A DNA stretch of 64,000 nucleotides from a bacterium (lineage in GTDB: Bacteria > Patescibacteriota > CPR2 > UBA1875 > CAIMLA01), in assembly GCA_037129835.1 (NCBI GenBank), contig JBAXUE010000006.1, forward strand, positions 6,157 to 70,156, in the 5' to 3' direction. The notes below the pieces were generated by a model. It was not told the DNA's origin, did no database searches, and worked only from the letters and a program-made list of their open reading frames with translations. Each line of letters begins with the position of its first letter. Positions within the stretch are counted from its first letter, which is position 1. Shown piece after piece: positions 1 through 64,000 of the stretch. Position numbers and translations under genes: made by a program.

Positions 1-48
1 TCTTCCTGTCCACTAGAAAAGGGGCATTCACAGGCTTAATATATTTAA

Positions 49-336
49 ATGAAATCATATTATGTCTATATACTATCGAATAACAGTAACAGAGTTTTTT
101 ACACCGGTATTACTTCCAATCTGGTGAGAAGAGTATACGAGCACAGAAATAAACTTGTGGAGGGTTTTACTAGTAAATACAATCTAAGCAAACTAGTCTA
201 TTTCGAGGATACGGCTAGCGTTGAAACTGCTTTAGAACGAGAAAAGAAGCTAAAGAAGTGGAGACGCAACTTCAAGATAAATCTAATTTCCAAGACCAAC
301 CCAGATTGGCATGATTTGTACGATGATATAGTATGA
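49..336 (+). CDS. GIY-YIG nuclease family protein (small stand-alone, COG2827-like)
   Basis: 95-aa ORF with an N-terminal YYVYIL...GIT.N..RR..EH motif typical of the GIY-YIG catalytic core. The reading frame is clean. Confidence 0.8.
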   Translation: MKSYYVYILSNNSNRVFYTGITSNLVRRVYEHRNKLVEGFTSKYNLSKLVYFEDTASVETALEREKKLKKWRRNFKINLISKTNPDWHDLYDDIV

Positions 337-553
337 GAAGATCCCTGGTTTGCGGCCAGGGATGACAATGGGGGTTAGGATGACGGTGGGGTGATGGAGA
401 TCCTCGACCCCTTCTTTGCTCTTTGAGTTACGGGCGGGCAGGCAAGCTTGGGATGACGAAGGAGTAATACTCGGTCCGGCAGTTGCCGAACTTCGAACAA
501 TATAAAAGGAGCGCCTGAAACTAACTCAGGATGACGGTAAAGGAACCCCCCCC

Positions 554-3500
554 CTATCGCCCCATAAACCTATCGCCCAGCTTCCCAAAGAACTGATTAA
601 GCCGTCCGGTCCAAGCGAAAGTTTCTTCTAAAGACTTCAGAATAAGTTGCAGAATGGACTTCTCTTTGGTTGGTGTTACAAAGGTATAATCCTGTGATTC
701 AGTGATATTATTTCGTCTATCCTTAGATACCATCTTGTAGTGATAAGATGAAGCGGGTTTAAGCCCTTTGATAATAACTGTATGAGAATTATTGAGAGAG
801 GTATCTTCATTTGATTCATTGGAATAGTCATTTCCAAGGATTCCTTCACCATATTTTACTTGAGTAGAGGCTGGCTTGTTGGTCTGCCAAGAAACAATAA
901 TAGAAGACGTGGTATCACTTTCACCCATCGGTAATATATCCACCTTGGCATTAGTTATCTTTGGCCCTTCGGTATCTAGCGGAGTACGAATAATCTTGTC
1001 AGCATCAACTACTTCATTACCAGTCTCATCCTTGGCCACAATCTGATAATGATACTCTTGATTATCTAGAAGACTATCAACCTTAATCTGATGGGCCTTG
1101 GATACTCCTGTGATACCCCGCTTCTCACCATAAGCTGAGGTTACACCCCAATTAAGAATCGTCTCTGTATCAACATTTGTCTCCCAAGAGATTGTAACTG
1201 AATACGGAGTGACGTCTTTGACAGACATATTGCTTATTTTCGGTTTAATAACAGCCTTAAAAGAATACTCAGGTGACTGGTATTTAAAACCGTTTATATC
1301 TTCAGCAGCTACTATGTAATAATAAGTAGTCCCAGGAATTAAACCGGTTATTTGGATAACATGTCTGGTCGATATTTGATTATCAACAACTGAAAGATCC
1401 CTAGCACCAGGATATGTGCCATAATATACAGTCGCCTTAGTTGGTATAGCTGTTTCCCAGACTATCTGAGCCGTTGTGGCAGTGATGTTTCTGTCGGCAA
1501 TATTTGAAGCTTCGGGGGGGGCTGGTAAACTTACTAGAATCTGACTCAGAAGTCCAAAGCGATACCAGATTGTCTGTATAGGCGACATAACCATCAAGTG
1601 AGATAGCCTTTATCTTTACCAGGTAATTAGATGACGTGCGAAGTGGTGCGATATTCACCATATGGTCACAAAGTCTCACTTCTGCAATACTACCAGTACA
1701 AGAATACTTGCCCAGGTTACTTTCATTTATCGTAGCTGGTGTTTCGGCCTGTGAACCGTTATGTTCTCCGCTCGCTAAGGTATATTCTACAATATTCGTA
1801 TTTGATGGCATATTTGTAGACCAGTGAAGTTCTGCTGACATTGTAGACATCTTTGACTCTACTTGTTTATATGTAATAGTAAATTTTTCTGTCGATGCCC
1901 TTGGTAGAATATCATAAGATCCAACCCCACTATTTGAAGCAGTTGCCGCATTACCAAGTCTATTCCTGGAATATAGTGTATATTCATACTCAGTGCCTGG
2001 CTTAAGACCCTTGATTGTCGCTGTATGGCTTTTTGTAAATTCCGTATCTCCTGCTGCAACAAAAGCATCTTCCGTACCAGCTACCCTATATTCTACTAAT
2101 GAATCTGCGTCCTGATCAGTAACCCAATGCATAGTAAGTGACGAAACGCCCCTATACGTAATGGCTGCTTTTATGCCCCCGTTTCCTGATACTGGCATTA
2201 TTTTTGGCCAAGCATCAGTCGGATTTAAACTACCCATAGACTTATCGGTAACTTCACTTAGGTTATAAGGAGCTGTCATTACGCCATTACTAGTATAAGT
2301 ATTTATTGCCTGGCCACCGATATCTTTATCTCCAGTTTCGTCAGTTGTGCCATTATTAAAAACAAATACGGAACCAGAGTCGTCAACTGCTACTAATTTA
2401 TAGTAATATTCTTTATCGGCATCTACTCCTATCCCCAATCTATCTATGTAATAATTTGTACCAAGAGAAATTTCCTGATTTTCTGGATATGGAATATCTG
2501 GGTCTATGCTCCTGAGCGGGTTAGGGTTTTGCTCTGTACATTCTGTTGCTAAACCATAAGTACATATTTGCTCATAAAAAATTCCGGAAGTTATATCTAG
2601 TTCTCCTCCTGATCTATATATTCGGTATTCCTTAAAATCGTTAGCTCCTTTTCTCTTTGGAGTAGTTATTCTTTGCCAAGTAACAATATTCCGGTATTCA
2701 TTTGTTATATTAGGCGTAGAGGGGTCTTGGTCTGGGTGGATATCTTTTACATTTACACCTGTCACAATAGCTGGTTTAGTAACATCTGGAACAATATCCC
2801 AGCCGTAGCTTTGTATGGTATTAAACACCGTTGAGTGGCTTTGCGATTCTAGAACACCAGGAGATATCTCTGGATTTGTCCCCATTGCATATATTTCGTA
2901 TGTAAACTTGTCTGCATCCTGGCCGACTGGAATAGTATCAGTAAAGCAACGTGTCCCGTACTGCTTTGGCTCAAGCTCTCCATCACTGTCTGGGTCATAT
3001 TCTTTGTCAACCTGGAAAGGTGTTGTCATTTCGCCACAGCTAGGATCACCCGAATCTCTCGTATTACCTGGAATATTTAAACCAGTAACTCTAAATTGGG
3101 TTAGTTCTATAGGGGTTGGCTCAGATTCACTATAACGAAACACCTTATAGCCAGTAATAAAATTACCAACATCTTTTATAGTCGAACCTACATACTTTAC
3201 CTTTATGTCTTTTCCAACCCTCGTATTTGATATGTTTGGATCGCCACGGACTGCCTCTACGTTGACATAATATGGTGGATTCGGATATTTATCAGATAAG
3301 GTCTCTTTTTTCTCCGCATTAGAATCAATCGCTAAAGGATTATTGTTATTACTCAGATCATAAGCCTTGATCTTGAACCAATAATAAAATGGATTTGTGG
3401 AATCTTTGGGATCTAAGTCCAAAATAGCTGCCGTAGTATTAGTTCCATTTTCCTGGACCCTATAATCTTCGTAGGGTCCCGAAGAATCGCCCTTCGCATA

Positions 3501-6500
3501 ATAAATTTCGTATTTTTTTATTCCTGTTCCGTTGCCTTTAGGTAAACGGGTTAGATTATTCAAATCGCTTGCTGCATTCCAAGATAGATTGATCTGCTGT
3601 CTATTATTCGGGTCTAACCCCACGGCTGACAATTCTATTCCAGCCTCTGCGTCACAAGCTGTCAGATTTCCACTGCTATCATAGTGCGCCCAACAAGGAG
3701 CGGTTACATCTTTTGTCGTTGCAGAAGTGGCATTATTCATAATCAAATCATCATCAAAGGATTCACTAATAATATTTAACAAAGGTGTTCCATTAGCATC
3801 ATACTCAAATTGATTTCCATATATATCAATCGCCATTATCCGATAATAATATTTGGTATTATCGTTCAATCGGTCTACGGCTGTTCTGGCTGGTTTTATA
3901 ATCCGTTGTTCCTCCAATGGATCACTACCACTACCCATATCTATCAATATAGTTTTTGTTACTTCTGTTTGTAAGTTTGTATCATTATCGGTGTAATCAA
4001 GACTACCGCCTGCATCATTATATCCGACTAATAAATAATCATTAAAGTTACTACTGGCCGGTACAGTAGTTCGATAATATAAATAGCCCAAAACTCCACT
4101 AGAATCACTAGGAAGGTTCAGCGGGTCTAAGGAAATCTTGATAGAAAAGTCTTCCGTACCAGACGTAGCTGTGACATTTTTTGCAAAAGTAGGTGGATTA
4201 ATGTCTACAGTGGAAATACTTAGATGCCACTTTGAAGATGTTTGCCAACTACTACGGTTACCTACGTTATCCCAGACTCGGACTCTATATGTGTAGTCTT
4301 CTGAAGGGATAATCAGATGTTTTGGGTCGGTCGAATCAACACTATCAACAAAGTCTGTTAATTGTGAATTTGAAATATTCGGGAATGATTGATATCCACA
4401 ATCTTCTTCCATAGTGACATTCAAAGCATCTTCTGGACAACTGTCCCAATCGTTTGAGATAACAGTCCTTACGTCCCCTGTTTCCATCAAAAATTTGCTC
4501 TTGATCCGTTGTATCTCATATTTTTCTGTTGGGGACTCTTTATAAGAAGAAAGAGGGTCTACTGAGCCAGACATAGCATTTGTGTCATTATACAAACGAC
4601 TGTTTAGCCAACCCAGCTTAACATAGTCTGTATTCGACTCAGAAATGCTTATGCCAAAATTGGAATCTTTTACAGAAGATGGTGAATTTACATCATATCC
4701 GTAATACCAGCTCTCAGAAGAGCTCGTGGTATTACCACCAAAGTCTACTGCAGTCACTTTCCACTTATGATTACCGTTTGAGAGGACGGCCTGAGCTGTA
4801 GTCGATAGAGTAGTGGAAATTTTTATCTCTTTTTCACCAACATCTGTTATATCTCCATCAGAATTCTTATCTATCCAAAGCCAATATTCTTTGATCCCTA
4901 TAGTATCACCCGCAGCAGCCCACTCAAAAATAGGGTTATTATCTGTCCCCGACCACTGAGTGGTAGGACTCACTAGCGAGAAAGCAGTAGGGGGCTCTGC
5001 GTCGAGTGTAATAGAACGAGAAGTAAGCGCAGAACTCTCATTTCCTGCCGAATCAGTAAACTTAATATATACATTCTTTGCACTTATATTAGAGTTGCTA
5101 CCGCAGCCTGCATCACTCAAATCTACAGAAACTATATTGCTATCTCTACCAGAGACAAAACTACTTCCCGAAATAGTTGTCGTGTTGCACCAACTGGTCC
5201 CATCTAAAGATATTTTATAGTTAGCAAGATTTGAACCTCCAGTATCAGTAGCTGTAACATTGAGTCGAACGGTGTTGCTGTTACTGTATGTTGTACCGTT
5301 TGTAGCAGGGGTAATAACATTACCGCTCGTATCCCAAAAGCCACTAATAGTACTGGTAGGACCCGTACTATCTACCGTGACAGCAAACTGATTACCAGCA
5401 ACATTTTCGTTTCCTCCATTAGATGAGTTATCAACTCCCCTAACTGTGTAATAGTACGTCGTATCCGTAGGAGCTGTATCTGAATAAGAAGTACCTGTCA
5501 CAACACCAGCGGTGGATATCATCGTACCAAGTTGCCCGCTAGTAGCACTACGGTATACATTATAGCTAGCAACACTGGTCGCATTGTCTGTAGCTGCTGT
5601 CCAATGGAGAGAAACTGGATTCTTAGTAGCACTCGCACCGGTAAGCTCAGCGTGTAAGTCAGAAATGGTTGTTGGTGGCTGCGAATCTACTGCAAAAGAT
5701 GTAGTTGATACTGATGTTGATAGTTCCGCCTTGTCCTTAGCAGTTATACGAACTTTCACATTACTAGAATCAACAGCCGTCGGCAATGTCCAGCTATAGC
5801 TTCCTGAGTTGGCTATATTGGAAACTATATTTGTATAATTCGCACCATTATCAGTTGTATAGTCCAAAGTAATAGGCAGCGCCTTTAAGCCAGAGCTAGC
5901 ATCTGTAATCTTGGTCGTATCCCAAGTAATGTTCTTGGTAGTGCCACCCTTCCATTTTTCACTCCCAACTGGAGAGGTTATGGCTCCAGAAGCAACTGCA
6001 GGTACTGTGGTATCAAGGGTAAGAGAAGTCCTCGAGAATGTCTCTATAGAAATATCAAAAAGGCTTGGAGTGCTAACACCACCAGTAAGAGTCGCTTGAT
6101 ATTGAATATATTGCTTTCCATCAAAGGCATCCAGACTGCTCCCGTACACTACGGCTGAAGCAGCGCCCCAGGGGACATCTGAGAAATCTGATAAATTACT
6201 AGCCCTAACTTTTAAAGTAATCCCCGTACCAGCAGGACCGCCGTTTGCAGCGACAGATTGGGTAAGATTGAGCTTACCGTAAGCGATATTCGTCGTCGTA
6301 GCATTATTGACAGAAGAAGTAAAAATCCCAGATAACATGTAAATAGGTGCGCTATCGGCGACGCAACGTACATTGAGTACGTAGCTGGTTTTATTTACAA
6401 CCCCTTCATAGTTTGAGGCAAAATTATAAGCATACGCTTCGGTAGCATTTACCGACTCTGATGTCCAATAAGCGCCATAATTAATACTTAAACCACTAAA

Positions 6501-9089
6501 GTTATTCCCATATGTTGTTAGTCGACCGTTATAGATCTCATGAATTTCGGCTCTGTTGGGTAGCCGTCCGGGGCCCGTGATCGATGAACAAGTAGTGCCG
6601 GCTGCGTACCAGTTTGACGCAGACGAATCCTGATAATATACATACTTTCCGGCTAAAGCTGTACCACTTCTCCCGGCTGTCCAGACTGTGTTACTACCAA
6701 GGACGATCGTTCCGCCCGTAGATACTACATTGCTCAATTCTGGATATGGTGTTCTGGCTGTAAAATCAGCGTCACTGGTCTGACGGAACGCAATTACATT
6801 CCCCGCCTTATCCATCACCTGGGCATAGACATTCCTTGCACCATCGGTACCGCTATCTTTGGCACCTTTTATAAGATTCCAAGGATAAGTACCTGCCACA
6901 TCATAAGGCATCCAACAAACAGAATTTACCGTGTCCCAATATTTCGGTGTGGTACAGTTGCCCACATTGTCAGTGACTAATCCTGCGGAATCCGTAACCG
7001 TGCCCCAGCTTGAGCCATTATTTGAAAATCTAACATAAAGATTGGCAGGTAAAGGTGAAGATTTCACTGTCCCTGTGTCTGCAGCTGTGAGGTTGAGAGT
7101 AACTTCCTGGCTTTTGGCATACTTGGAACCACTTACGTCTGTAACATTACTACCAGTAACTGTAAAGGCTGATACAGCCGGAGAGTCCTGTTCTACTATA
7201 AATGTACCAGTGACATCACTCCATGGGCTCTGTACTCCAGCGCTATCTGTAAACCTTGCTTTCCAATAATAAGTATTACCCGATGTGAGTCCCGAAACAG
7301 TCGCTGTCAGGTTTGCTTGGTCTACATTGATAGTACCAGCTACTGTCGGATTAGAAATCGTAACACCACTTGGTACACCCGCTATTCCAGTGAAGCTTGA
7401 ACTTGTTTTTAACTCGATCTGTGGGGTGATAGCACCACTTGCTGTCGGGATACCGTTGAATACTAGCTTGGCAGTGGTTTCGTTAGTCGCGCCAGTGCTA
7501 ATAACCATGTCATTACTTTTTTTCGTAGTCAAAGTGGTCGGTTTTTCTGCTTCATTCCAGTTCAATTTGAGACTACTCAGAGTTGGAGTACCAAGTCCAG
7601 TAGAAGACTCAAGGCGCACCATTATATCAGCGTATCTGGCATTAGGCACACTCGCAGGTATAGTGTTTGAAACATTTGTATCGCCAGCAATACTACTGGT
7701 GCCAAAATAATTTGTTGTCCAAACATTCATATCTGAGACTACCCCATTTGGGCCATACCAGATAGCGGTATTGAATTCATCCTGTGGGCCATTGCCATTT
7801 GTATCAGCTGCCACAACGCGCAATCTGTATTTAACTGCTTCATTAGTCGCGACAGTATATACAGGCTCAAAAGTCGTAAACTTCGTAAGAAGAGCACCGA
7901 CTGTGGTACCTGTATCCAACCTGAGGCCAATATTTCCGACTGCAGTACCACCCATAACAGCTGGGGACTGGGATAGTAGGTTGCTGCCGGCCACTGGATA
8001 CTGACTTATATAATATATTTTGACTATGCCAGGACCGCTCGCACCACCATAACTGACACCATTTGCACCAACATTTATACTGAGGGTTACGCCAGCAATC
8101 GCACCGCTGATAGTACCGGAGATCAGACCGCCATAGCCGCCATTACCACCACTACCACCCGAACCAGTACCACCCGTTCCCCCTGCACTACCACCACCCG
8201 ATATATTGGCCGTTAGTGTTAGTCCTGTTGAGTTTGAAATGCTTGTCTGTCCAGGTAATCCGTCGTCACCCGCAGCACCATCGGGACCATAATCTCCTCC
8301 GCCTCCTCCAGTTCCACCCCCTGCTGTATATGTGATTCCGTTATAAGAAATACTGGATGGCCCTCCGGTTCCACCACCTCTACCAGCATAATGAGAATTA
8401 TAAGAACCGCCTGCCTCGCCGCCGCCGCCGCCAGCCCCATATATTTCTAGTGTCATCAAAGATACGTCGTTAGGAACAACAAATGTTTGGTCAGACCCAA
8501 CATTAAATATCTTTGTAAGAGTCGAGTAAATGCGGACGTTGTCGTCATTACCTGCGTCTCCGGGATCAATAGTCTTACCATTTCCAGACACTATCGCCTT
8601 TGTATTATTCGTAATAGCTGCCGTGGCTCCATCGTTGTTAGTAAAATCTTCTTTGGTAGTCCAAGTCTTCGAACTAGATTTTGCCAATGCGGCAGTAGGG
8701 TCAAATTGTTTAGTTTGTTGCATAAACAATAATACTATCAAAGCGACAGCAACACTGACATATGCCCCTCTTCTTATATGTTTGGGCTGGACACGTCGTA
8801 CTTTTGTTTTATTAACGACACCAGGACTAGCTTGTACGTGAATATTAGACTGATTTGTTGTATCTCTCGTTTTATTTAAAAATAATGGTATATGCAACCG
8901 GCTAAAGAAATTGCTTATTTCCCTAAACCACAAGTATGGTCTGTGAAATATATCGATAGCAATAAGCTTAATTTTCTTAAAATTATGCTTGGATAATCTT
9001 GATTTTCCTACATTAAAATAACCGTTGGTAGGCAGCCTCCTTAAAGCTCTAAGTCTTATCCTACTTGCATGAGCTTTATAAGGTTTCAT
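554..9089 (-). pseudogene. Giant (~2,890 aa if repaired) surface protein, paralog of 53214..62531, interrupted by a +/-1 frameshift inside a G8 homopolymer at 1514..1521
   Basis: ORFs 1437..9089 and 554..1597 overlap. Alignment to the paralog shows the correct frame switches exactly at the poly-G (…SKFTSPP / LPAPPEASNIADRN… against paralog …FTLAPASSNVAERN…). The protein has an N-terminal basic tail and one TM segment (VSVAVALIVLLF), a Gly-rich region, a DUF1566/Lcl-like segment (RLPNRAEIHEIYN…RCV), and many Fn3/Ig-like repeats. Its C-terminal ~350 aa are about 90% identical to the paralog. Confidence 0.75.
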
Positions 9090-9147
9090 TACCCTCGCCT
9101 ATTATAGATATATGATAATATATTATTATGCTGATGCAAAGAGTTTT

Positions 9148-10509
9148 TTATAGTTCAAAAACTGCTTCTTTAAACTGATTTCCTCTATCTTTATAGTTCT
9201 CAAATAAACCAAACGAAGCGGAGGCTGGTGAAAGTAGCACCACATCCCCTGATTCTGCCAGTTTCTCTACTTTTGTGATAATCTCTGACATTTTCGTCAA
9301 ACCCTCTACAATCTGTCCGTCGAACGCCTCCGGAATAGACTTTTTTATCTCTTCTGCCGTATCACCGATAATAATAATGGCTTTCACATTCGCATTGGCG
9401 ATCTTCTTGCCAAGCGCGGTAAAATCAGACTTCTTGCTGCTACCACCAGCGATGAGAATGATTGGTTCTGAAAACGAATCTAAGGCCGCTATTGCCGTCT
9501 CAGGCACAGTCGAGAAGCTATCGTTATAGTATTTAACGCCATTATGCGCCCTAACGAACTCTAGCCTATGCTCTAGACCCATAAAACCGATGAGGGTGTC
9601 AGTGACCACATCCAAGGAAACTCCCGCCACAGAGGCTGCAAGCACGGCAGCAGTAGCGTTCTCAAGATTATGTCTGCCCCTAAGCTGAAGATCGCTCGCT
9701 TTTACCCCCATTCTTTCGTTCTGATCATAATTGAGAACAATCTCATCTTTATCATTTACAAAACACCCGGCAACCTCTTTGAATCTACTAAAATATAGCT
9801 TATGAGATTTTGTCGCTTTTGTCATTTCTTTTGGAATATCATAATCGGCATTTATAACCGCATAATCACTTTCCTTTTGGAACCTTACGATATTCGCCTT
9901 TGATTGGCGATACTCTTCGGTATCTTTGTGATAATCTAGATGCTCACTTGTGACGTTGAGAAGTACTGCGATTTGAGGACTTTTTCTTGCTACTTGGAGC
10001 TGGAAAGAAGATAGCTCGAGAACCACTATAGAATCCACTTTCAAATCGTCTATAAAGGAAATAGCTGGAATGCCGATATTTCCACCGAGAAATACATCTC
10101 TGCCAGCGTGCTTCAGCATCTGATATATCATTGTCGATGTAGTGCCCTTACCTTTTGTCCCAGTAACGCCGATGATCGGCACCGGACAAAGGTCAAAGAA
10201 ATCCTCAATCTGGCTAGTAAATATAGTTCCATTCTTCTCGGCTTTTAAGATTTCTGGAATAAGAGGTGAAATCCCGGGGGTTTTATAGACAACATCAAAT
10301 TCTCCTAGGTGTTGTAGATAATCATCACCAAGAATAAGATTTTCTTCGATATATCTAGGATTTTTCTTAATGAAATCATTTCTAGACAACTTATCACAGA
10401 TGGTCGCGCTTATACCGTTTTTTTTCAAATATTCAAAAGTCGCCTGACCTTCAATACCAAAGCCAAGAACGCAAACTTGCTGATCTTTATATTTCTCGTA
10501 TAACTGCAT
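9148..10509 (-). CDS. murD: UDP-N-acetylmuramoyl-L-alanine--D-glutamate ligase
   Basis: N-terminal Rossmann motif VLGFGIEGQA, P-loop GVTGTKGKGTT, LGGNIGIP, and a MurD-like C-terminus SPASASFGLFENYKDRG. It lies next to murI, which makes D-Glu. Confidence 0.9.
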   Translation of the reverse strand: MQLYEKYKDQQVCVLGFGIEGQATFEYLKKNGISATICDKLSRNDFIKKNPRYIEENLILGDDYLQHLGEFDVVYKTPGISPLIPEILKAEKNGTIFTSQIEDFFDLCPVPIIGVTGTKGKGTTSTMIYQMLKHAGRDVFLGGNIGIPAISFIDDLKVDSIVVLELSSFQLQVARKSPQIAVLLNVTSEHLDYHKDTEEYRQSKANIVRFQKESDYAVINADYDIPKEMTKATKSHKLYFSRFKEVAGCFVNDKDEIVLNYDQNERMGVKASDLQLRGRHNLENATAAVLAASVAGVSLDVVTDTLIGFMGLEHRLEFVRAHNGVKYYNDSFSTVPETAIAALDSFSEPIILIAGGSSKKSDFTALGKKIANANVKAIIIIGDTAEEIKKSIPEAFDGQIVEGLTKMSEIITKVEKLAESGDVVLLSPASASFGLFENYKDRGNQFKEAVFEL

Positions 10510-11224
10510 TTTTATATCCTACTACATTTACCAGAAAATCGTCGAATTTTTCAATTTCGCCAGTAACAAAAAAGGTGGATTCACCAAACGAAATATTTTC
10601 CGACACCTCCAAAACTCTACGTGCGACGGCTTCTGAAGGTTCAATAAAAGTAACTTCTGGAAATGATTGAACAAACATCTCTTTAATAAAATACAAATGG
10701 GTACAACCAAGGACTATTATCTTTACATCTTCATGCAAAAAAGGTTCTATGGCAGCCTGTAAGTCATCCCTATTAATTTCTTGATAGTCGTTTTCTACCA
10801 AGTCGATAATCTTTGCGTCATAATGTTTATATAACGTAGACCCCGGTGCCAGTTTTTCACTTTTGTGGGTTGCTACAGTTTTTTTTGTAGCCAAAATACC
10901 GATCTTGCCTGAATAATTTAGATCATAAGCCACCTTCACGGCTGGCTCGACACCAACAAAGGTTACTAATGGATAGTTATCTCGCAGGTATTTTATAGTA
11001 GAAACTGTAGCGCTGTTACATGCAACAACTACTGTACCCGCACCCTGACTAATCAAAAAGTCAGTCGCTTTAGTTACTATCCGGAGTAACTCCTCTTGTG
11101 ACTTATCTCCATAAGGGAAGTTCGCACTATCCGAAAGATATAAGATTTCTGCTTCTGGACGGATTTTTTTTAGCTCACAAAAAACCGAGAGACCTCCAAC
11201 TCCAGAATCAAATATACCTATCAT
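10487..11224 (-). CDS. murI: Glutamate racemase
   Basis: IGIFDSGVGGLSV, the VVACNSAT and GCTHLY cysteine motifs, and 245 aa are all typical of MurI. It overlaps murD by 23 nt, so the true start may be downstream. Confidence 0.88.
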   Translation of the reverse strand: MIGIFDSGVGGLSVFCELKKIRPEAEILYLSDSANFPYGDKSQEELLRIVTKATDFLISQGAGTVVVACNSATVSTIKYLRDNYPLVTFVGVEPAVKVAYDLNYSGKIGILATKKTVATHKSEKLAPGSTLYKHYDAKIIDLVENDYQEINRDDLQAAIEPFLHEDVKIIVLGCTHLYFIKEMFVQSFPEVTFIEPSEAVARRVLEVSENISFGESTFFVTGEIEKFDDFLVNVVGYKNAVIREI

Positions 11225-12670
11225 TTATATACCCAAAAGTAAAAATATAATAAGTGCGATAGCAGATATCCCCATAAGAACTGTCGCTATCCAACCCCAG
11301 ATATTCACCCACCTAGGATTTGTAAACTGCCCCATAATCTTCTTATCTCGACCTATTTTAAAGATAAAGAACATCAAAATAGGAGCAATAGTGCCATTGA
11401 CTATCGCTGCGAAGTAAAGAGCCTTTATCGGACTAATTCCGATGAAATTCATCGCTAGTCCTAGTAGCATTGAGACGATAATTACTCCATAAAAGCCTCT
11501 GGCTCTAGAAAATTTGCGGTTGAGTCCCTCGCGCCACTTGAAAAGCTCAGAAATTGCATAAGCTGAAGCACCGGCAAGTACAGGGACTGCCAAAAGACCA
11601 ACTCCAAAGATACCAATTGTAAATAATAATTTTGCAATGAAGCCGGCATTAGGAAAGGCCGTCACCAAAGGCTCAAGCGCCTTCGCAGCGTCTGCCGCGG
11701 TCTCCAAAGTGACACCGTTCTTGAAAAATACAGAAGCGGTGGTAATGATGATGAAGAGAAAAACGATATTGGCAAGAGCCATCCCCGTAAAGGTATCCTT
11801 GCGCATCTCTTTGATCTCTCTTTTGGTCGCAGAAACCTGATGGTCGGAGAGAATACCTTTGTCGCGTTCTTCTTCTACCTCTTCTGAAGCTTGCCAAAAA
11901 AAGAGATAAGGAGTGATAGTGGTGCCCATTACGGCAACCATTGCAGCGAGAAAAGCTACATTTAGCTCAATATGCGGTATCGCAATACTCTGGAATACGG
12001 CTATCCAATCTGGACGAACAATAAAACCAGTGACGATATAAGCAACAAGTGACAAAGTAAGCCATTTTAAGATTTTTGCATACTTGTGATACGGCATAAG
12101 CACTTCAAGCAGGATCATCGCAATTGTAAGTATTATGGCTCCTAAAGAGAAAGGAACAGCAGGTACAATCAACTGAAAAGAGGCAACCATAGCACCAATA
12201 TCGGCGCCGATATTTACTGTATTGGCAATCAAAAGAAGTACGATAAGTGGATATAATATCTTGCGTCCATAGTGCTTGCCTATTGCACCTGCAAGTCCTT
12301 TTTCTGTAACTATTCCGATGCGAGCAACAGTTTCTTGAACTGCCGTCATCATTGGAAGCAGATAAACCGCCAACCAAGAAAGTCCCAAGCCGTAATTGGA
12401 TCCTGCAAGCGAATATGTGCCTATTCCAGAAGGATCGTCATCTGAAGCTCCCGTAATAACACCGGGACCGAGAGTCTTTAAATAAGAAACCTGGTGTTTT
12501 TTCTTTTCAGTTTTTGGGAGAGAAAGATATTTATTGAGTTCAAGTTCGGATATGAGTAATTTTCTCTCTTCTTCTGCTGGCTCGATAAGATGTTTGCGCA
12601 ACAAAAAAGATAACTTCCTAGCCGAGATGCCAAGCTGTTTTTCCGCTTCTTTGAGTGTATAATTTTTCAT
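11225..12670 (-). CDS. NRAMP-family divalent metal (Mn2+/Fe2+) transporter with an N-terminal HTH-like extension
   Basis: GPGVITGASDDDPSGIGTYSLAGS is the NRAMP signature and the body is multi-TM. The first ~60 aa (LKEAEKQLGISARKLSFLLRK) look like a MerR/HTH segment fused in frame. Confidence 0.8.
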   Translation of the reverse strand: MKNYTLKEAEKQLGISARKLSFLLRKHLIEPAEEERKLLISELELNKYLSLPKTEKKKHQVSYLKTLGPGVITGASDDDPSGIGTYSLAGSNYGLGLSWLAVYLLPMMTAVQETVARIGIVTEKGLAGAIGKHYGRKILYPLIVLLLIANTVNIGADIGAMVASFQLIVPAVPFSLGAIILTIAMILLEVLMPYHKYAKILKWLTLSLVAYIVTGFIVRPDWIAVFQSIAIPHIELNVAFLAAMVAVMGTTITPYLFFWQASEEVEEERDKGILSDHQVSATKREIKEMRKDTFTGMALANIVFLFIIITTASVFFKNGVTLETAADAAKALEPLVTAFPNAGFIAKLLFTIGIFGVGLLAVPVLAGASAYAISELFKWREGLNRKFSRARGFYGVIIVSMLLGLAMNFIGISPIKALYFAAIVNGTIAPILMFFIFKIGRDKKIMGQFTNPRWVNIWGWIATVLMGISAIALIIFLLLGI

Positions 12671-13762
12671 TTAATAGGTCACTGACTGCCCTGTAGGGAC
12701 GATTTCAAACCAAGTTTGACCCTTATTAAATACTATTTCTTTATTTTCTGTATCAAAAAATTTAGTTCTCGACGTTCTTGAATCTTTGGTCCAGGTGGCG
12801 TTAATGCTTTTTCCGTCTTGAAAGACATAACCAAGCCCATTGCCAGTAGTTTGAATCTGAACACCTTGTTCTCCGACGTAATTAATATATGGAACTATCG
12901 AGGTAAACTGGACTACAACATTTTTTGGTTTTATTTGGATACCAGTATTCATATCTTTGCTTGCTTCTCCAGCAACTGACCGCAAGTAGCTATTATCTGC
13001 TGGATCATAAGCATAAGAGACTGCGTAATCAGCACTAGAAAAATTAATATTAATATTTTGGCTTGCTGTGCGATTTTTTAAAGAAGTATCATCTTTAAAA
13101 GTCATTGAAGCTGGCGGCTTGGCAAGATTATATTCAGCCGACTTCGCAGCAGAATAAAGCTTCTCGCTCGAAGTATAAACGTTGTGGGGTGCATACCGAT
13201 CGGTCGATCTTCTGTAATAGTTTCCATACGCAAACTGGTTAAGATCTGGGAAGTTTAATTGAGTAATCATATCTAAAGCATCCGCGTTACCGCCTACATG
13301 GGCAAATATCCCGCCCACCTCGCTAAGCCAGTCTACAAAATACGTTCTGGCAGATCGTACCGGACCAATTTCTTTTGAGTCTTTTGATTGATATATTGCC
13401 AAAGTTCTTGTGATACCACCTTCTGCCAAGGTTTCATAAACAAGATCAGCCTCGTTATATCCACTCTGCGGTCTTGCATCTGGGTGATTCTCGATAATTA
13501 CACCCAATGCAGTTCTGCCGGCAAGAGATTTATCAACAGGTAATCCTGTTAACGGTGCAGCGATACCGGTAACCTTTACTTCTTTCACTGTTTTATTCTT
13601 TGTAGCCTTGGTAGTGGTCGGTTTGGCTGTAACATTTTGTGTCTGAAGATATATAACAAACCCAAGGAAAATAACAAGAGCTCCAATAATTATTCCTCCG
13701 CTTATTTTATAACGGCTGACAAAAGCCTTAAATTTTCTTTGGTTGAATCTAATTTTTAACAT
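12671..13762 (-). CDS. DUF3048-family (YerB-like) secreted/lipoprotein
   Basis: N-terminal TM segment, then GVIIENHPDARPQSGYNEADLVYETLAEGGITRTLAIYQS, which fits DUF3048. It directly follows the NRAMP stop, so it is probably in the same operon. Confidence 0.55.
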   Translation of the reverse strand: MLKIRFNQRKFKAFVSRYKISGGIIIGALVIFLGFVIYLQTQNVTAKPTTTKATKNKTVKEVKVTGIAAPLTGLPVDKSLAGRTALGVIIENHPDARPQSGYNEADLVYETLAEGGITRTLAIYQSKDSKEIGPVRSARTYFVDWLSEVGGIFAHVGGNADALDMITQLNFPDLNQFAYGNYYRRSTDRYAPHNVYTSSEKLYSAAKSAEYNLAKPPASMTFKDDTSLKNRTASQNININFSSADYAVSYAYDPADNSYLRSVAGEASKDMNTGIQIKPKNVVVQFTSIVPYINYVGEQGVQIQTTGNGLGYVFQDGKSINATWTKDSRTSRTKFFDTENKEIVFNKGQTWFEIVPTGQSVTY

Positions 13763-13800
13763 TAATATAAATTATAATATATCTGTCAGTTGTAAACAAT

Positions 13801-13830
13801 AAAAAAGAGGCCAAGTGGCCTCATTTTTTA
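13801..13830 (-). terminator. Rho-independent terminator downstream of rplY (bidirectional hairpin)
   Basis: aaaaaaGAGGCCaagtGGCCTCatttttt is a GC stem flanked by an A-run and a T-run, immediately 3' of the rplY stop. Confidence 0.6.
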
Positions 13831-14505
13831 TTCTGTGATTTCTTTTTCCGCTACTTCTTCCTCGGTGCCGTGTTCACTCTCTGGAGCTTCTGCCTGCTCT
13901 ACTGGCGCCTCAAGCTCTTCCATTTCTTCTTCACTTCTTGGGGCTTCTACGTGAGCGATAACTGTCTCTGGATCTGTTACTACTGCTACTCCTGCAGGTA
14001 TCACTAAATCGCTAACATGTATTACAGAGTCAAAATCAACTAAGGCCACAATATCTACCTCAATTTCATGTGGTAGATCGCCTGGCAAACACTCTATTTC
14101 TATTTCGTCTGCGGTTGTTAGTAGAGAACCTCCAAGCGTAAGAACAGCTTCTGAATCTCCAAAAATCTTAAGCGGTACAGTGGTAGTGATTTTTTCATTC
14201 ATATTTATCCTTAGCAGGTCAGCATGGATAATCTTCCCCGTAACTGGATCTTTGCTAGTATTATAAATCAGGATATTTTTCTTTTCTGTACTGCCATCTT
14301 CTTTTACTAGCTCAATACTAACAACTGTGTTACCACCTGATTTACGATAAAGGAGCTCAAAATCGTGTGCATCAACTGCTAATGCGAGGGGCTCTTTGCC
14401 TTTTCCATACATAACAACAGGAAGTAATCCCTCTCTTCGAAGAGTTTTGACCTGTTTTCCTTTTATTGTTCTTTCTTTTGCAAGTAATTTAACCTTATCA
14501 ACCAC
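13828..14505 (-). CDS. rplY: 50S ribosomal protein L25 / general stress protein Ctc
   Basis: MVDKVKLLAKERTIKGKQVKTLRREGLLPVVMYGKG… is the L25 N-terminal beta-barrel. An acidic C-terminal tail is typical of Ctc-form L25. Confidence 0.88.
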   Translation of the reverse strand: MVDKVKLLAKERTIKGKQVKTLRREGLLPVVMYGKGKEPLALAVDAHDFELLYRKSGGNTVVSIELVKEDGSTEKKNILIYNTSKDPVTGKIIHADLLRINMNEKITTTVPLKIFGDSEAVLTLGGSLLTTADEIEIECLPGDLPHEIEVDIVALVDFDSVIHVSDLVIPAGVAVVTDPETVIAHVEAPRSEEEMEELEAPVEQAEAPESEHGTEEEVAEKEITE

Positions 14506-14557
14506 AACGACTCCTTATCTTTAGCAAAGGTTATTTTAGCAAAAAAAGTGCCTTAGG

Positions 14558-14860
14558 TCAATTCTTATGGAATACTTTTCTAAAATTTCCATTGAATTTC
14601 ACTACTTCATTGTGAAAATCGATAACGTCATCATACCCAATAGGATTTTCTGTAATACCGCTCGGGAGGAATATATCTTTATTGCCAACGACATTGACCA
14701 TAACTGTTAATTTACATTTATGACAATTAACAGAAACGAGGTAGCCTTGATCGCTCTTTATTACCGAGTTAATCTCGTTTCCAGTATATTTAATGCCGCA
14801 GGAAGGACAATACAGGTTCTGCGAGATATTTTTAAAAAGATTATTAAAATTGTTTCCCAT
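14558..14860 (-). CDS. Small zinc-ribbon protein (hypothetical)
   Basis: 100 aa with CPSCG…CHKC cysteine pairs. Upstream of the GT2 gene on the same strand. Confidence 0.45.
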   Translation of the reverse strand: MGNNFNNLFKNISQNLYCPSCGIKYTGNEINSVIKSDQGYLVSVNCHKCKLTVMVNVVGNKDIFLPSGITENPIGYDDVIDFHNEVVKFNGNFRKVFHKN

Positions 14861-14896
14861 GTATATATTTTAACACGGTCGGGTTAATATAAAAAT

Positions 14897-16537
14897 TTAT
14901 TTGAATTTTTTCTTACCTTTTGGCGTAACCCAAAATACATTCAGGCTTTGACCGAACATTAGCCTCGTTTGTGAATCAAGTGCTGGAAGTGAAGAAAAGA
15001 AAATAGAAACAAATGGAGCTATTACCCACTGGAAGATCATAGAAAAATAACGTATAAAACGAGTTTTCTTGTACCTCTCGGGCATCGGAGGAAGGAGAAG
15101 GAAATATATCCAGACATTTGCAAAAACCGCGACCCAAGCGAGATTTAACATTACCGAACTATAAGAAGGAACATTCTGAGCGAGGACGTTGTCTTGAAAC
15201 TGGCTATTAAACAACAGCGGGATCCACGCAAATGCAAGTAAAAAAGAAGACGTTGACCACGATACGCTACCCGCTAAATGTCGATATGTTTGTAAGAATT
15301 TTTGTCCAAAACTGATTTCGGGGTGTTTGGTAAATTTTTTTACTATATAAGGAAAATCAGAAATCCCCCAAGCCCATCTTCTGCGTTGTTTATATTGATT
15401 TACTAAAGTCTCCCAAAAAGAATCAGCGACAACCGTATCGTGGTAAACAGGAATCAAAACAGGCACCATTTCATGATCGCCGTTGTAAGCGAAATATGTT
15501 CGCCAATACTGGTGACCATCTTCTACTATCGTCTTTGAAGACCAAAAATCGGTGACCAAAAGTGTTTGTAAGCTCTGCGTGTGAGAGGCAAATGTTCTCA
15601 TTCGATATGGCCGCATTGATTCTATAATTTGCCAGAAACTAGAGGCGACTGCCAAAACCCTACTAGGAGAGGGCGCATCCCAAATATTATTAAAGAGCAA
15701 AGGTATCGGCTGATACGTTTTGTGGTCGCGATTCGGATCAACGATATATTTATACGTTATTCTGCTGAAATACTCTTTATGAACTACGTGATCTGCGTCT
15801 AGGGTCGTAACCAGCACATTATCTGGCTCAATCTCTGGATGCTCCTTTTGTAAATAATCCCAAAATTTATGACCAGCAGAATAAAGATTTGGACCCTTGC
15901 CGATAACATCTCCTGGCATATCTTCATGAACATAGAATTTTAAATCTAAAAAGGTGCTATTATATCTTTTCTCGATTTCTGCCTTTACCTTAAGGAAGCC
16001 CACTTCGTCTCTTTTTTCGCCGCAAGACACCACGATTAACTTCTTGCGAGGATAATTACAATCAAAAAGTGCTTTGTAAGCTGCCTCTGTGACTTCAAAA
16101 TCCTCAAAACAATTAGTTACGAATACGGCGTGATAGATATCATCCCACTTTTTTATTACCGTCCAGTTGTGAGATAAATTACTGACTTCTTGAAAATCAC
16201 GCAAATCAAGTGAATTTTTCGTTTCGAGATATCTACTTTCTAATTTTTTTAAATACGCGTCTGGGTAATTCGAAATTTCCTGGCAACTTTCAAGCCAATT
16301 AATCTTCATATTACGCCACATCTGTCTAAAACCACTAATCATGTGACGCATTATGTTGGCGGCTTTCATAAACCAGAGGAAGTTAAACGAAAGTATAAAA
16401 TATGCGACTGCTACTGGAAAATATGGTGCCGCGATAAAAGGAATCAATAGTATAGACCAAGCCAAAAAACCTGGGATGATCTCTAAAAAACGGGTAAACG
16501 CATCTTTCTTTTCAATATTATTTGTTTTTCTTATCAT
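14897..16537 (-). CDS. Processive family-2 glycosyltransferase (cellulose/chitin-synthase-like), membrane-integrated
   Basis: N- and C-terminal TM helices, the LDADH (DxD-like) motif, and the QRRRW motif (YKQRRRWAWG) that marks processive GT2 synthases. Confidence 0.7.
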   Translation of the reverse strand: MIRKTNNIEKKDAFTRFLEIIPGFLAWSILLIPFIAAPYFPVAVAYFILSFNFLWFMKAANIMRHMISGFRQMWRNMKINWLESCQEISNYPDAYLKKLESRYLETKNSLDLRDFQEVSNLSHNWTVIKKWDDIYHAVFVTNCFEDFEVTEAAYKALFDCNYPRKKLIVVSCGEKRDEVGFLKVKAEIEKRYNSTFLDLKFYVHEDMPGDVIGKGPNLYSAGHKFWDYLQKEHPEIEPDNVLVTTLDADHVVHKEYFSRITYKYIVDPNRDHKTYQPIPLLFNNIWDAPSPSRVLAVASSFWQIIESMRPYRMRTFASHTQSLQTLLVTDFWSSKTIVEDGHQYWRTYFAYNGDHEMVPVLIPVYHDTVVADSFWETLVNQYKQRRRWAWGISDFPYIVKKFTKHPEISFGQKFLQTYRHLAGSVSWSTSSFLLAFAWIPLLFNSQFQDNVLAQNVPSYSSVMLNLAWVAVFANVWIYFLLLPPMPERYKKTRFIRYFSMIFQWVIAPFVSIFFSSLPALDSQTRLMFGQSLNVFWVTPKGKKKFK

Positions 16538-16929
16538 ATTAATGCTGTGAGATTATAGACAAATAGAATCATAACGATTGTTAAAATGACATTACTTATC
16601 CCAAGCAAATAGCTTAATAATCGTTCCTTATCAAAAAGCGACCAAGCTATTAAGAGATTGAGCAAGCCGACTAAGACAATGGCTAGCAAATAATAATACA
16701 AGTAATACCAAGGTCCGAAAAAAGTAACATTCGAAACTACATTGTATAATAGAGGAGTTTCAACTACTCCAAGCTGTACCCTGAAAACAATCATAAATAT
16801 TAAGGCAATAACTAAAATCGTAAAAATACTGATCAAGGTCAACATAATTGGATCATGATAAAAACCAAGACCAAACTTCTCCGTCAGCTTATCAAAATAT
16901 TTATTTAATATATTGTTAATTTTTTTCAT
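16534..16929 (-). CDS. Small multi-TM membrane protein (hypothetical), translationally coupled to the GT2 gene
   Basis: 131 aa with 3-4 hydrophobic helices and a 4-nt overlap with the downstream GT2 start. Confidence 0.45.
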   Translation of the reverse strand: MKKINNILNKYFDKLTEKFGLGFYHDPIMLTLISIFTILVIALIFMIVFRVQLGVVETPLLYNVVSNVTFFGPWYYLYYYLLAIVLVGLLNLLIAWSLFDKERLLSYLLGISNVILTIVMILFVYNLTALI

Positions 16930-16994
16930 ATATATATTATATTACATTTTTATAATAAATAATCTACAATCAACGGCAATGTGCCTTATGCAAA

Positions 16995-17294
16995 CTATTC
17001 AGACTTGGTGTCTTTGGATTTATTATGCTCGTTTATTTCTAGAGTATGGATACGGTCTATTTTAAGTGCTATGGTGCCTAAGCCAAGAAAACCAAGCATT
17101 GTATTTATGACCTGCATCCCAACCTCATCAATAAAATGTGTTAAGTAAAATCCATTAACCAAAATTGCCGCGATAACCAACAAATATGTTTTGTGCCCAG
17201 GCAAGACATCTATTTTATTTTTTATTTCTTGTATTGTCATTTGTTGTTCCTTTTTTAATATATTATTTGGAGCCGATGAGTGGAATTGAACCAC
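16995..17294 (-). CDS. Small membrane protein (hypothetical); start likely at the internal Met (MTIQEIKN…)
   Basis: The ORF as drawn overlaps the tRNA-Thr 3' end by 14 nt. The internal Met gives an ~80-aa product with two TM helices. Confidence 0.35.
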   Translation of the reverse strand: MVQFHSSAPNNILKKEQQMTIQEIKNKIDVLPGHKTYLLVIAAILVNGFYLTHFIDEVGMQVINTMLGFLGLGTIALKIDRIHTLEINEHNKSKDTKSE

Positions 17295-17355
17295 CGACCA
17301 ACACTTTACGAAAGTGCTGCTCTACCACTGAGCTACATCGGCACTTCAGCGCAAG
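17281..17355 (-). tRNA. tRNA-Thr (anticodon CGT)
   Basis: Reverse complement GCCGATG-TA-GCTC-AGTGGTA-GAGC-A-GCACT-TTCGTAA-AGTGT-TGGTC-GGTGG-TTCAATT-CCACT-CATCGGC-T-CCA. It folds as a cloverleaf with a GGTTCAATTCC T-arm, and CCA is encoded. Confidence 0.85.
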
Positions 17356-17553
17356 CTGACGTGCTACAAAGATCGCCTTAAACGACTTTTGTGCACTTTC
17401 GCTGCGCTTCCTCTTCCGACAAAAACCTTAAGTTTTTGTCTACATCTCCCGTTGGCCAAAGAAAACTACGGGTTTTATTTGGAAATGAGAAACCGAGAAA
17501 GAATGGAGACATCGACTTCAGTCGACTGTCGAAATCCGCCAGCGGATTTCGAC

Positions 17554-17627
17554 GTGGAGCGGGTAACGGGAATCGAACCCGTATCTCAACCTTGGGAAGG
17601 TCGCATTCTACCACTTAACTATACCCG
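17554..17627 (-). tRNA. tRNA-Gly (anticodon CCC)
   Basis: Reverse complement GCGGGTA-TA-GTTAAGTGGTAGAAT-G-CGACC-TTCCCAA-GGTTG-AGAT-ACGGG-TTCGATT-CCCGT-TACCCGC-T-CCA. Cloverleaf fold with a GGTTCGATTCC T-arm. Confidence 0.85.
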
Positions 17628-17677
17628 CCTGAGATTTTTTACCGCCTCATCTTAGCACAATGAGTCACTACTCTCAA

Positions 17678-18844
17678 TCAGAATTGTCGGTACTCTAATA
17701 CTAAGGTGTTATATTCTTTCACGGTACTGTTATATATATCAATATCTGTTTTTGCAGTATTATATGCTGTCGTATAGATATTATACATTTGAGAATAAGT
17801 AGCGAATGATTGTGCTGTAGGATTTTTTGTATAATCATTTTCTGCAGAGTTAAGATCAGTTTCTGCGCCGACTAATTTTTCTTTAGATTCAAGATATTTA
17901 GTTTTTAACGAGTCTAGCTTGGGAGCATATCCTTCAAGCTGTTTCCTTAAGGTTATTCTTGTTATTATTCTTTGATATTCATTCCCTGCCGAAGAAATAG
18001 GTACGACTAGGCTAGGAGATGTTAGCGCCACCTTTACTGCCTCGGTAGCTGGTTGGTTTTCTGTTGCTATCGCAACAGAATCAAAATTATTAATCGCTAG
18101 ACCCTCGCTGGGGTTTAAATCTGGGACATCCCCGACTAGGAAATTAGTTCCAGTCAATTCTAAAATAGCATATTTAGTTCCAAAATCGCCATAGCCATCT
18201 GGGACACCTACCCCGACCGACATATGACGCTGTGAGTCAAACTCCAATAAAGATGTTTTATAGCCAAGTTGTTTAAAAAGCAATGAACCTAAATATGACT
18301 TATCTGTACAAATTCCTATCCCATCATAAAGAGTTTCATAAGGAAGTCTTGGCACCAACTGATTTACTGGATACCGAGTACTAGTATCTAGAACTTTTGT
18401 AGCCTTCGCTGTATCATATGGCATGCTTTGTAAAAAACATGCAGCTAGGTCTAGTGTCTGATCTTCACTTAAATTATTTGTCTTACCAACTGTCTTAATC
18501 TTCATTGCCATATCAGCAATAGTCGGATCGTTCTTATAGGCGTAGACGAACTTTTCATTTTTATTGTTGTAATAGGCGTACAATTTTTGAGGATCGGCTT
18601 TATAGTAATTATACAAACTAGAATATACTGTTTCTGTTATCGAAAGTTTTTTGCCGTGGTAGTCACAATTCAGTGTTATTGCTTTAGGGCCTGTTAATTT
18701 AGGATAAGGGCGAATAACGGCAATTATTGCGTTTGAAGCCGGATTGCTTTCTACCCTACCATCCAAGGTTAAATATACAAAACACCCTGTCGCCACAAAA
18801 AACAATAATACGAATGAAGTAATTGTAATTAGTTTCTTTTTCAC
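17678..18844 (-). CDS. Secreted/lipoprotein with a transglutaminase-like (Cys-His-Asp) core and a C-terminal coiled-coil
   Basis: N-terminal signal or TM segment with a lipobox-like VATGC. GICTDKSYLGSLLFKQLGYKTSLLEF…HMSVGV matches the TGase-like Cys…His spacing. Confidence 0.45.
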   Translation of the reverse strand: MKKKLITITSFVLLFFVATGCFVYLTLDGRVESNPASNAIIAVIRPYPKLTGPKAITLNCDYHGKKLSITETVYSSLYNYYKADPQKLYAYYNNKNEKFVYAYKNDPTIADMAMKIKTVGKTNNLSEDQTLDLAACFLQSMPYDTAKATKVLDTSTRYPVNQLVPRLPYETLYDGIGICTDKSYLGSLLFKQLGYKTSLLEFDSQRHMSVGVGVPDGYGDFGTKYAILELTGTNFLVGDVPDLNPSEGLAINNFDSVAIATENQPATEAVKVALTSPSLVVPISSAGNEYQRIITRITLRKQLEGYAPKLDSLKTKYLESKEKLVGAETDLNSAENDYTKNPTAQSFATYSQMYNIYTTAYNTAKTDIDIYNSTVKEYNTLVLEYRQF

Positions 18845-19012
18845 CTATAGATTATATCAGATTAATCTCTCAGGATGTAGTTTATATCATAATAAATGTC
18901 TCTGATTCAATAGTTGTAGATATTTTGGATAAGTCTATATTTATGATAGTATATCAAGTGTTTTTACTTTCCATACACCGCATATCGAGCAAACAAAATA
19001 AGATAGGCATTA

Positions 19013-20896
19013 ATGAATAATATATTTATTTATTTAAATAAAAGTTTGAAGAAATATTACCCTTTTATTTTATTTTTAATTATTATTTTTACGAAAATAT
19101 TAATCTTTAGCAAATTCAACTGGATTTGGCCAACAAACGATATTCTACTCACATTTATAATATACAACTTGCTTGCCACCGCCATACTATTATCACCGGC
19201 TCTTTTCCTTTATAAACAACAAATTAAATATTTATTTTTTATTGATATTTTTGTTTCTTTTGTTTTAATTATTGACTCAGTCTACCTTAGTTACTTTAGT
19301 ACTTTACCAGTTGTAAGCTTGATGGGCTCAACGGGTCAACTAACTGATCTTATCCCTTCTTTAGTAAAGCTCCTCAGCCCAATTGAAATATTTTATGTTG
19401 CTGATTTTATTATCATCATTGGTCTAAAACTTTTCTTTAAAAAACGGTTTGTATTAGACGCGGTATTACTAGGTAAGGATAAAATTGGTTACAAAAAAGC
19501 CCTCCTTTTTATTGTAATTATCTTGTTGTCACTAACGGCGTTATTGGCATACGACTCAAAAGATAAGCTACCACGCTTATATAATCTAATTGGCGAAAAT
19601 AAGCTAATAGCAAAAAACCTTGGAGTTTTCGGGGCACATATCGTAGATATCAGTAGAAATTTTGTTGATATCTTTAATACACTGAGCCCTGAGCAAAAAA
19701 CTGAAGCTCTAAATAAACTCAGCACTTATACCGTAAAGCCGATTCCCAATAACTTCACTGGTGTAGCGAAGGGCAAAAAAGTTATTATGATACAAGTCGA
19801 AGCACTAAATAACTTTTTTGTAGGGGCAAAAGCAAACGGACAGGAGATAACTCCAAATCTAAATAAATTAGCAGCGAATTCTAAATATTTTACCGAACAC
19901 ATCTTTACACTTGGGGCCGGAAGTACTTCAGACGCCGATTTTAGCACAAACACATCAATCTATCCCTTACTTGACTCATCAACCTTTGTTAAATACGGTA
20001 ATGACGACTTTACCAGCCTTGAAAAAGAATTAAAAAAAGTTGGCTACCTGACTAATGCTTATCACGCCAACAGTAGAGGGTATTGGAATCGAACCACCGC
20101 ATTTAAATCTCTGGGTTTTGACAATTTTTATGCTCAAGAAAACTATAAAAAAGGAGAAAATATAAGTATGGGCCTCGAAGATAAAAGTTTTTTTGAACAA
20201 AGCCTTAACTATATTACAAAAGAACCAGCAAAATCTTTTGATTACCTCATAACGCTGTCCAGTCATTATGCCTTTGAAATGCCGGTAAAATATCAAAAAT
20301 TAAATTTAGAAAGCGACCAATTTACCACACTTGATGCAAATTTTCTCCAAAGCATTAACTATGCCGATAGCTCTCTCGGTGCATTTATCGACGGCTTAAA
20401 AAGAGATAAAATATACGACGATTCACTAATAGTTGTTTATGGTGATCACACCGCTAAATACGACCCAATGACTCTCGATGGAGTGAAGATAGACCCAGAA
20501 ACCGAGATTGGGAAACGGGTTCCTCTGATAATAAAACTACCGAATCAAGTCAATGGAGAAATTATCTCAAAACCAAGTTCTCATCTAGACATAATGCCCA
20601 CAATTCTCAATCTCGTTGGGGTGAGTGCTACCTCACCGATGTTTGGCAGAGATCTATTTGGTGAGAACAAACCCCAATATTATACATCTTCATTTGTAAG
20701 CAACTTCGAAAGTATTGTTATGGACGGCTATAAATATCTGTCGAATGGCGTCTCGAGTACTTGCAATAATATAAGTGACAATACTTCAGTTGATGTAGCC
20801 AAATGCGACGGAATTTCTAAAAAAAGAGATGACATTCAAAATACGGTTAACAATCTAATCAAGCACAATCTTTTCAATGATTACCTAAAACAATAA
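19013..20896 (+). CDS. LTA synthase family protein (LtaS-like sulfatase/alkaline-phosphatase superfamily phosphoglycerol transferase)
   Basis: Five N-terminal TM helices, then an extracellular sulfatase-type domain with MIQVEALNNFF, GSTSDADFSTNTS and YGDHTAKYD. Confidence 0.75.
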   Translation: MNNIFIYLNKSLKKYYPFILFLIIIFTKILIFSKFNWIWPTNDILLTFIIYNLLATAILLSPALFLYKQQIKYLFFIDIFVSFVLIIDSVYLSYFSTLPVVSLMGSTGQLTDLIPSLVKLLSPIEIFYVADFIIIIGLKLFFKKRFVLDAVLLGKDKIGYKKALLFIVIILLSLTALLAYDSKDKLPRLYNLIGENKLIAKNLGVFGAHIVDISRNFVDIFNTLSPEQKTEALNKLSTYTVKPIPNNFTGVAKGKKVIMIQVEALNNFFVGAKANGQEITPNLNKLAANSKYFTEHIFTLGAGSTSDADFSTNTSIYPLLDSSTFVKYGNDDFTSLEKELKKVGYLTNAYHANSRGYWNRTTAFKSLGFDNFYAQENYKKGENISMGLEDKSFFEQSLNYITKEPAKSFDYLITLSSHYAFEMPVKYQKLNLESDQFTTLDANFLQSINYADSSLGAFIDGLKRDKIYDDSLIVVYGDHTAKYDPMTLDGVKIDPETEIGKRVPLIIKLPNQVNGEIISKPSSHLDIMPTILNLVGVSATSPMFGRDLFGENKPQYYTSSFVSNFESIVMDGYKYLSNGVSSTCNNISDNTSVDVAKCDGISKKRDDIQNTVNNLIKHNLFNDYLKQ

Positions 20897-20898
20897 TA

Positions 20899-20922
20899 GA
20901 CTAGCATTAATGCTAGTCTATT
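20899..20922. terminator. Perfect palindrome between convergent genes (bidirectional terminator candidate)
   Basis: TAGACTAGCATTAATGCTAGTCTA has an 11-bp stem and is followed by a T/A-rich run. Confidence 0.5.
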
Positions 20923-20943
20923 ATTATATAGATAATCTTTAAA

Positions 20944-21612
20944 TTACTTAATGATTTTCCCATCATCAAGCTTGAAAGTAATATCGGTCTTTCCCGCTAT
21001 TGATAAATCATGAGTCACGGCAATAATAGTAGTGTTCTCTTTCTTGGCTAGTTGATGCAAAAGATCAAATATCATCTTGCCAGTCTGACTATCTAGATTA
21101 CCCGTAGGCTCATCGGCCAGAATCAGAGTTGGTTTATTGGCAAGGGCTCTTGCAATAGCGACTCGTTGTTGCTCACCGCCAGATAGCCTGCCTGGTTTCC
21201 TATGTTGCTTCGCTCCGTCTAAACCAACTTCTGTGAGTAGCTTCTCGGCTCGTTCTTGTTGTTCTTTTTTGCCCTTACCGATAAACTCCATCGGTAACAT
21301 TACATTTTCTAAGGCAGATAGGTTTGGTACTAGATTATACCCCTGGAATACAAAACCGATTTTTTCTCCTCGATATTTATCTAGCTTACGATCATGAAGC
21401 TTGGTAATATCCTCTTTGCCAACTTCTATTGAACCACTAGTTGGCTTATCGAGAGCGCCTAGAAGGCTCAGAAGTGTACTTTTCCCGCTACCACTCTTCC
21501 CGATGATTGAGGCAAATTTGCCGTCTGGAACTTCGAAGGTAACATCGGCAACTGCATTTACTATCGTATCGCCGGATTTGAATGACTTTGTTATATTTTT
21601 TACTTTTAACAT
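20944..21612 (-). CDS. ABC transporter ATP-binding protein (MacB/LolD/FtsE-like)
   Basis: Walker [10 protein letters not shown], signature [15 protein letters not shown], Walker [12 protein letters not shown], and an H-loop. Confidence 0.92.
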
Positions 21613-21621
21613 ATTATCTCC

Positions 21622-22968
21622 TTACTCAGCTCTCATTACTTCGGCTGGACGAATTTTAGTAATAAAGAATGAGGCAAGTACGCTCCCAATGACTGCGATT
21701 ATTAGGGCGACGCCTAAGCCGTAGAAAACGATTTTCCAATCAACTACACCTTGGACGCTAGTCAAAGCTCCCCTGAGCTGTCCAAAGCCTCCACCCATGC
21801 CTCTTCCTGGTCCACCTGTATCGGTGGCAGAACTAGTAACAAGCATACTTGTAATAGGGTTAGCGGCAGCGATACCGAGACCGATACCTACAACAGAAGC
21901 AAGAAGTGTAAAAGTAACAGATTCAACTGCGAACTGAAGCACTACTCGGATATTTGAGGCTCCGATAGCTTTCAGAACGCCGATCTCTCTTCTGCGCTCT
22001 CTAACAATCATAACCATTGTTAGTAATATTATTACTGCACCAGCGCCAACAGCGCCGAAGAGGCTGTACATAGAGATTTTTTGAATGTTTTCAAGCGGAG
22101 CAATTGCGGTCTGAGCTTGTGCTGCAGCATTTGTGACATCTGCAGTTGTGCCGAGAGCAGTCGTAGTAGCCGTTGTAACTGAGTCAACATTTGAGATAGA
22201 ATTTACTGTTGCCGTAGCACTAGTAAACTGACCCACTTGGCTTGACAATGTCTGCACGGTAGCAAGGGGCATAATTACTTGATTATTAGAAAATGCATTA
22301 CCCGCATCAAATATACCCATAACGCTGACTGTCGTGCTGTAAGCAGTAAATGTAGAGCCTACTTTCAAATTATTTTTTGTTGCTAGATTTGAACCAACTA
22401 TAGCAACATTCTCCGTGCTACCAGAATCAAATACTTTTCCGCTTGTTAGCTTAAATGTTCCACCACCTTGAGTAGAGGAAAGATCGGTTGGTTTATTTGT
22501 ACCGACTAGGGTAACTGGTGGTGTAAATGACCTAGTTGTTTGTGTACCAGTATCTGAAGGCCGACCTTCTCCCCCCGCGGGTGGTGCAAAAGTTTCGCCA
22601 CTATTATTTGAGTTTCTTCTGCCTAAAGAACCAGCATCGATAGAAGAAACCAACGTAGAATTACTAGTTGTTAGGCGATCACTAACAACCCCATTTACTG
22701 ATGATACGTTGGCTAATTTTGCCACCTTGTCTAGAGAGGCCTGAGTAAGAGGATCTCCTCCTCCTTCAAAACCACGCATTCCCGCTGGAGAAATCGAAAC
22801 CGTGTTGCCCACATTTCCCTTTACCGCAGAAATTTTAGTACTTACCGCTTGATATGCGACTAGCATCGCTAGCGAAAGGCCTATACTAAGCCCCAGAATA
22901 ACAACAATAGAAACTGTTCTAACTACATTTCGGAAGGCATTTCTAAACCCTCGGCTAATGACACCCAT
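21622..22968 (-). CDS. ABC transporter permease, FtsX/MacB-type (single FtsX domain with a large extracytoplasmic region)
   Basis: N-terminal TM helix, a ~280-aa S/T-rich extracellular domain, then three C-terminal TM helices ending in the FtsX-like …ASFFITKIRPAEVMRAE. Confidence 0.78.
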   Translation of the reverse strand: MGVISRGFRNAFRNVVRTVSIVVILGLSIGLSLAMLVAYQAVSTKISAVKGNVGNTVSISPAGMRGFEGGGDPLTQASLDKVAKLANVSSVNGVVSDRLTTSNSTLVSSIDAGSLGRRNSNNSGETFAPPAGGEGRPSDTGTQTTRSFTPPVTLVGTNKPTDLSSTQGGGTFKLTSGKVFDSGSTENVAIVGSNLATKNNLKVGSTFTAYSTTVSVMGIFDAGNAFSNNQVIMPLATVQTLSSQVGQFTSATATVNSISNVDSVTTATTTALGTTADVTNAAAQAQTAIAPLENIQKISMYSLFGAVGAGAVIILLTMVMIVRERRREIGVLKAIGASNIRVVLQFAVESVTFTLLASVVGIGLGIAAANPITSMLVTSSATDTGGPGRGMGGGFGQLRGALTSVQGVVDWKIVFYGLGVALIIAVIGSVLASFFITKIRPAEVMRAE

Positions 22969-23042
22969 TTATTCTCCTTATTTATTATCTATATACTATT
23001 TTTTGCCTTTAAGCTGAGAATCAACTGAATACAGCCTAGTTG

Positions 23043-24047
23043 TTACGAAGGAAGAATGATTGTAAAACAAGAGCCTTTCTCTGGCTCACTTGACGCAGTA
23101 ATTCTTCCGTTATGGACAGTAACTATGTTTTCGGCGATGGAAAGTCCGATGCCATATCCCTCTACATGATTCTTGGTTCTCGACGTATCTGCACGATAAA
23201 AACGATCAAAAATATGTTGCAAGTTATCTTTTGAGATACCAGACCCGTGGTCAGATATTCTTATAAACACGTCCTTTAAATTCTTCTTAGCAACGATGGA
23301 AATCTCCCCTTTTTCTGGACTGTACTTCACCGCGTTATCGATGATAATAGTAAAGAGCTGAGTAAGCATCGTCGAGCTTCCTTTTACTTTGATATTATCT
23401 GGAATTTCCATAACCAAGTTAATGGATTTTTCTTTTATTGGTTTAACCAATGTCTTGAGAGAATTATTTACCAAATCAACAATATCCAGTTCTTTCATCT
23501 CAATCTTGTCGCGCCTATCCCTGGCAAGATCCAGAAGCCCCGAAACAAGTGCTCCCATTTTTTCTACTTCCTCTTTATTACTGGTAAGAACTTTTATTGC
23601 TTCTTTTTTATCGAGATTTTTATCCCTTAGAGTAACATCTATCTCGGCTTGCATCGCAGCTAATGGTGATCTGAGCTCGTGTGAAGCGTCTGAGACAAAA
23701 CGACTTTGCCTCTCATGAGATTCTTCCAGTGGTTTTAAAGTTAATTTTGCCAAAAGGAAACTTATTCCACCACCTAAAAGCAATATCCCAATATTTATAT
23801 ATATCAATCTTACAAATAGGTTGTTATAGCTGTCTTCTAGAGTCTGCTCTCTATTTTTTAGGACATTTGGGTCCTCTGGAGGTACCATAAACATTGGTCC
23901 ACGTTCGAAAAAGCGTTGTTGGCTTCGCAAAGTATTGTTAATTTCAGAGGTGGACATACCAAGAATTGCGACACTAAAGAATGAGCTAATCGCCATTATA
24001 ATCAGCAGATAAGTGAAAGTTAATTTGAATATTGCCGACTTAAACAT
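23043..24047 (-). CDS. Sensor histidine kinase (two TM helices, short extracytoplasmic loop)
   Basis: H-box SHELRSPLAAM, N-box, and G-boxes DHGSGI / GYGIGLS. Confidence 0.9.
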   Translation of the reverse strand: MFKSAIFKLTFTYLLIIMAISSFFSVAILGMSTSEINNTLRSQQRFFERGPMFMVPPEDPNVLKNREQTLEDSYNNLFVRLIYINIGILLLGGGISFLLAKLTLKPLEESHERQSRFVSDASHELRSPLAAMQAEIDVTLRDKNLDKKEAIKVLTSNKEEVEKMGALVSGLLDLARDRRDKIEMKELDIVDLVNNSLKTLVKPIKEKSINLVMEIPDNIKVKGSSTMLTQLFTIIIDNAVKYSPEKGEISIVAKKNLKDVFIRISDHGSGISKDNLQHIFDRFYRADTSRTKNHVEGYGIGLSIAENIVTVHNGRITASSEPEKGSCFTIILPS

Positions 24048-24729
24048 TCTTCTTTTTTACTCCAAAATAATATCCAAAACCTCTACGAGTATGAATTAAA
24101 TTATTTTTTGGATACGGCTTATCTATCTTATTTCTTAAATAACCAACATACACCTCTACCGTGTTTGGAAGTACGTCGGCATCAAAATCCCAGACATGAG
24201 TAATAATGTTTTCTTTTGAGAGTATTCGCTCTGGGTTACGTATCATATATTCTAATAGGGCAAACTCTTTGCTTGTAAGTTCTATCAGTTTTCCGCCACG
24301 TTTTACCGAAAATGTTTGTGGATTCAAAGAAAGATCTGCATAATCTATCGTCGGATTCAGTGCATCTTTAGGACGACGAAGAAGCGCTCTGACGCGAGCC
24401 AAAAGCTCCTCAAATGCGAACGGCTTTACCATGTAGTCATCTGCGCCATTATTGAGTCCAAAGACTCGATTGTCGATAGCGTCTTTTGCAGTTACAAATA
24501 TTACCGGCGTATGAATCTTCTTTGCGCGCATTTCCTTGATGATACCGGCTCCGTCATATTCACCAGGTAACATCCAGTCGAGAATAATCAAATCATATTC
24601 ATCTGTAAGGGCACTGTCGAGACCGTCGTCGCCATCATAAGCCACATCAACTGCGTATGATTCTTGCTCCAGGCCCTTCTTGACTGCATTTGCTATCTTG
24701 TGATCATCTTCTACTACTAATATTCTCAT
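24040..24729 (-). CDS. OmpR-family response regulator
   Basis: Receiver domain (MRILVVEDD…DLIILDWMLPG) plus a winged-helix C-terminus. It overlaps the kinase gene by 8 nt. Confidence 0.92.
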   Translation of the reverse strand: MRILVVEDDHKIANAVKKGLEQESYAVDVAYDGDDGLDSALTDEYDLIILDWMLPGEYDGAGIIKEMRAKKIHTPVIFVTAKDAIDNRVFGLNNGADDYMVKPFAFEELLARVRALLRRPKDALNPTIDYADLSLNPQTFSVKRGGKLIELTSKEFALLEYMIRNPERILSKENIITHVWDFDADVLPNTVEVYVGYLRNKIDKPYPKNNLIHTRRGFGYYFGVKKKNV

Positions 24730-24763
24730 ACTTATATTTTACTCCATAGTCTGAGTTTTTGCT

Positions 24764-24795
24764 GAATAAAAATTAGAGCCGAAAACGGCTCTAAT
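24764..24795 (-). terminator. Hairpin terminator candidate downstream of 24815..25360
   Basis: AGAGCCGttttCGGCTCT hairpin followed by a T-rich stretch on the transcribed (minus) strand. Confidence 0.45.
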
Positions 24796-24814
24796 ATATT
24801 AAGGGAGGAACAAA

Positions 24815-25360
24815 TTAATTAGTTGGATTGACTACGATTCTAGTAGCCTGAATGATTCCGCTAGAATCTTGCTCACCTGAGACAAAAACAGTATCTCCAA
24901 CTACCACCTTCGTTGCCGAAGTATTTGGGAATCTAGTCGTATCGCTGATCTCTACAATCCTTGTTTCACTATCGATAGTTGCCGTGAACTGCTTATCATT
25001 AACTGCTGTCACTTTACCAGTCAAATAGTTGTTATATTGATTGCTGTTATATTGAACATTTTCGTCAAGCAGTCGGCCCCTGCCACCCATCATTCCTCGG
25101 CCTGTGGCTTCAGCCTGGTCCTGCTGATCGAACTGTCGTTCGATACCTATTCCTCGCATCCCAGTCACTCCAATAAAGTTTCTACTATCTAAAACACGTT
25201 TCATCGTCATTCCGCCTATCATCAAAATAACTACAGCGCCAGCTCCGATGAGTATACCGACGAACATCTTATTACCGATGTTACATTTTGGTTGTGCTTT
25301 CTTCTCTACTGTCTTTACTGGTTCTTTTATTACTTCATTTTCGTCATTTTTTTCTGACAT
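24815..25360 (-). CDS. Membrane-anchored secreted protein, DUF5666-like C-terminal beta domain
   Basis: N-terminal TM helix, a Gly/Met-rich linker, then GKVTAVNDKQFTATIDSETRIVEISDTTRF…VGDTVFVSG. Paralogous to the next gene. Confidence 0.5.
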   Translation of the reverse strand: MSEKNDENEVIKEPVKTVEKKAQPKCNIGNKMFVGILIGAGAVVILMIGGMTMKRVLDSRNFIGVTGMRGIGIERQFDQQDQAEATGRGMMGGRGRLLDENVQYNSNQYNNYLTGKVTAVNDKQFTATIDSETRIVEISDTTRFPNTSATKVVVGDTVFVSGEQDSSGIIQATRIVVNPTN

Positions 25361-25418
25361 TAAACAGACCTTTCTTATTATTTATAGAAAATTTTATAAT
25401 CTTAAACTGAGAAATAGC

Positions 25419-25862
25419 TTAATTAATCGTTATGGCAGAAGCTGTTATCGAATCCGAGGCGGTTTCACTGCCTGGGGTTCCGGTCATCAATGGCGTAACT
25501 GCTATACTGCTACCAACGACTACTTTATCCTTAGTAGAACTAGTTGATAAATTATAAGTAGTGGCATCGCTAATAGTAACATTTTGAGTCGTGCCATCAG
25601 TTGACTTCACCGTGATCGTATTACCATCGATGGCCGTTACTTCTCCACTCGCTCTCCCCCTGAAGCCTCCACCCCTAGCACCACCTGCGGGGAAAGCACC
25701 ATTCTGTCCACGTGTGAAACCCTGATTGGTGGCCGTATCTGTGCCAGTTGTTGCCTTTGTGCCACCTGCAATAAGGTACCCAGCGCCTCCGCCGATAATA
25801 AAGACTATTACATAGGATATTGCCACCATAGCAAGCTTTTTTTGCGATTCGTTTTCTTTCAT
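25419..25862 (-). CDS. Membrane-anchored secreted protein, DUF5666-like (paralog of 24815..25360)
   Basis: N-terminal TM helix, a Gly-rich linker, then GEVTAIDGNTITVKSTDGTTQNVTISDATTYNL…VVGSSIAV. Confidence 0.5.
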   Translation of the reverse strand: MKENESQKKLAMVAISYVIVFIIGGGAGYLIAGGTKATTGTDTATNQGFTRGQNGAFPAGGARGGGFRGRASGEVTAIDGNTITVKSTDGTTQNVTISDATTYNLSTSSTKDKVVVGSSIAVTPLMTGTPGSETASDSITASAITIN

Positions 25863-25933
25863 TTATTCTCCTTATTGTATAAATATAATTATCCCAGCTG
25901 AGTAATAACTGAGATATTTATTGACTGACTTTA

Positions 25934-26479
25934 TTATAATATAGGATAAGCCTTCGTCCCAACTGTTACCCCCAGCAGTGCCACAGCCTCCGGGTCATTG
26001 GTAATTAAAGCCTCAGTCTGTTCTCTGCCTTCGTGCATATCATGACGTGACACAAGCGCAATATTCATACCACTACTGTGGTAGATAAAAAATCTTTGAT
26101 GGTTATCCGTAAAAATGTCATCATTTTTGCTAAATTTAATATTGGGCGATAATCTAGGCCATTTTTCTGGCTCTCCGAAGATAATTATTGTATTTGCAAC
26201 CTGAGAAAGTTCAAATAGCTTTCTCTTCACTCTGTCCGAACAGCCCAAACCCTTTATATTTATATATATAGTCCCATTCTGTTCATTAGTAATTGCCACC
26301 TTCGTAAGCATCGCGTCCAGTGACTTCTCAAAATAATCATGTTCCCCAATAAATGTTACCGAAGATATTTTTTCAACCTTTATAACCTCCTGAGCTTCGG
26401 CAAAATCATATTTATCAAATTTAAGGGGTTTAATTGCCAGATACCGTACAGCTACTTCAAATAAATCAACCTTATCCAT
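25934..26479 (-). CDS. Hypothetical protein (181 aa), heads the TCS/ABC gene string
   Basis: Clean ORF with no recognisable motif. Confidence 0.4.
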   Translation of the reverse strand: MDKVDLFEVAVRYLAIKPLKFDKYDFAEAQEVIKVEKISSVTFIGEHDYFEKSLDAMLTKVAITNEQNGTIYINIKGLGCSDRVKRKLFELSQVANTIIIFGEPEKWPRLSPNIKFSKNDDIFTDNHQRFFIYHSSGMNIALVSRHDMHEGREQTEALITNDPEAVALLGVTVGTKAYPIL

Positions 26480-26537
26480 AATGCCTCCTTACAATAATTA
26501 TATCATGTAAATTATAGATTATTATGAACTTCAAACA

Positions 26538-26566
26538 TTGACCAAATCTATCTTTTTTGATATAAT
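26538..26566 (+). promoter_or_regulatory. Sigma70-like promoter (TTGACC-17-TATAAT) ~145 nt upstream of tRNA-Asp
   Basis: Near-consensus -35 and -10 hexamers with a 17-nt spacer. Followed by a GC-rich leader. Confidence 0.5.
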
Positions 26567-26712
26567 TTTCCTGTTATATAAGCGGTGACAGCGCACATGC
26601 TCTCATCGAAATATACAAAAAGTGACATTTTCGGAATCCCTCTCCCGTTTGGGGCCCCCGAAAACCGTAGGTTTTAAGGGGAAGAGGAGGAAAAGCGAAA
26701 AGATGAAGACGA

Positions 26713-26789
26713 GACCCGGTAGCTCAGCTGGTTAGAGCGCCGCCCTGTCACGGCGGAGGTCGCCGGTTCGATCCCGGTCCGGGTCGCCA
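26713..26789 (+). tRNA. tRNA-Asp (anticodon GTC)
   Basis: GACCCGG-TA-GCTC-AGCTGGTTA-GAGC-G-CCGCC-CTGTCAC-GGCGG-AGGTC-GCCGG-TTCGATC-CCGGT-CCGGGTC-G-CCA. Cloverleaf with a GGTTCGATCC T-arm. Confidence 0.88.
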
Positions 26790-28385
26790 AATATCACGGA
26801 GTTCGCTCATAGGGTCATATTCTGCCTCTATGTGGCTAAAATTGACTGGTTCGGAAATATCCTTTCCGATTTCAGTCATTTTTTTATTTTCCGAACTTTC
26901 ATTTGTTTGTTTTACCGCTCTTTGGAGCGTCTGCATAGCTATCGTATATTCAATTATGGGTTTGCCATTCTCTATTTTGATGCTCTCGCATATGTCCTTC
27001 AGAATCTTCTTTTGGACTTCTGGGACCTTTAGTTTGAACTTCTCCTGGGCTACTTCCGCTCTCTGGAATATCTTCACTCCGATTTGTTGCTTTTGCTCGG
27101 AGCTTTTGGACAATCCGTCTATCTCACTTAGAATATCGTCCTTCTGTTTGGTATATTGAGCGAACCGCTCTCTGTAATTCGCATCAGAGATTAACTCGTC
27201 CAATCTGTCCTCATAGAGCCTATCTAGTCTTTTCTCCATCCGCTGGTGGTTCGCCTGAAGTTCAGTGAGTTTATGCTCTTTGTATTCAGTATCTTCTGTG
27301 TGGCTCAACTTGAGCGACTTTACTATCCAATCGGCTATCCTCGGATTCTTTACTATCAACTCCCCGAACGATTCGGCTATTTCATCAAGGACCACCTCTT
27401 CCTTCATCCATATTCGCTCATCACACTTGGTATATTTGTAGTTACAGTGTCCATATATGTGGCCTTTGTGCTCTTCCCAGCTGATTACGCTTCCGCATTT
27501 ACCACATCGCATCATCCCCTTGAAGAGAAAGTTTCTCTTGGTGATATGAGGGACAGCCCTACCTGTTAGCTTCTCCTGGACTAGATTATATAGTTCCTCA
27601 CTGATAAGTGGTTCGTGTTTACCCTGATATACGACTCCATTCCAACGAAATTTGCCTGTGTAATACAGATTGTGGAGTATTTCCCAGGTTAGCCTTTTTT
27701 TTATCACATTCCCATATTTGCTTCTTAGGCCATCTTTCTCCATCTCTATTGCTAGAGACTCTGTAGAATACAATCCACTGGCATATAGTTTGAACATCTT
27801 TGTGATGTATGGAGCGAACTTTTCATCTGGAAGGTGAACTCTTCGGCCCCTGGGGCCTTCAGACCTATAGCCGAGTGGCGGTTGTGAGGGGTATTCGCCT
27901 TGGGATATCTTCTCTTTTTGACCCTTCTTGACCTCTTCAGAGAGATTTTTAATATAATTCTTCGCGAGGACTACATTTAAATCCCAATTCAGAACATCCT
28001 GGGATTTTGAGTTCTTATGGAGAATTATCCCGTTCTTTACTGAATGTATTTGCCTTTCTGGGTCTTCATTCAACCAGTCATCTATTAGCTGATACTCCTT
28101 AAAGTTCCTAGTAACTCTATCCACCTTTTCAAATATCAGGATATTTATCTTTTTCTTTTTGGCGAATTCTAGCATCTCTGCGAATTTCTTTCTAAGAACC
28201 TTCCCACTTGCTGACTCAGAAACCGCGAACATTTTCTTTACCCGAAAATTCTTTTTTTCTGCATACTCTCCCAATATCTTCTCTTGAGCGGGTAATGAAT
28301 AACCGCTTTCTTCTTGTTCCTTTGTTGATACTCTGGCATAGATTAATGCTTCCATATCTTCTCCTTTCCTTTTACCACTATTCAA
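26748..28385 (-). mobile_element. Large serine recombinase (integrase/transposase type); its 3' end overlaps the tRNA-Asp 3' end
   Basis: N-terminal resolvase domain with the catalytic Ser in YARVSTKEQ, a recombinase domain, a Cys-rich zinc ribbon (CGKCG…HCNYKYTKC), and a coiled-coil. The likely start is the internal MEALIY… (~28355). The last 14 codons read through the tRNA-Asp acceptor and T-arm. Confidence 0.82.
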
Positions 28386-28569
28386 TTGTCAAAATACAAA
28401 GAGGGGCATTCCTGCTGGACATAGTTTCAGGAAGAAACTAAACAGGTTTGCCCCTCAAAGCAAATTTCTTCCTGTAATTAACTATGTCCACCTATATTTT
28501 AACATATTTGACCTATATTTACTTAGTTGACGAATAACGAAATCTAACTATATAAACTAATTAATATAA

Positions 28570-28875
28570 CTAATTCTTACTGTATCTAACTAAAGATAAA
28601 TATTCGGCCAGAATTATTTTTTCCAGTTTTTTCCAAAGGGCTCTATCCATCCAGAACAGTGTGCAGTATTTTTTTCTTGCGTGATTATAATACTGAGGGG
28701 GGCCCACCCAGCGGATTATCTCTCCAGTTATCTTGTCGGTCTTGCTATAAATACGAAAACCCTTTATTTTAAGACCTAGATAGTCAAGGGTCACTAGAGC
28801 AACGATATTATTCTCTGGTGACTCTTTTCTTTTGATATCAAACTGGAAGCTATCAAGGTTCAATTTATCTGTCAT
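28570..28875 (-). CDS. Hypothetical protein (island cargo)
   Basis: 101-aa ORF that overlaps the next gene by 11 nt. Confidence 0.35.
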   Translation of the reverse strand: MTDKLNLDSFQFDIKRKESPENNIVALVTLDYLGLKIKGFRIYSKTDKITGEIIRWVGPPQYYNHARKKYCTLFWMDRALWKKLEKIILAEYLSLVRYSKN

Positions 28876-29137
28876 CCCAGCTCCCTTCTTCCAAAAATTG
28901 GATTAATGATTTTTCAGTCCAAGCCTTCAATGCTTGTTTTGCTTCTTCGGTTGTCGTATAAGTCCCAGAGTTATTGATTCCACGTCCATAGGTCACCTTC
29001 AGCGTTACTTCTGACACGTTATCTCGCACGAGATTCGCATAAACTCTCTTTCTTTTTGTTGTCGCGATAGTTTGCCTTGTCCCGTCTTTATTCAGAATCT
29101 TTAGTTGAATTTTGGGCACGATGTTTTTTAGCTTCAT
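28865..29137 (-). CDS. Hypothetical protein (island cargo)
   Basis: 90-aa ORF with coupled overlaps to both neighbours. Confidence 0.35.
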   Translation of the reverse strand: MKLKNIVPKIQLKILNKDGTRQTIATTKRKRVYANLVRDNVSEVTLKVTYGRGINNSGTYTTTEEAKQALKAWTEKSLIQFLEEGSWDDR

Positions 29138-29300
29138 TTGAGTTCACCTCCTCTCCGTAAAGTAGATTTTCAAAGAGGTCGGTTAACTGATTAGCCATAA
29201 GAAAGGCTTGTTCTTCCGTTAGGGAGAGACCATAATCTTCTAGAACTATTTGGCGAAGTTCTACGACTAAATCTTTAGATAAAAATTGACCTCTTGTCAT
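29088..29300 (-). CDS. Hypothetical small protein (island cargo)
   Basis: 70-aa ORF. Confidence 0.3.
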   Translation of the reverse strand: MTRGQFLSKDLVVELRQIVLEDYGLSLTEEQAFLMANQLTDLFENLLYGEEVNSNEAKKHRAQNSTKDSE

Positions 29301-29348
29301 AAGGCCAATGGTAGATTAATAGAGCAGAGAGCTCTTGGACATTAAAAA

Positions 29349-30128
29349 CTAGCTTATCTTGTCTGGGATAATCCTCTCATACCTTTTTATGGTTTTACCC
29401 ACCAAATCTATGTCTAGTGAATATTTATTATATTTATTCACTATTTGCTTATTTGTGAGCCCCCTTAAATGGTCTTGATATATCTCAAAGTGAAGCTCTG
29501 GACTTAGCAAGTAACTCTTTCTACCTGGTTGCTGGGGCTTTCCCTTCAAATATTCTTTTACTCCTGGCCATACCTTTCTGATGTCTTCAGGCGTTACATT
29601 TTTATGAATTTTAAGATAGTAGTAATCTGCTTCATCATTTCTAGTCTCTATCTGTATGAACACGCGGGCCTTTATTTCATCTGACGTAACATATTGCCAT
29701 AAATAACCGATTTCCTCACCACTAAGACTGTATTTCCTACCTAGCTCACCAGCTAGACCAGCCGTCTTCTTAACTGTTCCAGCAGCCTCCTCTAGTTTGT
29801 TAAATAGACCTGGGTATTCTTTTTTTCTGTTCTCCAGAGTCCTGTCATCCAGTTCGGTAGCAGTCTTTAAAAAATTGAGCAAGTAGTTAAAGTTGTTTCT
29901 ATCTTCTTTAGAGGTTAGGCCAACCTTTTTGCGTATTTCCTTAATGTCTTTTAGTAGTTCGGGGTTACTGTTTATCCTGTATATAAAATCTTTCGCAATA
30001 TTGTCCAGCGCTTTATTATCACTCAGTAAGATTAGTGACTCCTTATCGCTCTCGTTATAGGTGATCCCTTCTAACCCCTTTTTAGATTTGAAGTATCCTA
30101 TTCCTTCTTTGAATTCCTTCAGGTCCAT
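29349..30128 (-). CDS. Hypothetical protein (island cargo)
   Basis: 259-aa ORF with a charged, helical character. Confidence 0.4.
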   Translation of the reverse strand: MDLKEFKEGIGYFKSKKGLEGITYNESDKESLILLSDNKALDNIAKDFIYRINSNPELLKDIKEIRKKVGLTSKEDRNNFNYLLNFLKTATELDDRTLENRKKEYPGLFNKLEEAAGTVKKTAGLAGELGRKYSLSGEEIGYLWQYVTSDEIKARVFIQIETRNDEADYYYLKIHKNVTPEDIRKVWPGVKEYLKGKPQQPGRKSYLLSPELHFEIYQDHLRGLTNKQIVNKYNKYSLDIDLVGKTIKRYERIIPDKIS

Positions 30129-30394
30129 ACGTCTCCTATTCTCCCCTATATATTACCCTATTTCTGACCCCTCTTATAGATACTCTATAGGACTATGCTA
30201 GTTGTATGCTGATATCAGTGCCTACTCCTTCCGTAAGTTACGCACGACTTGCCAACTCGGCGATGTGGTGGTTTATGGGACTATACAGGGCTATGCCAAC
30301 TACCTTCCTTCCGATAGAGCACTTACCCCACATATTTCCATAACAGCTTGGCATCGGGCTGTCGGTGTGCAATAATCCCCTTCCGTGCATGGCA

Positions 30395-30412
30395 AAAAAT
30401 TGGTATAATGTA
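30395..30412 (+). promoter_or_regulatory. Extended -10 promoter (TGGTATAAT) plus RBS for the methyltransferase operon
   Basis: aaTTGGTATAATgtagaaaagAGGGGcaATG: a TGnTATAAT element ~20 nt upstream of a GA-rich RBS and the ATG at 30426. Confidence 0.5.
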
Positions 30413-30425
30413 GAAAAGAGGGGCA

Positions 30426-32258
30426 ATGAAAAAAACACTGGCAAAAAATTTTACACCTGTAAAAGCGGCGCATCATACGCCTCCTTATAGAATCCATAGA
30501 TACTTTGCAAGAAGGCCTTGGAATCTCTTTAGAGAACTAATTGAGAGCCTAACCAACGAGGGGCAAACGGTTCTCGATCCATTTTGTGGCGGGGGAGTAA
30601 CTGTTTACGAGGGAGTCACATCTAATAGAAAGGTGATCGCATCCGATTTAAACCCACTTTCTGTTTTTATAGTAAAAAATATGTTCCACAAAAAAATGAC
30701 TGAATTAATACGTATGGATTATGAGCGTATAATATCTAAACTTGAGCCAATTGTAGCTGAAACATTCGCAACAAATTGCCCCCACTGTGGGACAAAGGAT
30801 ATGGCCGGTTGGTATGAGCTAGTTCATACCTGCAATTGTGATCTTTGCGGTTCTGAAATAATCCTGAGCGATGAAAATAAGATTCGTAATGGTTTGTATA
30901 AATGTCAAAATTCTAAATGCACCTCACCGGGCGTGATTGTTGCGCGACAACCAAGACAAAAACCGATATATCTAAGTCTCAGTGGGCGATGCACAACTTG
31001 TAAGAAGGCGTATTCAATCCCTATGGATGAAAAGCTCGCCGCAAAGAATCTTAGGGGCATAAAAAAACTTCAGACAATCGTTAAAGATCAGGGTATAAAA
31101 GTTCTTTCTGAAACCATACCGCTGGATTGGGATAGGCAAAAGGAGGACCTCCTTGAAGCAAAAGGGTTCATGGGATTTGAAGACTTGTTTACTAAAAAGA
31201 ATCTGCTCATAAATAGTATCTTGCTCGATTTTATTAAGAATAATCACAGCGATAAGGAGTCATACGAAATATTGCGCTTCATTTTTAGCGACTCATTAAG
31301 AGATACAAATATTATGTCTTTCACTAATAAAAATTGGCAAAATGGTGCACCAACTACATGGGCAAAGCATGCTTACTGGATTCCTCCACAATTTTGCGAA
31401 GTCAACCCATTGAAGGCGATTCAGAGATCCTTTGGATCAATGAAGAAAACGATAGACTTTAACTCTGAATCTGGCTATGAGATGAAGTTAGCATCCCAAT
31501 ACTCTGATTTAAAAAAGAGTAGCAACCTGCTTATCAAGAGAGGTGTTGTAAGAGACCTTAATCTCCCAGCAGGTTCGATAGATATAGTAATAACAGACCC
31601 ACCCTATGGAAGCAATGTCCAGTATCTAGAACTTTCACACTTCTGGCATATGTGGAACCAAGACCTATATGAGGGAGGTTCATTAGATTTCTCAGAAGAA
31701 GCCATTGTGAATAGAAAGCAAAATTTTCTCAAAGCTAAGGGATATAAAGATTATGAAGATAACCTATTCTCTGTGTTTTCAGAGTGTCAAAGAGTTCTTA
31801 AAAAAGATGGTTTAATGGTAATGACTTTCAATAATAAGGATTTAAGAGCCTGGATAGCTTTACTGATTAGTATCTTTAGATCCGGCTTTCACTTTGAAGC
31901 AGATGGGATCACTTTCCAGGATGGCGTTGCCAACTATAAGCAAACTGCCCATACAAAAGCCAAGGGCTCCCCATATGGCGATTTTGTTTACCAGTTTGTT
32001 AATAAGAGTCATCCGAATAAGGACAATATAACTGCAAAAGGAAGAGAAGAACTCGTGATATATATTAGGGAACGAATTAATAATGCAGTGGCAAAATATC
32101 AAGCAGCGTCAGTAGATAGAAATGTTATTTTGATAGAGCTTTTTAACGAGATTGTGCCAGAGATAGAGGTTTTTGTTAAATTATCTAGCCAGGATGAGGT
32201 AGTGAATGATCTTTACGAAGCATTTTGTAGTGGTCACCTGGAGTTGCTATATGCCTGA
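30426..32258 (+). CDS. DNA methyltransferase (N6-adenine/N4-cytosine type, alpha-like motif order X-I…TRD…IV) with an internal Cys-rich zinc-ribbon segment
   Basis: Motif X HRYFARRPWNLFRELIE, motif I VLDPFCGGGVT, a Cys-rich insert (CPHCG…CNCDLCG…C..C), and motif IV ITDPPYGSN. Confidence 0.85.
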   Translation: MKKTLAKNFTPVKAAHHTPPYRIHRYFARRPWNLFRELIESLTNEGQTVLDPFCGGGVTVYEGVTSNRKVIASDLNPLSVFIVKNMFHKKMTELIRMDYERIISKLEPIVAETFATNCPHCGTKDMAGWYELVHTCNCDLCGSEIILSDENKIRNGLYKCQNSKCTSPGVIVARQPRQKPIYLSLSGRCTTCKKAYSIPMDEKLAAKNLRGIKKLQTIVKDQGIKVLSETIPLDWDRQKEDLLEAKGFMGFEDLFTKKNLLINSILLDFIKNNHSDKESYEILRFIFSDSLRDTNIMSFTNKNWQNGAPTTWAKHAYWIPPQFCEVNPLKAIQRSFGSMKKTIDFNSESGYEMKLASQYSDLKKSSNLLIKRGVVRDLNLPAGSIDIVITDPPYGSNVQYLELSHFWHMWNQDLYEGGSLDFSEEAIVNRKQNFLKAKGYKDYEDNLFSVFSECQRVLKKDGLMVMTFNNKDLRAWIALLISIFRSGFHFEADGITFQDGVANYKQTAHTKAKGSPYGDFVYQFVNKSHPNKDNITAKGREELVIYIRERINNAVAKYQAASVDRNVILIELFNEIVPEIEVFVKLSSQDEVVNDLYEAFCSGHLELLYA

Positions 32259-33594
32259 AGCCAAGCCTATACGAAAGAGTGAAGAGAAAAAGGTCTTATT
32301 GCCAGAGGAAAATAAGACCCTTTTTTGCGAATACGAATCTGTGATTAAGAGCCTAGAAGGTAAATTCAACCCCGTTTGGGACGATGAGTTCACTGATCTG
32401 GTCAACTTCAAAAAAAATAAGAGTCTCCCAATACATCGATGGTTTGACTATAAAGAAGGTTACTCTGAAGATCTTGTTAATAAACTACTTGATTATGCGA
32501 AAGTAAAAAAAGGGGCATTGGTTTTAGATCCTTTTGTAGGTGTTGGGACCACACTGGTGGTGGCGCAAAGCCGAGGATTAAAGTCAATCGGTCTTGATAT
32601 TAATCCGGTTGCTTCATTTGCCTCTAAAGTTAAAACCGCAGTTTATTCTGACAAAGAAATAGTTGAGTTAAAGAAAACACTTAATAATATTAATAACCAC
32701 CTAATAAGGACAAAAAACATTCCAAAGTTTAGTAGGTTGGAATCAATTTTTACCAAAAAACAACTCGAGCAGATACTATCGATTAAGGGCTTCTATGAGA
32801 GTATTCCTAGTGAAAAGATTGCAGGCATATTTAAACTGGCCTACCTATCAATTATTGAAGATGTCTCAAATAGGGTCAAGGACGGTAATGGTATTAAAAT
32901 CTCTAAAACTAAAACTCAGATTGAGGATGTTATTGGCAGGTATACCTTAAAAGTAAAGAGTATGATTGAGGATATTGAGGGCAATAATTGCAAAGGAGAA
33001 TCAATTGTCATCCATGGCTCTATTCTGGAAGACTCTGTTTTTAAGAAAATTAGTAACGAAAAGGTTAGCACAACGATATTCTCACCGCCTTATGCCAACT
33101 GTTTTGACTATTGTGAAGTATACAAAATGGAGATTTGGTTAGGCGATTTCGTAAAAGAGTATTCAGATTTTACTAAATACAGAGAGAAGGCGATAAGATC
33201 ACATGTAAATTCTAAATTTTCTCATGATTTGATGCGAACTAATCAGGAAATTAGAGTGATCTCAGAATTAATCGGAACATATAACCTGTGGAATAAAAAA
33301 ATACCAATGATGTTGCGTGGATACTTTGATGACATGGAAGAAACTCTTAGCAGAATTTCCTCCATGAGCCTCCCGGGAGCAACCTGTTCTATCGTTGTCG
33401 CAAACTCAGTTTATAAGGGTGTTGTAGTCCCTACAGATCTACTGTTGGCAGACATAGCTGAACATCATGGTTTTAAAGTAGATAAAATTATTGTAGCAAG
33501 ACGAATAAGATCTTCTTCTCAGCAGATGACAGAAGTGGGTAAAAATAGTAAGCTTATGAGAGAAAGCATTATTATACTGAGGAAAAATGATTAA
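32251..33594 (+). CDS. Second DNA methyltransferase of the same family (SPPY motif IV)
   Basis: Motif X IHRWFDYKEGYSEDLV, motif I VLDPFVGVGTT, motif IV FSPPYANCFDYCE. The ATG at 32251 overlaps the upstream stop (ATGCCTGA), so the two genes are translationally coupled. The six-frame ORF starts at 32206. Confidence 0.85.
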   Translation: MPEAKPIRKSEEKKVLLPEENKTLFCEYESVIKSLEGKFNPVWDDEFTDLVNFKKNKSLPIHRWFDYKEGYSEDLVNKLLDYAKVKKGALVLDPFVGVGTTLVVAQSRGLKSIGLDINPVASFASKVKTAVYSDKEIVELKKTLNNINNHLIRTKNIPKFSRLESIFTKKQLEQILSIKGFYESIPSEKIAGIFKLAYLSIIEDVSNRVKDGNGIKISKTKTQIEDVIGRYTLKVKSMIEDIEGNNCKGESIVIHGSILEDSVFKKISNEKVSTTIFSPPYANCFDYCEVYKMEIWLGDFVKEYSDFTKYREKAIRSHVNSKFSHDLMRTNQEIRVISELIGTYNLWNKKIPMMLRGYFDDMEETLSRISSMSLPGATCSIVVANSVYKGVVVPTDLLLADIAEHHGFKVDKIIVARRIRSSSQQMTEVGKNSKLMRESIIILRKND

Positions 33595-36328
33595 GCTAGA
33601 CGCGATTTTTTCAAATAAAATCTCTGAATGGAAAGAGCTTGAAGCCTTCCTAGAAAAAATTGAGGACAATGTTACGAAGGGCGAAATCTTTGAGCAATTT
33701 GTCTATTTATATTTGTATCTTAAAAAGGATTATTACCAAATAAAAGATCTTTACAGAAGAAAAGACATCCCGTCAGACTTAGTGGCCAAACTTAAGCTTG
33801 AGAAGAGCGACTACGGCGTAGACGGAGCGTTTGTAATGGAAGACAATTCGATAGTAGCCTATCAGGTCAAATTTAGATCCAACAGGGTTCCGCCCACCAT
33901 CTCCGAGCTCGCGACCTTTTGGACAGAGGCTGAATACGCTGATCTGAGGTATGTAATAGCAAACTGCGTTAACCTGCCAAGGCCGGCTAATAAAAAAATT
34001 GAGAGCTATCAAATTCTCGTGGATATTTTTGACGACTTAGAAGACAAATTTTGGGATGACCTTCACTCACTTGTTATAGGATCAAAGATAGAAAAAATTG
34101 AGTTGGTCCCAGATGCTCATCAAAAAAGAATAATATCAAATACAGTTAAGGGTTTTAGGGAGAACGACCGTGGCAAAATAATTGCAGCTTGTGGGACGGG
34201 AAAAACCCTTACCTCTCTTTGGATAACCGAAGAACTAGAGACAAAGAAGATTCTCTTTTTAGCCCCTAGCCTGGGTCTTATAAAACAGACTCTTGAATCT
34301 TGGACAAGTAATACCAAGAACAAGTTCAACTACATTTGTGTTTGTAGTGACCAAACTGTGGTCTCTGACCAGGAGATTGATACGAGTGATATAGCCATCA
34401 GCGAAGTTGACTTCCCTGTCACTACAGACAAAGACAATATACTAACATTCCTATCACAGCCATATGACAAAAAAATTATATTTTCCACATATAACTCTTC
34501 AAGTATAATCGCCGATGCAATAGAGGGTTCAGACTTCGAATTTGATCTTGTTATCTTTGATGAGGCCCATAGAACCGCCGGTCAAGGTGATTCTGAGATG
34601 TTTTCTTTAGCGCTACACAATGAGCGAATTAACTCTGCAAAAAGGCTCTTTATGACGGCCACCGAAAGACTTGTTCGCCCTTGGATATTAGAGAAGGCAA
34701 AACAGGCTGATCGAACCATATTTTCAATGGATGATGAAAATACATACGGCCCTATTTTTGACAGGTATACATTCGGGGAAGCTATCAAGGACGGCGTAAT
34801 AAGTGACTACAAAATTATTCTTACCGCTATCGATACAACCGAAGTTCTAGAGTGGATTGAAAATAATCAACTCTTAGTTACGGAAGAAAAAGGAACTGAG
34901 GTAACCCTAGCAGCGGACAATATTTTTAAACAGATGGTCCTGGCGAAAGCCATAAAAGAGTTCTCGTTGGCAAAGATTATTACTTTTCACTCTTCCATCA
35001 AGAGGGCCCGATCCTTTGCATTTGGGTCTAATAATGAATCTGTCAGTCTAAAGGATATTCTTGATTTAGCTTCCGTCTCTTTTGAGACTGAAAAAGTTTT
35101 TATTGATAGCGTTGACGGTAGTATGCCGGCTGGTATGAGGAAGCAAAAATTAAGAGATTTTGAAAACGCTGAATTCTCAATAATTACAAATTCTAAATGT
35201 CTTACAGAGGGAATTGATGTTCCAGTGATTGATAGTGTGTATTTTGTTGACCCAAAAAACTCGCTTATTGATATTGTCCAAGCTTGTGGCAGAGCTCTAA
35301 GAAAGCCCAGAAACAAGAAGATAGAGAAAACGGCCTATTTTATTGTTCCGCTACTAATTAATCACGAAGACGGTCCCGAAAATAAATATGAGACCCTAAT
35401 GAACTTAATACAGGCGCTTAAGGGACAGGATGAAAGACTTGCTGATTGGATCGACAAGCTGAACATGAGTGTGGCCAGAGGTGGAAAGGGTCCTGAGGTT
35501 GATCCTCCAATAGGTATTTCCCTACCAGAGAAGGTAGATTTAAAGAAGTTCATGCATGATATCCATTTACAGATTGCAGAATCTAGCTATGGCCCTCGCC
35601 AGAGTATTCTTAAAAAAGGGCACAGCAGGAGAAGTGATGCGGATAGCTTTTTTAAGCCGCTAGGAGACATGACATATGAGAACTTCAAGACCAATGTGGC
35701 AGATGTCACTTTGGCTAAATTCAACTCATTGGAAGAGGTAAGGTCATCTAACGAAATCTATATTAACCATAACAACATATCTCATACTAAAAGACTTGGG
35801 CTTATTGAAGAGGCCGACTCCCGAAAGTTTAAATTGACACCCCTAGGTGTTGATTACAAGGAAGGGAAGGCACGATTTGAGGAATTGTTTAGGAGTGCAA
35901 TGTTAAATTATAATTCCTATTCTGCCGAGAATCTTAATCCGTATAAAGCCTTCCTAAACATCCTGGTAGAAACAGGAAAGTTAAACTATATAGAATTTTT
36001 GTATGCTGTTTACCGCATGCCTGATCTCGGTCCTGATTCATACGCTGAAACCTTTGAAATTATTGAAAGTTTAAGGTCCGACTATCCAAATTTAAATCTG
36101 TTATCTAATAGCAACAGAGAGAAAATCTTATCAGAATTAAATGAAAGGTATTCTCTAAACTATAGTTACGTTGAAGTCTGGGGAAGCACCACAGCAAAAA
36201 ATAAATATATGTATTTCCGAAACCACTTGGCCGTATTTGATCAACTCGAGTCAAACAATCAAGAAATATATGTTATTGATAACATGAAACAGGAGCTTAT
36301 AGATTTACTAGAGATTAACTTTTCATGA
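33587..36328 (+). CDS. Mrr-cat (PD-(D/E)xK-like) restriction-nuclease domain fused to an SF2 DEAH helicase, with a ~300-aa C-terminal domain of unknown function
   Basis: N-terminal DYGVDGAFVMEDNSIVAYQVKF is Mrr-cat-like (D…QxK). Walker A AACGTGKT, DEAH box LVIFDEAHR, and helicase motif VI VQACGRALRKPR. The start overlaps the MTase-2 stop (ATGATTAA). Confidence 0.8.
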   Translation: MIKLDAIFSNKISEWKELEAFLEKIEDNVTKGEIFEQFVYLYLYLKKDYYQIKDLYRRKDIPSDLVAKLKLEKSDYGVDGAFVMEDNSIVAYQVKFRSNRVPPTISELATFWTEAEYADLRYVIANCVNLPRPANKKIESYQILVDIFDDLEDKFWDDLHSLVIGSKIEKIELVPDAHQKRIISNTVKGFRENDRGKIIAACGTGKTLTSLWITEELETKKILFLAPSLGLIKQTLESWTSNTKNKFNYICVCSDQTVVSDQEIDTSDIAISEVDFPVTTDKDNILTFLSQPYDKKIIFSTYNSSSIIADAIEGSDFEFDLVIFDEAHRTAGQGDSEMFSLALHNERINSAKRLFMTATERLVRPWILEKAKQADRTIFSMDDENTYGPIFDRYTFGEAIKDGVISDYKIILTAIDTTEVLEWIENNQLLVTEEKGTEVTLAADNIFKQMVLAKAIKEFSLAKIITFHSSIKRARSFAFGSNNESVSLKDILDLASVSFETEKVFIDSVDGSMPAGMRKQKLRDFENAEFSIITNSKCLTEGIDVPVIDSVYFVDPKNSLIDIVQACGRALRKPRNKKIEKTAYFIVPLLINHEDGPENKYETLMNLIQALKGQDERLADWIDKLNMSVARGGKGPEVDPPIGISLPEKVDLKKFMHDIHLQIAESSYGPRQSILKKGHSRRSDADSFFKPLGDMTYENFKTNVADVTLAKFNSLEEVRSSNEIYINHNNISHTKRLGLIEEADSRKFKLTPLGVDYKEGKARFEELFRSAMLNYNSYSAENLNPYKAFLNILVETGKLNYIEFLYAVYRMPDLGPDSYAETFEIIESLRSDYPNLNLLSNSNREKILSELNERYSLNYSYVEVWGSTTAKNKYMYFRNHLAVFDQLESNNQEIYVIDNMKQELIDLLEINFS

Positions 36329-36414
36329 TGAATAATGAAAAGTAGGCGTGGGGTGTATACTTCTCTAAAAATATTTTGCGAATAAGACAGTTGGATTCTA
36401 TGTGACACGCGAGG

Positions 36415-36810
36415 CTATTTTGCCTCCCCCTGGGTGGGGTGTGGGTATCCGTCCTCTATGCCGTTTATGATTGATTTCATCTTCTTACCCACTATTTTCT
36501 CTATATTTTCATAGTAGACGTTCTTGTCGTGTTCATAGTCATACTCTTCATCTATAAATGTCTTTGCTTCCAGTCGCTTCGCCTTGGGGACGTAAGCTAG
36601 CAATTTCTCTGCATTCTCTTTATCTACCCTTATCACTTCTCTGAGTGTCTTGACACTTACCCAGATGAGGCTAAATACATCTCGTTCAGCAATCTTGGCA
36701 ACTGTTTCACCAAACTTCTTGCTTATACTCTTAGTCCCCGCCTGGTAGCCAACCGCCAGTGCTAGTATCGGTAGACCAAAAAACAATAGAAAGTCTCTAT
36801 ACATTTTCAC
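36415..36810 (-). CDS. Hypothetical membrane-anchored protein
   Basis: 131 aa with an N-terminal TM helix. Confidence 0.4.
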   Translation of the reverse strand: MKMYRDFLLFFGLPILALAVGYQAGTKSISKKFGETVAKIAERDVFSLIWVSVKTLREVIRVDKENAEKLLAYVPKAKRLEAKTFIDEEYDYEHDKNVYYENIEKIVGKKMKSIINGIEDGYPHPTQGEAK

Positions 36811-36834
36811 TCCCTTCTTATTATTTAGTAGTTC

Positions 36835-37485
36835 TTATAACCACTTTTCGCAACCTGTTGGGACAAGGTCCCTACCTGCGATCAGAAGCATCTCCATCAT
36901 ATCGTGTTGCTGTTTCGCCCCTGCTAGTGACTGGTTCATCAAGGCAGTTCTCTGTGCTATCGACATCCCGGAATAAGCAGGATTATTTGGATCCATTGCC
37001 GCATTGCGAATACTGATAATTTGATTTTGGTAGCTGTTTTCTTCTGCTACGACTTGTGGCTGATATTTATTATAACCTGTCTGCATTAGCCCGAGACAAA
37101 ATTGCTTCATTTCGGCTGCATAGGCTGCATTTGCGTCGACTGTTGGTGTGCTGGGTGCAGCTGGCGCCTGAGTATTTACCCCTGAGGCTGGTTTATAAGT
37201 TGTGTCATAAGGAGTTGTTTCTGTGGGAGTCGTGGCTTGGGGCGTCTCTGCTTTAACTTCTTCAGTCTTTGGAGTTTCTACGGTTCCTGTTTTCTTTACC
37301 TCGCCTTTTACCTCACTTTGACCAGTGCCTTTATCTGTGGGCTTATGACTGTCTTGATAGTATTTATATCCAAAGACCCCAGTTGCAGCAAAAACGACTA
37401 TCGTTAGTGCTATCGCAAATGGGAGTAGCTTCTTTGCTTTCTTTTTATCAAGTCCCTGCCAAATCTTCTTAGGATTTAGTTTCAT
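36835..37485 (-). CDS. Hypothetical secreted protein with a Thr/Pro-rich linker
   Basis: N-terminal TM helix, a T/P-rich low-complexity stretch, and a C-terminal helical domain. Confidence 0.45.
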   Translation of the reverse strand: MKLNPKKIWQGLDKKKAKKLLPFAIALTIVVFAATGVFGYKYYQDSHKPTDKGTGQSEVKGEVKKTGTVETPKTEEVKAETPQATTPTETTPYDTTYKPASGVNTQAPAAPSTPTVDANAAYAAEMKQFCLGLMQTGYNKYQPQVVAEENSYQNQIISIRNAAMDPNNPAYSGMSIAQRTALMNQSLAGAKQQHDMMEMLLIAGRDLVPTGCEKWL

Positions 37486-37558
37486 AAAACCCTTTCGTTA
37501 GGCTGTTTATACCACAAATAGACCAAAATATCAATCCCTTTTATTCTTAATTGTATAA

Positions 37559-37942
37559 TTATTTGTTTGACCGTGTTACGACAGTTTTCAAATCCTTATC
37601 GCAGGCATAGCGCAGCGAAATTTCTGATTCTTTAAGAAACTCTTCCTTGCTATATGTCGTGAATATATTATCTATTTTATTCATAGCTTGCTTGTGGGCC
37701 TTTTTGTCTTTTATATCTTCATTCACTATACCTTCTATGCAGGCTCGGACATATTGAATCCTTTTCTCATATTTATCGGAGGAGTAACTGACAGCCTGGA
37801 GGATGCGATTCTTTGCATCAGCATTTTTGGCTATAGCTATCTTTGTTTTAAGTTTCTGGTCAAATCTCCACCTAGCAATCATATAGCCCGCAACTAACCC
37901 TATCGCCAAGGCGATTGATAAAAACGCAATCTCGGTATACAT
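37559..37942 (-). CDS. Hypothetical membrane-anchored protein
   Basis: 127 aa with an N-terminal TM helix. Confidence 0.4.
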   Translation of the reverse strand: MYTEIAFLSIALAIGLVAGYMIARWRFDQKLKTKIAIAKNADAKNRILQAVSYSSDKYEKRIQYVRACIEGIVNEDIKDKKAHKQAMNKIDNIFTTYSKEEFLKESEISLRYACDKDLKTVVTRSNK

Positions 37943-37969
37943 AAGGCTCCTTTCTCTGTGGGCTAAATT

Positions 37970-38248
37970 TTAGTCCCACATCCCTTCATCTTCGTATTTG
38001 TTACTCTTAAAGCATTTAGGACAGGTCTTATAATCCCACCTCACTAGCTTGTGGTCTCCGCAATCAGGACAGATGGGGCAATCGCCAGGCCAACCATCAA
38101 TCTTCGCATCACCTCTTACTATGACGATTTCATTCTTTTTATTGCAGTAATACGGGGTTTGATAGGATAGGCTTATTCCTGACACCCCGCTGAAGAAACC
38201 ATTCCTGTATCCACAATCACCGCACTTATAAGAGATTATCGAGCCCAT
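37970..38248 (-). CDS. Zinc-ribbon protein (hypothetical)
   Basis: CGDCGY…CPICPDCG…CPKC gives four CxxC-type pairs. Confidence 0.45.
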   Translation of the reverse strand: MGSIISYKCGDCGYRNGFFSGVSGISLSYQTPYYCNKKNEIVIVRGDAKIDGWPGDCPICPDCGDHKLVRWDYKTCPKCFKSNKYEDEGMWD

Positions 38249-38570
38249 TTATTGCCTCTCTATAAACGCTATTACTCCTAACAAGACAAGGAAGAAGACA
38301 GCCATTAGGATAAACGTTTTTAATTCCATTTCATTAGCCTATAAAGTTGATAAAACCAGTTTTATTAGCGTAGAACCAGAATAGCATTACTGCGATAGCG
38401 AGAACTGTTGCACCAATACTTGCCCACAAATTTTTCTTCCAGGGTAGAAAATACATAAAAGCTATTAGTGCGATTACTTCTATCAATTGTCTGGCTCCTT
38501 TTGCCCAATCCTAGCATTGCTTTTTGGGTCTGTTAAATATCTTTGAAAATATTCTCATTTCATCAAACGC

Positions 38571-39044
38571 CTATACTATTTGTCCGTAGAATATCACCCA
38601 GCCGACTAATGAACCCAGCCACAATGCCATTACACCGATTCTATATAATTTTCTACCGTTTTTCAGTCCCATTGCTTCAAACAATTCATCTATTGATTCA
38701 TTCGCAGACTTATCTTTTCCGTAGTTTGTATGATTTGTATCTTTCGGTAGCGCATTTATACCAGCGATTAACGAAATTGCTAATGGGACTAAGGGGTCTT
38801 TATGAAATACACTTCCGAGATATGGGAGTGAAAGTCCCAGGAAAAACATAATCGGTATCCATATTTTGAATTGCTTCTTATCCCAAACAAAATAGTTTGA
38901 GGTAAGAGAAATAATGCTTGAGAGAATAAAGACCGCAACTAATACAGCTACTAATCCTATGAAGAATTCCACAAAGGACCCCTTTCTTTTGCCCAATCCT
39001 AGCATAAAATAGCCCAAAATGCAATGTTTAGTGAGTTTCAGCAA
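38571..39044 (-). CDS. Hypothetical multi-TM membrane protein
   Basis: 157 aa with four hydrophobic helices. Confidence 0.45.
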   Translation of the reverse strand: MLKLTKHCILGYFMLGLGKRKGSFVEFFIGLVAVLVAVFILSSIISLTSNYFVWDKKQFKIWIPIMFFLGLSLPYLGSVFHKDPLVPLAISLIAGINALPKDTNHTNYGKDKSANESIDELFEAMGLKNGRKLYRIGVMALWLGSLVGWVIFYGQIV

Positions 39045-39070
39045 ACATAGCGAAGCTAGATAATTAAGCT

Positions 39071-39331
39071 ATGGCAAATGAGTTCGGAGAATTATCTAAA
39101 GAAGAGAAACAGGCCGACAAAAGAGCCTTCGGCAAGAAGATAGGTATTCTTATTAAGGATGCCCGAATCGCCAAGGGAATGACTCAAGATGAAGTAGCTG
39201 ATAAGGCTGGTTTATACAGAACCTATGTAGGATTTATTGAAAAAGGTGCCTACTCACCTAGTGTATATACTGTTCAGAAAATTGCTAAGGCGTTAGATAC
39301 AAAGCTAAGTTCTCTGCTGAAAGACCTCTAG
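39071..39331 (+). CDS. XRE-family helix-turn-helix transcriptional regulator
   Basis: GMTQDEVADKAGLYRTYVGFIEKGAYSPSVYTVQKIAKAL is the classic Cro/C1-type HTH. Confidence 0.8.
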   Translation: MANEFGELSKEEKQADKRAFGKKIGILIKDARIAKGMTQDEVADKAGLYRTYVGFIEKGAYSPSVYTVQKIAKALDTKLSSLLKDL

Positions 39332-39500
39332 GATAATCAAAAAGGGACCTTAAATAGTCCCTTTTTGTTATTATCCTTTCTTTTATAGCTCACTAGCTAG
39401 ACTGAATTGTGTTATATCTTTAGAGCTTAGGCTTCGGACCTGATGATAGTATGCTCGCCAAAGTTTGCTATTTGGAACTAAGGTTCAAGTAGCCAGGAAT

Positions 39501-39556
39501 TTGTTCGAGTATTCTAAGTCAATTAAAAGAAGCATCGTGCTAGATGCTTCTTTTAA
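39501..39556. repeat. Intergenic repeat copy A with a 12-bp-stem hairpin (AAAAGAAGCATC…GATGCTTCTTTT)
   Basis: Shares ~45 of 55 positions with copy B at 43858..43912. The hairpin lies between convergent genes and is a bidirectional terminator candidate. Confidence 0.55.
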
Positions 39557-39579
39557 TTTTTAGCCAAGTATTTAATAAT

Positions 39580-40122
39580 TTATTTCTTATTAGCCCTTAG
39601 AAGATCTGGATAACCTGCGCCAATAATCTGATTCTCCTTTTTCAAACCAAGCTCTATGGCAACTTCATCTATAATAGCTCTATCTTTGCCTTCAAGCTCT
39701 AGATACTGACCCAAACCAGTGATTTCATCTAGTACAATCTCGAGGTTCTTGTAGCCTGCGATTTGTCTCTTCTTTTCGACCACAACATCTATCTGATAAT
39801 GTAATTTATCTAATATTTCTTTTATTATTTCTGGCGAAGTCACACCACTCTCCCACTCTTTGGTAAGATACTCGTCTACATATTCGTGATACTCAAAGCT
39901 GGCCCCACCTTTTGATTCACGTACCCTGAGATATAGGTTTGGATCGGGCATAATATAATAAGTATCGGTTGACTTCTTTACTTCAGAAAAATCGAATTTA
40001 GAGTGCATACTTTCGAACTGACCATTACTAATTTTGAATTTTATTTCCAACTCTTCATTCATTAAGATTCTCCTTTTATTTATATTAGTAACAGTTATTG
40101 TTCTTGAGTATTTTACAAGCAT
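39580..40122 (-). CDS. CYTH-domain protein (triphosphate tunnel metalloenzyme / class IV adenylate cyclase-like)
   Basis: N-terminal LEIKFKI (the ExExK motif), a conserved RVRE, and a C-terminal YLELE. Confidence 0.65.
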   Translation of the reverse strand: MLVKYSRTITVTNINKRRILMNEELEIKFKISNGQFESMHSKFDFSEVKKSTDTYYIMPDPNLYLRVRESKGGASFEYHEYVDEYLTKEWESGVTSPEIIKEILDKLHYQIDVVVEKKRQIAGYKNLEIVLDEITGLGQYLELEGKDRAIIDEVAIELGLKKENQIIGAGYPDLLRANKK

Positions 40123-40176
40123 TCCTACTCTATAGTGATCTAGCTAAAGCAGGAATTGTTTAAAATAAACCAGATT

Positions 40177-43071
40177 CTAGCGCCTCATACTTATTTCAAT
40201 ATCATTGTTATTTACTTGAAATTTTTTATTAATATCGCTCTCTGCTAATAGATTGGACTCAATGGTTATCGCCAATACTTCTTTTTGGATAGTTTCGCCG
40301 AATTTTTCAAATACATCTTCCATACCCCTGTAACCTACATAGATTCTATCATCAATCTCATAACCTGCTGCCTTACGTTCTTCCTGAATAATTCTGACTA
40401 TTTCACGTGCAGAACCTTCTAGTTGCAGTTCCTTACTTATCTTGAAATTGAGATCAACACTAGTTACGGGTCCGCTTTTAAATACTACTTTCTTGACGTT
40501 GACTTCCTCTCGAATAATGTCCTGGAAATCTTCGCCTATACTATAATCTGTAAGAATAATCTCACTCAGTGGTTGTCGGACTTTTACCTTGTTCGTTGCG
40601 CGCAATTGTAGAGCTTCTTTTATAATTACCCTGGTATCAGACATCTTCTCATTCAGCTTATCATCAATAAAAGATATATCGGCGACCGGGTAATCCACTA
40701 AATGAACAGATTCTTCACTAGTTAAATTTTTATAAATCTCTTCAGCGATAAAGGGAGTAAATGGCGCCATGACACATGAGAGTTTAACCAATACATAGTG
40801 CAGAGTTTGGTAGGCATCATTCTTATCATTGTCGTCTTCACTCTTCCAGAATCTTTTACGGCTACGGCGAATATACCAATTTGAAAGCTCATCAATAAAC
40901 TCCATAATTGGCTTAGTGGCGTTTGGCAAATCATAGGCAAGCATATTATCATCAACTGTTTGTATTAATTTATGCAATTTTGACATTATCCATCTATCTA
41001 ACAGATTCTCGACTTGAACTTTACCTGCGCTTGTTGGCGACCATCCATCAATATTGGCGTACATTACAAAAAAACCATAACTATTCCAAAGCGTAGCTAG
41101 CTTTCTTTGAATGTCAGAAACATCTTTGTCCGTCAGGGAAAAATCTTCGCCATTTAGAAGAGGTGAACTTAATAATAAATAACGAAGCGCATCGGCGCTG
41201 AACTTATCTAGCAAAATATTGGGGTCAGTGTAGTTTCCCAAAGACTTCGACATTTTCTTGCCATCAGAGCCAGCAATCGTCCCTGTGACAATTACATTTT
41301 CAAAAGATTCCTTCCCAAAAAGGCCTACGGAGATAACATGCATATAGTAGAACCAAGCTCGTACCTGCCCAACATATTCCGAGATAAAGTCGCCTGGGAA
41401 ATTTTCTTCAAATTTTTCCTTATTTTCGAATGGATAATGGAACTGTGCAAATGGCATACTTCCACTTTCAAACCAACAATCCAAGACTTTTTCAATTCTT
41501 TCCATTTTCACACCATCAATTTCGAAAGTGATCTTGTCAACATATGGTAAGTGATAATCTTCCAATGATACCCCTGAAAGTTCCTTCAATTCTGCATAGC
41601 TTCCGACCACTTTGGTTATTACTGTCCCGTCGGCCTTGGTGCCGCGCCAGACAGGTAATGCTGTTGCCCAAAAACGATCTCTGCTAATATTCCAATCTGG
41701 GGCTGTCTCAACTGTATTTTTAAAACGCTTTTCCTTGAAATGGGCTGGAAACCAGTTGATATTCTTGTTTGTTGCCAACATATCATTTTTCTGTCCATCA
41801 ACATTCATAAACCAACTCGGATGAGCCCGGTACATTAATTTCGTACCACATCTATGACAATGGGGATAATCATGTTGTATATATTCTATTTTCAAAGCCT
41901 TGTCTTCGGCCATAAGGGTTTTTGCAATTTCTTTATTTGCTTCCCAGATGTTTTGATCTTTCCATCTTCCATCAGTATAAATTCCGTGTTCATTCACAGG
42001 ATTTATCATTGGTATCTTTTCGATCTCTGCAATCGCGTAATCATCTTCACCAAATGCGGGTGCTATATGCACAATACCAGTTCCATCTTCTGTAGTTACA
42101 AAATCAGCACCAATTACCCTATAAGCCTTGTTGCTATGGCTCTCAAAAAGTGGTTTGTACCGCTTTCCCACCAGGTCAGAACCGCTCATTTCACCGACTA
42201 TTTCTGGTATATTTTTGCCCGTCAAGGATACATCATCTGGAGCGAATAAAAAGTCCTTTTTCTTTTCAAAGATCTCTTTTGCCAAGATAAGATACTCTGT
42301 TTTACTACTTTTATTAGTAAAACGCACCTTTACATATTTTACTTTTTCCCCCACCGCTAGAGCCATGTTAGCTACCAATGTCCATGGAGTAGTCGTCCAT
42401 GCTAAGAAAAAGGTATCTTTATCATTTTCTAGTTCGAATTTTACATATATTGAAGGGTCAGTGATAACCTTATAGCTATTGTCCATGGCTACTTCAGATT
42501 TAGATATTGGGGTAGCACATCTAGTACAATACATTAGCACCTTTTCCCCTTCATATATCTTCCCCTTTTCGTACAATTGCTTAAAAGCCCACCATACGCT
42601 CTCCATATAATCTTTATCCATGGTCTTATAAGCATTTTTAAATTCTACCCAGCGTCCGATTCTTTCAATCATGTCTTCCCATGCATCACTGCCCTGTGCC
42701 ATTTCGGTACGGCATGTTTCTATATATTTTTCTAAGCCAATCTTGGGGATATCGCGCTTGTCCTTGATGCCTAATTTTTTTTCTACTAAGTTCTCTGCGG
42801 GAAGACCATGGCAATCCCAGCCCCAACGGCGTTCGACGTGCTTACCTTTCATTGTCCAGTACCTAGGTACTGCGTCTTTAACAATAGAAGAAAGTAAAGT
42901 TCCATAGTGAGGTACACCCGTAATAAATGGTGGGCCATCATAAAAAACATAAGAATTATTCTTGTCTCTATTTTGTACTGATTTTTCGAAAATATTATTT
43001 TTATTCCAGAAAGTGATTGTTTCAGCTTCCATCTGAGAATAATTTTTCTTTAAATCTACTTTTTTAAACAT
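40177..43071 (-). CDS. ileS: Isoleucine--tRNA ligase (type 2 / eukaryote-like)
   Basis: FYDGPPFITGVPHYGT (HIGH-region variant), WDCHGLPAE, and KMSKSLGN (KMSKS). Length is 964 aa. Confidence 0.93.
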   Translation of the reverse strand: MFKKVDLKKNYSQMEAETITFWNKNNIFEKSVQNRDKNNSYVFYDGPPFITGVPHYGTLLSSIVKDAVPRYWTMKGKHVERRWGWDCHGLPAENLVEKKLGIKDKRDIPKIGLEKYIETCRTEMAQGSDAWEDMIERIGRWVEFKNAYKTMDKDYMESVWWAFKQLYEKGKIYEGEKVLMYCTRCATPISKSEVAMDNSYKVITDPSIYVKFELENDKDTFFLAWTTTPWTLVANMALAVGEKVKYVKVRFTNKSSKTEYLILAKEIFEKKKDFLFAPDDVSLTGKNIPEIVGEMSGSDLVGKRYKPLFESHSNKAYRVIGADFVTTEDGTGIVHIAPAFGEDDYAIAEIEKIPMINPVNEHGIYTDGRWKDQNIWEANKEIAKTLMAEDKALKIEYIQHDYPHCHRCGTKLMYRAHPSWFMNVDGQKNDMLATNKNINWFPAHFKEKRFKNTVETAPDWNISRDRFWATALPVWRGTKADGTVITKVVGSYAELKELSGVSLEDYHLPYVDKITFEIDGVKMERIEKVLDCWFESGSMPFAQFHYPFENKEKFEENFPGDFISEYVGQVRAWFYYMHVISVGLFGKESFENVIVTGTIAGSDGKKMSKSLGNYTDPNILLDKFSADALRYLLLSSPLLNGEDFSLTDKDVSDIQRKLATLWNSYGFFVMYANIDGWSPTSAGKVQVENLLDRWIMSKLHKLIQTVDDNMLAYDLPNATKPIMEFIDELSNWYIRRSRKRFWKSEDDNDKNDAYQTLHYVLVKLSCVMAPFTPFIAEEIYKNLTSEESVHLVDYPVADISFIDDKLNEKMSDTRVIIKEALQLRATNKVKVRQPLSEIILTDYSIGEDFQDIIREEVNVKKVVFKSGPVTSVDLNFKISKELQLEGSAREIVRIIQEERKAAGYEIDDRIYVGYRGMEDVFEKFGETIQKEVLAITIESNLLAESDINKKFQVNNNDIEISMRR

Positions 43072-43077
43072 AATATT

Positions 43078-43290
43078 ACCTTTTACTTATTAAAAAATCG
43101 CCTATAAAACAATCTTTAAGGACGATTTGAAGTCGTGGTACCACCTTATTTCCCCCGTCATATTCATGCCGAGGCTTAATTTTGGCTATTACGGGCCGTC
43201 CGGCAGATTCTACTTGCCCAATAATGGGCTTTCTTTCCACAGCATCGGGAGTGATAGTCCCTCAAACGCTTTTATGGAGTAATTATATGC
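43078..43290 (-). promoter_or_regulatory. Candidate T-box leader upstream of ileS
   Basis: On the transcribed strand, AAUAAGGUGGUACCACGAC sits ~65 nt upstream of the start and matches the T-box consensus AGGGUGGNACCGCG at 12 of 14 positions. An Ile codon (AUC) is present in the upstream stem region. Confidence 0.45.
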
Positions 43291-43857
43291 TTTTGGAGCT
43301 ATTTTGTAAAGATTATTGGTCATATTTTACGAAGATATTATATATATTATAACCTACTCGAAACACCAAACTAAATACACTTTTGCCTATTCTATCAATT
43401 GGGGCAAGCTGCGAAGCTTAAATATATTCCAATACCTATTTGTTAGCCATTACAAAATAACCGTCCCCACGCCACTTACTTCGTCAAATAGAACATACAT
43501 AATAAGCTACTTCCTGTATTTTATATATTTAACAAAAGATCTGTAATGCTGATATGTATTATTATTGCTATAATTACCGTGATATTAAGCCCAGAAACAC
43601 AGCAATCTTCGCCCCGAGAACACATTGTTACTGGCAAACGAGAATATGGGGCTCCGTTTTATTGTTTAATAAGCCTGCCTGACGGCAGGCAGGCAGTCAT
43701 CTGTGGAAACAAATATATCCACAAAGGAGCTCCCGGAAATCGACGCGTGGTCGGAATTCGGGGCAAAGCACTGGAGATCTTGGGGATGTGATTTAGCTAG
43801 GGTTCACTAGTAGGACTAGGGCTGTTCTTTATAGCCCTCGCTGTGACGGTCTGGATA

Positions 43858-43912
43858 CTTGCTCAAGTATTCTAGGTTCCAAAAAGAAGCATCGTACTGA
43901 TGCTTCTTTTAT
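43858..43912. repeat. Intergenic repeat copy B with hairpin (AAAAGAAGCATCgtactGATGCTTCTTTT)
   Basis: See copy A. Same orientation, 4.3 kb away, flanking CYTH and ileS. Confidence 0.55.
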
Positions 43913-43944
43913 ATGTTAAAATATAATAAAGAAAGGTGGTAAAT

Positions 43945-44337
43945 ATGAAAGAATTACTTCTATATATCTCAACAGTGCCGATATTTTTCGCTATCGATAT
44001 GCTCTGGATCGGAGTAATCGCAAAAGACCTATATTTCAAAACAATTCCCGGCCTTAGTCCCCAGCCAAATTGGTTCGCCGCAATAATCTTCTATCTGCTA
44101 TATATTATAGGAATTTTAATATTCGCAGTCCTACCCAACCTTGATAAGGGTTGGCAGCAAGCTCTAATCTACGGTGCTCTCTTTGGTTTTTTTGCCTATG
44201 CAACATATGATTTAACAAACTACGCAGTTATGAAATCTTGGCCGCTTTCTATTACTCTTATTGATCTAGCGTGGGGAACCACACTTACTGGTATGGTGGC
44301 AACGGCTTCATACTTTATCGGCAAAAAGATATTTTAA
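43945..44337 (+). CDS. DUF2177-like small membrane protein
   Basis: Four TM helices. The RBS AAAGGTGG sits 6 nt upstream of the ATG at 43945. The six-frame ORF begins at a GTG at 43936. Confidence 0.5.
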   Translation: MKELLLYISTVPIFFAIDMLWIGVIAKDLYFKTIPGLSPQPNWFAAIIFYLLYIIGILIFAVLPNLDKGWQQALIYGALFGFFAYATYDLTNYAVMKSWPLSITLIDLAWGTTLTGMVATASYFIGKKIF

Positions 44338-44341
44338 TATA

Positions 44342-45112
44342 ATGTTAACTTATTTATTAATAGTAGCTCTATTTGTATGGTTATATGTAACTTTTTGGTT
44401 TTTTTATGGTCAAAAATTAGCCCGTCTTGACGTCGCTGATGAAGCCTGGGGCCTAGCCCAGCCGCTAATAGTATTGATTGCCATTATATTAACGAAGAAT
44501 AGCTCACTCGACTCCCTGATCATCTTTCTATTAACAACCATATGGGGTTACCGCTTGTTTAGTCATCTTCACAAAAGACATATTAAAAGTCCCGGTGACG
44601 ATATGCGGTATGTCGAAATGAAATCGGGATGGAAAACATTTCCCAGACTAAAAGCTTATATTTATGTCTTCTTGCTTCAAGGATTTCTTATGTATCTTCT
44701 AGGCATAAGCTCAATGATACTAATTTTCTCTCAGCCCAGTCAAAATGTGTTATCGCTTATTGGAATCATAATATGGATAATAGGTATTATTTTTGAAGTA
44801 ATAGCCGATAATCAACTCAAATTATTTGTATCAAATCCCATCAATAAGGGTAAAATAATGGACACTGGATTGTGGAAATACTCCAGACATCCAAACTACT
44901 TTGGCGAAGTTATTATGTGGTGGGGAATCTTTATCTTCGTACTACTGAACACTGGCATATGGTGGGCGATAATATCTCCACTCACAATCACTTATCTTAT
45001 CGTTTTTGTATCCGGCATTCCTCTCACAGAAAAACATTTCAGTAGCAATCCTCTTTGGGAGAAATATAAGTCGAAAACTAGCGCCTTAATACCTTGGCCC
45101 AACAAGAAATAA
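44342..45112 (+). CDS. DUF1295 / isoprenylcysteine-carboxyl-methyltransferase-like membrane protein
   Basis: Multi-TM protein with the family signature KYSRHPNYFGEVIMWWGIFIF. Confidence 0.65.
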   Translation: MLTYLLIVALFVWLYVTFWFFYGQKLARLDVADEAWGLAQPLIVLIAIILTKNSSLDSLIIFLLTTIWGYRLFSHLHKRHIKSPGDDMRYVEMKSGWKTFPRLKAYIYVFLLQGFLMYLLGISSMILIFSQPSQNVLSLIGIIIWIIGIIFEVIADNQLKLFVSNPINKGKIMDTGLWKYSRHPNYFGEVIMWWGIFIFVLLNTGIWWAIISPLTITYLIVFVSGIPLTEKHFSSNPLWEKYKSKTSALIPWPNKK

Positions 45113-45616
45113 ATGGAAAAAATTGTCGTCAATGATCTTATGCAAAATAACTATTCCTACTCCCCTACTGAAACAATAGGAAATAATTTCGACGCTAGAT
45201 TCCTGCCAGAGCTTACCCCAAAAGAAATGCTCAGGCTTGGTGTTTTTGGCGGTAAATATATGACAGACTGCAGAAATGAATTCCCCGCCGACTGGTTCGA
45301 TAACGTGAAGCTATGTCATGAATTTCATGATGCAAATCTCAACTTCTTTGGTGTCAACGCTTCACAACCGCTTGCAGTTTGGCAAAAAAACGGCTGGATC
45401 TACCCAGAAGATCCTAGGGGTTGGTTTCAGTGGTATTGCCGCTATTATATGGGTCGCCGGATTACAAGCGAAGACAACAGACAAATACGTAGATGGCTAG
45501 CAATGAAAAGACATATATCACAACTTCAAATGAACTGCGTTCCTGGCGATCTATCTTGCAGAAAAAGACAAAGACAAGCACTTCTCCACTGGGCCTACGA
45601 CAGTCGTAAAATGTAA
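45113..45616 (+). CDS. Hypothetical protein
   Basis: 167-aa ORF directly abutting the upstream stop, so probably in the same operon. Confidence 0.45.
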   Translation: MEKIVVNDLMQNNYSYSPTETIGNNFDARFLPELTPKEMLRLGVFGGKYMTDCRNEFPADWFDNVKLCHEFHDANLNFFGVNASQPLAVWQKNGWIYPEDPRGWFQWYCRYYMGRRITSEDNRQIRRWLAMKRHISQLQMNCVPGDLSCRKRQRQALLHWAYDSRKM

Positions 45617-45736
45617 CCTTTGTCGAATTCCCCATATACTACACCTCGATAACTACGGCTTTGCAGTTTTTCATTTGTATGAAATATATCTACATCGTAT
45701 TATGTATAAAGCATAATACTAACAAGGAATTACAAC

Positions 45737-46798
45737 GTGGCTGAAATAAACACCCAAAACGGTAAAATAGCTGACAAGGAATCAGACAAACAATGCTACG
45801 TAAACCCAGACGATAATCATGCTTTTGCAAAAGGTGTAGAACATTTGGTCGATCCGATAAGTGTGGGTTCTCTGCACTTCATACAACAATTCAATAGATT
45901 ACTGCCAAAACCAATACAGAAGATGCTTGTAAAATCATCATCAAAAACAATCCCCTTCATGGGTTTTGTTGTAGAACCATATAGTTCCTTTCTCTTTTAT
46001 GAGATTACCGACATTGATCAGGCAAATGAATTGTTACCACCGGGCTTCAAACTCGTCAAAACTAGGGCTTTTGAAGGGGATGAACTGAAATATTACTGCA
46101 TTTTTGGTTGCTTCAGAGCTCATACAAGCGCTTTTTGGGGAGTCAGAAGCGAATTTTATATAATAGCCGAGAACGAGAAAACTGGTCTTCTCAGTTGGGT
46201 TATTGTGGATTACGATACTAATACTATCAGCTATGATGAAAAAAATGGCTTACGTGGACCAAATAGTAGCAAATCAGTAGTAACAATCAACCATCGCGGT
46301 ACTCTCTTTGTAGAGATAACCAGAGATGATGGTAGTCGCAAGCTTGCATATGACATGAACATTGAAAGAGGAAAAATGAAAAGTCTAGACCAAAGACTCT
46401 GGCTAGAAGGTAACCTCTCGATTGGATATGGTCGTAACTTATCAGATAATAATGCAGATGTTTTTTCTCTCAAATTTGAGCCATGCGAAGTAGAAAAAGC
46501 CCTCGAGATACCCGAAGACAGCTTATTACTAAAATCAAACACATGGTACCCAGGCCTATTCGCTGATAAACCGTCTCAAGTTGTTTGCTTTCCATATGCC
46601 CAACATTTTGTTTCTGATAGCCCCGGGTCTAGTAGCAACTTAAAGAATGAAGAAGAGCTAATTTCTGCGGTTAAAAAGATTAATTTCGATAATATCGAGG
46701 TTTTCTCAACCAAGTCATTCAAAACAATGTTTCTTTTGGGAATACTGGCATCGTTGACCACGACCATTATATTAATCGTCTTACTAATATTGAAATAA
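45737..46798 (+). CDS. Hypothetical protein with a C-terminal TM anchor (GTG start)
   Basis: 353 aa ending in a C-terminal hydrophobic helix, LGILASLTTTIILIVLLIL. Confidence 0.45.
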   Translation: MAEINTQNGKIADKESDKQCYVNPDDNHAFAKGVEHLVDPISVGSLHFIQQFNRLLPKPIQKMLVKSSSKTIPFMGFVVEPYSSFLFYEITDIDQANELLPPGFKLVKTRAFEGDELKYYCIFGCFRAHTSAFWGVRSEFYIIAENEKTGLLSWVIVDYDTNTISYDEKNGLRGPNSSKSVVTINHRGTLFVEITRDDGSRKLAYDMNIERGKMKSLDQRLWLEGNLSIGYGRNLSDNNADVFSLKFEPCEVEKALEIPEDSLLLKSNTWYPGLFADKPSQVVCFPYAQHFVSDSPGSSSNLKNEEELISAVKKINFDNIEVFSTKSFKTMFLLGILASLTTTIILIVLLILK

Positions 46799-46811
46799 AT
46801 AAGGAGTATTT

Positions 46812-47621
46812 ATGAATTTAGAAAATAAAACAATCTTAGTTACCGGTGCTGGGAGTGGTATAGGCAAAGAAGTAGTCCTGGCTTTACTCGAGAAAGGCGC
46901 TAAAGTAGCTGCGGTAGATATGCGCGAGGAAACTCTAGCGGAGCTAAAGAAAACTGTCGATAATGCAGACAAATTAAGCACGCATGTCGCCAACATATCA
47001 GACAAGAAAGCGGTAGAAGCTCTACCAAAAGATGTAATCAAAAATCAGGGCAACATCGACGGTATCATCAATGTGGCTGGAATCATTCAGCCATTTGTTA
47101 GAATAAATGACCTCGAATATGACGCCATAGAACGCGTAATGAATGTGAACTTCTACGGGACACTTTATATAGTGAAGTCGTTTTTACCATACCTTCTCAA
47201 ACGCCCAGAAGCTCACGTCGTGAATGTCTCGAGTATGGGCGGATTTCTCCCCGTACCTGGTCAAAGTGTCTACGGTGCTTCTAAGGCAGCGGTAAAGCTA
47301 CTTACCGAGGGATTGTATGCAGAGCTCAAAGATACTAACGTACACGTGTCTGTAGTCTTCCCAGGGGCCACTGAAACAAACATCGCAACCAACTCCGGCA
47401 TGATAATTCCTGAACCTTCAAAATCGGATACTAAACAACAAGAATTCCCGATGCTTCCAGCGAGTGAATGCGCGAAACAAATTATTAAAGGTATCGAAAA
47501 AAATAAACTTCAGATATTCACTGGCAAAGACTCAAATATGATGAATCTGCTTTATCGCCTCAACCCTGTCTTCGCTACAAATCTCATCGCCAAGCAGATG
47601 AAGTCACTTTTACCTAAATAG
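46812..47621 (+). CDS. SDR-family short-chain dehydrogenase/reductase
   Basis: TGAGSGIGKE cofactor-binding motif and the YGASKAA catalytic Tyr-x3-Lys. An RBS AAGGAG lies upstream. Confidence 0.88.
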   Translation: MNLENKTILVTGAGSGIGKEVVLALLEKGAKVAAVDMREETLAELKKTVDNADKLSTHVANISDKKAVEALPKDVIKNQGNIDGIINVAGIIQPFVRINDLEYDAIERVMNVNFYGTLYIVKSFLPYLLKRPEAHVVNVSSMGGFLPVPGQSVYGASKAAVKLLTEGLYAELKDTNVHVSVVFPGATETNIATNSGMIIPEPSKSDTKQQEFPMLPASECAKQIIKGIEKNKLQIFTGKDSNMMNLLYRLNPVFATNLIAKQMKSLLPK

Positions 47622-47645
47622 TCGAAAATAGTTTATACTGTTAAT

Positions 47646-48368
47646 ATGAAACACAAAATACTCTGGATATACATGATTCTGTCATTCATTGGTTTATCAC
47701 TTTTTTACTATTATATTCATATACAAGAGCTCGATAAAACATTTCTAACTATTTCGACTTTCGTTTTTTCTATCTTTATGGGTTTTTTCATCTCAAGACA
47801 AGATGGTCGCTACGACAAAATAAGACAAAACCTTTCACAGTTTGATGGTGATATGTCCTCAATATATCGTGCCCTGTGTCACCTAGGGCCAGACGTACAA
47901 GATCGTGCAGGAGAGATAATAAAAAGACATTATGATAATGTCATCGGTAATGATTCTTGGGACTGTCATATTATACGGGAATCAACAACAGTGACTGATC
48001 TACATGAACTCGTAGAAGATGTGGCTTCTGATAAAAAACTTTCTAATCTTCAAAATACCACCGTAATGAGAGTATTACTCGCCCTTCATGACTTACAAAT
48101 TACTAGGAAAGGATTTATTGCCAGCTATCAAGAGAGACTACCGAAAGTCCAGTGGCTCCTAGTGGATGTTCTTGCCCTAATCGTCCTTATAAATATTTCA
48201 GCAATTTTTTCACAGTATCTAGTATTTACCTCACTCCTAAAGGCCACTTTCGGCACAGCTATAGTCCTTACCTTATTGTTATTACAGCAGCTAGACAACC
48301 TTGCCTTATTTGAAGGTGCTGTAGGAGAAGACTCTGCAAAGGATGTTGTAAATATTATTAGAGAATAG
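47646..48368 (+). CDS. Hypothetical membrane protein (DUF4239-like topology)
   Basis: Two N-terminal TM helices, a soluble middle region, and two C-terminal TM helices. Confidence 0.5.
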   Translation: MKHKILWIYMILSFIGLSLFYYYIHIQELDKTFLTISTFVFSIFMGFFISRQDGRYDKIRQNLSQFDGDMSSIYRALCHLGPDVQDRAGEIIKRHYDNVIGNDSWDCHIIRESTTVTDLHELVEDVASDKKLSNLQNTTVMRVLLALHDLQITRKGFIASYQERLPKVQWLLVDVLALIVLINISAIFSQYLVFTSLLKATFGTAIVLTLLLLQQLDNLALFEGAVGEDSAKDVVNIIRE

Positions 48369-48376
48369 GAGAAAAT

Positions 48377-48556
48377 ATGGGTGGACCAGATTTTTTAGGG
48401 ACTAGTGGGTTCAACGAATTTATGCATCGTCAAAAAGATGCTGAAGAAGCAGAAGAATTATCTAAGAAGCACAACAAGGCTAAATCAGATAAATCAAAAA
48501 TCATTCAAGAGGTAGATACCGACGAAGAATCCGAAGACACCGAAGAAGACGATTAG
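48377..48556 (+). CDS. Small acidic protein (59 aa, below the ORF-track cutoff)
   Basis: ATG preceded by the RBS ataGGAGaaaat. The product is highly acidic at its C-terminus (TDEESEDTEEDD). Not in the supplied track. Confidence 0.3.
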   Translation: MGGPDFLGTSGFNEFMHRQKDAEEAEELSKKHNKAKSDKSKIIQEVDTDEESEDTEEDD

Positions 48557-48576
48557 TTCTTTTGGTAGTGCCTACA

Positions 48577-49173
48577 TTATTTGAATGAGAGAACGGCTGC
48601 TAATTGCTTGTCTGCCTCTAATGTTCCATTTATTGTTCCGCTATAGTTGGTGACAATATACCAGTTTCCACCCTTAAGTACATTTAGTTGGCCGTATTCA
48701 GGACTATAATAAGCCGAATCTCCTAAACCGCTTACATTTTCTACGCCCGTGGGCCTCTTGTCACCAAACTGATCTTTGTTTGTTGTAGCCCCTGCTTTAG
48801 TGAGAGCCGCTCTAACGAGGACATTGGTACCTTTTTTATTGCTGATACTTATCTTGCCTGCGGGATCTATCTTGGTTGTATAGACACAATCACTTACAGT
48901 CACGTCCTTTGTAGCTGCTTGAGTTGTTTGAATATTCCCCCGCTCAGCCGTATCACCTAGAATGTTCTTAGCAATATCTGCAGTCAATACTTCACAGGCA
49001 TTCACACTCCCAAGTGTACTATTGCCCGTTTTTACCTCAGTACTACTTCCGGTGCTAGTGTTGGTCACCGTGGCCCCCTTATTTGTAAAAATAAATATTG
49101 CAGTTATCCCACCGACTACGATGACTCCACCGACTAACCATATTGCGAATTTGTTCATTATTACTCCTTTCAT
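48577..49173 (-). CDS. Secreted/membrane-anchored hypothetical protein
   Basis: N-terminal TM helix and a Thr/Gly-rich mature part. Confidence 0.5.
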   Translation of the reverse strand: MKGVIMNKFAIWLVGGVIVVGGITAIFIFTNKGATVTNTSTGSSTEVKTGNSTLGSVNACEVLTADIAKNILGDTAERGNIQTTQAATKDVTVSDCVYTTKIDPAGKISISNKKGTNVLVRAALTKAGATTNKDQFGDKRPTGVENVSGLGDSAYYSPEYGQLNVLKGGNWYIVTNYSGTINGTLEADKQLAAVLSFK

Positions 49174-49254
49174 TTTGCATATTATACACCATAGTATACC
49201 ACCGACTATTCGAACCTTTAGTATTTCATGTGGGAAATATGATAATATATTCCC

Positions 49255-49755
49255 ATGAAACCAATATTTACAGAAATAGTTGATTGGAATGGGCTAAATA
49301 TTCATCGTGAGTTTTATCCCACTGATAATTTTGACCAAATTCCAAAAAACAAAGCTTTCCAATCTCAAGCTGTTTGTTTTGTAAATTCAGAAGAAATTGC
49401 CATATTTGAGGATACTGACGGACATAGAGGAATGCCCGGAGGCCATATAGAAACTGGCGAAAACTATGAAGAAACACTGGAAAGGGAAATTTTCGAGGAG
49501 TCCGCATGTGTTCTTATCGACTGTGGACCAACTTGTTATATAAAAGAGTGGGATGAAAAAACTCCAAATATTGTCAGCTATGGCCTGCGATACTGGGCAA
49601 CGGTAAGAGCTCTGGACCAAGATGTAAAAGACCCTTGTTGCCCTGGTCGCGAGAGAAGAATTGTAAAACTCAACAAAGCCGATTCATATCTTGGTTGGGG
49701 ACGATCAGGGGAAATTCTCTTAAATCTTGCTAAATCCAAAGTAAAATTCAAATAG
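49255..49755 (+). CDS. NUDIX hydrolase
   Basis: Nudix box GGHIETGENYEETLEREIFEESA (GX5EX7REUXEEXGU). Confidence 0.8.
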   Translation: MKPIFTEIVDWNGLNIHREFYPTDNFDQIPKNKAFQSQAVCFVNSEEIAIFEDTDGHRGMPGGHIETGENYEETLEREIFEESACVLIDCGPTCYIKEWDEKTPNIVSYGLRYWATVRALDQDVKDPCCPGRERRIVKLNKADSYLGWGRSGEILLNLAKSKVKFK

Positions 49756-49766
49756 TAAACGTAATT

Positions 49767-50909
49767 TTACTTTAGCCAAACAAACATATTTGTAAGAAGT
49801 TTATATCTTTCTTCTGAGTCTTTTATCATTATAATCTCAAAAAGTCCCTTTTCTCCAGATTGCTCGACGATTTTATCTACCATAAATCTTCCGATATCAT
49901 AAACTCCACGACCTCCCTTGTTATGGTATTTTTCTAAATCCTTAACGGTTATAGTCTTTACTGGCGGCTTATTTTGCTTCGCTATATAGCAGGCCACACC
50001 TTCATTCAACCACACAGGGGAACCGCCAGAAGTTAGCTTTCTGAAATATATATGGCTTATTTCATGTTTTAGAACATGTTCGAAGTCTGATGCTGGATGA
50101 CAAGAATCTGTTTCGAACATATCTTTTTTTAGTATAAAAACGGTTTTCCCAATCGTGAAACCAACCATCCAATCTTCTGTTTTCCCACCCTTGATCTCAT
50201 CGTATTCTTCTCTTGAACGGATTTCATAAACAACAACCTTTATCTCAGGAATTCCATAAAATTCAGCTACCTCTTTGTTAAATTTAGTGATAAGTGGATT
50301 TGGTTTATTGTGTTTTGTTTTTTCGAATTCTAGATGTTCCCAGCCTACCTTTTGTAATAAGTCGCTACTTGGAGGTTCTTTTTGATATGATATCCAAGGG
50401 AAACAGCTGTTCAGTTCTGCACTTTCGTTCAAAAGGTAATCTACCAGACTCTCTTTTTCCCATTGTGATAATTTATATTTCTCGACCACTGGCTGCTCTA
50501 TCACAATGTGGACAAGCTCGTGAACAACAACTTGAGTTAAGTCGTTATAGTTACGAAGATTTAACACAATAGTCCCAGGAAGATTATATGAACCGCCCAT
50601 CCCATAATGTGTAAGAACAATATTGAGTTTTTTTGGCTTTTTATATGGCAAGTTTTCGAGAAATGCTTCCACCTTTTCCTGAGATGTATTCCAACCATCG
50701 GTTATATGTTTCTCAACTTTCTTGGCGGCGGTTTCGTCAAATTCCGTTTCCACTTGTTTTTTTGCCTTTGATAAATCAAAATTGTCAAAATTAATACCAT
50801 CAGGAAAACGGGGTTGATAACCATTTTTTATAAAGAAATCTTTCCTCTTAAATGTATCTTCTACCCTTTTGAACTCGCGCTCTAATGTATATGTGAAAGT
50901 TAATTTCAT
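49767..50909 (-). CDS. Hypothetical protein with two HExxH motifs (tandem metallopeptidase-like half-domains)
   Basis: VVHELVHIV and LKHEISHIYF each carry HExxH, about 150 aa apart. Confidence 0.5.
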   Translation of the reverse strand: MKLTFTYTLEREFKRVEDTFKRKDFFIKNGYQPRFPDGINFDNFDLSKAKKQVETEFDETAAKKVEKHITDGWNTSQEKVEAFLENLPYKKPKKLNIVLTHYGMGGSYNLPGTIVLNLRNYNDLTQVVVHELVHIVIEQPVVEKYKLSQWEKESLVDYLLNESAELNSCFPWISYQKEPPSSDLLQKVGWEHLEFEKTKHNKPNPLITKFNKEVAEFYGIPEIKVVVYEIRSREEYDEIKGGKTEDWMVGFTIGKTVFILKKDMFETDSCHPASDFEHVLKHEISHIYFRKLTSGGSPVWLNEGVACYIAKQNKPPVKTITVKDLEKYHNKGGRGVYDIGRFMVDKIVEQSGEKGLFEIIMIKDSEERYKLLTNMFVWLK

Positions 50910-50979
50910 AGAGTTAGTATATCACTTATTATTAAATATGTGGTTATTCTACATTACTAATTTATGATAAAATCTATCT

Positions 50980-51534
50980 ATGAATCTAATATTTATTTAT
51001 GGCCCACCCGCAGCTGGCAAACTCACAGTAGCAAAAGAGATTGCCAAAAAGCTAGATTATCGTGTTTTTATGAATCATACACTAGTAGGATCTATTGCGT
51101 CTGTTTTCCCTTTTGAAGACACCACGCCTGACAAGAAGGGTAAAGATGATTTACTAAGGAATAAACTTGCCAGAAAGTTTCGAGTAGAAATATTTAAAGA
51201 AGCAGCAAAAAATAATATTAACGTTATTACCACCTATGGTGGAGGTGGCGTAAATAATTCGACTTTTTTTGACGATACGATAAAATCAGTAGAAAAGGCT
51301 CGAGGAAAAGTTTATTTTGTTCATTTGATACCTAACGAGGAGTCGATACTCGAGAGAGTCGAGTCCCCCACTCGCAAAGGTCAAAAGATTGATAACAAAA
51401 ATTTCCTAAAGAAAAAGTTAATCGCTTACAATTATTATGATAAATATACTGGCTCTGATCACCTAGATATTGATAATTCAAACATGCTTCCCGAAGAAGT
51501 AGCGAATCAAATTATAAAATACTATAAATTATAA
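50980..51534 (+). CDS. P-loop NTPase / AAA-domain kinase-like protein
   Basis: N-terminal Walker A IYGPPAAGKLT. Small (184 aa), like a nucleoside or shikimate kinase. Confidence 0.55.
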   Translation: MNLIFIYGPPAAGKLTVAKEIAKKLDYRVFMNHTLVGSIASVFPFEDTTPDKKGKDDLLRNKLARKFRVEIFKEAAKNNINVITTYGGGGVNNSTFFDDTIKSVEKARGKVYFVHLIPNEESILERVESPTRKGQKIDNKNFLKKKLIAYNYYDKYTGSDHLDIDNSNMLPEEVANQIIKYYKL

Positions 51535-51587
51535 AATATACTAAAAATACGATTTGTTTAATAGATATTCCTAGGCTCTTCATAACT

Positions 51588-51616
51588 TTGTAATAAAATA
51601 TTTAATGTAATATAAT
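51588..51616 (+). promoter_or_regulatory. Sigma70-like promoter TTGTAA-17-TATAAT placed for a leaderless transcript of 51623..52753
   Basis: The -10 hexamer ends 6 nt before the ATG at 51623 and there is no SD sequence. Confidence 0.45.
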
Positions 51617-51622
51617 TTTAGT

Positions 51623-52753
51623 ATGAGTGAGGGAATGGGTCCGGGGCCCGAGTCTTTCGGCCTCCGTGAAAAAAAAGAGAAAAAAGAAACATTTGAGTTG
51701 GCAGAGACTATCATTCGTCCTGAGAAAAACCAATCATCTTGTGATATCCCCACACAGCTACCAGAAATTTCGATCGAACAACCCGATATCATTCGTAAAA
51801 GATTAGCCCTAGAAAGACTTAGGTCTAAAGAAGCTGGCAATATCGCTCCTATTGTTTTTGCTTACTCCTCTGGTTTACTTTTAGAGTTCACTCCCATCTT
51901 TGACGGGCTACCCTCGATAGAATCATTTATTGGTACCTATTCTGCCAAGATGATTATTCCAAATGAATATGATAAGGATCACAATACCAATATCGAAACG
52001 ACTCAAGAACTTCGGGAAATAACCAGAGACGGCACAAGCCTGATGTTGGAACCAGACATAATCAAACCTACCCTAAGCCAAGAAGCAAAAAACGAACTTT
52101 CCTATTCCCAGAATGTCGAATATATTCTATCCGACAGATTTTCTGTTTCCTACGATGTACTTTCGTCGATATGGCTTATTTCCGTAGACACAGCAGCTTT
52201 GGAAAATTCAGAAAGAAATATATTACCAATATTTCACGAACTGGGTCATATACCATATATGGATATCGAGGGAGATATACTAGAAATCGCGATAACAAAA
52301 GCAGGAGAATCAAACACAAGGATTGATTATTCATGGTTAAATGACACGATAGCGGGCTCAGATAAACTCACCGATTCTATCGCAAAAGATATCCTTTTAC
52401 TAGATCCGGATACAGTAACATCGATTAAGCAATTTCTTGAAAGAAAAAGCTTTATTAACGACAATTCTATGTCCGCCACAAAAGCTCTGACCAGGGAGCT
52501 TAATATTACTGAAGACAAAAACTCTAAAGAGAAACAAAAAGCACTTGAATCTATTATCAATAAACTTTCTATATTTTCAGAAAGAATAGCCTCTGCAAAA
52601 GCGCTCGCAATCGCTCATCGTTTGGGTCAAAAAGAGCATGGTGAGATCAACTTTGAGTTTGATACAGCTCGCGACATGATTGCTTTTTTCCATAAAGCCC
52701 TCGAAAGTTATGCCAAGATAAATAATGAACCTAGATATCATACAGGTTTCTAA
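51623..52753 (+). CDS. Hypothetical protein
   Basis: 376-aa ORF with no recognisable motif. Confidence 0.45.
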   Translation: MSEGMGPGPESFGLREKKEKKETFELAETIIRPEKNQSSCDIPTQLPEISIEQPDIIRKRLALERLRSKEAGNIAPIVFAYSSGLLLEFTPIFDGLPSIESFIGTYSAKMIIPNEYDKDHNTNIETTQELREITRDGTSLMLEPDIIKPTLSQEAKNELSYSQNVEYILSDRFSVSYDVLSSIWLISVDTAALENSERNILPIFHELGHIPYMDIEGDILEIAITKAGESNTRIDYSWLNDTIAGSDKLTDSIAKDILLLDPDTVTSIKQFLERKSFINDNSMSATKALTRELNITEDKNSKEKQKALESIINKLSIFSERIASAKALAIAHRLGQKEHGEINFEFDTARDMIAFFHKALESYAKINNEPRYHTGF

Positions 52754-52756
52754 ACA

Positions 52757-53212
52757 ATGAAAATTAGAAAAACTACAATAAAAGATAACGTCGTGTGTCT
52801 TAAAATAGCTAAGGCACTACCAGAATGGTTTAACGAAAAGGGTATCTTAGAAATAGTCGAAGACCTTTCTAGTTTAACAACTTATGTATTTGAGGAAGAC
52901 AAAATACTAGCCTATGCCTGTATAAAGAACAAATCTGATAAAGTAGTAGAAATTAAACAATTGGCTGTTGATAGAGATAGCCAACGACATGGCATCGGAA
53001 CCGAGTTAATAGCCTATATCGCAAAAGTTGTTGCTCCTGGCAAAATTATCGAAGTAAAAACCCTAGATGAATCTTGCGAATATAAACCTTACATAGAAAC
53101 TAGGTCCTTTTACGAAAAGAATGGATTTATTAAAATAGAAGTAATAGACCCTTATCCTGAATGGGGCGAGGGCAATCCCTGTGCTATTTATATTAAATAT
53201 CCACTAAAATAG
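52757..53212 (+). CDS. GNAT-family N-acetyltransferase
   Basis: Motif A VEIKQLAVDRDSQRHGIGTELIAYI (Q/R-x-x-G-x-G/A). Confidence 0.72.
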   Translation: MKIRKTTIKDNVVCLKIAKALPEWFNEKGILEIVEDLSSLTTYVFEEDKILAYACIKNKSDKVVEIKQLAVDRDSQRHGIGTELIAYIAKVVAPGKIIEVKTLDESCEYKPYIETRSFYEKNGFIKIEVIDPYPEWGEGNPCAIYIKYPLK

Positions 53213-53213
53213 A

Positions 53214-56200
53214 TCATTTCCCAATAAACCTATCACCGAGCTTCCCAAAGAACTGATTTAGTTTCCCAGTCCAAGCGAAAGTTTCTTCTAATGATTTAAG
53301 AATCAGTTGAAGGATTGATTTCTCTTTAGTTGGTGTTACAAAGGTATAATCTTGAGATTCAGTAATATTAGTTCTTTTGTCTTTAGAAATCATCTTATAA
53401 TGATAAGACGAAGCAGGTTTGAGACCTTTAATTATAACGGTATGTGAGTTATTAAGTGACGTGTCTTCATTTGACTCATTTGAATAATCTCCCCCAAGGA
53501 TCCCTTCACCGTATTTCACTTGTGTAGACGCAGGCTTATTGGTCTGCCAAGAAACTATAATAGAAGACGTAGTGTCGTTTTCTCCCATCGGTAGGATGTC
53601 TACTTTGGCATTGGTAATCTTCGGTCCTTCGGTATCTAAGGGCGTTCTTACTATCTTGTCAGTATCTGCGACTTCATTACCAGTTTCGTCTTTGGCAAGG
53701 ATTTGATAGTGATACTCTTGGTTATCTAGAAGGTTTTCAATCTTAACTTGATGGACTTTAGATACTCCGGTAGTCCCTTTCTTCTCGCCATAATTGGTAG
53801 TGGTACCCCAGTTGATGATTGTTTCAGTATCGACGTTGGTTTCCCAAGCTACTGTAACAGAGTAAGGAGTGATATCTTTCACTGACATGTTAGATATCTT
53901 TGGTTTTAAAACAGCGGTAAATGAGTATTCTTGAGAAGTATACTCTACCTCGTTAGCATCTTTAACTCTAACTCTATAGTAGTATTTGGTACCGGGTATT
54001 AGACCTTCGATCACCACTACATGAGAGCCGACTAGGTCATTATTACCTGCAGCGCCGTCATAGACTCCAGATGTAGTGGAGTAATCTACCCATGAGGTGG
54101 TAGGACTCTCTGTCTGCCAGACTATTTGTGCTGTTGTGGCTGTAATATTACGTTCTGCGACATTTGATGATGCTGGGGCTAGAGTGAACTGAGCTGAATC
54201 AAATGATTTGGTCTTGAATGTTGCAAATTCACCGGCTGGGTATTCGGCAAGATAGCCATCTTCTGAAATAGATTTGATCTTATAGGTATAGGTTCTAGCC
54301 GATCTTAATCCCTTGATCACCACTTTATGGTTTCTTGGACTTGAAGAAAGTGCAGCAGGTTCGACACCAGCTGTTCCACCTTGAGCATCGTCGCCTGGTT
54401 GTTTTTGCAATTGATACTCCACAAAAGCAGATGAGGCGTCAAGATTTGTGGCCCAAGCTATAGTAGTTGTAGAAGTGGTGGATGATACTGCGCCTGCTGT
54501 GATATTGAAGCCGGTGGTGGTGAGAGAAGGAAGCTGTGCTCCTTCTGCTGATACTGGGTTACCCAATGCGTTACCCGATGCAATAATATAATCATATGTA
54601 GTATTTGGACTAAGTCCAAAGAGCTCTACTGTGTGGTTTTGAACCATCCCCAGTCCTCTGCTATTATCACCTACACCTATTTGCTTATATGGATCACCGC
54701 TTCCAGATTTTCTAAAAGATACCATAGAGTCGCAATCTTGATCCGTTGTCCAAGTTACAGTGGCCGTTGCTACACCAACACTAGTTAAAATTGCTTTAAG
54801 CCCATTATGTTGATCTAGAATACTTGGTTTCGCTATGTATGGGTTAAGAGAAACTGATACAATCTTGCCGTCACTGCCAATATCGGGTTTCGATTCATTG
54901 AAATAGTTCGGATTGATGATGGTGTTTTGGTTTGGTGCGTTGTACTTATAAGTATCTCCAGAATCATCAGAAGCGGTAACGTGATAATAAAAGAACTTAT
55001 CTGACTCTGCCTGAGACCTAGGAATAAGATCCATATAATAGTTATTTGTTAGGGCTATCTCTTTGTCTGCATCATAAAGAGGGTTTGGATACTGGGTAGT
55101 ACAAGAAGGCAATAAAATAGTTGTTGTACCATTCTGACATATTTGTTCCCAAAGACTTCCGTCATTGATCGAGCGATATATCTTATACTCCTTAAAATCG
55201 TTAACCCCATTTCTAAGTGGAGTGGCTATCCTGGCCCAAGTGATGATATTTCTTCTGAAGTTGGTACCATCATCATGGATATCTTTAACCTTAACTAGCG
55301 AAGGAAGAGCCGGAGCAGTAGCATCTGGGGTGGTATCCCAACCAAGGTGAAGGGTACCAGGAGCAACAACAGAAAGACCAGAAAAAAGATTAGATTGAGA
55401 CGGTTGATTCGGTACAACAGTATTATCCTGGGCCCAAACACGATAATAGTAAGTAGTGGAATCCGTCAGGTTTATGTCAGTTATGGTGTGCGGAACTGTT
55501 CTGTCGTCTGGTGTCGGGGTAATATTTATAGTCTGTATTTTTGTAGCAGTATTTACTCTGACCCAACAATCTGATACTTTTTCTCCTGGGTTACAATTCC
55601 CGGCGATATTGGTGGTTGTCCTGTATACTTCGTATTTAACGATTTTATTAGAATATGAACTTGAACCAGTAAATGTTACTTCGGCTGTATGTCCGACAGC
55701 ATTATTTGTATTTGGGTCTCCCTTTGTGGTCACAACATCGATGTTTGCGGGGACACTAGGAACTTTTGAAGAATAAGTTACAACACTTGAAGTTTCAGAT
55801 AAGTCTGAAAGTACTGATTCTTTGGGAACACTATCATAGGCAGAAACGCGATAATAGTAATTAGTAGTATCGGCTAAACCTTCATCATTAAAGCTTGTAG
55901 CTGTAGTGGTTTTGATTGGAGCAATATCCCATGGACCGAGATCCGAAGTAGACCGATAGACATGATAGGTAATAGTCCCAGGTACGATATCTTCACTTCT
56001 GGCTTTGTAATCATTCGATGCACCCCAAGAAACATTAATCATCTGACTCTCGTTGGAATTATCTAGCCCTTGTGCGTTTGCAACCACATTGTTTGGCACA
56101 GTTGGTGCCGTAACATCTGGAGTGCCTGGAGTAGTTCGGGCAAAGTTCTGGTCTGGGGAAACAAAATTTGAATCACCAGATGCAGGTACGAGTGAAGTCT

Positions 56201-59200
56201 CATTACCAATAGTAGCACCATCAACAGCGGTAATTCGATAATAATAGGTCGTTGAATCATTTAGTCTAGTTGTTGCAGCTGGCTTGTCTGCACCATAGGT
56301 TGTGTCATTATGAGCATCGTTATCATACCAAAGAGTGTTTTCTAAACCAGTTGGGGTATAAAGAACACCAACAACTACCCAAGAAGCGAGATCGGATTCA
56401 TTTGTTGTTCGATATATTTTATATTTAGCGACACCGGAACCATTATCGTCGGCTGCAGTCCAAGTAATCTTAGTTGAAAAGCCTTTGGTGTTATCATGGG
56501 CAGTTGGTGTATCGCTATCAGTCGCGTCGCAGGTTGCTCCGGTCCCATCACAGGCAGTTGCGCCTTTTCCGATTCCGATTTTTGGTGGGACTTCTGGATC
56601 TGCTACATCTCTGGTTAAAGCATATAAAGGTGCATTTTGATAGTTACCATAAGTTGGGTTGGATTGATCTCGTGCCGAGATACGATAGGCATAGCTAGTA
56701 CTAAGACTGATGAGCGGTTGACCCTGTTTTGCCAAAAGAGCATCATCAACAAATGTAAGTTCCGTAGTCGTGTACTTTGCATAACCTGCGAGAGTTGACC
56801 AGGCGGTTGTCTCGTCTGTGAGACCAGGATACACGGATTTTTCTACTCTCTCTATCTTGTAGTTTAATAGTGGAGCGCCACTATTAGTTGGGACCGCATT
56901 CCACTTGAGTTTGATCTGAGTATCTGGAAATTCTGGAGTTTCTGATACAAAACCAGTAACTGCGGATGGTAGTGATTTATCGAGATTATACTGAAAAGTA
57001 GTGATGTTATTTGAAATATAGCCAACATTATCAACTGCGACAACCCGGAGATAGTAGATACCGTCAATTGAACTAGCTAGGTCAGCTGTTAGGTGAGGTG
57101 AATTGCCGGGAGTCGGAGTAGTTGGGGTACAGTTTGAATCTGTTGTTAGACAATATCTATATGTCGCGATACCAGAGCCAGTGTCGTCAGCTACCCACTC
57201 AAAATATGGTGCCGTATATGGATACCAGGTAGTTGTATTGTCAGCAGTGATATTATGAGTTTTTGTTGCATTTTCGTATGCTTCAAGGCTAGTGACATCT
57301 GTTGGGACCGAGGTATCAACAGAGAGAACAACTGAAGTTGCTCCCGTGACTGAGTTATCTGCGACATCAGTAGTGATGACACGATAGTAGTAGGTGCCTT
57401 CAGCCAAAGAGGCGTTATCGGCATAGCTCACCGTACTAGCATTTGTAATATGAGCATTTGGATCGGATATATCAGTAAATGTTCCACCAGAGCCTACCTT
57501 TCTTTGCAACTGATATGAGCCAAAGCCAGATGATGGAGCGGGGTCAGAGAAAGAACTCCAAACAATGGTCTGATTACCTGTATTGTTCGGATTTGGAGTA
57601 ATCGAAGAGATAGAATTAGCCGTTGGCAGAGTATTATCAACAACGATAGTCCCAGTCTGCTGAGTCGCTGAATTTCCAGAACCGTCGGTAGCATCTACTT
57701 TGTAGGTATACGAACCATCAACAACAAAAGCTACTGAGTCATTCTTACCATCCCAGTCTACGGTATGTACTCCTTGAGTTTGTGAGACATTATTAGACAG
57801 TATTCTAACCAAAGTTACTCCGCTATAGATTCTGACAGTAGTATTGGCATTACCAGTCAGATTATCAGCTAAAGTGTATGTGATAGTGGCAGTATCTTTG
57901 TTGCCAACCGACGCATTTGGAGAAAATGGAGTTGGCGTAACAGAAACGGCAGTAATAGTTGGGGAAGTTGAGTCGATAGTGAAGTTCGCGTCCGAGACAT
58001 CGCTTGCATTATTACCTACAGCATCAAAAGCCGTCAAACGAACAGAGACAGTCGCTAAATTTAGCGAAGGGACCGGATTCCAAGTGTATACACCGGTGTT
58101 GGCCGTACCCGTAGTGATACTAGTCCAATCAGTTCCATTGGTTGAGTAGTCAAGTTGAATCGGTGGTGTTGCAGTACGAAGTCCTGAACCTATACCATCA
58201 CCTATAGACCCGCTGTTCCAGGTGATGCTTTGAGATGAACCACCTTTCCACTTCTCTCCGCCATTTGGAGCAGTGAGAGTAGAGGAAGTGACTGTTGGTG
58301 CCTGTGCATCGACGGTGATGGAGGCTTTGTCGAAGCTATTTAGAGTCACACTAGTAAGCTGGGGATATGTACTACCACCACCGAGTGCTAATGTGGCTTG
58401 ATATTGAACATATCTTTTGCCAGCGAGAACTGCGCTTACTTCATTTCTAGTAACTGTAGTCCAGCCGTTACTGTTAGTCCATGTACCATCTGGGGTAGCT
58501 GTATTACCTGCTTTTACTTGCATAGTGATAGTACCTGGAGACGTAACAGTATTCCAGTCTACGCTAGTGAATGTCTTGGTAGCACCCATGTCTTTGACTG
58601 GGGAGATGAAGGTACCGGCGGTGCCGGAGCCGCCAGGACTTACCGAGCCATCTTGAATACATCTGGTGTATTTTACCGAATCATAAAGATTATTTTTAGT
58701 TGAATATGATTCTGTGGCACCATACATCCAAGTTATAAACCGAAAAATCTTTACATTGATAGTATTTTCTTCGGTAGCGGAATAATACCAACCATCAGAT
58801 GTAAAAGAACCGTAATGACCCGCTCTATACCCAGCGTAAATTGCTTTAATTTCGTCCACACGGGGAAGACGACCTCCGAGCGCTTTACACGCGGCTTGTG
58901 CAGGATAAGAGGTGAAGTTTTCTGATGGAAATATCTGAGGGCTAACGAGTGAATAATTCGAAGGAAAAACTAAATCAAGACCAGTATTACACTGGGGGCT
59001 TCTACAATCAGTTATTGCGTCTTTCCAAATAATACCGGACAGATCTTGGTTATAAACTGATTTTCCTACTAATGTAGCAGGATAATTAGTTTCTGCTTGA
59101 CCCGCCAGCCAAGGACCTGTAGCACAAACTCCTTCACTTACATAACCGCTAACACATTCTGTCCCAAGTGTGGCCGCCACGCCATTGGCTTTCAGTAACT

Positions 59201-62200
59201 TAACACCAGTATTTCCAGGATTTAAGGCAATGTCTGTACCTCTAGTGCCTGTCGAGTAGTCTGTTGTTGTCGACGGAACAGTTCCGCTCACATTACCCGC
59301 ATTGTCCCTATATTGAGCATAAAGTGTTTTGGCACCATCTCCAACAGAGAGTGTCCAAGGCTTAGATGCGAGGTATGGTAACCAATCTGTACCTGCTGGG
59401 TCAAATGTGCCCGTTTCTGAGAATCTCATCTGCCCAACACCAGCTCCACCAGTATCTGCGGTGGTATTTGTGAGAGTTACTGTACCAGAGGTAGCATAAG
59501 CTGCTCCGCCATTTATAGCTACAGTACCTGTAGGAGCTGTTTGTTCTACGGAGAAGTCTGCTTGGGTGACATCGGTATTTCCACCATATGATTGCCAAGG
59601 AGACACACGTCCTTCATTGTCTTTTGAACGAATGCGGAAGTGATATGCTCCTACTGCTAGATTTGGAATAGTCACAGTAGAGTTTGAGTTATCAGGAGCA
59701 TCACCTACGATGAGGTTCGTTGATTCGTTCGCAAATGCGGTGTTTACTGGGTTGTATTGTAGCTCTATCTTTCTACTAGTAGAAGTACCACAAGCAGTAC
59801 AGGTAAGGCCTGTCGTTTTTACTTTGATAGTAGATTCTGAGGTCCAAGCAGCAGATAGGCCAGCAGTCACGTTATTTCCAGATGAGTTCTTCAGAACTGT
59901 AGTTCCGTCACTTCGATACATGGTAGTTAAGCTGTTTTGTGGAGTTTCAATGGAATCATAGGTAAGGGTAACATCAGAGAGAACTGGGGTATTAGAACCA
60001 TCTCCTTCAAAACGAACAAGTATCTCTGAATATCTTTTGTTTCCGATGGTATTTAGGATAGAGGTGGCTGATTTGGTAGGATTTGGCGGATCTGCCCCGT
60101 TATATGACTGTGAGAAGAAGCCTCCAGAGTTTGTCCACCAAGAAGAACAGGCTCCACTTCCACTTGGACCATAACAAAGTGAACTATCAAGACCTGTCTG
60201 GTCATCACCCGCCCTAACAGTAAAGAGAATCTTTTGACTTGTTTTGTCTGTTGTACCATTCCAGTTAATAGCAGAAGGCTTTGCTTTGTTTCCGATTCCT
60301 CCAGTGGTTTCCGCATCAAAACGAAGACCGATGTTTCCAGCGACAGCACCACCCAATGAACCAGAAGTACTATACGTCACATTATTTACTGTGACAGAAT
60401 TTAAAGTTGGAACATTATTATTATTTGAAGAAAGAAGAGTTGCTCTGTATTGAAAATACCGACCAGAGAAAGAAGCGAGAGAACCACCATTTGTTACTGC
60501 GCCCCATGCTTGCCAGGTGCCATCGGGAGTGGCAGTAGTACCAGATCGAAACTCCAACGTTATCGAAGTATTTGCCTGCAGTGTTTCTGTCCAAGAGAGA
60601 GTCGAGTATCCAACTGGAGTTGTATTGTCTTTGACTTGGGAGGTGAAGGTACCGGGAGAGCCACCGGAAGAGCTGGAGCTATTTTTTACACACCTAACAC
60701 TAGTTGTAGCCCCTACGTTTTTCCAATAACTTTGCTGACCCGCTGCATAAAACTGAAATGTATTAACGTAATTGCTATCGACTTCAGTGGCGGATAAATA
60801 ATAACCAGAATATTGACTTTCAGCAAAGTTGTTCCCATATATGGCTCGTCCTGTGTAGATAGCCGAAAGTTCCGTCATTGTTGGCAATCTTCCACCGATA
60901 GCTTTACACGCTGCTTGCGTTGGATATTCCGTAAATAGTTCAGACGTGAATACCTGGGGGCTTACTAAAGAATATTTATTATTGTAGGGTGCTGCATCAA
61001 GGCCTATTGAACATTGCGGTGAAACACAAGAAGTATTGGAAGTTTTCCATTGATAAGGCCCCGAGGCAAGATCAGATCTATATACTTGCTTTCCTTCAAG
61101 TGCGGTGCCAACCGAGCCCAGATATCCCCAATTTGCACAAACCCCACCGCTTCTATAACCACTCGCACACTCGGCATCAGCCGCCGCTGTTGCCCCAATT
61201 GGCTTCAAAAGATACACGGTGTTTGTCCCAACTGCTGTATTTGATTGAGTCCCTGCTGTGAAGTTCGCTGTAGTGTTTTCGGTCGTTGGGGTGCCAGCTG
61301 AAGATGGGAGTTTTGGATCACCATTATTTAGATTAAGCGCAGCCAATGCCGAAGTGAGATATCGTACAATAACAACCCCAGAACCTCCAGACATACTAGT
61401 GCCGCCACCACCGCCTGTGTTGGGAGTCCCAGCAGTTTGTCCACCTAAATACCAACCTCGACCGCCACCTCCATTTCCACCTAAGGCATAATTTAAAGAC
61501 CCTCCTGCTCCACCTCCACCTCCATAGTAAAGGGAAGCTCCCGTGATGCTATTGGCTACTCCCACTCCACCTGCGCCAGCTTGAGTGTTGCTTGCATTTG
61601 CGCCCGCAGCCCCAGCCCCACCGCCACCCCCACCAGCCCACTGGTTATTCGGGCCATAATAAATACCATTACCACCATTGTATCCCTGAGTACCAGCACC
61701 TCCCAGAGTAGCAGAAGAAGCTGCTGTACCACCTCCGCCACCAGAAGCACCACTAAGACCGGCTGTAACCCCGTCTGACGCTCCCCCACCACCCAGCGCT
61801 GTAACACTTGAAAATACCGAGCTTTGCCCATTAGTAGAGGCGGCACCACCATTCCCAACAGTAACGGTGTAAGTTTGTGGGGTAACAGGCACAGAAGCAC
61901 TGTAGACTACTCCTCCAGCTCCGCCGCCGCCACCACCACCGTTATATCCGCCGCCACCACCACCGCCGCCGCCAACAACAAGAGAAGAGACAGAAAGACT
62001 GGCCCCCGTAACCACCAACGAACCCGAGCTAGTAAATTTATGAATGGTATATAATCCATCGGTTGTTACTGTACCTCCCGTAATCGATGGGGTTATTGTC
62101 ACATTCCCTGTCCCCCCATTATTATTCGTAAAATCAGCTAGGGTATTCCAGGTTTTTGAGAGATTACTAGCCAAAGACTCACCCGGTCTAAAAATATTTA

Positions 62201-62531
62201 GATATGGTGATACAAACTGAATACCGGTAAAAAGAATCAGAGATACAAAAAAAGCGGTCACTGTCGCTCTAGCGACCGGTTTTGTAGCTGGATGTTCTGA
62301 TACTTTCTTATAGCTAGGACTGTTGGTAACGAGTACGTCGTGATATTTACGAATGTTTAGATGAAGTTTATAGGTAAGTTCATAACGTAGTAGCGCGGCT
62401 TTGGCTATGATGAATGAAAGAAACTTAACTAAATATACGCCAAAAAAGCTAGAAATAGCTACAAATGCTTTCTTGTAGAAACGCTTATTATCCTGAGAGC
62501 TAGGTTTTTTTACCAAACTCCCTCCCTTCAC
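53214..62531 (-). CDS. Giant (3,105 aa) surface protein: N-terminal basic tail + TM anchor, Gly-rich region, two DUF1566/Lcl-like lectin segments, many Fn3/Ig-like repeats
   Basis: Uninterrupted 9.3-kb ORF. TM segment VTAFFVSLILFTG, a conserved post-TM motif LSKTWNTLADFTNNNG, long poly-Gly runs, and two …GGRLP(T/R)…E(L/I)…RC(V/I) segments. It is the intact paralog of 554..9089. Confidence 0.9.
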   Translation of the reverse strand: MKGGSLVKKPSSQDNKRFYKKAFVAISSFFGVYLVKFLSFIIAKAALLRYELTYKLHLNIRKYHDVLVTNSPSYKKVSEHPATKPVARATVTAFFVSLILFTGIQFVSPYLNIFRPGESLASNLSKTWNTLADFTNNNGGTGNVTITPSITGGTVTTDGLYTIHKFTSSGSLVVTGASLSVSSLVVGGGGGGGGGYNGGGGGGGAGGVVYSASVPVTPQTYTVTVGNGGAASTNGQSSVFSSVTALGGGGASDGVTAGLSGASGGGGGTAASSATLGGAGTQGYNGGNGIYYGPNNQWAGGGGGGAGAAGANASNTQAGAGGVGVANSITGASLYYGGGGGAGGSLNYALGGNGGGGRGWYLGGQTAGTPNTGGGGGTSMSGGSGVVIVRYLTSALAALNLNNGDPKLPSSAGTPTTENTTANFTAGTQSNTAVGTNTVYLLKPIGATAAADAECASGYRSGGVCANWGYLGSVGTALEGKQVYRSDLASGPYQWKTSNTSCVSPQCSIGLDAAPYNNKYSLVSPQVFTSELFTEYPTQAACKAIGGRLPTMTELSAIYTGRAIYGNNFAESQYSGYYLSATEVDSNYVNTFQFYAAGQQSYWKNVGATTSVRCVKNSSSSSGGSPGTFTSQVKDNTTPVGYSTLSWTETLQANTSITLEFRSGTTATPDGTWQAWGAVTNGGSLASFSGRYFQYRATLLSSNNNNVPTLNSVTVNNVTYSTSGSLGGAVAGNIGLRFDAETTGGIGNKAKPSAINWNGTTDKTSQKILFTVRAGDDQTGLDSSLCYGPSGSGACSSWWTNSGGFFSQSYNGADPPNPTKSATSILNTIGNKRYSEILVRFEGDGSNTPVLSDVTLTYDSIETPQNSLTTMYRSDGTTVLKNSSGNNVTAGLSAAWTSESTIKVKTTGLTCTACGTSTSRKIELQYNPVNTAFANESTNLIVGDAPDNSNSTVTIPNLAVGAYHFRIRSKDNEGRVSPWQSYGGNTDVTQADFSVEQTAPTGTVAINGGAAYATSGTVTLTNTTADTGGAGVGQMRFSETGTFDPAGTDWLPYLASKPWTLSVGDGAKTLYAQYRDNAGNVSGTVPSTTTDYSTGTRGTDIALNPGNTGVKLLKANGVAATLGTECVSGYVSEGVCATGPWLAGQAETNYPATLVGKSVYNQDLSGIIWKDAITDCRSPQCNTGLDLVFPSNYSLVSPQIFPSENFTSYPAQAACKALGGRLPRVDEIKAIYAGYRAGHYGSFTSDGWYYSATEENTINVKIFRFITWMYGATESYSTKNNLYDSVKYTRCIQDGSVSPGGSGTAGTFISPVKDMGATKTFTSVDWNTVTSPGTITMQVKAGNTATPDGTWTNSNGWTTVTRNEVSAVLAGKRYVQYQATLALGGGSTYPQLTSVTLNSFDKASITVDAQAPTVTSSTLTAPNGGEKWKGGSSQSITWNSGSIGDGIGSGLRTATPPIQLDYSTNGTDWTSITTGTANTGVYTWNPVPSLNLATVSVRLTAFDAVGNNASDVSDANFTIDSTSPTITAVSVTPTPFSPNASVGNKDTATITYTLADNLTGNANTTVRIYSGVTLVRILSNNVSQTQGVHTVDWDGKNDSVAFVVDGSYTYKVDATDGSGNSATQQTGTIVVDNTLPTANSISSITPNPNNTGNQTIVWSSFSDPAPSSGFGSYQLQRKVGSGGTFTDISDPNAHITNASTVSYADNASLAEGTYYYRVITTDVADNSVTGATSVVLSVDTSVPTDVTSLEAYENATKTHNITADNTTTWYPYTAPYFEWVADDTGSGIATYRYCLTTDSNCTPTTPTPGNSPHLTADLASSIDGIYYLRVVAVDNVGYISNNITTFQYNLDKSLPSAVTGFVSETPEFPDTQIKLKWNAVPTNSGAPLLNYKIERVEKSVYPGLTDETTAWSTLAGYAKYTTTELTFVDDALLAKQGQPLISLSTSYAYRISARDQSNPTYGNYQNAPLYALTRDVADPEVPPKIGIGKGATACDGTGATCDATDSDTPTAHDNTKGFSTKITWTAADDNGSGVAKYKIYRTTNESDLASWVVVGVLYTPTGLENTLWYDNDAHNDTTYGADKPAATTRLNDSTTYYYRITAVDGATIGNETSLVPASGDSNFVSPDQNFARTTPGTPDVTAPTVPNNVVANAQGLDNSNESQMINVSWGASNDYKARSEDIVPGTITYHVYRSTSDLGPWDIAPIKTTTATSFNDEGLADTTNYYYRVSAYDSVPKESVLSDLSETSSVVTYSSKVPSVPANIDVVTTKGDPNTNNAVGHTAEVTFTGSSSYSNKIVKYEVYRTTTNIAGNCNPGEKVSDCWVRVNTATKIQTINITPTPDDRTVPHTITDINLTDSTTYYYRVWAQDNTVVPNQPSQSNLFSGLSVVAPGTLHLGWDTTPDATAPALPSLVKVKDIHDDGTNFRRNIITWARIATPLRNGVNDFKEYKIYRSINDGSLWEQICQNGTTTILLPSCTTQYPNPLYDADKEIALTNNYYMDLIPRSQAESDKFFYYHVTASDDSGDTYKYNAPNQNTIINPNYFNESKPDIGSDGKIVSVSLNPYIAKPSILDQHNGLKAILTSVGVATATVTWTTDQDCDSMVSFRKSGSGDPYKQIGVGDNSRGLGMVQNHTVELFGLSPNTTYDYIIASGNALGNPVSAEGAQLPSLTTTGFNITAGAVSSTTSTTTIAWATNLDASSAFVEYQLQKQPGDDAQGGTAGVEPAALSSSPRNHKVVIKGLRSARTYTYKIKSISEDGYLAEYPAGEFATFKTKSFDSAQFTLAPASSNVAERNITATTAQIVWQTESPTTSWVDYSTTSGVYDGAAGNNDLVGSHVVVIEGLIPGTKYYYRVRVKDANEVEYTSQEYSFTAVLKPKISNMSVKDITPYSVTVAWETNVDTETIINWGTTTNYGEKKGTTGVSKVHQVKIENLLDNQEYHYQILAKDETGNEVADTDKIVRTPLDTEGPKITNAKVDILPMGENDTTSSIIVSWQTNKPASTQVKYGEGILGGDYSNESNEDTSLNNSHTVIIKGLKPASSYHYKMISKDKRTNITESQDYTFVTPTKEKSILQLILKSLEETFAWTGKLNQFFGKLGDRFIGK

Positions 62532-62633
62532 CCTATTTTGTATATTAATTATCTAACTTTTTTGGCTTGAGCGCAAGAGAAAATATGGAGTGCTTGAACC
62601 TATATCCTTCGTACGATTACGCCTAGATTTCAA

Positions 62634-62672
62634 AAGGTCTGACCTAACATTTTGATTAAGTCAGACCCTCTC
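62634..62672 (-). terminator. Rho-independent terminator downstream of ddl
   Basis: GGTCTGAC…GTCAGACC (8-bp stem) followed by TTTTGAAAT on the transcribed strand, between the ddl stop and the giant-gene start. Confidence 0.5.
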
Positions 62673-62744
62673 CCGAAGAGAACAACTTTAGACTAAATTA
62701 CTACATGTTACATTCAGGCTTCGTAATACAAAAACTAAAAATTA

Positions 62745-63752
62745 TTACCGCAAAGCGGCTTCAATAATAATTTCAAGAAGTAGTGACAACTCAATACCGG
62801 CCGCCTTGGCACCTTGAGGAACTAAGCTAGTTTCTGTCATACCTGGTATAGTATTAACCTCAAGAGTGTAGAGAGTATCTCCCGCTAAAATAAAGTCGGA
62901 GCGAGATATATGGCTACAATCTAGACTCTCGTGGGCGATTATAGCTGACTGTTGTATTTCTTTTATCTTTTCTTTGGGTAGATTAGGTGGTGTAATTTCT
63001 ATACTAGCCCCTGGTGCATACTTGGCCTTATAGTCAAAAAATGTATGCTCACTATTTGGGGTTATTTCTGTAGGTATCAGCGGAATAAGTTTCCCCGTTT
63101 CTCCTTCTACAACTGCACAAGTAAGCTCTCTACCATCAATAAAGTCCTGTATCATCACATTGTTTGATGTTTCAAAACCGTAATCAACTGCTTTTTTTAT
63201 ATCTACTACATTTTTTACTATCGAGATACCGACGCTTGATCCTCTATCAGTCGGCTTAACAACTACAGGAAGATCAAAAGTATCTTTTGCAGCATTGATG
63301 TATTTATCGTTATCTTTATCCCATTCCTCTTTATTCACGAAAATAAATGAAGGAATATTTAGATTTGCATCTGTTAAAACATGTGAGCTAGCTACTTTGT
63401 CCATCGCAAGATTACTTGCCTCACTCTTTGAACCAGTGAACTTAATTCCTTCAGATTCTAATAGTTTTTGGATAGTCCCGTCTTCACCATATTCCCCATG
63501 GATAATAATAAATACCAAATCTACCTGAATTTTTTTAAGATATTTAATTCCTTCTACGTCTGAAAATTCTTTTGAAGACGTTTGGTCAATCCAAACTCCA
63601 GCTTTTGATATCTTAATATCAATAACTTCAAACTTATTTGAGTCAAGACATGCCATAACATTCTTGGCACTATTGAGCGACACTTCATGCTCTGCAGACG
63701 GACCACCGTATAATAATGCAACTTTAGTTTTTTTCATAATACTTTTCTCCAA
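62745..63752 (-). CDS. ddl: D-alanine--D-alanine ligase
   Basis: KVALLYGGPSAEHEVSLNSAKNV N-terminal motif plus ATP-grasp core motifs. Length is 335 aa. Confidence 0.9.
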   Translation of the reverse strand: MEKSIMKKTKVALLYGGPSAEHEVSLNSAKNVMACLDSNKFEVIDIKISKAGVWIDQTSSKEFSDVEGIKYLKKIQVDLVFIIIHGEYGEDGTIQKLLESEGIKFTGSKSEASNLAMDKVASSHVLTDANLNIPSFIFVNKEEWDKDNDKYINAAKDTFDLPVVVKPTDRGSSVGISIVKNVVDIKKAVDYGFETSNNVMIQDFIDGRELTCAVVEGETGKLIPLIPTEITPNSEHTFFDYKAKYAPGASIEITPPNLPKEKIKEIQQSAIIAHESLDCSHISRSDFILAGDTLYTLEVNTIPGMTETSLVPQGAKAAGIELSLLLEIIIEAALR

Positions 63753-64000
63753 CTCAGATATTTTAACATAAATATTATAGATATATATAAATCGAAAGTA
63801 CTTTTGTATTATTTTTATCTACCACTTTTAAGTTATAGTGGTACAAAAGCCCAACCTAACCCTCCTTCACCAAGGTTACCTGCCCGACCTGAAAGTCGTT
63901 CGGGCGGGCGGAACGGGCAAGCAGATTCTTTAAAGCATCTTTCGTTACAGTAACTCTAATATAATAAATAACAACAAGCCGATACCGGAAGTTATTTATT

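Follow-up and report, generated by a model that had tools for sequence, protein, structure and literature searches.

The closest described counterparts of the locus reported here are the poly-G/C contingency loci of Campylobacter jejuni, Neisseria, Haemophilus and Helicobacter. By published cut-offs, a G/C run counts as a candidate phase-variable tract from 7 nt upwards, and in C. jejuni NCTC 11168 every tract of at least 8 nt varies (PMC6321876). Gene A, a giant gene on the minus strand of the window (the whole 64-kb stretch of patescibacterial DNA that was analysed), resembles these loci in three respects. It exhibits a G/C run within its reading frame; it belongs to a surface-protein family with paralogs, in a low-GC genome otherwise without such runs; and one slippage step switches the product, here in silico, from long (ON) to truncated (OFF) or back. 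In contrast to these loci, its tract shows no length polymorphism in the assemblies compared and is shared with no relative, lies at 89% of the gene and drops a C-terminal module instead of causing an early abort, and is found in a host of the Patescibacteria (CPR).

With regard to recoding, the nearest analogs are the CCC-C proline sites (tRNA-Pro, m1G37, EF-P), as gene A likewise needs a +1 shift and presents CCC CCC C with a rare codon directly after it. Unlike the programmed +1 frameshifting site of prfB, the gene A site lacks an in-frame stop, an obvious upstream Shine-Dalgarno stimulator and a stimulatory structure, and, unlike programmed +1 sites in general, its two-frame layout is not conserved, the orthologs being in frame. 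In the reduced genomes of Buchnera and Blochmannia, genes frameshifted at poly-A runs are partly rescued by polymerase slippage. Gene A is similar in that it belongs to a small-genome bacterium and is intact except at a homopolymer; however, the Buchnera and Blochmannia cases involve long A/T runs in many genes, whereas gene A exhibits a C8 run and the A8/T8 runs of the window are in frame.

Gene A is a single gene with one extra C

Gene A is called as two ORFs, 9089..1437 (2,550 aa) and 1597..554 (347 aa), which overlap at 1437-1597 and which the NCBI MAG annotates as separate proteins, MEI6267070.1 (2,550 aa) and MEI6267069.1 (331 aa). Judged from the sequence, the two ORFs belong to a single gene, which a +1 change of frame has divided. 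In the alignment with homologs, frame A agrees up to ...SESDSSKFT and frame B (+1) agrees from ...PEASNIADRNITATTAQ (also given as ...PEASNIADRNITATTAQIVW). The frame change is therefore confined to the tract and is located by homology within ~10 nt of it (AGC CCC CCC C GAA). The first-pass annotation had placed the change in the G8 run of the forward strand; its coordinates are right, and homology limits the change to this tract (Table 1).

The tract, which on the coding strand reads AAG TTT ACC AGC CCC CCC C GAA GCT with its surroundings, codes for an S-P-P linker between two FN3-like domains and is the only G/C run of at least 8 nt in the gene A coding sequence. CCC is the rarest proline codon (10-13% of Pro codons), and the CGA codon that follows the tract is also rare in this genome. 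The remaining Pro-Pro pairs in both giant genes are coded by CCA, CCT or CCG, never by CCC CCC. Likewise, no G-runs are used for the Gly stretches of the giant genes, which reach 9 residues.

Removal of one C in silico yields a single ORF of 2,844 aa. The frame is repaired only by the loss of 1 nt (C7), by the gain of 2 nt (C10) or in a C4 version, with products of 2,844, 2,845 and 2,843 aa, respectively. These differ in Pro residues alone, within an inter-domain linker that is variable among homologs. C8 and C9, in contrast, are out of frame and give 2,550 and 2,542 aa, respectively. The earlier proposal that a single-nucleotide gain or loss would restore a protein of ~2,890 aa is correct for the loss but not for the gain, and the restored length is the 2,844 aa given above. 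A single lesion is present in the 8.5 kb of gene A, with no further stop or frameshift, and the downstream frame is open over 347 codons (~1 kb) in a genome of 40% GC. Gene A is thus truly one gene, coding for a membrane-anchored surface protein of ~2,844 aa, and its dominant genotype carries one extra C.

Table 1 Features of gene A and its surroundings. Positions are those of the window unless preceded by L001.
Feature	Position	Strand	Remarks
Upstream frame of gene A	1437..9089	-	2,550 aa; ORF call, same as MEI6267070.1
Out-of-frame tail of gene A	1437-1513	-	Last 30 codons of the 2,550-aa frame
C8 tract, coding strand (G8 on the + strand)	1514-1521	-	The frame changes here (+1)
3' part of gene A, +1 frame	554..1513	-	Formally open from 1597; TAG stop 554-556
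G9 tract, coding strand (C9 on the + strand)	546..554	-	First G is the last base of TAG; the rest is 3' UTR
Terminator-like hairpin	514..530	-	CCTGAGTTAGTTTCAGG then CGCTCCTTTT; 16 nt after G9
G7 run	L001 19202-19208		Just outside the window; abuts the start codon of the giant gene that follows
Intact paralog	53214..62531	-	3,105 aa; in-frame reference
Junction-spanning peptide expected from the full-length gene A product			e.g. FTSPPEASNIADR

Predicted product and C-terminal module

The gene A product begins with a cytoplasmic stretch, has a single TM helix (aa ~105-125) and continues as an extracellular region of ~2,700 aa comprising Gly-rich, Lcl_C-like and FN3-type domains. Its domains suggest a membrane-anchored, FN3-rich surface giant, in agreement with the giant surface protein proposed by the first-pass annotation. 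A structure model of the region that follows the tract (mean pLDDT 83) shows three tandem FN3 domains, for which the best PDB matches are tandem FN3 fragments of fibronectin; in the model, the motif KEKSILQLILKSLEETFAWT..NQFFG forms two helices after the third FN3 domain. Within the family, conservation is highest in this 320-aa C-terminal module (three FN3 domains and the helical tail). The C8 allele should give an anchored 2,550-aa protein that lacks this module.

The inferred dN on the gene A branch is ~0.118 upstream of the tract and ~0.124 downstream, i.e. no excess of non-synonymous change is observed downstream of the tract, in a comparison where dS is saturated and very recent relaxation is not visible. 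Since there is neither a downstream stop nor a dN excess, the lesion is either recent or reversible.

The tract is lineage-specific

Gene A and the intact paralog share 78% identity over the last ~320 aa and 34% in the part immediately before. The junction is read in one frame and without a tract in the paralog and in all of the relatives that cover it (14/14). The closest orthologs, L002 and L011, exhibit 77% and 74% aa identity, respectively. Among named genomes, the nearest family members (51-56% aa identity) occur in Candidatus Saccharibacteria and Patescibacteria MAGs, by which the organism is assigned to the CPR. At the tract site, L002 and L011 read ACN ATG TCA CCY GAA (T-M-S-P-E), whereas gene A reads ACC AGC CCC CCC(C) GAA. 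Compared with the ATG TCA CCY of the orthologs, the tract thus differs by ~5 C/G-ward substitutions in 9 nt, plus the one extra C. As the relatives exhibit no run at this site, the run is lineage-specific. A check of related genomes for variation in tract length, as had been suggested, found no tract at the same site in L002, L011 and 12 other relatives, which is a weak test as none of them is closer than ~77% aa identity.

G/C runs across the locus

In the window, the only G/C runs of at least 7 nt are the C8 and the C9, the next longest being 6 nt. After dinucleotide shuffling, 64 kb contain on average 0.68 G8 matches, with at least three in 6 of 100 shuffles, and the run count is not extreme by composition alone. 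About 240 kb of related loci contain three G/C 7-mers and none of at least 8 nt.

The census was extended to 78.7 kb of the source contig, comprising the window, L001 and L101, which covers 82% of one contig (k141_341801 of ENA assembly ERZ27300174, 96,110 bp). Here, the G/C runs of at least 7 nt are C8, G9 and G7, and all three fall inside 1.7 kb, at the junction of gene A and gene C, two tandem giant surface genes. Within these 78.7 kb, long tracts are tied to surface genes and absent elsewhere. Three observations make the tract meaningful: the sole long coding G/C run coincides with the ~10-nt interval of the frame change, ~240 kb of related loci are without a G/C run of at least 8 nt, and all three G/C runs of at least 7 nt in 78.7 kb lie within 1.7 kb of each other.

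The first-pass annotation had also noted that the C9 run of the forward strand runs into the TAG stop of gene A, and both its coordinates and this adjacency are right. However, the run follows the TA of TAG, and the stops of gene A (TAG), the paralog (TGA) and the orthologs (TAG) all occupy one codon position, so a coding role of C9/G9 was rejected. As G9 starts with the G of TAG, its length cannot change the stop or the protein; contrary to what had been supposed, C9 lies in the 3' UTR and is not part of a coding phase-variation signature. The G9 tract is absent from the paralog and the relatives. Homology to the paralog and orthologs ends at the gene A stop, and the comparison with a CCC in the paralog at the C9 position is therefore an alignment artefact: that CCC is non-homologous and lies 30 nt past the paralog stop.

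The hairpin downstream of G9 is the first of several GTCATCC-type hairpin repeats. Farther downstream lies a GIY-YIG ORF between 31-nt inverted repeats (L001 18723-19115), followed by a third giant gene of the family, which codes for at least 2,040 aa including an RCC1-like head and the ATG of which is preceded by TTTGGGGGGGT. The G runs beside the GIY-YIG cassette are at L001 18536-18544 and in the G7 position of Table 1; their interpretation as target-site duplications of the cassette is not supported, the inverted repeats being well inside the interval.

Tract lengths in four assemblies

Copies of the locus were compared in the ENA assemblies ERZ27300174 and ERZ27300165 and in the Logan contigs of SRR7053572 and SRR7053528. 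These four assemblies represent at least two sequencing runs and two assemblers, both ENA contigs being from MEGAHIT; they also represent the consensus of one clonal population, in which minority tract lengths are not visible. The other three copies are 100%, 100% and 99.985% identical to the window copy, with 0-1 mismatch over 3-9 kb. C8 and G9 are the same in all four assemblies, and G7 is the same wherever the contig reaches (L006 stops before G7). Both Logan contigs run unbroken through every tract they cover, and the JGI and NCBI versions have the same 2,550-aa protein. MurD, MurI, IleRS, Ddl and the other genes of the window are intact, and none of its seven A8/T8 runs is out of frame.

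No variation in tract length was seen in these four consensus assemblies of one clonal population. The repaired 2,844-aa protein was not among ~15 billion predicted proteins in a full-length match, a search of low power, and a homology search gave no near-identical in-frame fragment, although the same search also missed the window's own proteins.

Proposed phase variation and alternative explanations

We tentatively favour, as the most likely reading although its likelihood falls somewhat short of even, that gene A is a reversible slipped-strand ON/OFF switch. Slippage on the lineage-specific poly-C tract would have added one C (C8 instead of the in-frame C7). Ribosomes would then lose the correct frame within the linker that precedes the three final FN3 domains and stop 30 codons on, and one slippage step from C8 to C7 would restore the full ~2,844-aa protein. 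The result would be a long/short (ON/OFF) switch of the contingency-locus type, caught OFF in every available sample. We infer that slippage made the indel, that the tract reverts at a useful rate and that the organism exploits the switch. A wider version, in which the poly-G/C tracts are true contingency repeats, C8 reversibly adds and removes the module, and G9 and G7 belong to the same hypermutable hotspot, is possible, though less likely than not.

The switch is the most likely reading because G/C tracts of 8 nt are in the hypermutable range elsewhere and because one step restores the protein. It is also favoured by the mapping of the frame change to the tract, with C4, C7 and C10 in frame, and by the single lesion in 8.5 kb, with an open downstream frame and no dN excess. 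The tract lengths are the same in four assemblies, so the lesion is no artefact. In addition, the tract is built of the rarest Pro codon, CCC, via ~5 C/G-ward substitutions, the G/C runs are clustered between tandem giant genes, and the product is a surface protein with paralogs. Against the switch, no length variation was seen, and no relative has the tract, which gives no indication that it has been maintained over the long term; the low-power search mentioned above did not find the in-frame allele among ~15 billion predicted proteins; and, as the tract lies so far towards the 3' end, a cell in the OFF state still pays for 2,550 aa of protein, which is atypical for contingency genes. Compared with contingency loci, gene A exhibits an intragenic tract of at least 7 nt, an in-silico length switch and a surface product as inferred from its domains, but not a tract conserved in relatives, which are at most ~77% identical at the aa level. 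What the first-pass annotation called the classic signature of phase variation is thus a reasonable hypothesis with an in-silico ON/OFF switch, to which the uniform tract length, the relatives without a tract and the 3' site do not conform.

A recent, effectively fixed truncation fits the data almost as well and is quite possible, nearly as likely as the switch. A one-off slippage would have occurred in a chance-grown C-run, leaving the 3' kilobase to decay; the cell would make the 2,550-aa form alone, or none, and further lesions would not yet have accumulated. The uniform C8 in four assemblies, the lack of the tract in any relative and the 3' location of the lesion, which is atypical for a switch, are all in line with this explanation, as is the NCBI annotation of two separate proteins. 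The intact paralog, with its 78%-identical C-terminal module, and the third family member could buffer the loss. As regards the marks of a pseudogene, the frame is broken relative to the paralog and orthologs, but neither multiple lesions nor relaxed selection are observed. A truncated gene is less readily reconciled with a single lesion in 8.5 kb, with 347 codons open in a 40% GC genome and with the lack of excess non-synonymous divergence downstream of the tract. Moreover, C8 is intrinsically revertible, so that "fixed" becomes a matter of rate, and a truncation leaves the C-ward origin of the tract and the clustering of the G/C runs unexplained.

It is improbable that the full-length protein is produced from C8 by recoding, i.e. 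by +1 slippage of tRNA-Pro or by RNA-polymerase slippage, as a leaky frameshift. The shift needed is indeed +1, and CCC and CGA (A site) are both rare codons here. CCC-C is a known +1-slippery context for tRNA-Pro (PMC7577736). A conserved programmed frameshift is excluded, as the tract is lineage-specific and the orthologs and paralogs are read in one frame without a slippery run; the site also exhibits no in-frame stop, no RNA structure downstream of the tract (z = 0.06), no match in an Rfam search and no obvious upstream SD-like element. Where m1G37 and EF-P are normal, basal +1 slippage is low, and most documented transcriptional slippage concerns A/T runs, which argues against either route. 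Low-level read-through of CCC CCC CGA into the correct frame is nevertheless possible.

The least likely explanation, which the first-pass annotation had raised as an alternative and which we regard as very improbable, is a sequencing or assembly error masking an in-frame tract in the true genome: homopolymers are a classic error site and the comparison used consensus contigs, but C8, G9 and G7 are identical in the MEGAHIT contigs of two ENA assemblies and the Logan contigs of two runs, the JGI and NCBI versions agree on the truncated protein, and the identical tract lengths, the intact housekeeping genes and the in-frame A8/T8 runs together led us to reject it.

Implications for CPR surface proteins

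Translational phase variation at poly-G/C tracts is itself known, so that gene A is at best a new instance, in a phylum from which no case of SSR phase variation came up in literature searches. If there is no switching, gene A has merely undergone a commonplace, young frameshift within a redundant gene family, and the finding is mainly an annotation note, MEI6267070.1 and MEI6267069.1 being fragments of the same gene. Most CPR/Patescibacteria are episymbionts that have not been cultivated, and host attachment is a role for which their giant surface proteins are prime candidates. If the switch reading is true, this would be the first slipped-strand phase variation in CPR, acting on a giant surface protein of the attachment type, and it would single out the C-terminal module, with its three FN3 domains and conserved helix, as functionally important. 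CPR would then use the stochastic ON/OFF strategy of Campylobacter or Neisseria.

Gene A and its in-genome paralog

The C-terminal module of gene A, the frameshifted giant surface-protein gene, shares 78% amino acid identity with that of the intact in-genome paralog (positions 554-1513 and 53214-54170, respectively), whereas the modules of L002 and L011, the closest orthologs of gene A, share 69-70% identity with the latter. As the module of gene A is nearer to the paralog than those of its orthologs are, this comparison of sequences suggests past gene conversion between gene A and the paralog. The last ~40 residues of gene A are near-invariant across homologs that share only 40-55% overall identity, and in the structural model they form two helices, for which confidence is low (pLDDT 52-64). 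These residues may act as an anchoring, secretion, or oligomerisation signal. At the extreme end of the gene, a 10-nt string is found twice, 16 nt apart. Its first occurrence codes for G-D-R, whereas the TAG stop comes from the other one, read in a different register. This recurrence may be due to chance.

Features of gene A and its surroundings (L001, sequence of the same locus running beyond the window start)
Feature	Window	L001	Strand	Remarks
GIY-YIG nuclease-domain ORF, 95 aa	49-336		+	PF01541, E = 2.9e-15
31-nt inverted repeats (TGTCATCCCTGGCCGCAAACCAGGGATCTTC)	337-367; 1-5 and beyond window start	19085-19115 (second repeat)		94% complementary
CCGTCATCC-type motif, four copies	~360-545	18548-18730	-	Fill the 3' UTR of gene A and the intergenic stretch beyond it
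10-nt string GGGCGATAGG, two copies	553-562, 569-578		-	Extreme end of gene A
C-terminal ~40 residues (TPTKEKSILQLILKSLEETFAWT.NLNQFFG..G.R)	554-680		-	Corresponding position in all homologs
(GGC)5 trinucleotide repeat	8418-8432		-	GGGGG in Gly-rich domain of gene A
tRNA-Asp	26713-26789		+	
Serine-recombinase-like ORF, 545 aa	26748-28385		-	
Two DNA-methyltransferase-like ORFs and 913-aa helicase/restriction-like ORF	30426-36328			After serine-recombinase-like ORF
A/T SNP	36 nt beyond window start	19126		Intergenic, upstream of third giant gene
G7 run (TTTGGGGGGGTATG)	113-119 nt beyond window start	19202-19208		One base 5' of third giant gene ATG
Third giant gene, at least 2,040 aa	Outside window	19210-25329		Tandem with gene A; truncated by contig end

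Region between the tandem giant genes

The third giant gene encodes a head corresponding to an RCC1-like beta-propeller (PF25390, E = 3e-102), and has an FN3-rich stalk architecture in common with gene A, with 24% identity over 850 aa. Between these two giant genes, the GIY-YIG ORF is bracketed on both sides by the 31-nt inverted repeats, and together they look like a small mobile cassette. Several of the CCGTCATCC-type copies located after gene A have their own short hairpins. Similar repeats are observed in two other loci: in L019, they are found downstream of the homologous gene, and in L022, they separate tandem giant genes, with a C7 run flanked by two of them.

Regarding the G7 run, no difference was observed between the assemblies that extend to it. 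This run could serve as a Shine-Dalgarno sequence that is rich in G and very closely spaced to the start codon; other genes here exhibit GAGGG or AGGGG 2-4 nt upstream of their ATG. The sole difference among the four assemblies of the locus (ERZ27300174, ERZ27300165, and the Logan contigs of SRR7053572 and SRR7053528) is the A/T SNP, which is present in ERZ27300165.

Other features of the window

The 3' end of the serine-recombinase-like ORF is overlapped by the tRNA-Asp. The region 26713-36328, which includes this tRNA, the serine-recombinase-like ORF and the ORFs that follow it, is possibly an integrated element with a restriction-modification system. Within gene A itself, a change in the length of the (GGC)5 repeat would preserve the reading frame.

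Follow-up and report, generated by a model that had tools for sequence, protein, structure and literature searches.

A conserved C-terminal module in giant Fn3-containing proteins of Patescibacteria

Much of bacterial diversity belongs to the Patescibacteria, which grow attached to other microbes. For the building and holding of their host-contact surface, published genetic studies point to pili, to a type IV secretion-like system and to a small number of adhesins. Large surface proteins with Fn3 domains have been described in the group, including the 'very large proteins' of Absconditicoccaceae (PMC13059738) and the essential Fn3/VCBS/dockerin adhesins of Southlakia epibionticum (PMC10633639), and a role in host contact is proposed or shown for them. 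The two giant proteins analyzed here, G1 and G2, resemble them in that they belong to ultra-small organisms, exceed 1,500 aa, have a signal peptide or transmembrane (TM) helix and carry adhesion-type domains that include Fn3. This likeness is one of description, and the passages of the two reports on these proteins mention neither a conserved Fn3-helix tail at the C-terminus nor a conserved module at the N-terminus, nor any link with a MacB-type transporter.

Two giant paralogs in a 64-kb window

The window, by which we mean the whole stretch of 64,000 nt analyzed, contains two real giant paralogous genes on its minus strand, as the initial annotation had proposed: G1 at 554-9089 and G2 at 53214-62531. 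G2 is intact, encodes 3,105 aa from a GTG start and equals protein P0097, and G1 is divided between ORFs at 1437-9089 and 554-1597. A third paralog, G3, which has an RCC1 propeller head, begins ~120 nt outside position 1 of the window and lies in tandem with G1, after an intervening GIY-YIG gene; the gene after G2 encodes an acetyltransferase. G1 and G2 do stand at the two sides of a 52-kb segment, but with G3 in tandem with G1 this 'bracketing' is incidental. Neither G3 nor the frameshift in G1 had been recorded in the initial annotation. The contig breaks inside G3, and a collapse on the G1/G2 repeats was ruled out as the cause because identity there is only 73% over 160 nt. No repeat tract was seen at the junction of the split type III mod gene.

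The two proteins are colinear homologs with ~30-33.6% identity over ~2,660 aa (blastp; 2,663 alignment columns). When identity was plotted along both proteins in 50-column windows, it was found to be concentrated toward the C-terminus, as had been claimed, with a diverged body: values of ~20-40% in the body give way to 52%, 60%, 74% and up to 90-96% in the last ~320 aa. The description of the last ~350 aa as near-identical holds for the final ~170-220 aa, where protein identity is at least 90%, and not for the full length. At the nucleotide level, the earlier figure of 85-90% over the last 1.1-1.3 kb does not stand: the sole repeat is a gapless match of 711 nt (minus strand, 560-1270 in G1 and 53220-53930 in G2) that is 78.6% identical, with 82% in its best 300 nt and 85-88% only in single 60-nt windows. 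The same steep contrast between body and C-terminus exists between genomes, with identity between the relatives L003a and L004a falling from 94% in the final 173 aa to 64% over the preceding 157 aa and to 38% farther upstream.

Of the other domains proposed for these proteins, glycine-rich regions are present in both. The one in G2 (61359-62000, minus strand; aa 178-391) matches Pfam Gly_rich_2 (PF21722) with an E-value of 9.7e-18 and 65.4 bits against a cut-off of 24.3; its counterpart in G1 is similar by eye and gives no Gly_rich_2 match at E<=0.01. The match to DUF1566/Lcl-like lectin segments is weak: only an 'RLP..E(L/I)' core and a trailing 'VRCV' are visible by eye, and the Pfam threshold is not reached. 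In G2, a weak Lcl_C/DUF1566-like segment (60684-60890, minus strand; aa 548-616) scores 17.2 bits with PF07603 against a cut-off of 34.9, and the G1 segment (6087-6674, minus strand; aa 806-1001, core 'GRLPNRAEIHEIY'), which is homologous to G2 aa 472-699, gives no PF07603 match at threshold. The C-terminal Fn3 arrays were recovered by Pfam in both proteins, all above the gathering score: the G2 array (53331-54794, minus strand; ~aa 2580-3067) comprises five Pur_ac_phosph_N/fn3 stretches (PF16656, 96.6 bits over the 5 stretches; PF00041, 73 bits), and the 3' ORF of G1 scores 87.1 bits with PF16656 and 53.6 bits with PF00041. The arrangement suggests variable heads, made of a Gly-rich domain plus DUF1566-like lectin segments in G1 and G2 and of the RCC1 propeller in G3, that would be followed by a long Ig/Fn3 stalk and then by the family-defining C-terminal module.

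Conservation of the module and the frameshift in G1

In the last 173 codons of G1 and G2, synonymous sites are saturated (pS 0.70, Ks ~2) and few nonsynonymous sites differ (pN 0.041, Ka 0.04), which gives the shared module a Ka/Ks of ~0.02; the upstream segments have pS values of 0.73-0.88 and pN values of 0.13-0.52. The explanation we favor, at somewhat better than even confidence, is that the three genes G1, G2 and G3 are old paralogs within a Patescibacteria-wide family of giant Fn3/Ig-rich surface proteins, and that the high C-terminal similarity of G1 and G2 reflects strong purifying selection on the module and not recent gene conversion.

The initial annotation had regarded the two copies as direct repeats that are live substrates for gene conversion or deletion, and one can imagine that ongoing conversion keeps the C-termini alike while the repeats promote deletion or rearrangement of the 52 kb. 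The copies do have the same orientation, and their identity is concentrated at one end; their modules are 88% alike as against at most 81% to relatives from the genome scan, pS in the last 173 codons is slightly under that of the neighboring segments (0.77-0.80), and in one relative a family gene has been reduced to an internal-deletion remnant (L033). Recent conversion or deletion is nevertheless unsupported, because synonymous sites are essentially saturated, the longest exact match within a repeat of such modest identity spans 23 nt, G1 is equally close to G2 and to P0106, a protein of a different MAG, and essential genes lie between the copies. A run of 23 nt is at or below the minimal length for efficient RecA processing. 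The G1 module is 88% identical to those of both G2 and P0106 (G2 and P0106 are 85% identical) and groups with P0106 in a tree, and concerted evolution is absent from multi-copy genomes elsewhere, in which paralogs cluster by ortholog group and not by genome. The 52 kb between G1 and G2 contains the genes for IleRS, MurD and ribosomal protein L25, and therefore its deletion should be lethal. Synonymous saturation, the short exact match and the cross-genome tree together rule out recent gene conversion, so the conversion reading is largely refuted for recent events and very improbable as a whole. An old exchange may have occurred between the G1 and G2 modules, which share 31 of 68 four-fold sites against a background of ~30%, a slight excess. 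The finding as first stated is negative: the copies do not form a recombination hotspot, and one of the two now carries a frameshift.

The frameshift lies at a run of eight Cs (1514-1521, minus strand; G8 on the plus strand), ~320 codons before the end of G1, that places the C-terminal module in the +1 frame. As written, the 5' reading frame (1437-9089, minus strand) continues for 25 out-of-frame codons past the C8 run before its stop and yields a 2,550-aa product without the shared module, and seven Cs would restore a 2,844-aa protein. The C-terminal part (554-1513, minus strand) is a conserved, intact +1 frame of 319 codons plus a stop, with three Fn3 domains and the tail. The same C8 run was recovered in four assemblies (ERZ27300174, ERZ27300165, SRR7053572 and SRR7053528) that represent two assemblers and at least two runs, which makes an assembly artefact unlikely. 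The codons at the CCC-CCC-CGA shift site are uncommon but not extreme (CGA, 40 of 409 Arg codons; CCC, 65 of 551 Pro codons), and no stimulatory element for programmed +1 frameshifting was seen at this site.

Contingency genes for surface proteins that contain homopolymer tracts are known in Neisseria, Haemophilus, Campylobacter and Mycoplasma. As in these phase-variable genes, a G/C homopolymer within the ORF of a surface protein sets the reading frame of G1 by its length. Differences are that the G1 tract has only 8 nt and lies near the 3' end, where it would switch the tail and not the whole protein, and that length variation was not seen among the four assemblies. In the sampled population, G1 carries a real C8 frameshift that removes its C-terminal module. 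It would then be either a pseudogene of very recent origin or a gene whose slippage-prone tract is in an 'off' or released state. It is also conceivable, though unlikely, that G1 is merely a decaying pseudogene, or the frameshift a sequencing artefact, without regulatory meaning. Large genes are large mutational targets, and further members of the family are disrupted, with L010 split in two frames, a TAG in place of a conserved Trp codon in L040, and the L033 remnant; the constant length of C8 across all four assemblies would also fit simple decay. An artefact is difficult to reconcile with recovery of the same tract by two assemblers from separate runs, and C8 is one of only two G/C runs of at least 8 nt in the 64 kb, where ~0.26 are expected (the second abuts the G1 stop codon). 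In addition, the 319 downstream codons are fully open and the module they encode has no excess divergence, its identities to G2 and P0106 being no lower than that between G2 and P0106, so any inactivation must be very recent or bypassed.

The two conserved ends of the family

The N-terminal features in the initial annotation, a basic stretch, one hydrophobic helix and an SKTW(T/N)T..DFTNN(D/N)G motif, were found in both proteins. In G1, the helix (8721-8765, minus strand; aa 109-123) is preceded by ~108 basic residues and followed on the same strand by A-L-A at 8682-8693 and the motif SKTWTTKEDFTNNDG at 8628-8672. The G2 helix (62211-62267, minus strand; aa 89-107) is likewise followed by S-L-A at 62169-62180 and SKTWNTLADFTNNNGG at 62112-62159. 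Both proteins have the order that characterizes the family (basic region, single hydrophobic helix, small-x-small site, T-W-containing motif), and neither has a further TM segment, the C-terminus included. All 14 aligned members of the subfamily conserve the -3/-1 motif, and distant family members have canonical short signal peptides that end in A-x-A and precede 'AT(F/Y)xWxQ'. With the N-terminal 153 aa as query, a word-indexed search gave one relative, and no Pfam or NCBIfam model matched this module even at E<=10; it was studied from genome loci.

The N-terminus may best be read as an extended cleaved signal peptide, in which the [ASVI]-x-A motif directly ahead of the conserved 'SNSKTWTT..DF.NN' stretch would be the signal peptidase I site, a candidate assignment based on motif match. 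Such an organization, with a basic region and one helix, no other TM segment and Fn3/Ig ectodomains, is the topology to be expected of an extracytoplasmic protein. If the helix is uncleaved, on the other hand, the conserved module would be the distal tip and not an anchor: the helix would be a permanent type II anchor, and the C-terminal Fn3-helix module would bind a conserved ligand on a host or partner cell at the end of a ~100-nm fibre. Ahead of the helix is a long stretch of conserved sequence ('RYELTYKLHL.VR..HD..YKK') that goes beyond the needs of a plain signal peptide; the putative A-x-A site lies 13-14 residues past the hydrophobic core in G1 and G2, which is long for a c-region; a C-terminal TM segment is absent; and epibiotic growth of Saccharibacteria requires Fn3-containing adhesins (PMC10633639). 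We regard this topology as rather doubtful, since the ligand-binding tips of adhesins usually diversify, whereas this one would be the best-conserved part of the protein, and since this topology would put the lectin-like and propeller heads beside the membrane. Distant family members also have ordinary short signal peptides with A-x-A sites, and in other phyla homologous Fn3 giants carry sorting signals at the C-terminal end.

The C-terminal module consists of two Fn3 domains and a terminal helix of ~35 aa, "KSILQLILKSLEETFAW". In G2 it occupies the last 230 aa (53217-53906, minus strand), of which the tail TKEKSILQLILKSLEETFAWTGKLNQFFGKLGDRFIGK (53217-53330, minus strand) is predicted to form a lone helix; the corresponding G1 tail is TKEKSILQLILKSLEETFAWTGRLNQFFGKLGDRFMGR (557-670, minus strand). 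An AF2 model of the 230-aa G2 module contains two Fn3 domains with pLDDT >85 and a helix at residues 198-227 with pLDDT <50, and a Foldseek search with this model returned only generic tandem FnIII ectodomains (E 1e-8) that do not indicate a function.

The proposal that this module is a shared, conserved functional cassette was supported: in many Patescibacteria genomes, proteins of 1,400-6,300 aa have it at their very C-terminal end. Searches gave 15 protein matches and, in MAGs of Patescibacteria, CPR2 and Peribacteria, 26 genome loci. The tail is the extreme C-terminus of the ORF at 24 of the 25 loci examined, the exception being the weak match L026, and the 20 complete ORFs among them encode 1,400-3,450 aa. 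At least 52 of the top 150 HMMER representatives (587-6,321 aa) carry the tail motif S-[IVL]-[LIF]-x-[LIV]-I-x3-[LF]-E-x2-F-[GA]-[WF] 4-24 residues before the stop, and named members include Uhrbacteria and Parcubacteria. In G1 and G2, the form 'S-I-L-Q-L-I-x3-L-E-x2-F-[GA]-W' occurs after the last Fn3 domain and no more than ~25 residues from the stop. No Pfam or NCBIfam model matched the tail in a profile search of the module, even at E<=10, and no description of the motif was found in an incomplete coverage of the literature, which gives weak evidence of novelty.

Known sorting routes were not recognized in G1 or G2. The pattern LP.[TSA]G occurs nowhere in either protein, and neither has a C-terminal hydrophobic segment or an NCBIfam match that would indicate an LPXTG signal. 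The T9SS type A sorting domain (TIGR04183) is also without a match in G1 and G2, although tail-less Fn3 giants on the same HMMER list end in this domain (3e-9 to 4e-12), which offers an analogy for a possible sorting role of the tail. GGxGxD arrays typical of T1SS RTX proteins are absent from both, apart from one chance match inside the Gly-rich region, and the Pfam matches in the window include neither HemolysinCabind nor T1SS components; unlike RTX adhesins of the LapA/SiiE type, G1 and G2 have an N-terminal signal-like helix.

Another recurring feature lies outside the giant genes. In ten loci (L013, L018, L019, L022, L024, L025, L034, L036, L037 and L038), genes for an ABC ATPase and a MacB_PCD/FtsX permease are located 4-270 nt downstream of the giant gene, and at L039 the contig ends after the ATPase gene. 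These transporters are mutual orthologs and occur in short-tail subfamilies. Neither the window nor the closest relatives (L003-L012) have a MacB-type operon. An ABC/FtsX pair encoded in the window (20944-22968) was rejected as a partner transporter, as it is not orthologous to those of the operons.

We infer that the module most likely serves in anchoring or sorting at the cell-proximal end of the protein. The amphipathic terminal helix of ~35 aa, placed after two to three Fn3 domains, may lie in the membrane plane or dock onto an envelope partner, which in other subfamilies could be the MacB-type ABC transporter whose genes follow immediately. With the module at the cell, the variable N-proximal heads would be turned outward to a target or host. 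This orientation and the host contact itself follow from the arrangement of domains, and contact is plausible by analogy with the published Patescibacteria adhesins (PMC10633639, PMC13059738). Hydrophobic moments of 0.33-0.54 at mean hydrophobicities of -0.19 to 0.50 give the tail a borderline membrane-seeking signature; at a mean near 0 the moment is 0.47-0.51, which together with the low AF2 confidence does not clearly predict a membrane-seeking helix.

The terminal helix could instead be a coiled-coil element that bundles giant chains, possibly of different paralogs, and is conserved because paralogs must co-assemble. Hydrophobic residues are spaced at i+3/i+4 continuously over ~30 residues, a lone low-confidence helix in AF2 is typical of helices that need a partner, and several paralogs per genome have the same tail. 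Oligomerization is nonetheless improbable, since the tails of distant members have only ~20-25 residues and end 4-6 aa past F-G-W, which is short for a stable coiled coil, and since it leaves the linkage to MacB-type transporters unexplained.

An anchoring or sorting role could be extended to a more speculative proposal that we consider quite unlikely as a whole: the module would be an undescribed C-terminal sorting or docking signal of Patescibacteria, the MacB-type transporter would take, hold or release the giant fibres, and C8 would toggle G1 between a tail-bearing, cell-bound form and a tail-less form that is released or inactive. If true, an ATP-driven mechanotransmission device would deploy host-contact proteins in bacteria without known sorting systems. 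The family appears to be one of Sec-exported proteins with conserved ends and a fast-evolving, module-shuffled middle. The locus provides a useful sequence handle: a motif of ~17 residues after the last Fn3 domain selects, throughout the phylum, a single large family of giant proteins of the cell surface. In many lineages these tail-bearing giants are genetically tied to a MacB-type ABC transporter, which makes the anchoring or sorting hypothesis testable in a few cultivable strains.

Comparison with known systems

Tandem genes for giant surface proteins have been described in another small genome, that of Apilactobacillus kunkeei, where Giant1-5 (3,000-8,000 aa) have N-terminal binding domains on long stalks and diversify by short intragenic recombination and domain exchange (PMC12863079). 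They differ from G1 and G2 in phylum, in their beta-solenoid heads and in their documented recombination tracts, none of which were detected between G1 and G2.

MacB-type (type VII) ABC transporters act on extracytoplasmic partners via helical contacts, as in FtsEX-EnvC/PcsB/RipC, LolCDE and MacAB, and FtsX-type permeases hold their partners by helical domains. Relatives of G1 and G2 resemble such systems in having an ABC ATPase and a MacB_PCD/FtsX permease in an apparent operon with a tail-bearing giant gene. To our knowledge, no system of the MacB type acts on giant Fn3 proteins. MacB itself is covered in a review (PMC8277102). The window departs from this arrangement, as it has no such operon and its own ABC pair is not orthologous to the operon transporters.

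In E. coli, PBP5 and PBP6 (DacA and DacC) are Sec-exported periplasmic enzymes with a cleaved signal peptide, and a C-terminal amphipathic helix rich in F, W, K and R keeps them at the outer surface of the cytoplasmic membrane, an arrangement that an in-plane anchor of G1 and G2 would resemble. The giants are not related in sequence to these enzymes and are enormously larger, and the hydrophobic moment of their tail is ambiguous.

Gram-positive wall-anchored giants include the serine-rich repeat proteins and Ebh/Embp, in which a conserved C-terminal element fixes the protein to its own cell. Wall-anchored adhesins of this kind are LPXTG/sortase substrates with KxYKxGKxW or YSIRK signal peptides (PMC7587433). 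G1 and G2 are unlike them in lacking LPXTG, a C-terminal TM segment, a basic stop-transfer tail and a match to NCBIfam sorting signals. Like them, however, they appear to combine a long specialized signal peptide with a binding region near the N-terminus, a long stalk of repeats and a C-terminal element that is conserved.

Gene structure and identity profile of the giant paralogs

The window contains two giant minus-strand genes, whose products the initial annotation proposed to be surface proteins. One, G2 (53214-62531), is an intact open reading frame (ORF) of 3,105 aa; the other, G1 (554-9089), had been read as a single gene and instead consists of two overlapping minus-strand ORFs of 2,550 aa (1437-9089) and 347 aa (554-1597). 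A third giant paralog, G3 (L002:19210-25329, on the contig containing the window), begins outside the window, ~120 nt past its position 1; it follows G1 in tandem on the same, minus strand and encodes at least 2,040 aa before the contig end cuts it. The N-terminal architecture and module of G3 are those of G1 and G2, and it carries an RCC1/WD40_RLD propeller (343 bits) where these two have a Gly-rich region. G1 and G3 are separated by a small gene of opposite orientation for a 95-aa GIY-YIG nuclease (49-336, plus strand; Pfam 2.9e-15), after which the motif 'GTCATCC' occurs four times at 340-540; similar small GIY-YIG genes occur near family members at loci L014 and L026.

The homologous reading frame of G1 switches at a run of eight C residues (C8; 1514-1521, G8 on the plus strand), where 'FTSPP' in frame 0 gives way to EASNIADRNITATTAQ in frame +1, the counterpart in G2 being FTLAPASSNVAERNITATTAQ. 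Deleting one C from this run produces a 2,844-aa G1 protein with no stop. The window sequence comes from a 96,110-bp MEGAHIT metagenome contig (ENA ERZ27300174 k141_341801), and the frameshift is real at the consensus level, because the same C8 recurs in three more assemblies (ERZ27300165, Logan SRR7053572 and Logan SRR7053528; overall identity 99.98-100%). As written, the G1 product is without the terminal module of the family. The 319 codons 3' of the shift are open and show no extra divergence, so the shift is very recent, reversible or bypassed. Phase variation at this tract is possible; all four assemblies show C8. Two G/C runs of at least eight were found in the 64 kb versus ~0.26 expected; the second, a G9 on the G1 coding strand (546-554), begins with the G of the G1 TAG stop codon.

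Repaired G1 and G2 align colinearly with 33.6% identity over 2,663 columns, and their N-terminal ~130 aa add a further stretch at 27% identity. Checked along both genes in 50-column windows, identity is ~20-40% in the body and climbs over the last ~320 residues from 52% through 60% and 74% to 90-96%, so it is indeed concentrated C-terminally; describing ~350 aa as near-identical overstated a ramp. The only significant DNA match between the genes is 711 nt, ungapped, at 78.6% (560-1270 versus 53220-53930), with 82% in the best 300 nt and 60-nt windows falling to 55-67% upstream, less than the 1.1-1.3 kb at 85-90% originally reported. The described basic N-terminal stretch, single hydrophobic helix and SKTW..DFTNN motif are present in both proteins. 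Among the predicted domains, Gly_rich_2 was recovered in G2 and C-terminal Fn3 arrays in both, and the DUF1566/Lcl assignment fell under the Pfam threshold.

A C-terminal module across the family

The C-terminal module, consisting of conserved Fn3 domains plus a terminal helix (the tail), extends well beyond the window. A word-indexed search matched the last 230 aa of G2 to 15 proteins, most of them fragmentary and on contigs of 0.7-4 kb, which is expected because a multi-copy conserved segment breaks assemblies. Scanning one genome per GTDB species yielded 26 loci in Patescibacteria-type MAGs, including CPR2 GW2011_GWC2_39_35 (three copies), Peribacteria and MAGs labelled Saccharibacteria, with two or three copies per genome being common. 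The tail is at the extreme C-terminus of the matched ORF in 24 of 25 loci examined (the exception, L026, is a weak match), 20 of these 24 ORFs are complete (1,400-3,450 aa), and S-[IA]-[LIF]-x-[LIV]-[IV]-x3-[LF]-x3-F-[GAS]-[FW] stands a few residues before the stop even in relatives at 30% identity. An exhaustive HMMER search with a profile covering the tail and the Fn3 domain before it placed the tail motif 4-24 residues before the stop in at least 52 of the best 150 50%-identity representatives (587-6,321 aa); named members belong to Uhrbacteria and Parcubacteria and are annotated just as hypothetical or Fn3-containing. No Pfam-A or NCBIfam model touched the tail or the N-terminal module with the cut-off relaxed to E<=10, and Fn3-type families are all that the homologs' precomputed Pfam lists contain. 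AlphaFold2, given a 14-sequence alignment, predicted two Fn3 domains with confidence (pLDDT mostly 85-94) and, C-terminal to them, a single isolated helix at residues 198-227 (pLDDT <50); a Foldseek search with the model returned nothing beyond generic tandem FnIII ectodomains. This family-wide terminal placement supports the earlier view of the C-terminus as a shared functional cassette.

It had also been proposed that the two repeats are substrates for gene conversion or for deletion of the DNA between them. In the last 173 codons of G1 and G2, pS is 0.70 (Ks ~2) and pN 0.041 (Nei-Gojobori); the segments upstream of these codons have a pS of 0.73-0.88 and a higher pN, 0.13-0.52. Because differences in the shared module are nearly all synonymous and near saturation, the module appears to be under long-standing purifying selection on the protein rather than recently homogenised. 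No stretch of exact identity exceeds 23 nt. In other multi-copy genomes, modules group by ortholog across genomes (88% for L003a/L004a, 97% for L003b/L004b, 82% for L007/L008) and not within a genome (~73-78%). G1 and G2 are 88% identical over 230 aa, versus at most 81% for relatives in the genome scan. P0106 (MEI6267021.1), from another MAG, is nevertheless 88% identical to G1, with which it groups, and 85% to G2; the similarity marks membership of one subtype and not an event inside a single genome. Four-fold sites are identical slightly more often than background (31 of 68 versus ~30%), which leaves room for old exchange only. Recombinational deletion of the 52 kb between G1 and G2 should be inviable, because IleRS, MurD, a racemase, ribosomal protein L25, tRNAs and other core genes sit there. 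The proposed recombination between the repeats is thus not supported.

The same segment probably includes an integrated mobile element (26713-36328), in which tRNA-Asp (26713-26789, plus strand) abuts a large serine recombinase gene (26748-28385, minus strand), followed by a type III restriction-modification system (mod 30426-33594, res 33587-36328). The methylase domain is split between overlapping ORFs (30426-32258 and 32206-33594; profile positions 1-109 and 136-213) with no repeat tract visible at their junction, reflecting either a frameshifted or a two-part gene.

Conserved ends in this family enclose a shuffled middle. With the last 330 aa set aside, almost every pair of bodies shows 25-45% identity, and the closest partner changes by segment (L003a for the G3 body, L006 for the G2 body). 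The L003a/L004a pair, from different genomes, has a profile as steep as that of G1/G2 (94% over the last 173 aa, 64% over the next 157 aa, 38% further upstream). The second conserved block is the N-terminal ~130 aa, ordered as 'RYELTYKLHL.VR..HD..YKK', a hydrophobic helix, an invariant Ala and 'SNSKTWTT..DF.NN'. Other members are disrupted: the L010 giant (CPR2 GW2011_GWC2_39_35) is split mid-gene into two overlapping frames (5963-6012), and in L040 (~880-890) a TAG replaces a conserved Trp codon ~415 codons before the end. In addition, a 211-aa remnant (L033:984-1619; Logan ERR15945786 contig, two samples) joins the N-terminal module directly to the last Fn3, with the tail truncated before the helix, and looks like an internal-deletion derivative. 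Disruptions of this sort fit a family of very large genes undergoing birth-and-death turnover.

Topology, transporter linkage and a proposed anchoring role

A hydropathy scan found hydrophobic segments at the N-terminus only. Signal peptidase I cleavage sites obey a -3/-1 rule, and the residues directly before 'SNSKTW' are consistent with it, being [ASVI]-x-A in 13 of 14 aligned subfamily members and A-x-G in the other. In more distant proteins with the tail, the signal peptide is of the usual short type, ending in A-x-A and followed by 'AT(F/Y)xWxQ..W.GG'. The N-terminus is therefore read here as an extended, cleavable signal peptide. If it is cleaved, the mature protein would have no membrane segment, its variable Gly-rich, lectin-like or propeller heads would lie near the mature N-terminus, and the C-terminal module would be the sole conserved element left able to hold or sort it. 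Among the same HMMER matches, Fn3 giants of other phyla have a T9SS type A sorting domain precisely where the module stands, which supports the analogy with a sorting signal. Our best reading, given roughly a one-in-three to even chance, is that the module anchors or sorts these proteins.

In short-tail subfamilies, genes for an ABC ATPase, which in many cases is extended at its C-terminus by 100-200 aa, and a MacB_PCD/FtsX permease lie 4-270 nt downstream of the giant gene. This linkage was found at L013, L018, L019, L022, L024 and L025 and in five of six further representatives (P0119, P0150, P0073, P0017 and P0025; absent at P0051). Coordinates of such pairs, which directly follow tail-bearing giants in many distant Patescibacteria, include L013:10988-13134, L034:24551-27039, L036:19200-21775, L037:17739-19712 and L038:13625-16366. 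The linked transporters are mutually orthologous, with permeases 33-43% identical over full length. MacB-type transporters act on extracytoplasmic partners and FtsEX holds its partners via helical domains, so by analogy the tail helix could, speculatively, dock on the permease.

No MacB-type transporter adjoins the giant genes in the window or its closest relatives. The latter adjoin genes for a VirD4/TrwB-like coupling ATPase or type IV pilus proteins (PilM, PilB-type ATPase), downstream of the giants at L003-L005 and L012 and ~5 kb downstream at L006-L009, L014 and L018; L003 and L004 have two tail-bearing giants in tandem. An ABC pair in the window (20944-22968) matches the giant-linked transporters in the FtsX membrane region only. 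Its genes form a minus-strand row of ABC ATPase, FtsX-type permease, histidine kinase and response regulator (20944-24729), a layout reminiscent of Bce-like modules for sensing or detoxification and unrelated to those transporters.

Comparison with known surface proteins

Gram-positive serine-rich adhesins carry extended signal peptides, a logic comparable to that proposed for the N-terminus in this family, and Gram-positive adhesins place their binding regions where its variable heads stand. Earlier reports describe giant surface proteins with Fn3 domains in Patescibacteria and adhesins of which some are essential for epibiotic growth (PMC13059738, PMC10633639). Outside this group, giant surface-protein genes arranged in tandem are known to evolve by exchanging domains (PMC12863079). 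G1 and G2 are further members of this reported kind; what seems to be uncatalogued is the Fn3-helix tail found C-terminally across the phylum, the extended N-terminal module with its conservation, and the repeated occurrence of an operon with a MacB-type transporter.

Follow-up and report, generated by a model that had tools for sequence, protein, structure and literature searches.

A candidate integrative element at the 3' end of a tRNA-Asp gene, with a large serine recombinase gene that reads into the tRNA

The locus and its interpretation

Under the accepted division of labour, tRNA genes are the targets of tyrosine integrases and protein-coding genes those of serine integrases. In the window considered here (the whole 64,000-nt stretch of bacterial DNA that was analysed), the gene for a large serine recombinase instead ends within a tRNA-Asp gene, as a preliminary description had proposed and as ARAGORN, Rfam and the ORF coordinates bear out. 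How does a serine recombinase gene come to read into a tRNA, and what does the arrangement say about the DNA beyond it? The interpretation preferred here, given a probability of about 0.8, is that positions 26792-39462 are an integrative element, inserted at the 3' terminus of the host tRNA-Asp(GTC) gene by its own large serine recombinase. That this enzyme (Int) catalysed the insertion is an inference.

Overlap of the integrase gene and tRNA-Asp

26713..26789, + strand: host tRNA-Asp(GTC), intact and with CCA encoded (ARAGORN; Rfam RF00005, 68 bits); integration target, B arm of attL
26748..28355, - strand: large serine recombinase, the integrase; 535 aa when integrated (Pfam, conserved residues, AF2, Foldseek)
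26748..26783, - strand: integrase ORF end of host origin, 11 codons (PGPGSNRRPPP) plus TGA, antisense of tRNA positions 36-71 (sequence)

The observed overlap is 42 nt long, made up of 13 sense codons (WRPGPGSNRRPPP) and the TGA stop, which is the reverse complement of T35-C36-A37 in the anticodon loop. Within the tRNA, the ORF covers everything from the last two anticodon bases onward: A37, the 3' side of the anticodon stem, variable loop, T arm, the 3' side of the acceptor stem and CCA. The last 14 codons had been described as antisense to the T arm and acceptor stem; the overlap extends beyond these, into the anticodon loop. Judging from the sequence, the 11 host-derived codons and their TGA would be present only in the integrated state, having been made by integration.

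Element boundaries and att sites

26784..26791, no strand: attL common core TCGCCAAA, the last 6 nt of tRNA-Asp plus AA (identical 8-mer at 39455-39462; trailer homology)
39405..39454, no strand: P arm of attP, on the element side of attR (inferred from core position)
39455..39462, no strand: attR common core TCGCCAAA (8-mer repeat; best window match to the tRNA end and trailer of a relative)
39463..39558, + strand: displaced native tRNA-Asp trailer, B' arm (AAGTTTGCTATTTGGAACTAAG identical to trailers in L105, L106, L109 and L111; inverted repeat)

The far boundary had been left unresolved, no clear direct repeat of the tRNA 3' end being visible by eye. No long repeat of the 3' half of tRNA-Asp and no tRNA fragment were found anywhere in the window, either with three mismatches allowed or by local alignment, in agreement with that impression. 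A repeat of 20-45 nt, as had been envisaged and as tyrosine-integrase islands have, is not there; what recurs is the 8-mer TCGCCAAA, so that the element ends are identical over no more than the final 6 nt of the tRNA and 2 further nt. A repeat of only 8 bp, including 6 nt of tRNA, fits a serine-integrase common core. By itself it is weak evidence, with a chance estimated here at roughly 0.1 of arising in that intergenic gap.

The sequence downstream of the second core is that of the tRNA-Asp trailer (AAGTTTGCTATTTGGAAC), now found at the far end of the element. A relative (L097/L098) that is collinear with the window from 21.1 to 26.5 kb has no integrase after its tRNA-Asp, and its trailer resembles the sequence downstream of the second core: the best match in the window to its TCGCCA plus 20-nt trailer is at 39455, with 20/26 positions, the next best being 17, reached twice over ~128,000 window positions. 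A metagenome scan for the trailer pattern yielded eight contigs, in each of which the trailer comes straight after a complete tRNA-Asp; four of them (L105, L106, L109 and L111) are identical to window positions 39461-39482, including nine positions that the pattern did not specify. From the recurring 8-mer, the displaced trailer just after its second copy and the integrase-free tRNA-Asp of L097/L098, the far boundary can now be placed at 39455-39462 and the insert measured at 12,671 bp (26792-39462, counting one core copy). Within the displaced trailer are a small hairpin (GGAAC..GTTC) and, at 39521-39558, a perfect inverted repeat of 16 bp, which is probably the original tRNA-Asp terminator, shared with the convergent CYTH gene.

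Comparison with relatives thus provides a tRNA-Asp without an integrase, but not an empty site in the same species. The genes to the right of tRNA-Asp in L097/L098 are not collinear with the window, so the case for precise absence depends on ~26 nt of homologous trailer and not on two collinear flanks. Large serine recombinases are expected to use att sites of ~40-50 bp with imperfect dyad symmetry around a 2-bp crossover; the symmetry scored at the att sites here (11-13 out of 28) is not above chance, with two candidate centres ~4 bp apart, and the exact crossover dinucleotide is inferred only. A GC and codon-skew check across the segment, also suggested earlier, was uninformative, GC being 0.36-0.43 within it and 0.35-0.42 in the flanks.

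In the proposed history, recombination would have taken place within the 8-bp core TCGCCAAA (the last six tRNA bases, including CCA, plus AA), leaving tRNA-Asp wholly host-encoded and intact, while its natural trailer and terminator would have ended up 12.7 kb off, from 39463 on. The integrase gene would have come to lie next to the tRNA, reading outward and with no stop of its own before the core, so that translation in the integrated state would run 11 codons into the tRNA antisense and end at the anticodon-loop TGA. In an excised circle, the ORF would be expected to run into the other element end, giving 547 aa with a different 23-residue tail; this predicted form reads ..DIWRAYYHQVRSLSSKDITQFSLASEL*. 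The recombinase would thus read into the tRNA because the attP core lies within the 3' end of its ORF.

The integrase protein

The complete integrase ORF is 26748..28385 (- strand), with an alternative TTG start at 28385 that would give 545 aa; the most likely start is the ATG at 28355, and the exact 535-aa product is recorded on three contigs. Pfam matches are PF00239 (Resolvase; 1.1e-18, residues 13-164 of the 545-aa ORF, or 3-154 in 535-aa numbering), PF07508 (Recombinase; 1e-12, residues 191-276, or 181-266) and PF13408 (Zn_ribbon_recom; 4.7e-5), the last slightly below its cut-off (24.1 against 25.3 bits). Residues R8, S10, D79, R80 and R83 (535-aa numbering) are invariant across 40 family members, as are the zinc-ribbon cysteines C284, C287, C304 and C311 in the family alignment. 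The AF2 model has a long coiled coil, with long helices at 338-385 and 391-421, and Foldseek gave full-length matches to the serine integrase-att complexes 9dxh, 9iu2, 9rah and 4kis (E 1e-18 to 1e-10). Residues 490-535 were modelled with pLDDT <50. Large serine recombinases (LSRs) catalyse attP x attB integration and require a directionality factor for excision; none was recognisable in the element with Pfam or PHROGs.

Gene content of the element

28570..29300, - strand: three small genes (101, 90 and 70 aa) adjoining the integrase (tblastn to L084: 73%, 67% and 77% identity)
29349..30128, - strand: 259-aa protein without family match (Pfam, PADLOC, PHROGs)
30426..32258, + strand: DNA methyltransferase, 610 aa, N6_N4_Mtase (Pfam 1.5e-20; PADLOC MTase_II 8.7e-40)
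32206..33594, + strand: second DNA methyltransferase, 462-aa ORF, called as 447 aa (Pfam N6_N4_Mtase 8.3e-12; PADLOC MTase_II 1.5e-80)
33587..36328, + strand: 913-aa ResIII/SF2 helicase protein (Pfam ResIII 6.4e-23, Helicase_C 9e-13; PADLOC REase_MTase_IIG 6.1e-99, residues 18-628)
36415..39044, - strand: block of small proteins (131, 216, 127, 92 and 157 aa), predicted membrane and Cys-rich proteins among them, no family matches
39071..39367, + strand: XRE-family HTH regulator, 86 aa, with terminator-like hairpin at 39338-39367 (Pfam HTH_3 6.2e-15); last element gene

Pfam and PADLOC confirmed the content reported for 28.5-39.3 kb, namely small proteins, methyltransferases, a ResIII/helicase protein and an XRE regulator, followed beyond the element by CYTH and then ileS. 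Both N6_N4_Mtase proteins and the ResIII/Helicase_C protein are encoded in a single co-directional block. In sequence, the 913-aa protein is similar to that half of Type ISP/IIG restriction enzymes which carries the nuclease and helicase. Its alignment to the PADLOC REase_MTase_IIG profile begins at residue 18, and no nuclease Pfam domain was found in residues 1-170. On these family matches the cargo may be described as a split restriction-modification-like system (Type ISP/III-like), with two putative methyltransferases and a Type ISP-like helicase-nuclease. The three small genes adjoining the integrase had no Pfam or PHROG match and are candidate accessory or directionality factors, their function not being known.

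XRE homologues are found upstream of the integrase in 12 related loci. The closest related element is L084, whose integrase is 67% identical and is accompanied by the same three small neighbour genes; the defence genes at the corresponding place are of another kind (MTase, ResIII, GmrSD_N). The earlier suggestion of an integrated mobile or defence island is supported by the insertion at tRNA-Asp, the tRNA-proximal integrase and the restriction-modification cargo; the element is a small defence island and not a prophage.

tRNA overlap in related integrases

At least 547 relatives of the integrase were found among GTDB species-representative genomes, and 80 loci were examined, nearly all of them from Patescibacteria MAGs. 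The integrase gene end overlaps a tRNA in 63 of the 76 loci where it could be read (45 with an intact tRNA and 18 with a group I intron), and in 63 of 67 the T-loop has the same codon phase relative to the integrase frame. At the family level this overlap is far beyond chance. The targets are mostly tRNA-Asn, with Gln, Asp and others also represented. In three loci with findable repeats (L023, L077 and L041), the repeat is the tRNA 3' end, with one mismatch each; in the distal copy this would disrupt the T stem, which fits a crossover near the 3' end and a host-derived tRNA. The integrase belongs to a very large clade of such enzymes in Patescibacteria (CPR), observed nearly always at tRNA 3' ends and apparently undescribed so far. 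Overlap with a tRNA had been called unusual for a serine recombinase; this is correct in general, but within the enzyme's own clade it is the rule.

The integrase gene tail

26850..26858, + strand: T-loop-like DNA motif GGTTCGGAA in the integrase tail, codons SEP (clade codon comparison)

In all 63 loci the last 105 nt on the element side of the gene are free of stops in the integrase frame, whereas the other two frames have 99 and 176. The stretch also has no indels across integrases 36-67% identical to the one in the window, which argues that selection keeps the frame open as far as the core. Other features point to the nucleotide level. At the FEP motif that corresponds to SEP here, Glu is encoded by GAA in all 55 cases (66% gene-wide) and Phe by TTC in 37 of 44 (35% gene-wide); the residue after Glu varies (P/L/H/Q), with its codon beginning with C in 55 of 63 loci. 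The distance of the motif from the true T-loop is 83 nt for most clade members and 85 nt for the window copy. A terminator-like hairpin in the tRNA sense is found just after the tRNA in 35 of 51 loci (50 relatives and the window copy), compared to 1.0 in shuffles; the window copy itself has none at that position, which could mean decay. The C-terminal residues encoded by the tRNA vary with the tRNA targeted.

The chances seem about even that the run-on into the tRNA has no meaning at the protein level, a functional integrase ending near residue 490 and the tail being shaped by DNA or RNA features (att core, tRNA terminator). The low pLDDT of residues 490-535, the frequency of the tRNA-sense hairpin, the codon choice fixed at the FEP motif and the way the tRNA-encoded residues simply follow the targeted tRNA all lean this way; the tail that is open in 63 of 63 loci and indel-free at 36-67% identity does not. 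This possibility is compatible with the insertion history proposed above and bears only on the reading into the tRNA.

With the attP core inside the ORF and the gene convergent on a highly transcribed tRNA, integration would swap the C-terminal tail of Int and place the 3' end of its gene antisense to the tRNA and to tRNA read-through. Across the clade, the tail also holds a tRNA-sense terminator and a nucleotide-level mimic of the T-loop (GGTTCGAA) 83 bp from the real one. It is conceivable, if distinctly doubtful on present evidence, that the 3' 135 nt of the gene are a composite att and regulatory module of a kind undescribed for serine integrases, switching Int expression or activity with integration state and possibly including an accessory site for recombinase binding that lies beyond the canonical 50-bp attP.

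Alternative explanations and mobility

The overlap spans the entire 3' half of the tRNA, and in one distant relative (L075) the distal copy includes the anticodon arm, as might be expected if crossover took place within the tRNA (anticodon or T loop), the element supplying the 3' half and the displaced original half having been deleted or eroded. This classical tRNA-island geometry is barely tenable here, with no tRNA fragment anywhere in the window, a far-end trailer joined straight to TCGCCAAA without any longer fragment, ends that share only the 6 final tRNA bases and 2 more, and the T-stem-breaking mismatches in the distal copies of L023, L077 and L041. A prophage or phage satellite would account for the serine integrase and the XRE repressor-like gene at opposite ends, but is very improbable given a size of just 12.7 kb, the lack of Pfam or PHROG matches to capsid, terminase, portal, tail or replication proteins for any of the small proteins, and the absence of any relative from the viral contig collection.

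A further possibility is that the element, inserted as described, is now a fixed remnant, its integrase and att sites inert or the recombinase recruited to some other chromosomal role. Neither an excised circle nor a same-species empty site was seen, as contigs with the exact flanking proteins all have the insert or end before it, and searches of viral and JGI collections gave neither of the predicted junctions (attP, attB), so present-day mobility is only inferred. The integrated form alone in all samples carrying the element, the loss of the clade-typical terminator-like hairpin from the window copy and the lack of a recognisable directionality factor would all be expected of a remnant. This is nevertheless thought fairly unlikely: the ORF is unbroken, none of its catalytic or zinc-binding residues has been lost, and the two cores are identical. 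A 67%-identical integrase with different cargo occurs elsewhere and the locus is empty in a relative, which suggests that the element lineage has been mobile recently.

Implications

With at least 547 members among species-representative genomes, the clade runs counter to the division of targets between tyrosine and serine integrases, and the accepted rule may need revising. Many islands in the Patescibacteria, where the mobilome is poorly known, are probably unmapped. The tRNA-derived C-termini (..W-x-P-x-x-D-S-N..) of thousands of recombinases in databases would be the mark of an integration junction and not a protein motif. Serine integrases are the preferred tools to insert large DNA, and natural attB sites at conserved tRNA 3' ends are considered here to be ready-made, gene-preserving landing sites, including in CPR bacteria with few genetic tools.

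Comparison with known systems

The closest counterparts in protein structure are the phage-type LSRs (Bxb1, PhiC31, TP901-1, Listeria A118/LI integrase), which have the same three-domain architecture, coiled coil, catalytic Ser/Arg pocket and four-Cys zinc ribbon, and whose solved att complexes are matched by the predicted full-length fold. They likewise have the gene at an element end by the att site and a short common core (8 bp here), without long direct repeats. Their targets, however, are protein-coding genes or intergenic sites and not a tRNA 3' terminus; here the ORF crosses the attP core, so that its last codons depend on whether the element is integrated; the host bacteria are Patescibacteria, and in place of a phage genome the cargo forms a small defence island. 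A large survey of LSRs does not mention tRNA targets (PMC10083194). Such a target is not wholly without precedent, since the temperate Paracoccus phage vB_PamS_Pami6, which has a serine recombinase, was assigned a predicted site in tRNA-Met (PMC6536676). That case concerns one phage of an alphaproteobacterium, for which neither a clade-wide pattern nor an overlap of ORF and tRNA nor a fixed register was reported (PMC6536676).

Islander-type or P4-like islands, inserted in tRNA or tmRNA genes by tyrosine integrases, resemble this element in having an integrase adjacent to and convergent with a tRNA that stays functional, and in their accessory or defence cargo. The recombinase families are unrelated, a serine recombinase being the only recombinase in the element, and the tyrosine-integrase islands restore the gene by means of a duplicated tRNA fragment, whereas here only 6 nt are duplicated and the tRNA is not rebuilt. 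A tRNA-gene island in the Islander sense has an intact tDNA at one end and a tDNA fragment at the other; the element does not fit this, with no tDNA fragment in the window and no tyrosine recombinase.

Archaeal integrases of the SSV1 type have attP inside the int coding sequence and a tRNA target, and integration alters their int ORF. The element in the window shares the attP within the int ORF and the tRNA target. SSV-type enzymes are tyrosine recombinases, and integration splits their gene into two large parts; the integrase here would exchange only about its last 12 codons, with the enzyme domains intact. Among large serine recombinases, the Ccr proteins of staphylococcal SCCmec place a non-phage island at the very 3' end of rlmH/orfX, a conserved housekeeping gene, and keep that gene functional, the ccr genes lying inside the cassette without overlapping the target. 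The element described here is likewise a non-phage island at the 3' end of a housekeeping gene that remains functional, but where the SCCmec target is protein-coding, this one is a tRNA gene, and the integrase gene overlaps it.

The integrase and its overlap with tRNA-Asp

Of the three tRNAs that ARAGORN predicts in the window, one is the tRNA-Asp(GTC) in which the preliminary description had placed the end of a recombinase gene. Rfam concurs on this tRNA, and the ORF coordinates bear out the overlap, with 42 nt common to the two genes.

Features of the element and its flanks
25934-26479, left-flank gene for a 181-aa protein
26713-26789, + strand, tRNA-Asp(GTC)
26748-28355, - strand, serine integrase gene (int)
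26784-26791, core of the left attachment site (attL)
26792-39462, the element (12,671 bp)
39455-39462, core of the right attachment site (attR), TCGCCAAA
39474-39487, small hairpin in the tRNA trailer (the sequence after the CCA end)
39521-39558, 16-bp perfect inverted repeat

The ORF list gives int as 26748..28385 (-). The 535-aa product, with an ATG start at 28355, is the version in public gene calls for three contigs, including a 96-kb ENA contig to which the window is reverse complementary. The protein ends in ...DIWRPGPGSNRRPPP, and its TGA stop is the reverse complement of the anticodon-loop bases T35-C36-A37.

This is a true large serine recombinase. Residues R8, S10, D79, R80, and R83, as well as C284, C287, C304, and C311, are invariant across 40 aligned family members, and Pfam identifies Resolvase, Recombinase, and, just below threshold, Zn_ribbon_recom. 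An AlphaFold2 model (mean pLDDT 79.5, below 50 for residues 490-535) has a catalytic domain with a long helix, a recombinase domain, a zinc ribbon, and two long helices (338-385 and 391-421) typical of a coiled coil. The top Foldseek matches in the PDB are full-length serine integrase-att complexes (9dxh, 1.8e-18; Bxb1, 9iu2; PhiC31, 9rah; LI integrase, 4kis). No relatives of int were found among viral contigs.

The far boundary

A direct repeat of the tRNA 3' end, which the preliminary description had looked for by eye without success, exists only in a much reduced form. No copy of the 3' half was found in the window outside the other two tRNAs, using 25-mer and 16-mer patterns with up to 3 mismatches, a repeat finder, and local alignment with the full tRNA-Asp and both its halves as queries. 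What is present, in the intergenic gap between the XRE regulator gene and the convergent housekeeping gene CYTH, is an 8-mer identical to that at 26784-26791, consisting of the last six tRNA bases plus AA. Alone this is weak, with an estimated chance of about 0.1 of arising in that gap, but two independent lines of evidence make the boundary a strong one. Two contigs found through homologues of the left-flank protein (L097 and L098) are collinear with window 21.1-26.5 kb on this side, and have unrelated genes and no recombinase after tRNA-Asp. When TCGCCA plus their 20-nt trailer was scanned against both strands, the single best ungapped match was at window 39455 (20/26; runners-up scored 17 at two places and 16 at 13). 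Separately, JGI metagenomes were scanned with a pattern of the positions common to both trailers, GGTCGCCAAAGTNNGCNANNTGGAAC. It occurs in eight contigs, in every case as a complete tRNA-Asp 3' end followed by the trailer; in four (L105, L106, L109, and L111) the trailer is AAGTTTGCTATTTGGAACTAAG, identical to window 39461-39482 including the nine positions left free by the pattern. The sequence to the right of 39462 is therefore, on trailer homology, identified as the trailer of tRNA-Asp, displaced by 12,671 bp from its own tRNA. The inverted repeat farther right would formerly have served as a terminator common to tRNA-Asp and CYTH.

The trailer is conserved among the matching contigs (L104-L111), although their tRNA-Asp sequences differ and they have no protein similarity to the window. 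Within it, some 15-30 nt past the CCA and before the real terminator, lies a small hairpin, GGAAC-N3-5-GTTCC, which could be a processing signal or a B' half-site.

Attachment sites and predicted excised form

The tRNA-Asp is entirely host DNA. In the proposed geometry, attL would consist of the tRNA (B arm), core, and int 3' end (P' arm), and attR of element DNA (P arm), core, and trailer (B' arm). The core contains int codons W523 and R524; beyond it, the 11 final codons and the stop (26748-26783) come from the host tRNA, read antisense. With the element ends joined in silico, the ORF of the excised form is 547 aa long and ends in ...DIWRAYYHQVRSLSSKDITQFSLASEL and a stop. The inferred junctions are GATAGTATGCTCGCCAAATATCACGGAG for attP (circle) and CCGGTCCGGGTCGCCAAAGTTTGCTATTTGG for attB (empty site); exact matches were found neither for the former in viral contigs nor for the latter in JGI metagenomes. 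Dyad symmetry in the attP and attB sites reconstructed for the window and three related loci (L023, L077, and L041) was not above chance, and the crossover dinucleotide is not fixed.

An empty site in the same species was sought by exact-protein look-up of both flanking proteins, and all places found carry the insert or stop short of it. Several other leads were set aside. An apparent deletion variant in the gene calls of L095/L096 is 100% identical to the window. A CYTH relative (81% identity) on an 848-kb contig has no adjoining tRNA-Asp and no local synteny, so it is not an empty site. Left-flank homologues in L102/L103 (59-60% identity) were uninformative: the gene there belongs to a type IV pilus operon that has no tRNA. 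There the homologue closes a PilM-PilN-PilO operon (7315-10546), so the 181-aa protein is, by this homology, probably a type IV pilus assembly component. Logan contig ends within the tRNA, in L003 (window 26742) and L091 (26758), were likewise uninformative as branch points between att variants: they bracket a 43-nt shared tRNA core (26729-26771), consistent with a second tRNA-Asp allele in the same sample. Short-read contigs break repeatedly inside the int-adjoining tRNA, in L084 as well as these two, which means that assemblies and MAGs will often separate such elements from the host sequence beside them.

Cargo

The gene content given in the preliminary description for 28.5-39.3 kb (small hypotheticals, zinc-ribbon and membrane proteins, an XRE regulator, and a restriction-modification-like trio) agrees with the ORF list and profile searches. 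Its reading of the segment as an integrated mobile or defence island is likewise supported, now with a far boundary.

Cargo of the element, starting beside int
Three small genes (101, 90, and 70 aa), no family matches
259-aa gene, with the three small genes, no family match
Co-directional trio: two N6_N4 methyltransferases and a 913-aa ResIII/helicase protein (Pfam, PADLOC)
Five small proteins, after the trio
XRE regulator, last gene, with its own terminator-like hairpin

PADLOC matches the 913-aa protein best to the nuclease-helicase portion of Type IIG/ISP enzymes (6.1e-99). No phage structural or packaging family is matched by any element protein. L084, the nearest related element, has an integrase 67% identical to this one and the three small genes in common (67-77% identity), with a different defence set (MTase, ResIII, GmrSD_N) at the equivalent place. 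In 12 related loci, XRE homologues are found upstream of the integrase.

The segment is not set apart by GC content, a comparison suggested in the preliminary description; GC content and skew along the window gave no compositional signal, and a skew flip at 31-36 kb reflects gene orientation only. Outside the element, a single 3,105-aa ORF (53214-62531, -) encloses a 61-62 kb bin with a GC content of 0.53, compared with roughly 0.39 elsewhere. A 20-nt sequence, CTTTTGCCCAATCCTAGCAT, is repeated exactly and in direct orientation at 38498-38517 and 38986-39005, 488 nt apart; on the - strand two small ORFs begin there with the same six residues (MLGLGK), and it looks like a local duplication within the element. 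LOOT RNA (Rfam RF03000, about 78 bits), absent from the window, is present in the cargo of two relatives (L016:8226-8336 and L026:6896-7006).

Distribution in related integrases

A homologue search returned 1,976 proteins below 1e-20, and most of the 120 listed end in translated tRNA antisense (..IWRPGPGSNRRPPP, ..WLPREDSNLQP, ..LLRGEDSNLQPTG). At least 547 relatives are in species-representative genomes, and the 80 loci fetched are nearly all from Patescibacteria MAGs. Among the 76 with a readable gene end, the ORF end overlaps an intact tRNA on the opposite strand in 45 (Asn-GTT 29, Gln 8, Asp 4, and Arg, Leu, Ser, and Val one each). Another 18 have a tRNA 3' half behind a group I intron core, missed by ARAGORN. 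The intron is in the anticodon loop, and Rfam confirmed RF00028 (55-100 bits) in all ten loci tested (L016:11622-11829, L026:11621-11817, L029:11583-11788, L044, L047, L055, L061, L065, L070, and L072). The T-loop has the same codon phase relative to the integrase in 63 of 67 loci. In L023, L077, and L041, elements of 8-11 kb are delimited by a repeat comprising 16-22 nt of the tRNA 3' end; the lone mismatch in each distal copy is in a T-stem strand and would unpair the stem, a pattern that fits a host-derived tRNA and a crossover near its 3' end. Four loci (L025, L033, L062, and L067) have merely 6-21 nt of tRNA end beside int. One 45%-identical clade member is in an archaeal record (NZ_RCOS01000062.1, Candidatus Methanodesulfokora washburnensis), with a gene end lacking the T-arm; this could represent transfer, a secondary site, or mis-binning.

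The int gene tail

With the T-loop as anchor point, the final 135 nt of the integrase genes can be aligned without gaps, even for integrases only 36-67% identical to that of the window. The element-side 105 nt have no int-frame stops in any of 63 loci, versus 99 and 176 in the other frames. Codon choice is restricted at an FEP motif located 83 nt from the T-loop. Glu is encoded by GAA in 55 of 55 cases, compared with 66% over the whole gene, and Phe by TTC in 37 of 44, compared with 35% over the whole gene; the codon after the Glu begins with C in 55 of 63 loci despite a varying residue. Read on the tRNA strand, the motif is GGTTCGAA and looks like a T-loop; in the window it is GGTTCGGAA, at 26850-26858, 85 nt from the real T-loop. 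The tail is predicted to be disordered yet is constrained at the nucleotide level, and the role of the look-alike is not established.

RNAalifold gave no consensus structure for the gapless alignment because hairpins occupy different registers; terminators were instead tested for in each sequence separately, against shuffled controls. A tRNA-sense hairpin plus T-run lies between the FEP motif and the tRNA in 35 of 51 loci (50 relatives and the window copy), versus 1.0 expected from shuffles. It is probably a replacement terminator for a tRNA whose own was displaced. By the same test the window copy has none in its int tail. A near-consensus sigma-70-like promoter (TTGACC-17-TATAAT with TG, 11/12) lies at 26538-26566, upstream of tRNA-Asp by some 147 nt; should it drive the tRNA, transcription would read through antisense to int, since the terminator hairpin usual in the clade is missing from this element.

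Comparison with known integrases

The element is of an ordinary kind, a small defence island moved by a serine integrase, with current mobility inferred. Its configuration is unusual, with a tRNA gene end as target and an int ORF running through the att core; a function for the swapped tail has not been shown. The configuration is common to a very large clade, which appears to be undescribed. No description of this Patescibacteria integrase clade was found in the literature, and earlier mention is not excluded. A large survey of such recombinases (Durrant et al.; PMC10083194) gives protein-coding targets only and never mentions tRNA. A 2026 provirus survey has RNA loci as preferred targets of tyrosine integrases (PMC13626063). 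Large serine recombinases occur in about 3% of Prochlorococcus island elements (10.1101/2020.12.28.424599), and one Paracoccus phage with a serine recombinase has been assigned to a tRNA-Met gene (PMC6536676).

What the first reader, a model, noticed from the sequence alone, without database searches (positions are those of the whole stretch)
30426..36328. Translationally coupled trio: two alpha-class DNA methyltransferases + an Mrr-cat nuclease–SF2 helicase fusion, a non-canonical R-M/defense module
The three genes overlap start and stop by 8 nt each (ATGCCTGA, ATGATTAA), so they are almost certainly a single unit. Both MTases have the permuted motif order X–I…IV, one with DPPY and one with SPPY. 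The first carries a Cys-rich zinc ribbon inside its target-recognition region. The third protein combines an N-terminal Mrr-cat nuclease (DYGVDGAF…AYQVK), a complete SF2 helicase core (GTGKT, DEAH, QACGRALR) and an uncharacterised 300-aa C-terminus. That nuclease-plus-motor layout resembles Type I HsdR or the Type ISP N-terminal half. But the window has no HsdS, no gamma-class HsdM, and no beta-class Type III Mod. Instead there are two stand-alone MTases of a different family. A defence enzyme assembled from these parts is, to my knowledge, not a standard described class. Possibilities include a split Type ISP-like system or an ATP-dependent Type IIS-like system with one MTase per strand. It sits on an apparent integrated element.
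Basis: partly seen in the sequence, partly recalled or inferred. Interest (0 to 1): 0.8.

Follow-up and report, generated by a model that had tools for sequence, protein, structure and literature searches.

The report
Three-gene motor-driven restriction-modification system
Three overlapping genes encode two DNA methylases and a large enzyme that joins the nuclease and ATP motor of the Type ISP restriction enzymes to a DNA-reading head shaped like that of FokI-type (Type IIS) enzymes; the same trio recurs in many bacteria and archaea, and I found no published description of it.

Summary
M1 (30426-32258), M2 (32251-33594) and R (33587-36328) overlap by 8 nt each.

- **Methylases:** both have motif I before motif IV. 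M1 has DPPY and M2 has SPPY, each invariant in 40 distinct trios. M1 has an invariant four-Cys ribbon.
- **R, aa 30-630:** homologous to the Type ISP enzyme LlaBIII (E 5e-67), and all nuclease and ATPase motifs are invariant.
- **Co-occurrence:** 54 of 54 loci that could be assessed carry M1, M2 and R together, in three gene orders, across bacterial and archaeal phyla. One locus has M1 and M2 fused. Relatives of R without this C-terminus have no M1 or M2 nearby.
- **Exclusions:** there is no HsdS, HsdM or Mod gene in the window.

Best reading: an ATP-dependent, Type IIS-like restriction-modification system. R finds an asymmetric site itself, then translocates and cuts, and each methylase protects one strand. 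The function is inferred, not shown. It is a new variant of a known kind, of moderate to high interest.

The parts
30348..30376 (+). Promoter-like site upstream of M1 (TTGGCA, 17 nt, AATAAT, with TG). An extended -10-like TGGTATAAT also lies at about 30401-30409.
   Evidence: Consensus scan only and the sequence itself. This is weak evidence.
30426..32258 (+). M1: a 610-aa amino-methyltransferase with motif I (FCGGG, aa 53-57) near the N-terminus and motif IV (DPPY, aa 391-394) near the C-terminus. An insert of about 280 aa lies between them. Probably makes m6A.
30837..30920 (+). Four-Cys zinc-ribbon motif inside the M1 insert (C138, C141, C160, C165).
   Evidence: All four Cys are invariant in 40 of 40 trios and in the 113-sequence alignment. 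The modelled region is rich in beta strands. Metal binding is inferred.
32251..33594 (+). M2: a 447-aa amino-methyltransferase with motif I (FVGVG, aa 95-99) before motif IV (SPPY, aa 278-281). Probably makes m4C.
   Evidence: Pfam PF01555 at 8.5e-12. Full-length match to PADLOC MTase_II PDLC03224 at 1.3e-80. SPPY is invariant in 40 of 40 trios. The product is identical to the public protein P0121.
33587..34081 (+). R aa 1-165: Mrr-family PD-(D/E)xK nuclease domain (E36, D75-x-G-x-D79, Q93-x-K95).
   Evidence: Aligns with the LlaBIII nuclease. The residues equivalent to LlaGI E38, D74, D78, Q92 and K94 are essential or important for cleavage in LlaGI (PMC2790908). All are invariant in the family except D79, which is D in 39 of 40.
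34094..35476 (+). R aa 170-630: SF2 helicase-like ATPase of the Type ISP kind (GTGKT 203-207, DEAH 325-328, TATE 357-360, QACGRALR 565-572).
   Evidence: LlaBIII 4xqk at E 4.8e-67 and LlaGI 5ffj at 1.3e-62. PADLOC REase_MTase_IIG at 6e-99, covering only the first 653 of 1646 profile positions. Pfam ResIII and Helicase_C. The motifs are invariant.
35477..35656 (+). R aa 631-690: linker modelled with low confidence. It contains a conserved basic motif; R681 and S683 are invariant.
   Evidence: AF2 pLDDT is 45-75. Conservation.
35657..36328 (+). R aa 691-913: C-terminal DNA-recognition domain built of tandem winged helices, like those of Type IIS enzymes.
26713..28385 (.). Likely left end of the island that carries the trio: tRNA-Asp (26713-26789, + strand) abutting a large serine recombinase (26748-28385, - strand).
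   Evidence: ARAGORN. Pfam Resolvase, Recombinase and Zn_ribbon_recom. No att repeat was found.

Best explanation
This is a self-contained three-gene restriction-modification system, carried on a small integrated island.

**R** is a single-chain, ATP-dependent restriction enzyme with three parts:
- an N-terminal Mrr-type nuclease;
- a Type ISP-type SF2 double-stranded DNA translocase;
- a C-terminal reading head with the tandem winged-helix fold of Type IIS recognition domains. This takes the place of the methylase and TRD half of a Type ISP enzyme.

**Inferred mechanism.**
1. The reading head binds an unmethylated asymmetric site.
2. Binding switches on the motor, which pulls DNA through at the expense of ATP.
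3. The nuclease cuts non-specific DNA away from the site, most likely when the enzyme collides with a second enzyme or stalls.

**M1 and M2** protect the host as the two methylases of Type IIS systems do, one on each strand of the asymmetric site. M1 (DPPY) probably makes m6A and M2 (SPPY) probably makes m4C. They work side by side and possibly as a heterodimer.

**Shown:** the anatomy, the homologies, the fold assignment and the strict co-occurrence of the three genes. **Inferred:** site-specific binding by the C-terminal domain, translocation, the mode of cleavage, and the base and strand assignment of each methylase.
For: - **Nuclease and motor.** R aa 30-630 is homologous to LlaBIII and LlaGI (E 4.8e-67 and 1.3e-62). 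The match covers only the N-terminal 40% of the Type ISP profile.
- **Catalytic residues.** The nuclease residues that are critical in LlaGI (PMC2790908) and all ATPase motifs are conserved in the family, and most never vary.
- **Co-occurrence.** 54 loci carry the C-terminal domain together with M1 and M2: 28 as M1>M2>R, 20 as R> <M2<M1 and 6 as R>M1>M2. The 6 loci with the domain but no methylases all end within 900 bp after R. The 23 relatives that lack the domain have no M1 or M2.
- **Varied flanks.** The genes on either side differ from locus to locus.
- **Natural fusion.** An M1-M2 fusion, P0316 (1043 aa), sits directly next to an R gene.
- **Different methylases.** DPPY in M1 and SPPY in M2 are each invariant in 40 of 40 trios.
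- **Precedents.** Type IIS systems pair two methylases for the two strands of an asymmetric site (PMC3874165). The NTP-dependent LlaJI system also has two methylases for an asymmetric site (PMC12707154). The MboII system pairs two methylases with different specificities on one target (reference cited in PMC4417176).
- **Independent expression.** The convergent R/M arrangement in 20 loci means R can be expressed separately from the methylases, as in Type II systems.
Against: - There are no experimental data for any member of the family.
- The link between the C-terminal domain and Type IIS heads rests on fold alone. Sequence identity is 8-14% and TM-scores are 0.34-0.46, with no Pfam match and no PDB profile match.
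- Related multi-winged-helix modules also occur in BrxA, DndG and SspB, which work inside larger complexes.
- None of the three proteins has a hypervariable TRD. The family is collinear and its putative recognition helices are invariant. That is unusual for restriction-modification systems and would also fit a docking role for the domain.
- A conserved motif in the linker, modelled with low confidence, could be a contact for a partner protein.
- The rule that SPPY means m4C has exceptions.
Confidence: 0.65

Rival explanations
1. Holoenzyme model, as in Type I and Type III systems. Sequence specificity lies in M1 and/or M2. The C-terminal domain of R, or the conserved linker motif before it, docks R onto a DNA-bound methylase complex, and that complex licenses the motor and the nuclease.
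For: - The genes are translationally coupled in the window.
- R's C-terminal domain is conserved and not hypervariable.
- A conserved linker motif is modelled with low confidence.
- Multi-winged-helix modules occur in complex-bound proteins such as BrxA, DndG and SspB.
- Both methylases carry large inserts that could act as TRDs, one of them with a Zn ribbon.
Against: - The only strong structural matches of the domain are autonomous Type IIS recognition domains.
- In 20 loci R is convergent with the methylase genes, and in 6 it lies upstream of them. Co-translation is therefore not required.
- Two different methylases are unnecessary in known holoenzyme systems that use a single specificity module.
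Confidence: 0.2
2. Literal split Type ISP system. The methylase and TRD half of a LlaGI-like enzyme has been separated into stand-alone proteins. The behaviour is otherwise the same as Type ISP: one strand is methylated, and cleavage strictly requires head-to-head sites.
For: The nuclease and motor are true homologues of LlaBIII and LlaGI.
Against: - M1 and M2 are permuted N6_N4 (PF01555) enzymes, not gamma-class methylases.
- They have no significant similarity to the methylase-TRD part of LlaBIII or LlaGI.
- There are two different methylases, with DPPY and SPPY.
- R keeps a DNA-binding domain of its own, of a different fold.
Confidence: 0.05
3. Not a classical restriction system. R might be a modification-dependent (Type IV-like) or repair or regulatory helicase-nuclease, and the methylases might be orphan or regulatory enzymes that merely travel with it.
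For: - R gives weak PADLOC matches to Type IV enzymes and to PbeA over the helicase C-terminal core.
- More distant relatives of R that lack this C-terminal domain have no methylase gene nearby.
Against: - Linkage of this particular C-terminal domain to M1 and M2 is strict, through three gene orders and a fusion.
- A methylation-dependent nuclease tied to its own methylases would be self-destructive.
- The trio sits on islands and in variable contexts typical of defence genes.
Confidence: 0.05

Closest known systems
[quoted passage not shown]
   Same: Both have an N-terminal Mrr-family nuclease with the same catalytic residues, followed by a homologous SF2 translocase. The match runs over R aa 30-630 at E 5e-67. 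An ATP-driven, translocation-coupled way of cutting is likely in both.
   Different: R has no gamma-class methylase and no Type ISP TRD in the polypeptide. Those parts are replaced by a tandem winged-helix head of about 220 aa. Methylation is carried out by two separate, unrelated N6_N4-family enzymes.
Type IIS systems (FokI; BpuJI; N.BspD6I/BstNBI; MboII with M1 and M2)
   Same: The recognition domain has the same fold as those of N.BspD6I, BpuJI and FokI. The reading head and the nuclease are separate modules. Two methylases serve the two strands of an asymmetric site, and they are occasionally fused, as in M.FokI.
   Different: The nuclease is of the Mrr type and is separated from the head by a complete ATPase motor. 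Cleavage is therefore expected to need ATP and to occur far from the site, not at a fixed offset. There is no sequence similarity to any Type IIS enzyme.
LlaJI, LlaI and BsuMI (McrBC-related, NTP-dependent systems with two methylases)
   Same: All combine an NTP-driven motor nuclease that targets an unmodified asymmetric site through a separate DNA-binding module with two methylases that fully modify the site (PMC12707154).
   Different: Those systems use an AAA+ GTPase (McrB-like) motor with a McrC nuclease on separate subunits and a B3-type DNA binder. Here an SF2 motor, an Mrr nuclease and a winged-helix head lie in one chain.
CglI and NgoAVII (ATP-dependent Type II-like enzymes)
   Same: Both recognise an asymmetric site through a dedicated domain and use an SF2 helicase-like ATPase that is needed for cleavage.
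MANTIS (Gao_RL) and BREX type 3
   Same: These are methylation-based defence systems with a helicase-nuclease or helicase component. M1 shares partial similarity with the PglXI and DUF1156-type methylases, and BrxA shares the tandem winged-helix fold.
   Different: No AAA+ ATPase, PglZ or BrxC gene, and no stand-alone BrxA gene, is present or conserved nearby. The MANTIS effector is a SauUSI-like PLD enzyme. R did not match any such PADLOC model beyond a marginal BrxHI match (E 3.6e-4).

Membership tests
Type ISP R-M enzymes | N-terminal Mrr-family nuclease (E ... D-x-G-x-D ... Q-x-K) | tested here: met
   E36, D75, D79, Q93 and K95 align with LlaBIII and with LlaGI E38, D74, D78, Q92 and K94. 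All are invariant in the family except D79, which is D in 39 of 40.
Type ISP R-M enzymes | SF2 helicase-like translocase homologous to LlaGI and LlaBIII | tested here: met
   phmmer against PDB sequences gives 4xqk at 4.8e-67 and 5ffj at 1.3e-62 over R aa 30-631. PADLOC REase_MTase_IIG scores 6e-99.
Type ISP R-M enzymes | The same polypeptide carries a gamma-class adenine methyltransferase and a C-terminal TRD | tested here: not met
   The homology stops at R aa 630, which is profile position 653 of 1646. R has no methylase domain or motif, and its C-terminus is a winged-helix domain.
Type ISP R-M enzymes | One-strand methylation; ATP-driven translocation; cleavage on collision between head-to-head sites | not testable with these tools
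   This needs biochemistry or a methylome.
Type IIS R-M systems | Autonomous recognition domain of the FokI/BpuJI/BspD6I fold, separate from the cleavage domain | tested here: met
Type IIS R-M systems | Two methyltransferase activities, one for each strand of an asymmetric site | tested here: inconclusive
   Two different methylases (DPPY and SPPY) are always present and are once fused. Their strand and base specificity could not be tested.
Type IIS R-M systems | ATP-independent cleavage at a fixed short distance from the site | not testable with these tools
   An invariant Walker A, DExH and motif VI in R argue for ATP dependence. That would place the system outside classical Type IIS.
Type I R-M systems | HsdS specificity subunit, gamma-class HsdM, and an HsdR-family motor subunit | tested here: not met
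   No Methylase_S or N6_Mtase match among the window ORFs. No such gene is conserved next to the trio. The EcoAI HsdR model scores 59 bits against a cut-off of 550.
Type III R-M systems | One beta-class Mod (motif IV, then TRD, then motif I) and a Res with an N-terminal helicase and a C-terminal nuclease | tested here: not met
   Both methylases have motif I before motif IV. There are two methylases, and the nuclease of R is N-terminal. The Pfam ResIII match covers only the helicase core.
BREX / DISARM / MANTIS | Signature partner genes (PglZ, BrxC/BrxL; DrmA/DrmB; MtsA/MtsB AAA+ loader) | tested here: not met
   PADLOC matches are limited to the methylase cores (PglXI at 3e-31, partial). None of the partner families is in the window or in the related loci.
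Type IV (modification-dependent) enzymes | No cognate methyltransferase; a reader domain for modified bases | tested here: not met
   R is strictly linked to two methylases in 54 of 54 loci. Its C-terminal domain matches readers of unmodified sites.

The most novel reading that the evidence does not exclude
The trio defines a class of ATP-dependent restriction-modification enzymes that has not been classified and is spread across Bacteria and Archaea. In it a FokI-like, modular reading head directs a Type ISP translocase-nuclease, and a pair of strand-specific methylases protects the host. It would be a natural bridge between Type IIS and Type I/ISP enzymes. Because the recognition helices are invariant, the whole family may share one recognition sequence across phyla.
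Probability: 0.45. Interest if true: 0.7.

Novelty: new variant of a known kind. Interest (0 to 1): 0.6.

Why it matters
- **Modularity.** It would show that the Type ISP nuclease and motor form a portable module that works without a fused methylase. A reading head and a protection strategy of the Type IIS kind can be attached to it instead. That links two restriction enzyme types so far treated as separate.
- **A simpler model enzyme.** A single-chain enzyme with a small autonomous reading head would be a simpler system than LlaGI for studying how site recognition switches on a DNA translocase.
- **A possible engineering scaffold.** The head could in principle be exchanged.
- **Annotation.** Automated tools probably mislabel these genes. 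R matches a "Type IIG/Type I RM fusion" model over only 40% of that model's length, and public records call it a DEAD/DEAH helicase. The family is therefore likely to be overlooked in defence-system surveys.

Tried and rejected
**Searches that found nothing.**
- A genome-contig scan with the single R protein found nothing. An alignment was needed.
- The afdb50 fold library was unavailable.
- Pfam at E up to 10 and a profile search of PDB sequences with the C-terminal domain gave nothing relevant.
- tblastn of the C-terminal domain against the plasmid and phage collections found no match.
- The small ORFs flanking the trio have no Pfam or PHROG match.
- No att-like direct repeat of the tRNA-Asp end was found.

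**Analyses that were uninformative.**

**Identities considered and rejected.**
- MANTIS (Gao_RL), BREX type 3 and DISARM were considered because M1 resembles PglXI and DUF1156-type methylases and the C-terminal domain resembles BrxA. They were rejected for lack of all partner genes.
- MhoVII, a fused M1-M2 Type II system, is an ordinary Type II system with YhdJ-type and D12-type methylases.
- Three small proteins that seemed to be stand-alone copies of the domain were examined. The one whose contig I looked at (P0447) starts at the contig edge, so it is probably a cut R gene of a divergent clade.

**Literature.** Five full-text searches found no description of this architecture. REBASE could not be queried.

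**Not attempted.** I did not try to infer the recognition site from k-mer depletion, because there is too little host sequence.

Full report
**Observation.**
- M1 is 30426-32258 (610 aa).
- M2 is 32251-33594 (447 aa from the ATG at 32251). This product is identical to a public MAG protein, P0121.
- R is 33587-36328 (913 aa).
- The junctions read ATGCCTGA and ATGATTAA, so each overlap is 8 nt. Shine-Dalgarno-like GGAG and GAGG motifs lie inside the upstream gene.
- A promoter-like site precedes M1. This is weak evidence.

**The methylases.**
- Both match the N6_N4 family (PF01555) in permuted order. The N-terminal part, around FxGxG, matches the C-terminal part of beta-class models. The DPPY or SPPY region matches their N-terminal part.
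- M2 matches a PADLOC Type II methylase model over its full length (1.3e-80). M1 matches another (9e-40), and partly matches the PglXI and DUF1156-type methylases.
- In 40 distinct trios, DPPY (M1) and SPPY (M2) never vary. Neither do C138, C141, C160 and C165 of M1. The additional Cys pairs in the window's M1 occur in only about 5 of 40 trios.

**R, N-terminal two thirds.**
- Residues 30-630 align with LlaBIII residues 32-660 (E 4.8e-67) and with LlaGI (1.3e-62).
- The PADLOC model of Type ISP-like fusions matches at 6e-99, but only over its first 653 of 1646 positions.
- Scores against HsdR and other curated families are far below their cut-offs (59 bits against 550).
- The LlaGI nuclease residues shown by mutagenesis to be essential (D74, D78, K94) or important (E38, Q92) (PMC2790908) correspond to E36, D75, D79, Q93 and K95 of R.
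- Those residues and the Walker A, DExH, motif III and motif VI sequences are conserved across the family, and most never vary.

**R, C-terminus.**
- The last 280 residues have no Pfam, PADLOC or PDB sequence match, yet they are well conserved.
- I modelled them from a 118-sequence alignment (pLDDT 87.5, pTM 0.80). The model is confident from R aa ~691 onward, and the secondary structure is that of repeated winged helices.
- Foldseek gives probability 0.99 or more only to N.BspD6I and BpuJI entries, including the BpuJI domain bound to its cognate DNA. The next hits are noise.
- The uncharacterised C-terminus therefore has the fold of Type IIS DNA-recognition domains.
- The relationship is at fold level only: identity is 8-14% and TM-scores are 0.34-0.46.
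- Related multi-winged-helix modules also occur in BrxA, DndG and SspB (PMC12839542, PMC10853773).

**Conservation of the trio.**
- R has thousands of full-length relatives of 905-990 aa. The best is 54% identical. Public sources call them only "DEAD/DEAH box helicase family protein".
- Their neighbourhoods show the same M1 (about 610 aa), M2 (about 445 aa) and R arrangement in unrelated contexts.
- A scan of one genome per species returned 80 loci. tblastn with the window's proteins gave the following:
  - 54 loci have the C-terminal domain together with M1 and M2. Of these, 28 are M1>M2>R, 20 are R> <M2<M1 (convergent) and 6 are R>M1>M2.
  - 6 loci have the domain but no methylases. All of them end less than 900 bp after R.
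  - 23 relatives lack the domain. None of them has M1 or M2.
- Carriers include Bacteroidota, Firmicutes, Saccharibacteria and other CPR lineages, Melainabacteria, Planctomycetota, Actinomycetota, Proteobacteria, Methanobrevibacter, Methanosarcinales and Woesearchaeota.
- No other gene is conserved next to the trio.
- One contig encodes a natural M1-M2 fusion of 1043 aa. Its M2 part is 52% identical to the window's M2, and a 956-aa R gene follows directly.
- A full search of 1.84 billion cluster representatives found the C-terminal domain in only 117 proteins. About 45 are full-length R proteins and most of the rest look like fragments.

**Context in the window.**
- The trio sits between small ORFs that have no family match.
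- A large serine recombinase abutting tRNA-Asp lies on one side. CYTH and IleRS genes lie on the other.
- None of the other ORFs of 90 aa or more is an HsdS, HsdM or Mod.

**Interpretation.** The parts fit together in one way. A reading head of the kind that recognises asymmetric sites goes with two different methylases, which is the standard solution for protecting both strands of an asymmetric site (PMC3874165). The head is joined to the nuclease and motor of enzymes known to translocate on DNA and to cut at a distance. I therefore read the trio as an ATP-dependent, Type IIS-like restriction-modification system built on a Type ISP chassis. NTP-driven enzymes that target unmodified asymmetric sites and carry two methylases have a precedent in LlaJI (PMC12707154). 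CglI and NgoAVII show another combination of a site reader with an SF2 motor.

**Shown and inferred.** The anatomy, the homologies, the fold and the genetic linkage are shown. Site-specific binding by the C-terminal domain, translocation, cleavage on collision, and the assignment of m6A to M1 and m4C to M2 are inferred.

**Main rival and open points.**
- The main rival is a holoenzyme in which the methylases supply specificity and the domain or its preceding linker docks R onto them.
- Two observations keep that rival alive. The family has no hypervariable segment, and its putative recognition helices are invariant. A conserved linker motif is modelled with low confidence.
- The same invariance could instead mean that the whole family reads one sequence.

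**Novelty.** Five full-text searches found no description of this architecture, and reading reviews and related papers added none. PADLOC has no model for the full R protein. REBASE could not be consulted, so an unpublished database assignment cannot be excluded. I rate the finding as a new variant of a known kind (restriction-modification), with interest 0.6.

Noticed in passing
loci L059-L086 (for example L075 9941-13423, L083 9926-13699, L077 2278-7725): More distant relatives of R share the Mrr nuclease and the ISP-type motor but have other C-terminal extensions of 250-600 aa. They have no methylase motif in the tail and no M1- or M2-like gene nearby. Most are not long fused Type ISP enzymes. 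The nuclease-motor module therefore seems to combine with several alternative C-terminal modules, and some of these proteins may be stand-alone enzymes.
   Followed up: partly
L088 6001-9132 (P0316): A natural fusion of M1 and M2 into one 1043-aa protein, directly followed by a 956-aa R gene. A PDDEXK_1 gene precedes it and an integrase gene follows.
   Followed up: yes
L089 5-940 and 1064-2929 (P0447; also P0446, P0463): A divergent clade of the C-terminal domain (24-28% identity) in which the otherwise invariant 'NHNNVSHT' helix reads GNNTASML or GHNTSALL. In L089 it lies next to a 621-aa N6_N4 methylase. The gene starts at the contig edge, so it is probably a cut R gene. This clade might have a different specificity.
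   Followed up: partly
window 26713-28385: tRNA-Asp (+ strand) overlaps the 3' end of a 545-aa large serine recombinase gene (- strand), which probably marks the integration site of the island carrying the trio. No att-like repeat of the tRNA end was found up to 40.3 kb.
   Followed up: partly
window 28570-30128 and 36415-39044: Eight small ORFs (90-259 aa) flanking the trio on the - strand have no Pfam or PHROG match. A perfect 20-nt direct repeat (CTTTTGCCCAATCCTAGCAT) lies at 38498 and 38986.
   Followed up: no
window 1437-9089 (-) and 53214-62531 (-): Two giant ORFs of 2550 and 3105 aa carry fibronectin type III, purple-acid-phosphatase N-terminal and glycine-rich domains, so they are probably surface proteins. 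Together with the low G+C content and the CPR-like nearest relatives of the trio, this hints at an uncultured host with a small genome. NCBI calls the record 'MAG: bacterium'.
   Followed up: no
window 30777-30788 and 30990-31001 (M1 C118/C121 and C189/C192): The window's M1 has two extra CxxC pairs around the invariant four-Cys ribbon. They are shared by only about 5 of 40 homologues and may form a second, lineage-specific metal site.
   Followed up: partly
window 33587-36328: The window's own 913-aa R protein was not returned at 100% identity from the protein collection (best hit 54%), although its M2 neighbour is there (P0121). A Logan contig, L087, carries the same trio, cut within R.
   Followed up: no
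window 49-336 (+): A small stand-alone ORF with a GIY-YIG nuclease domain at the left edge of the window.
   Followed up: no
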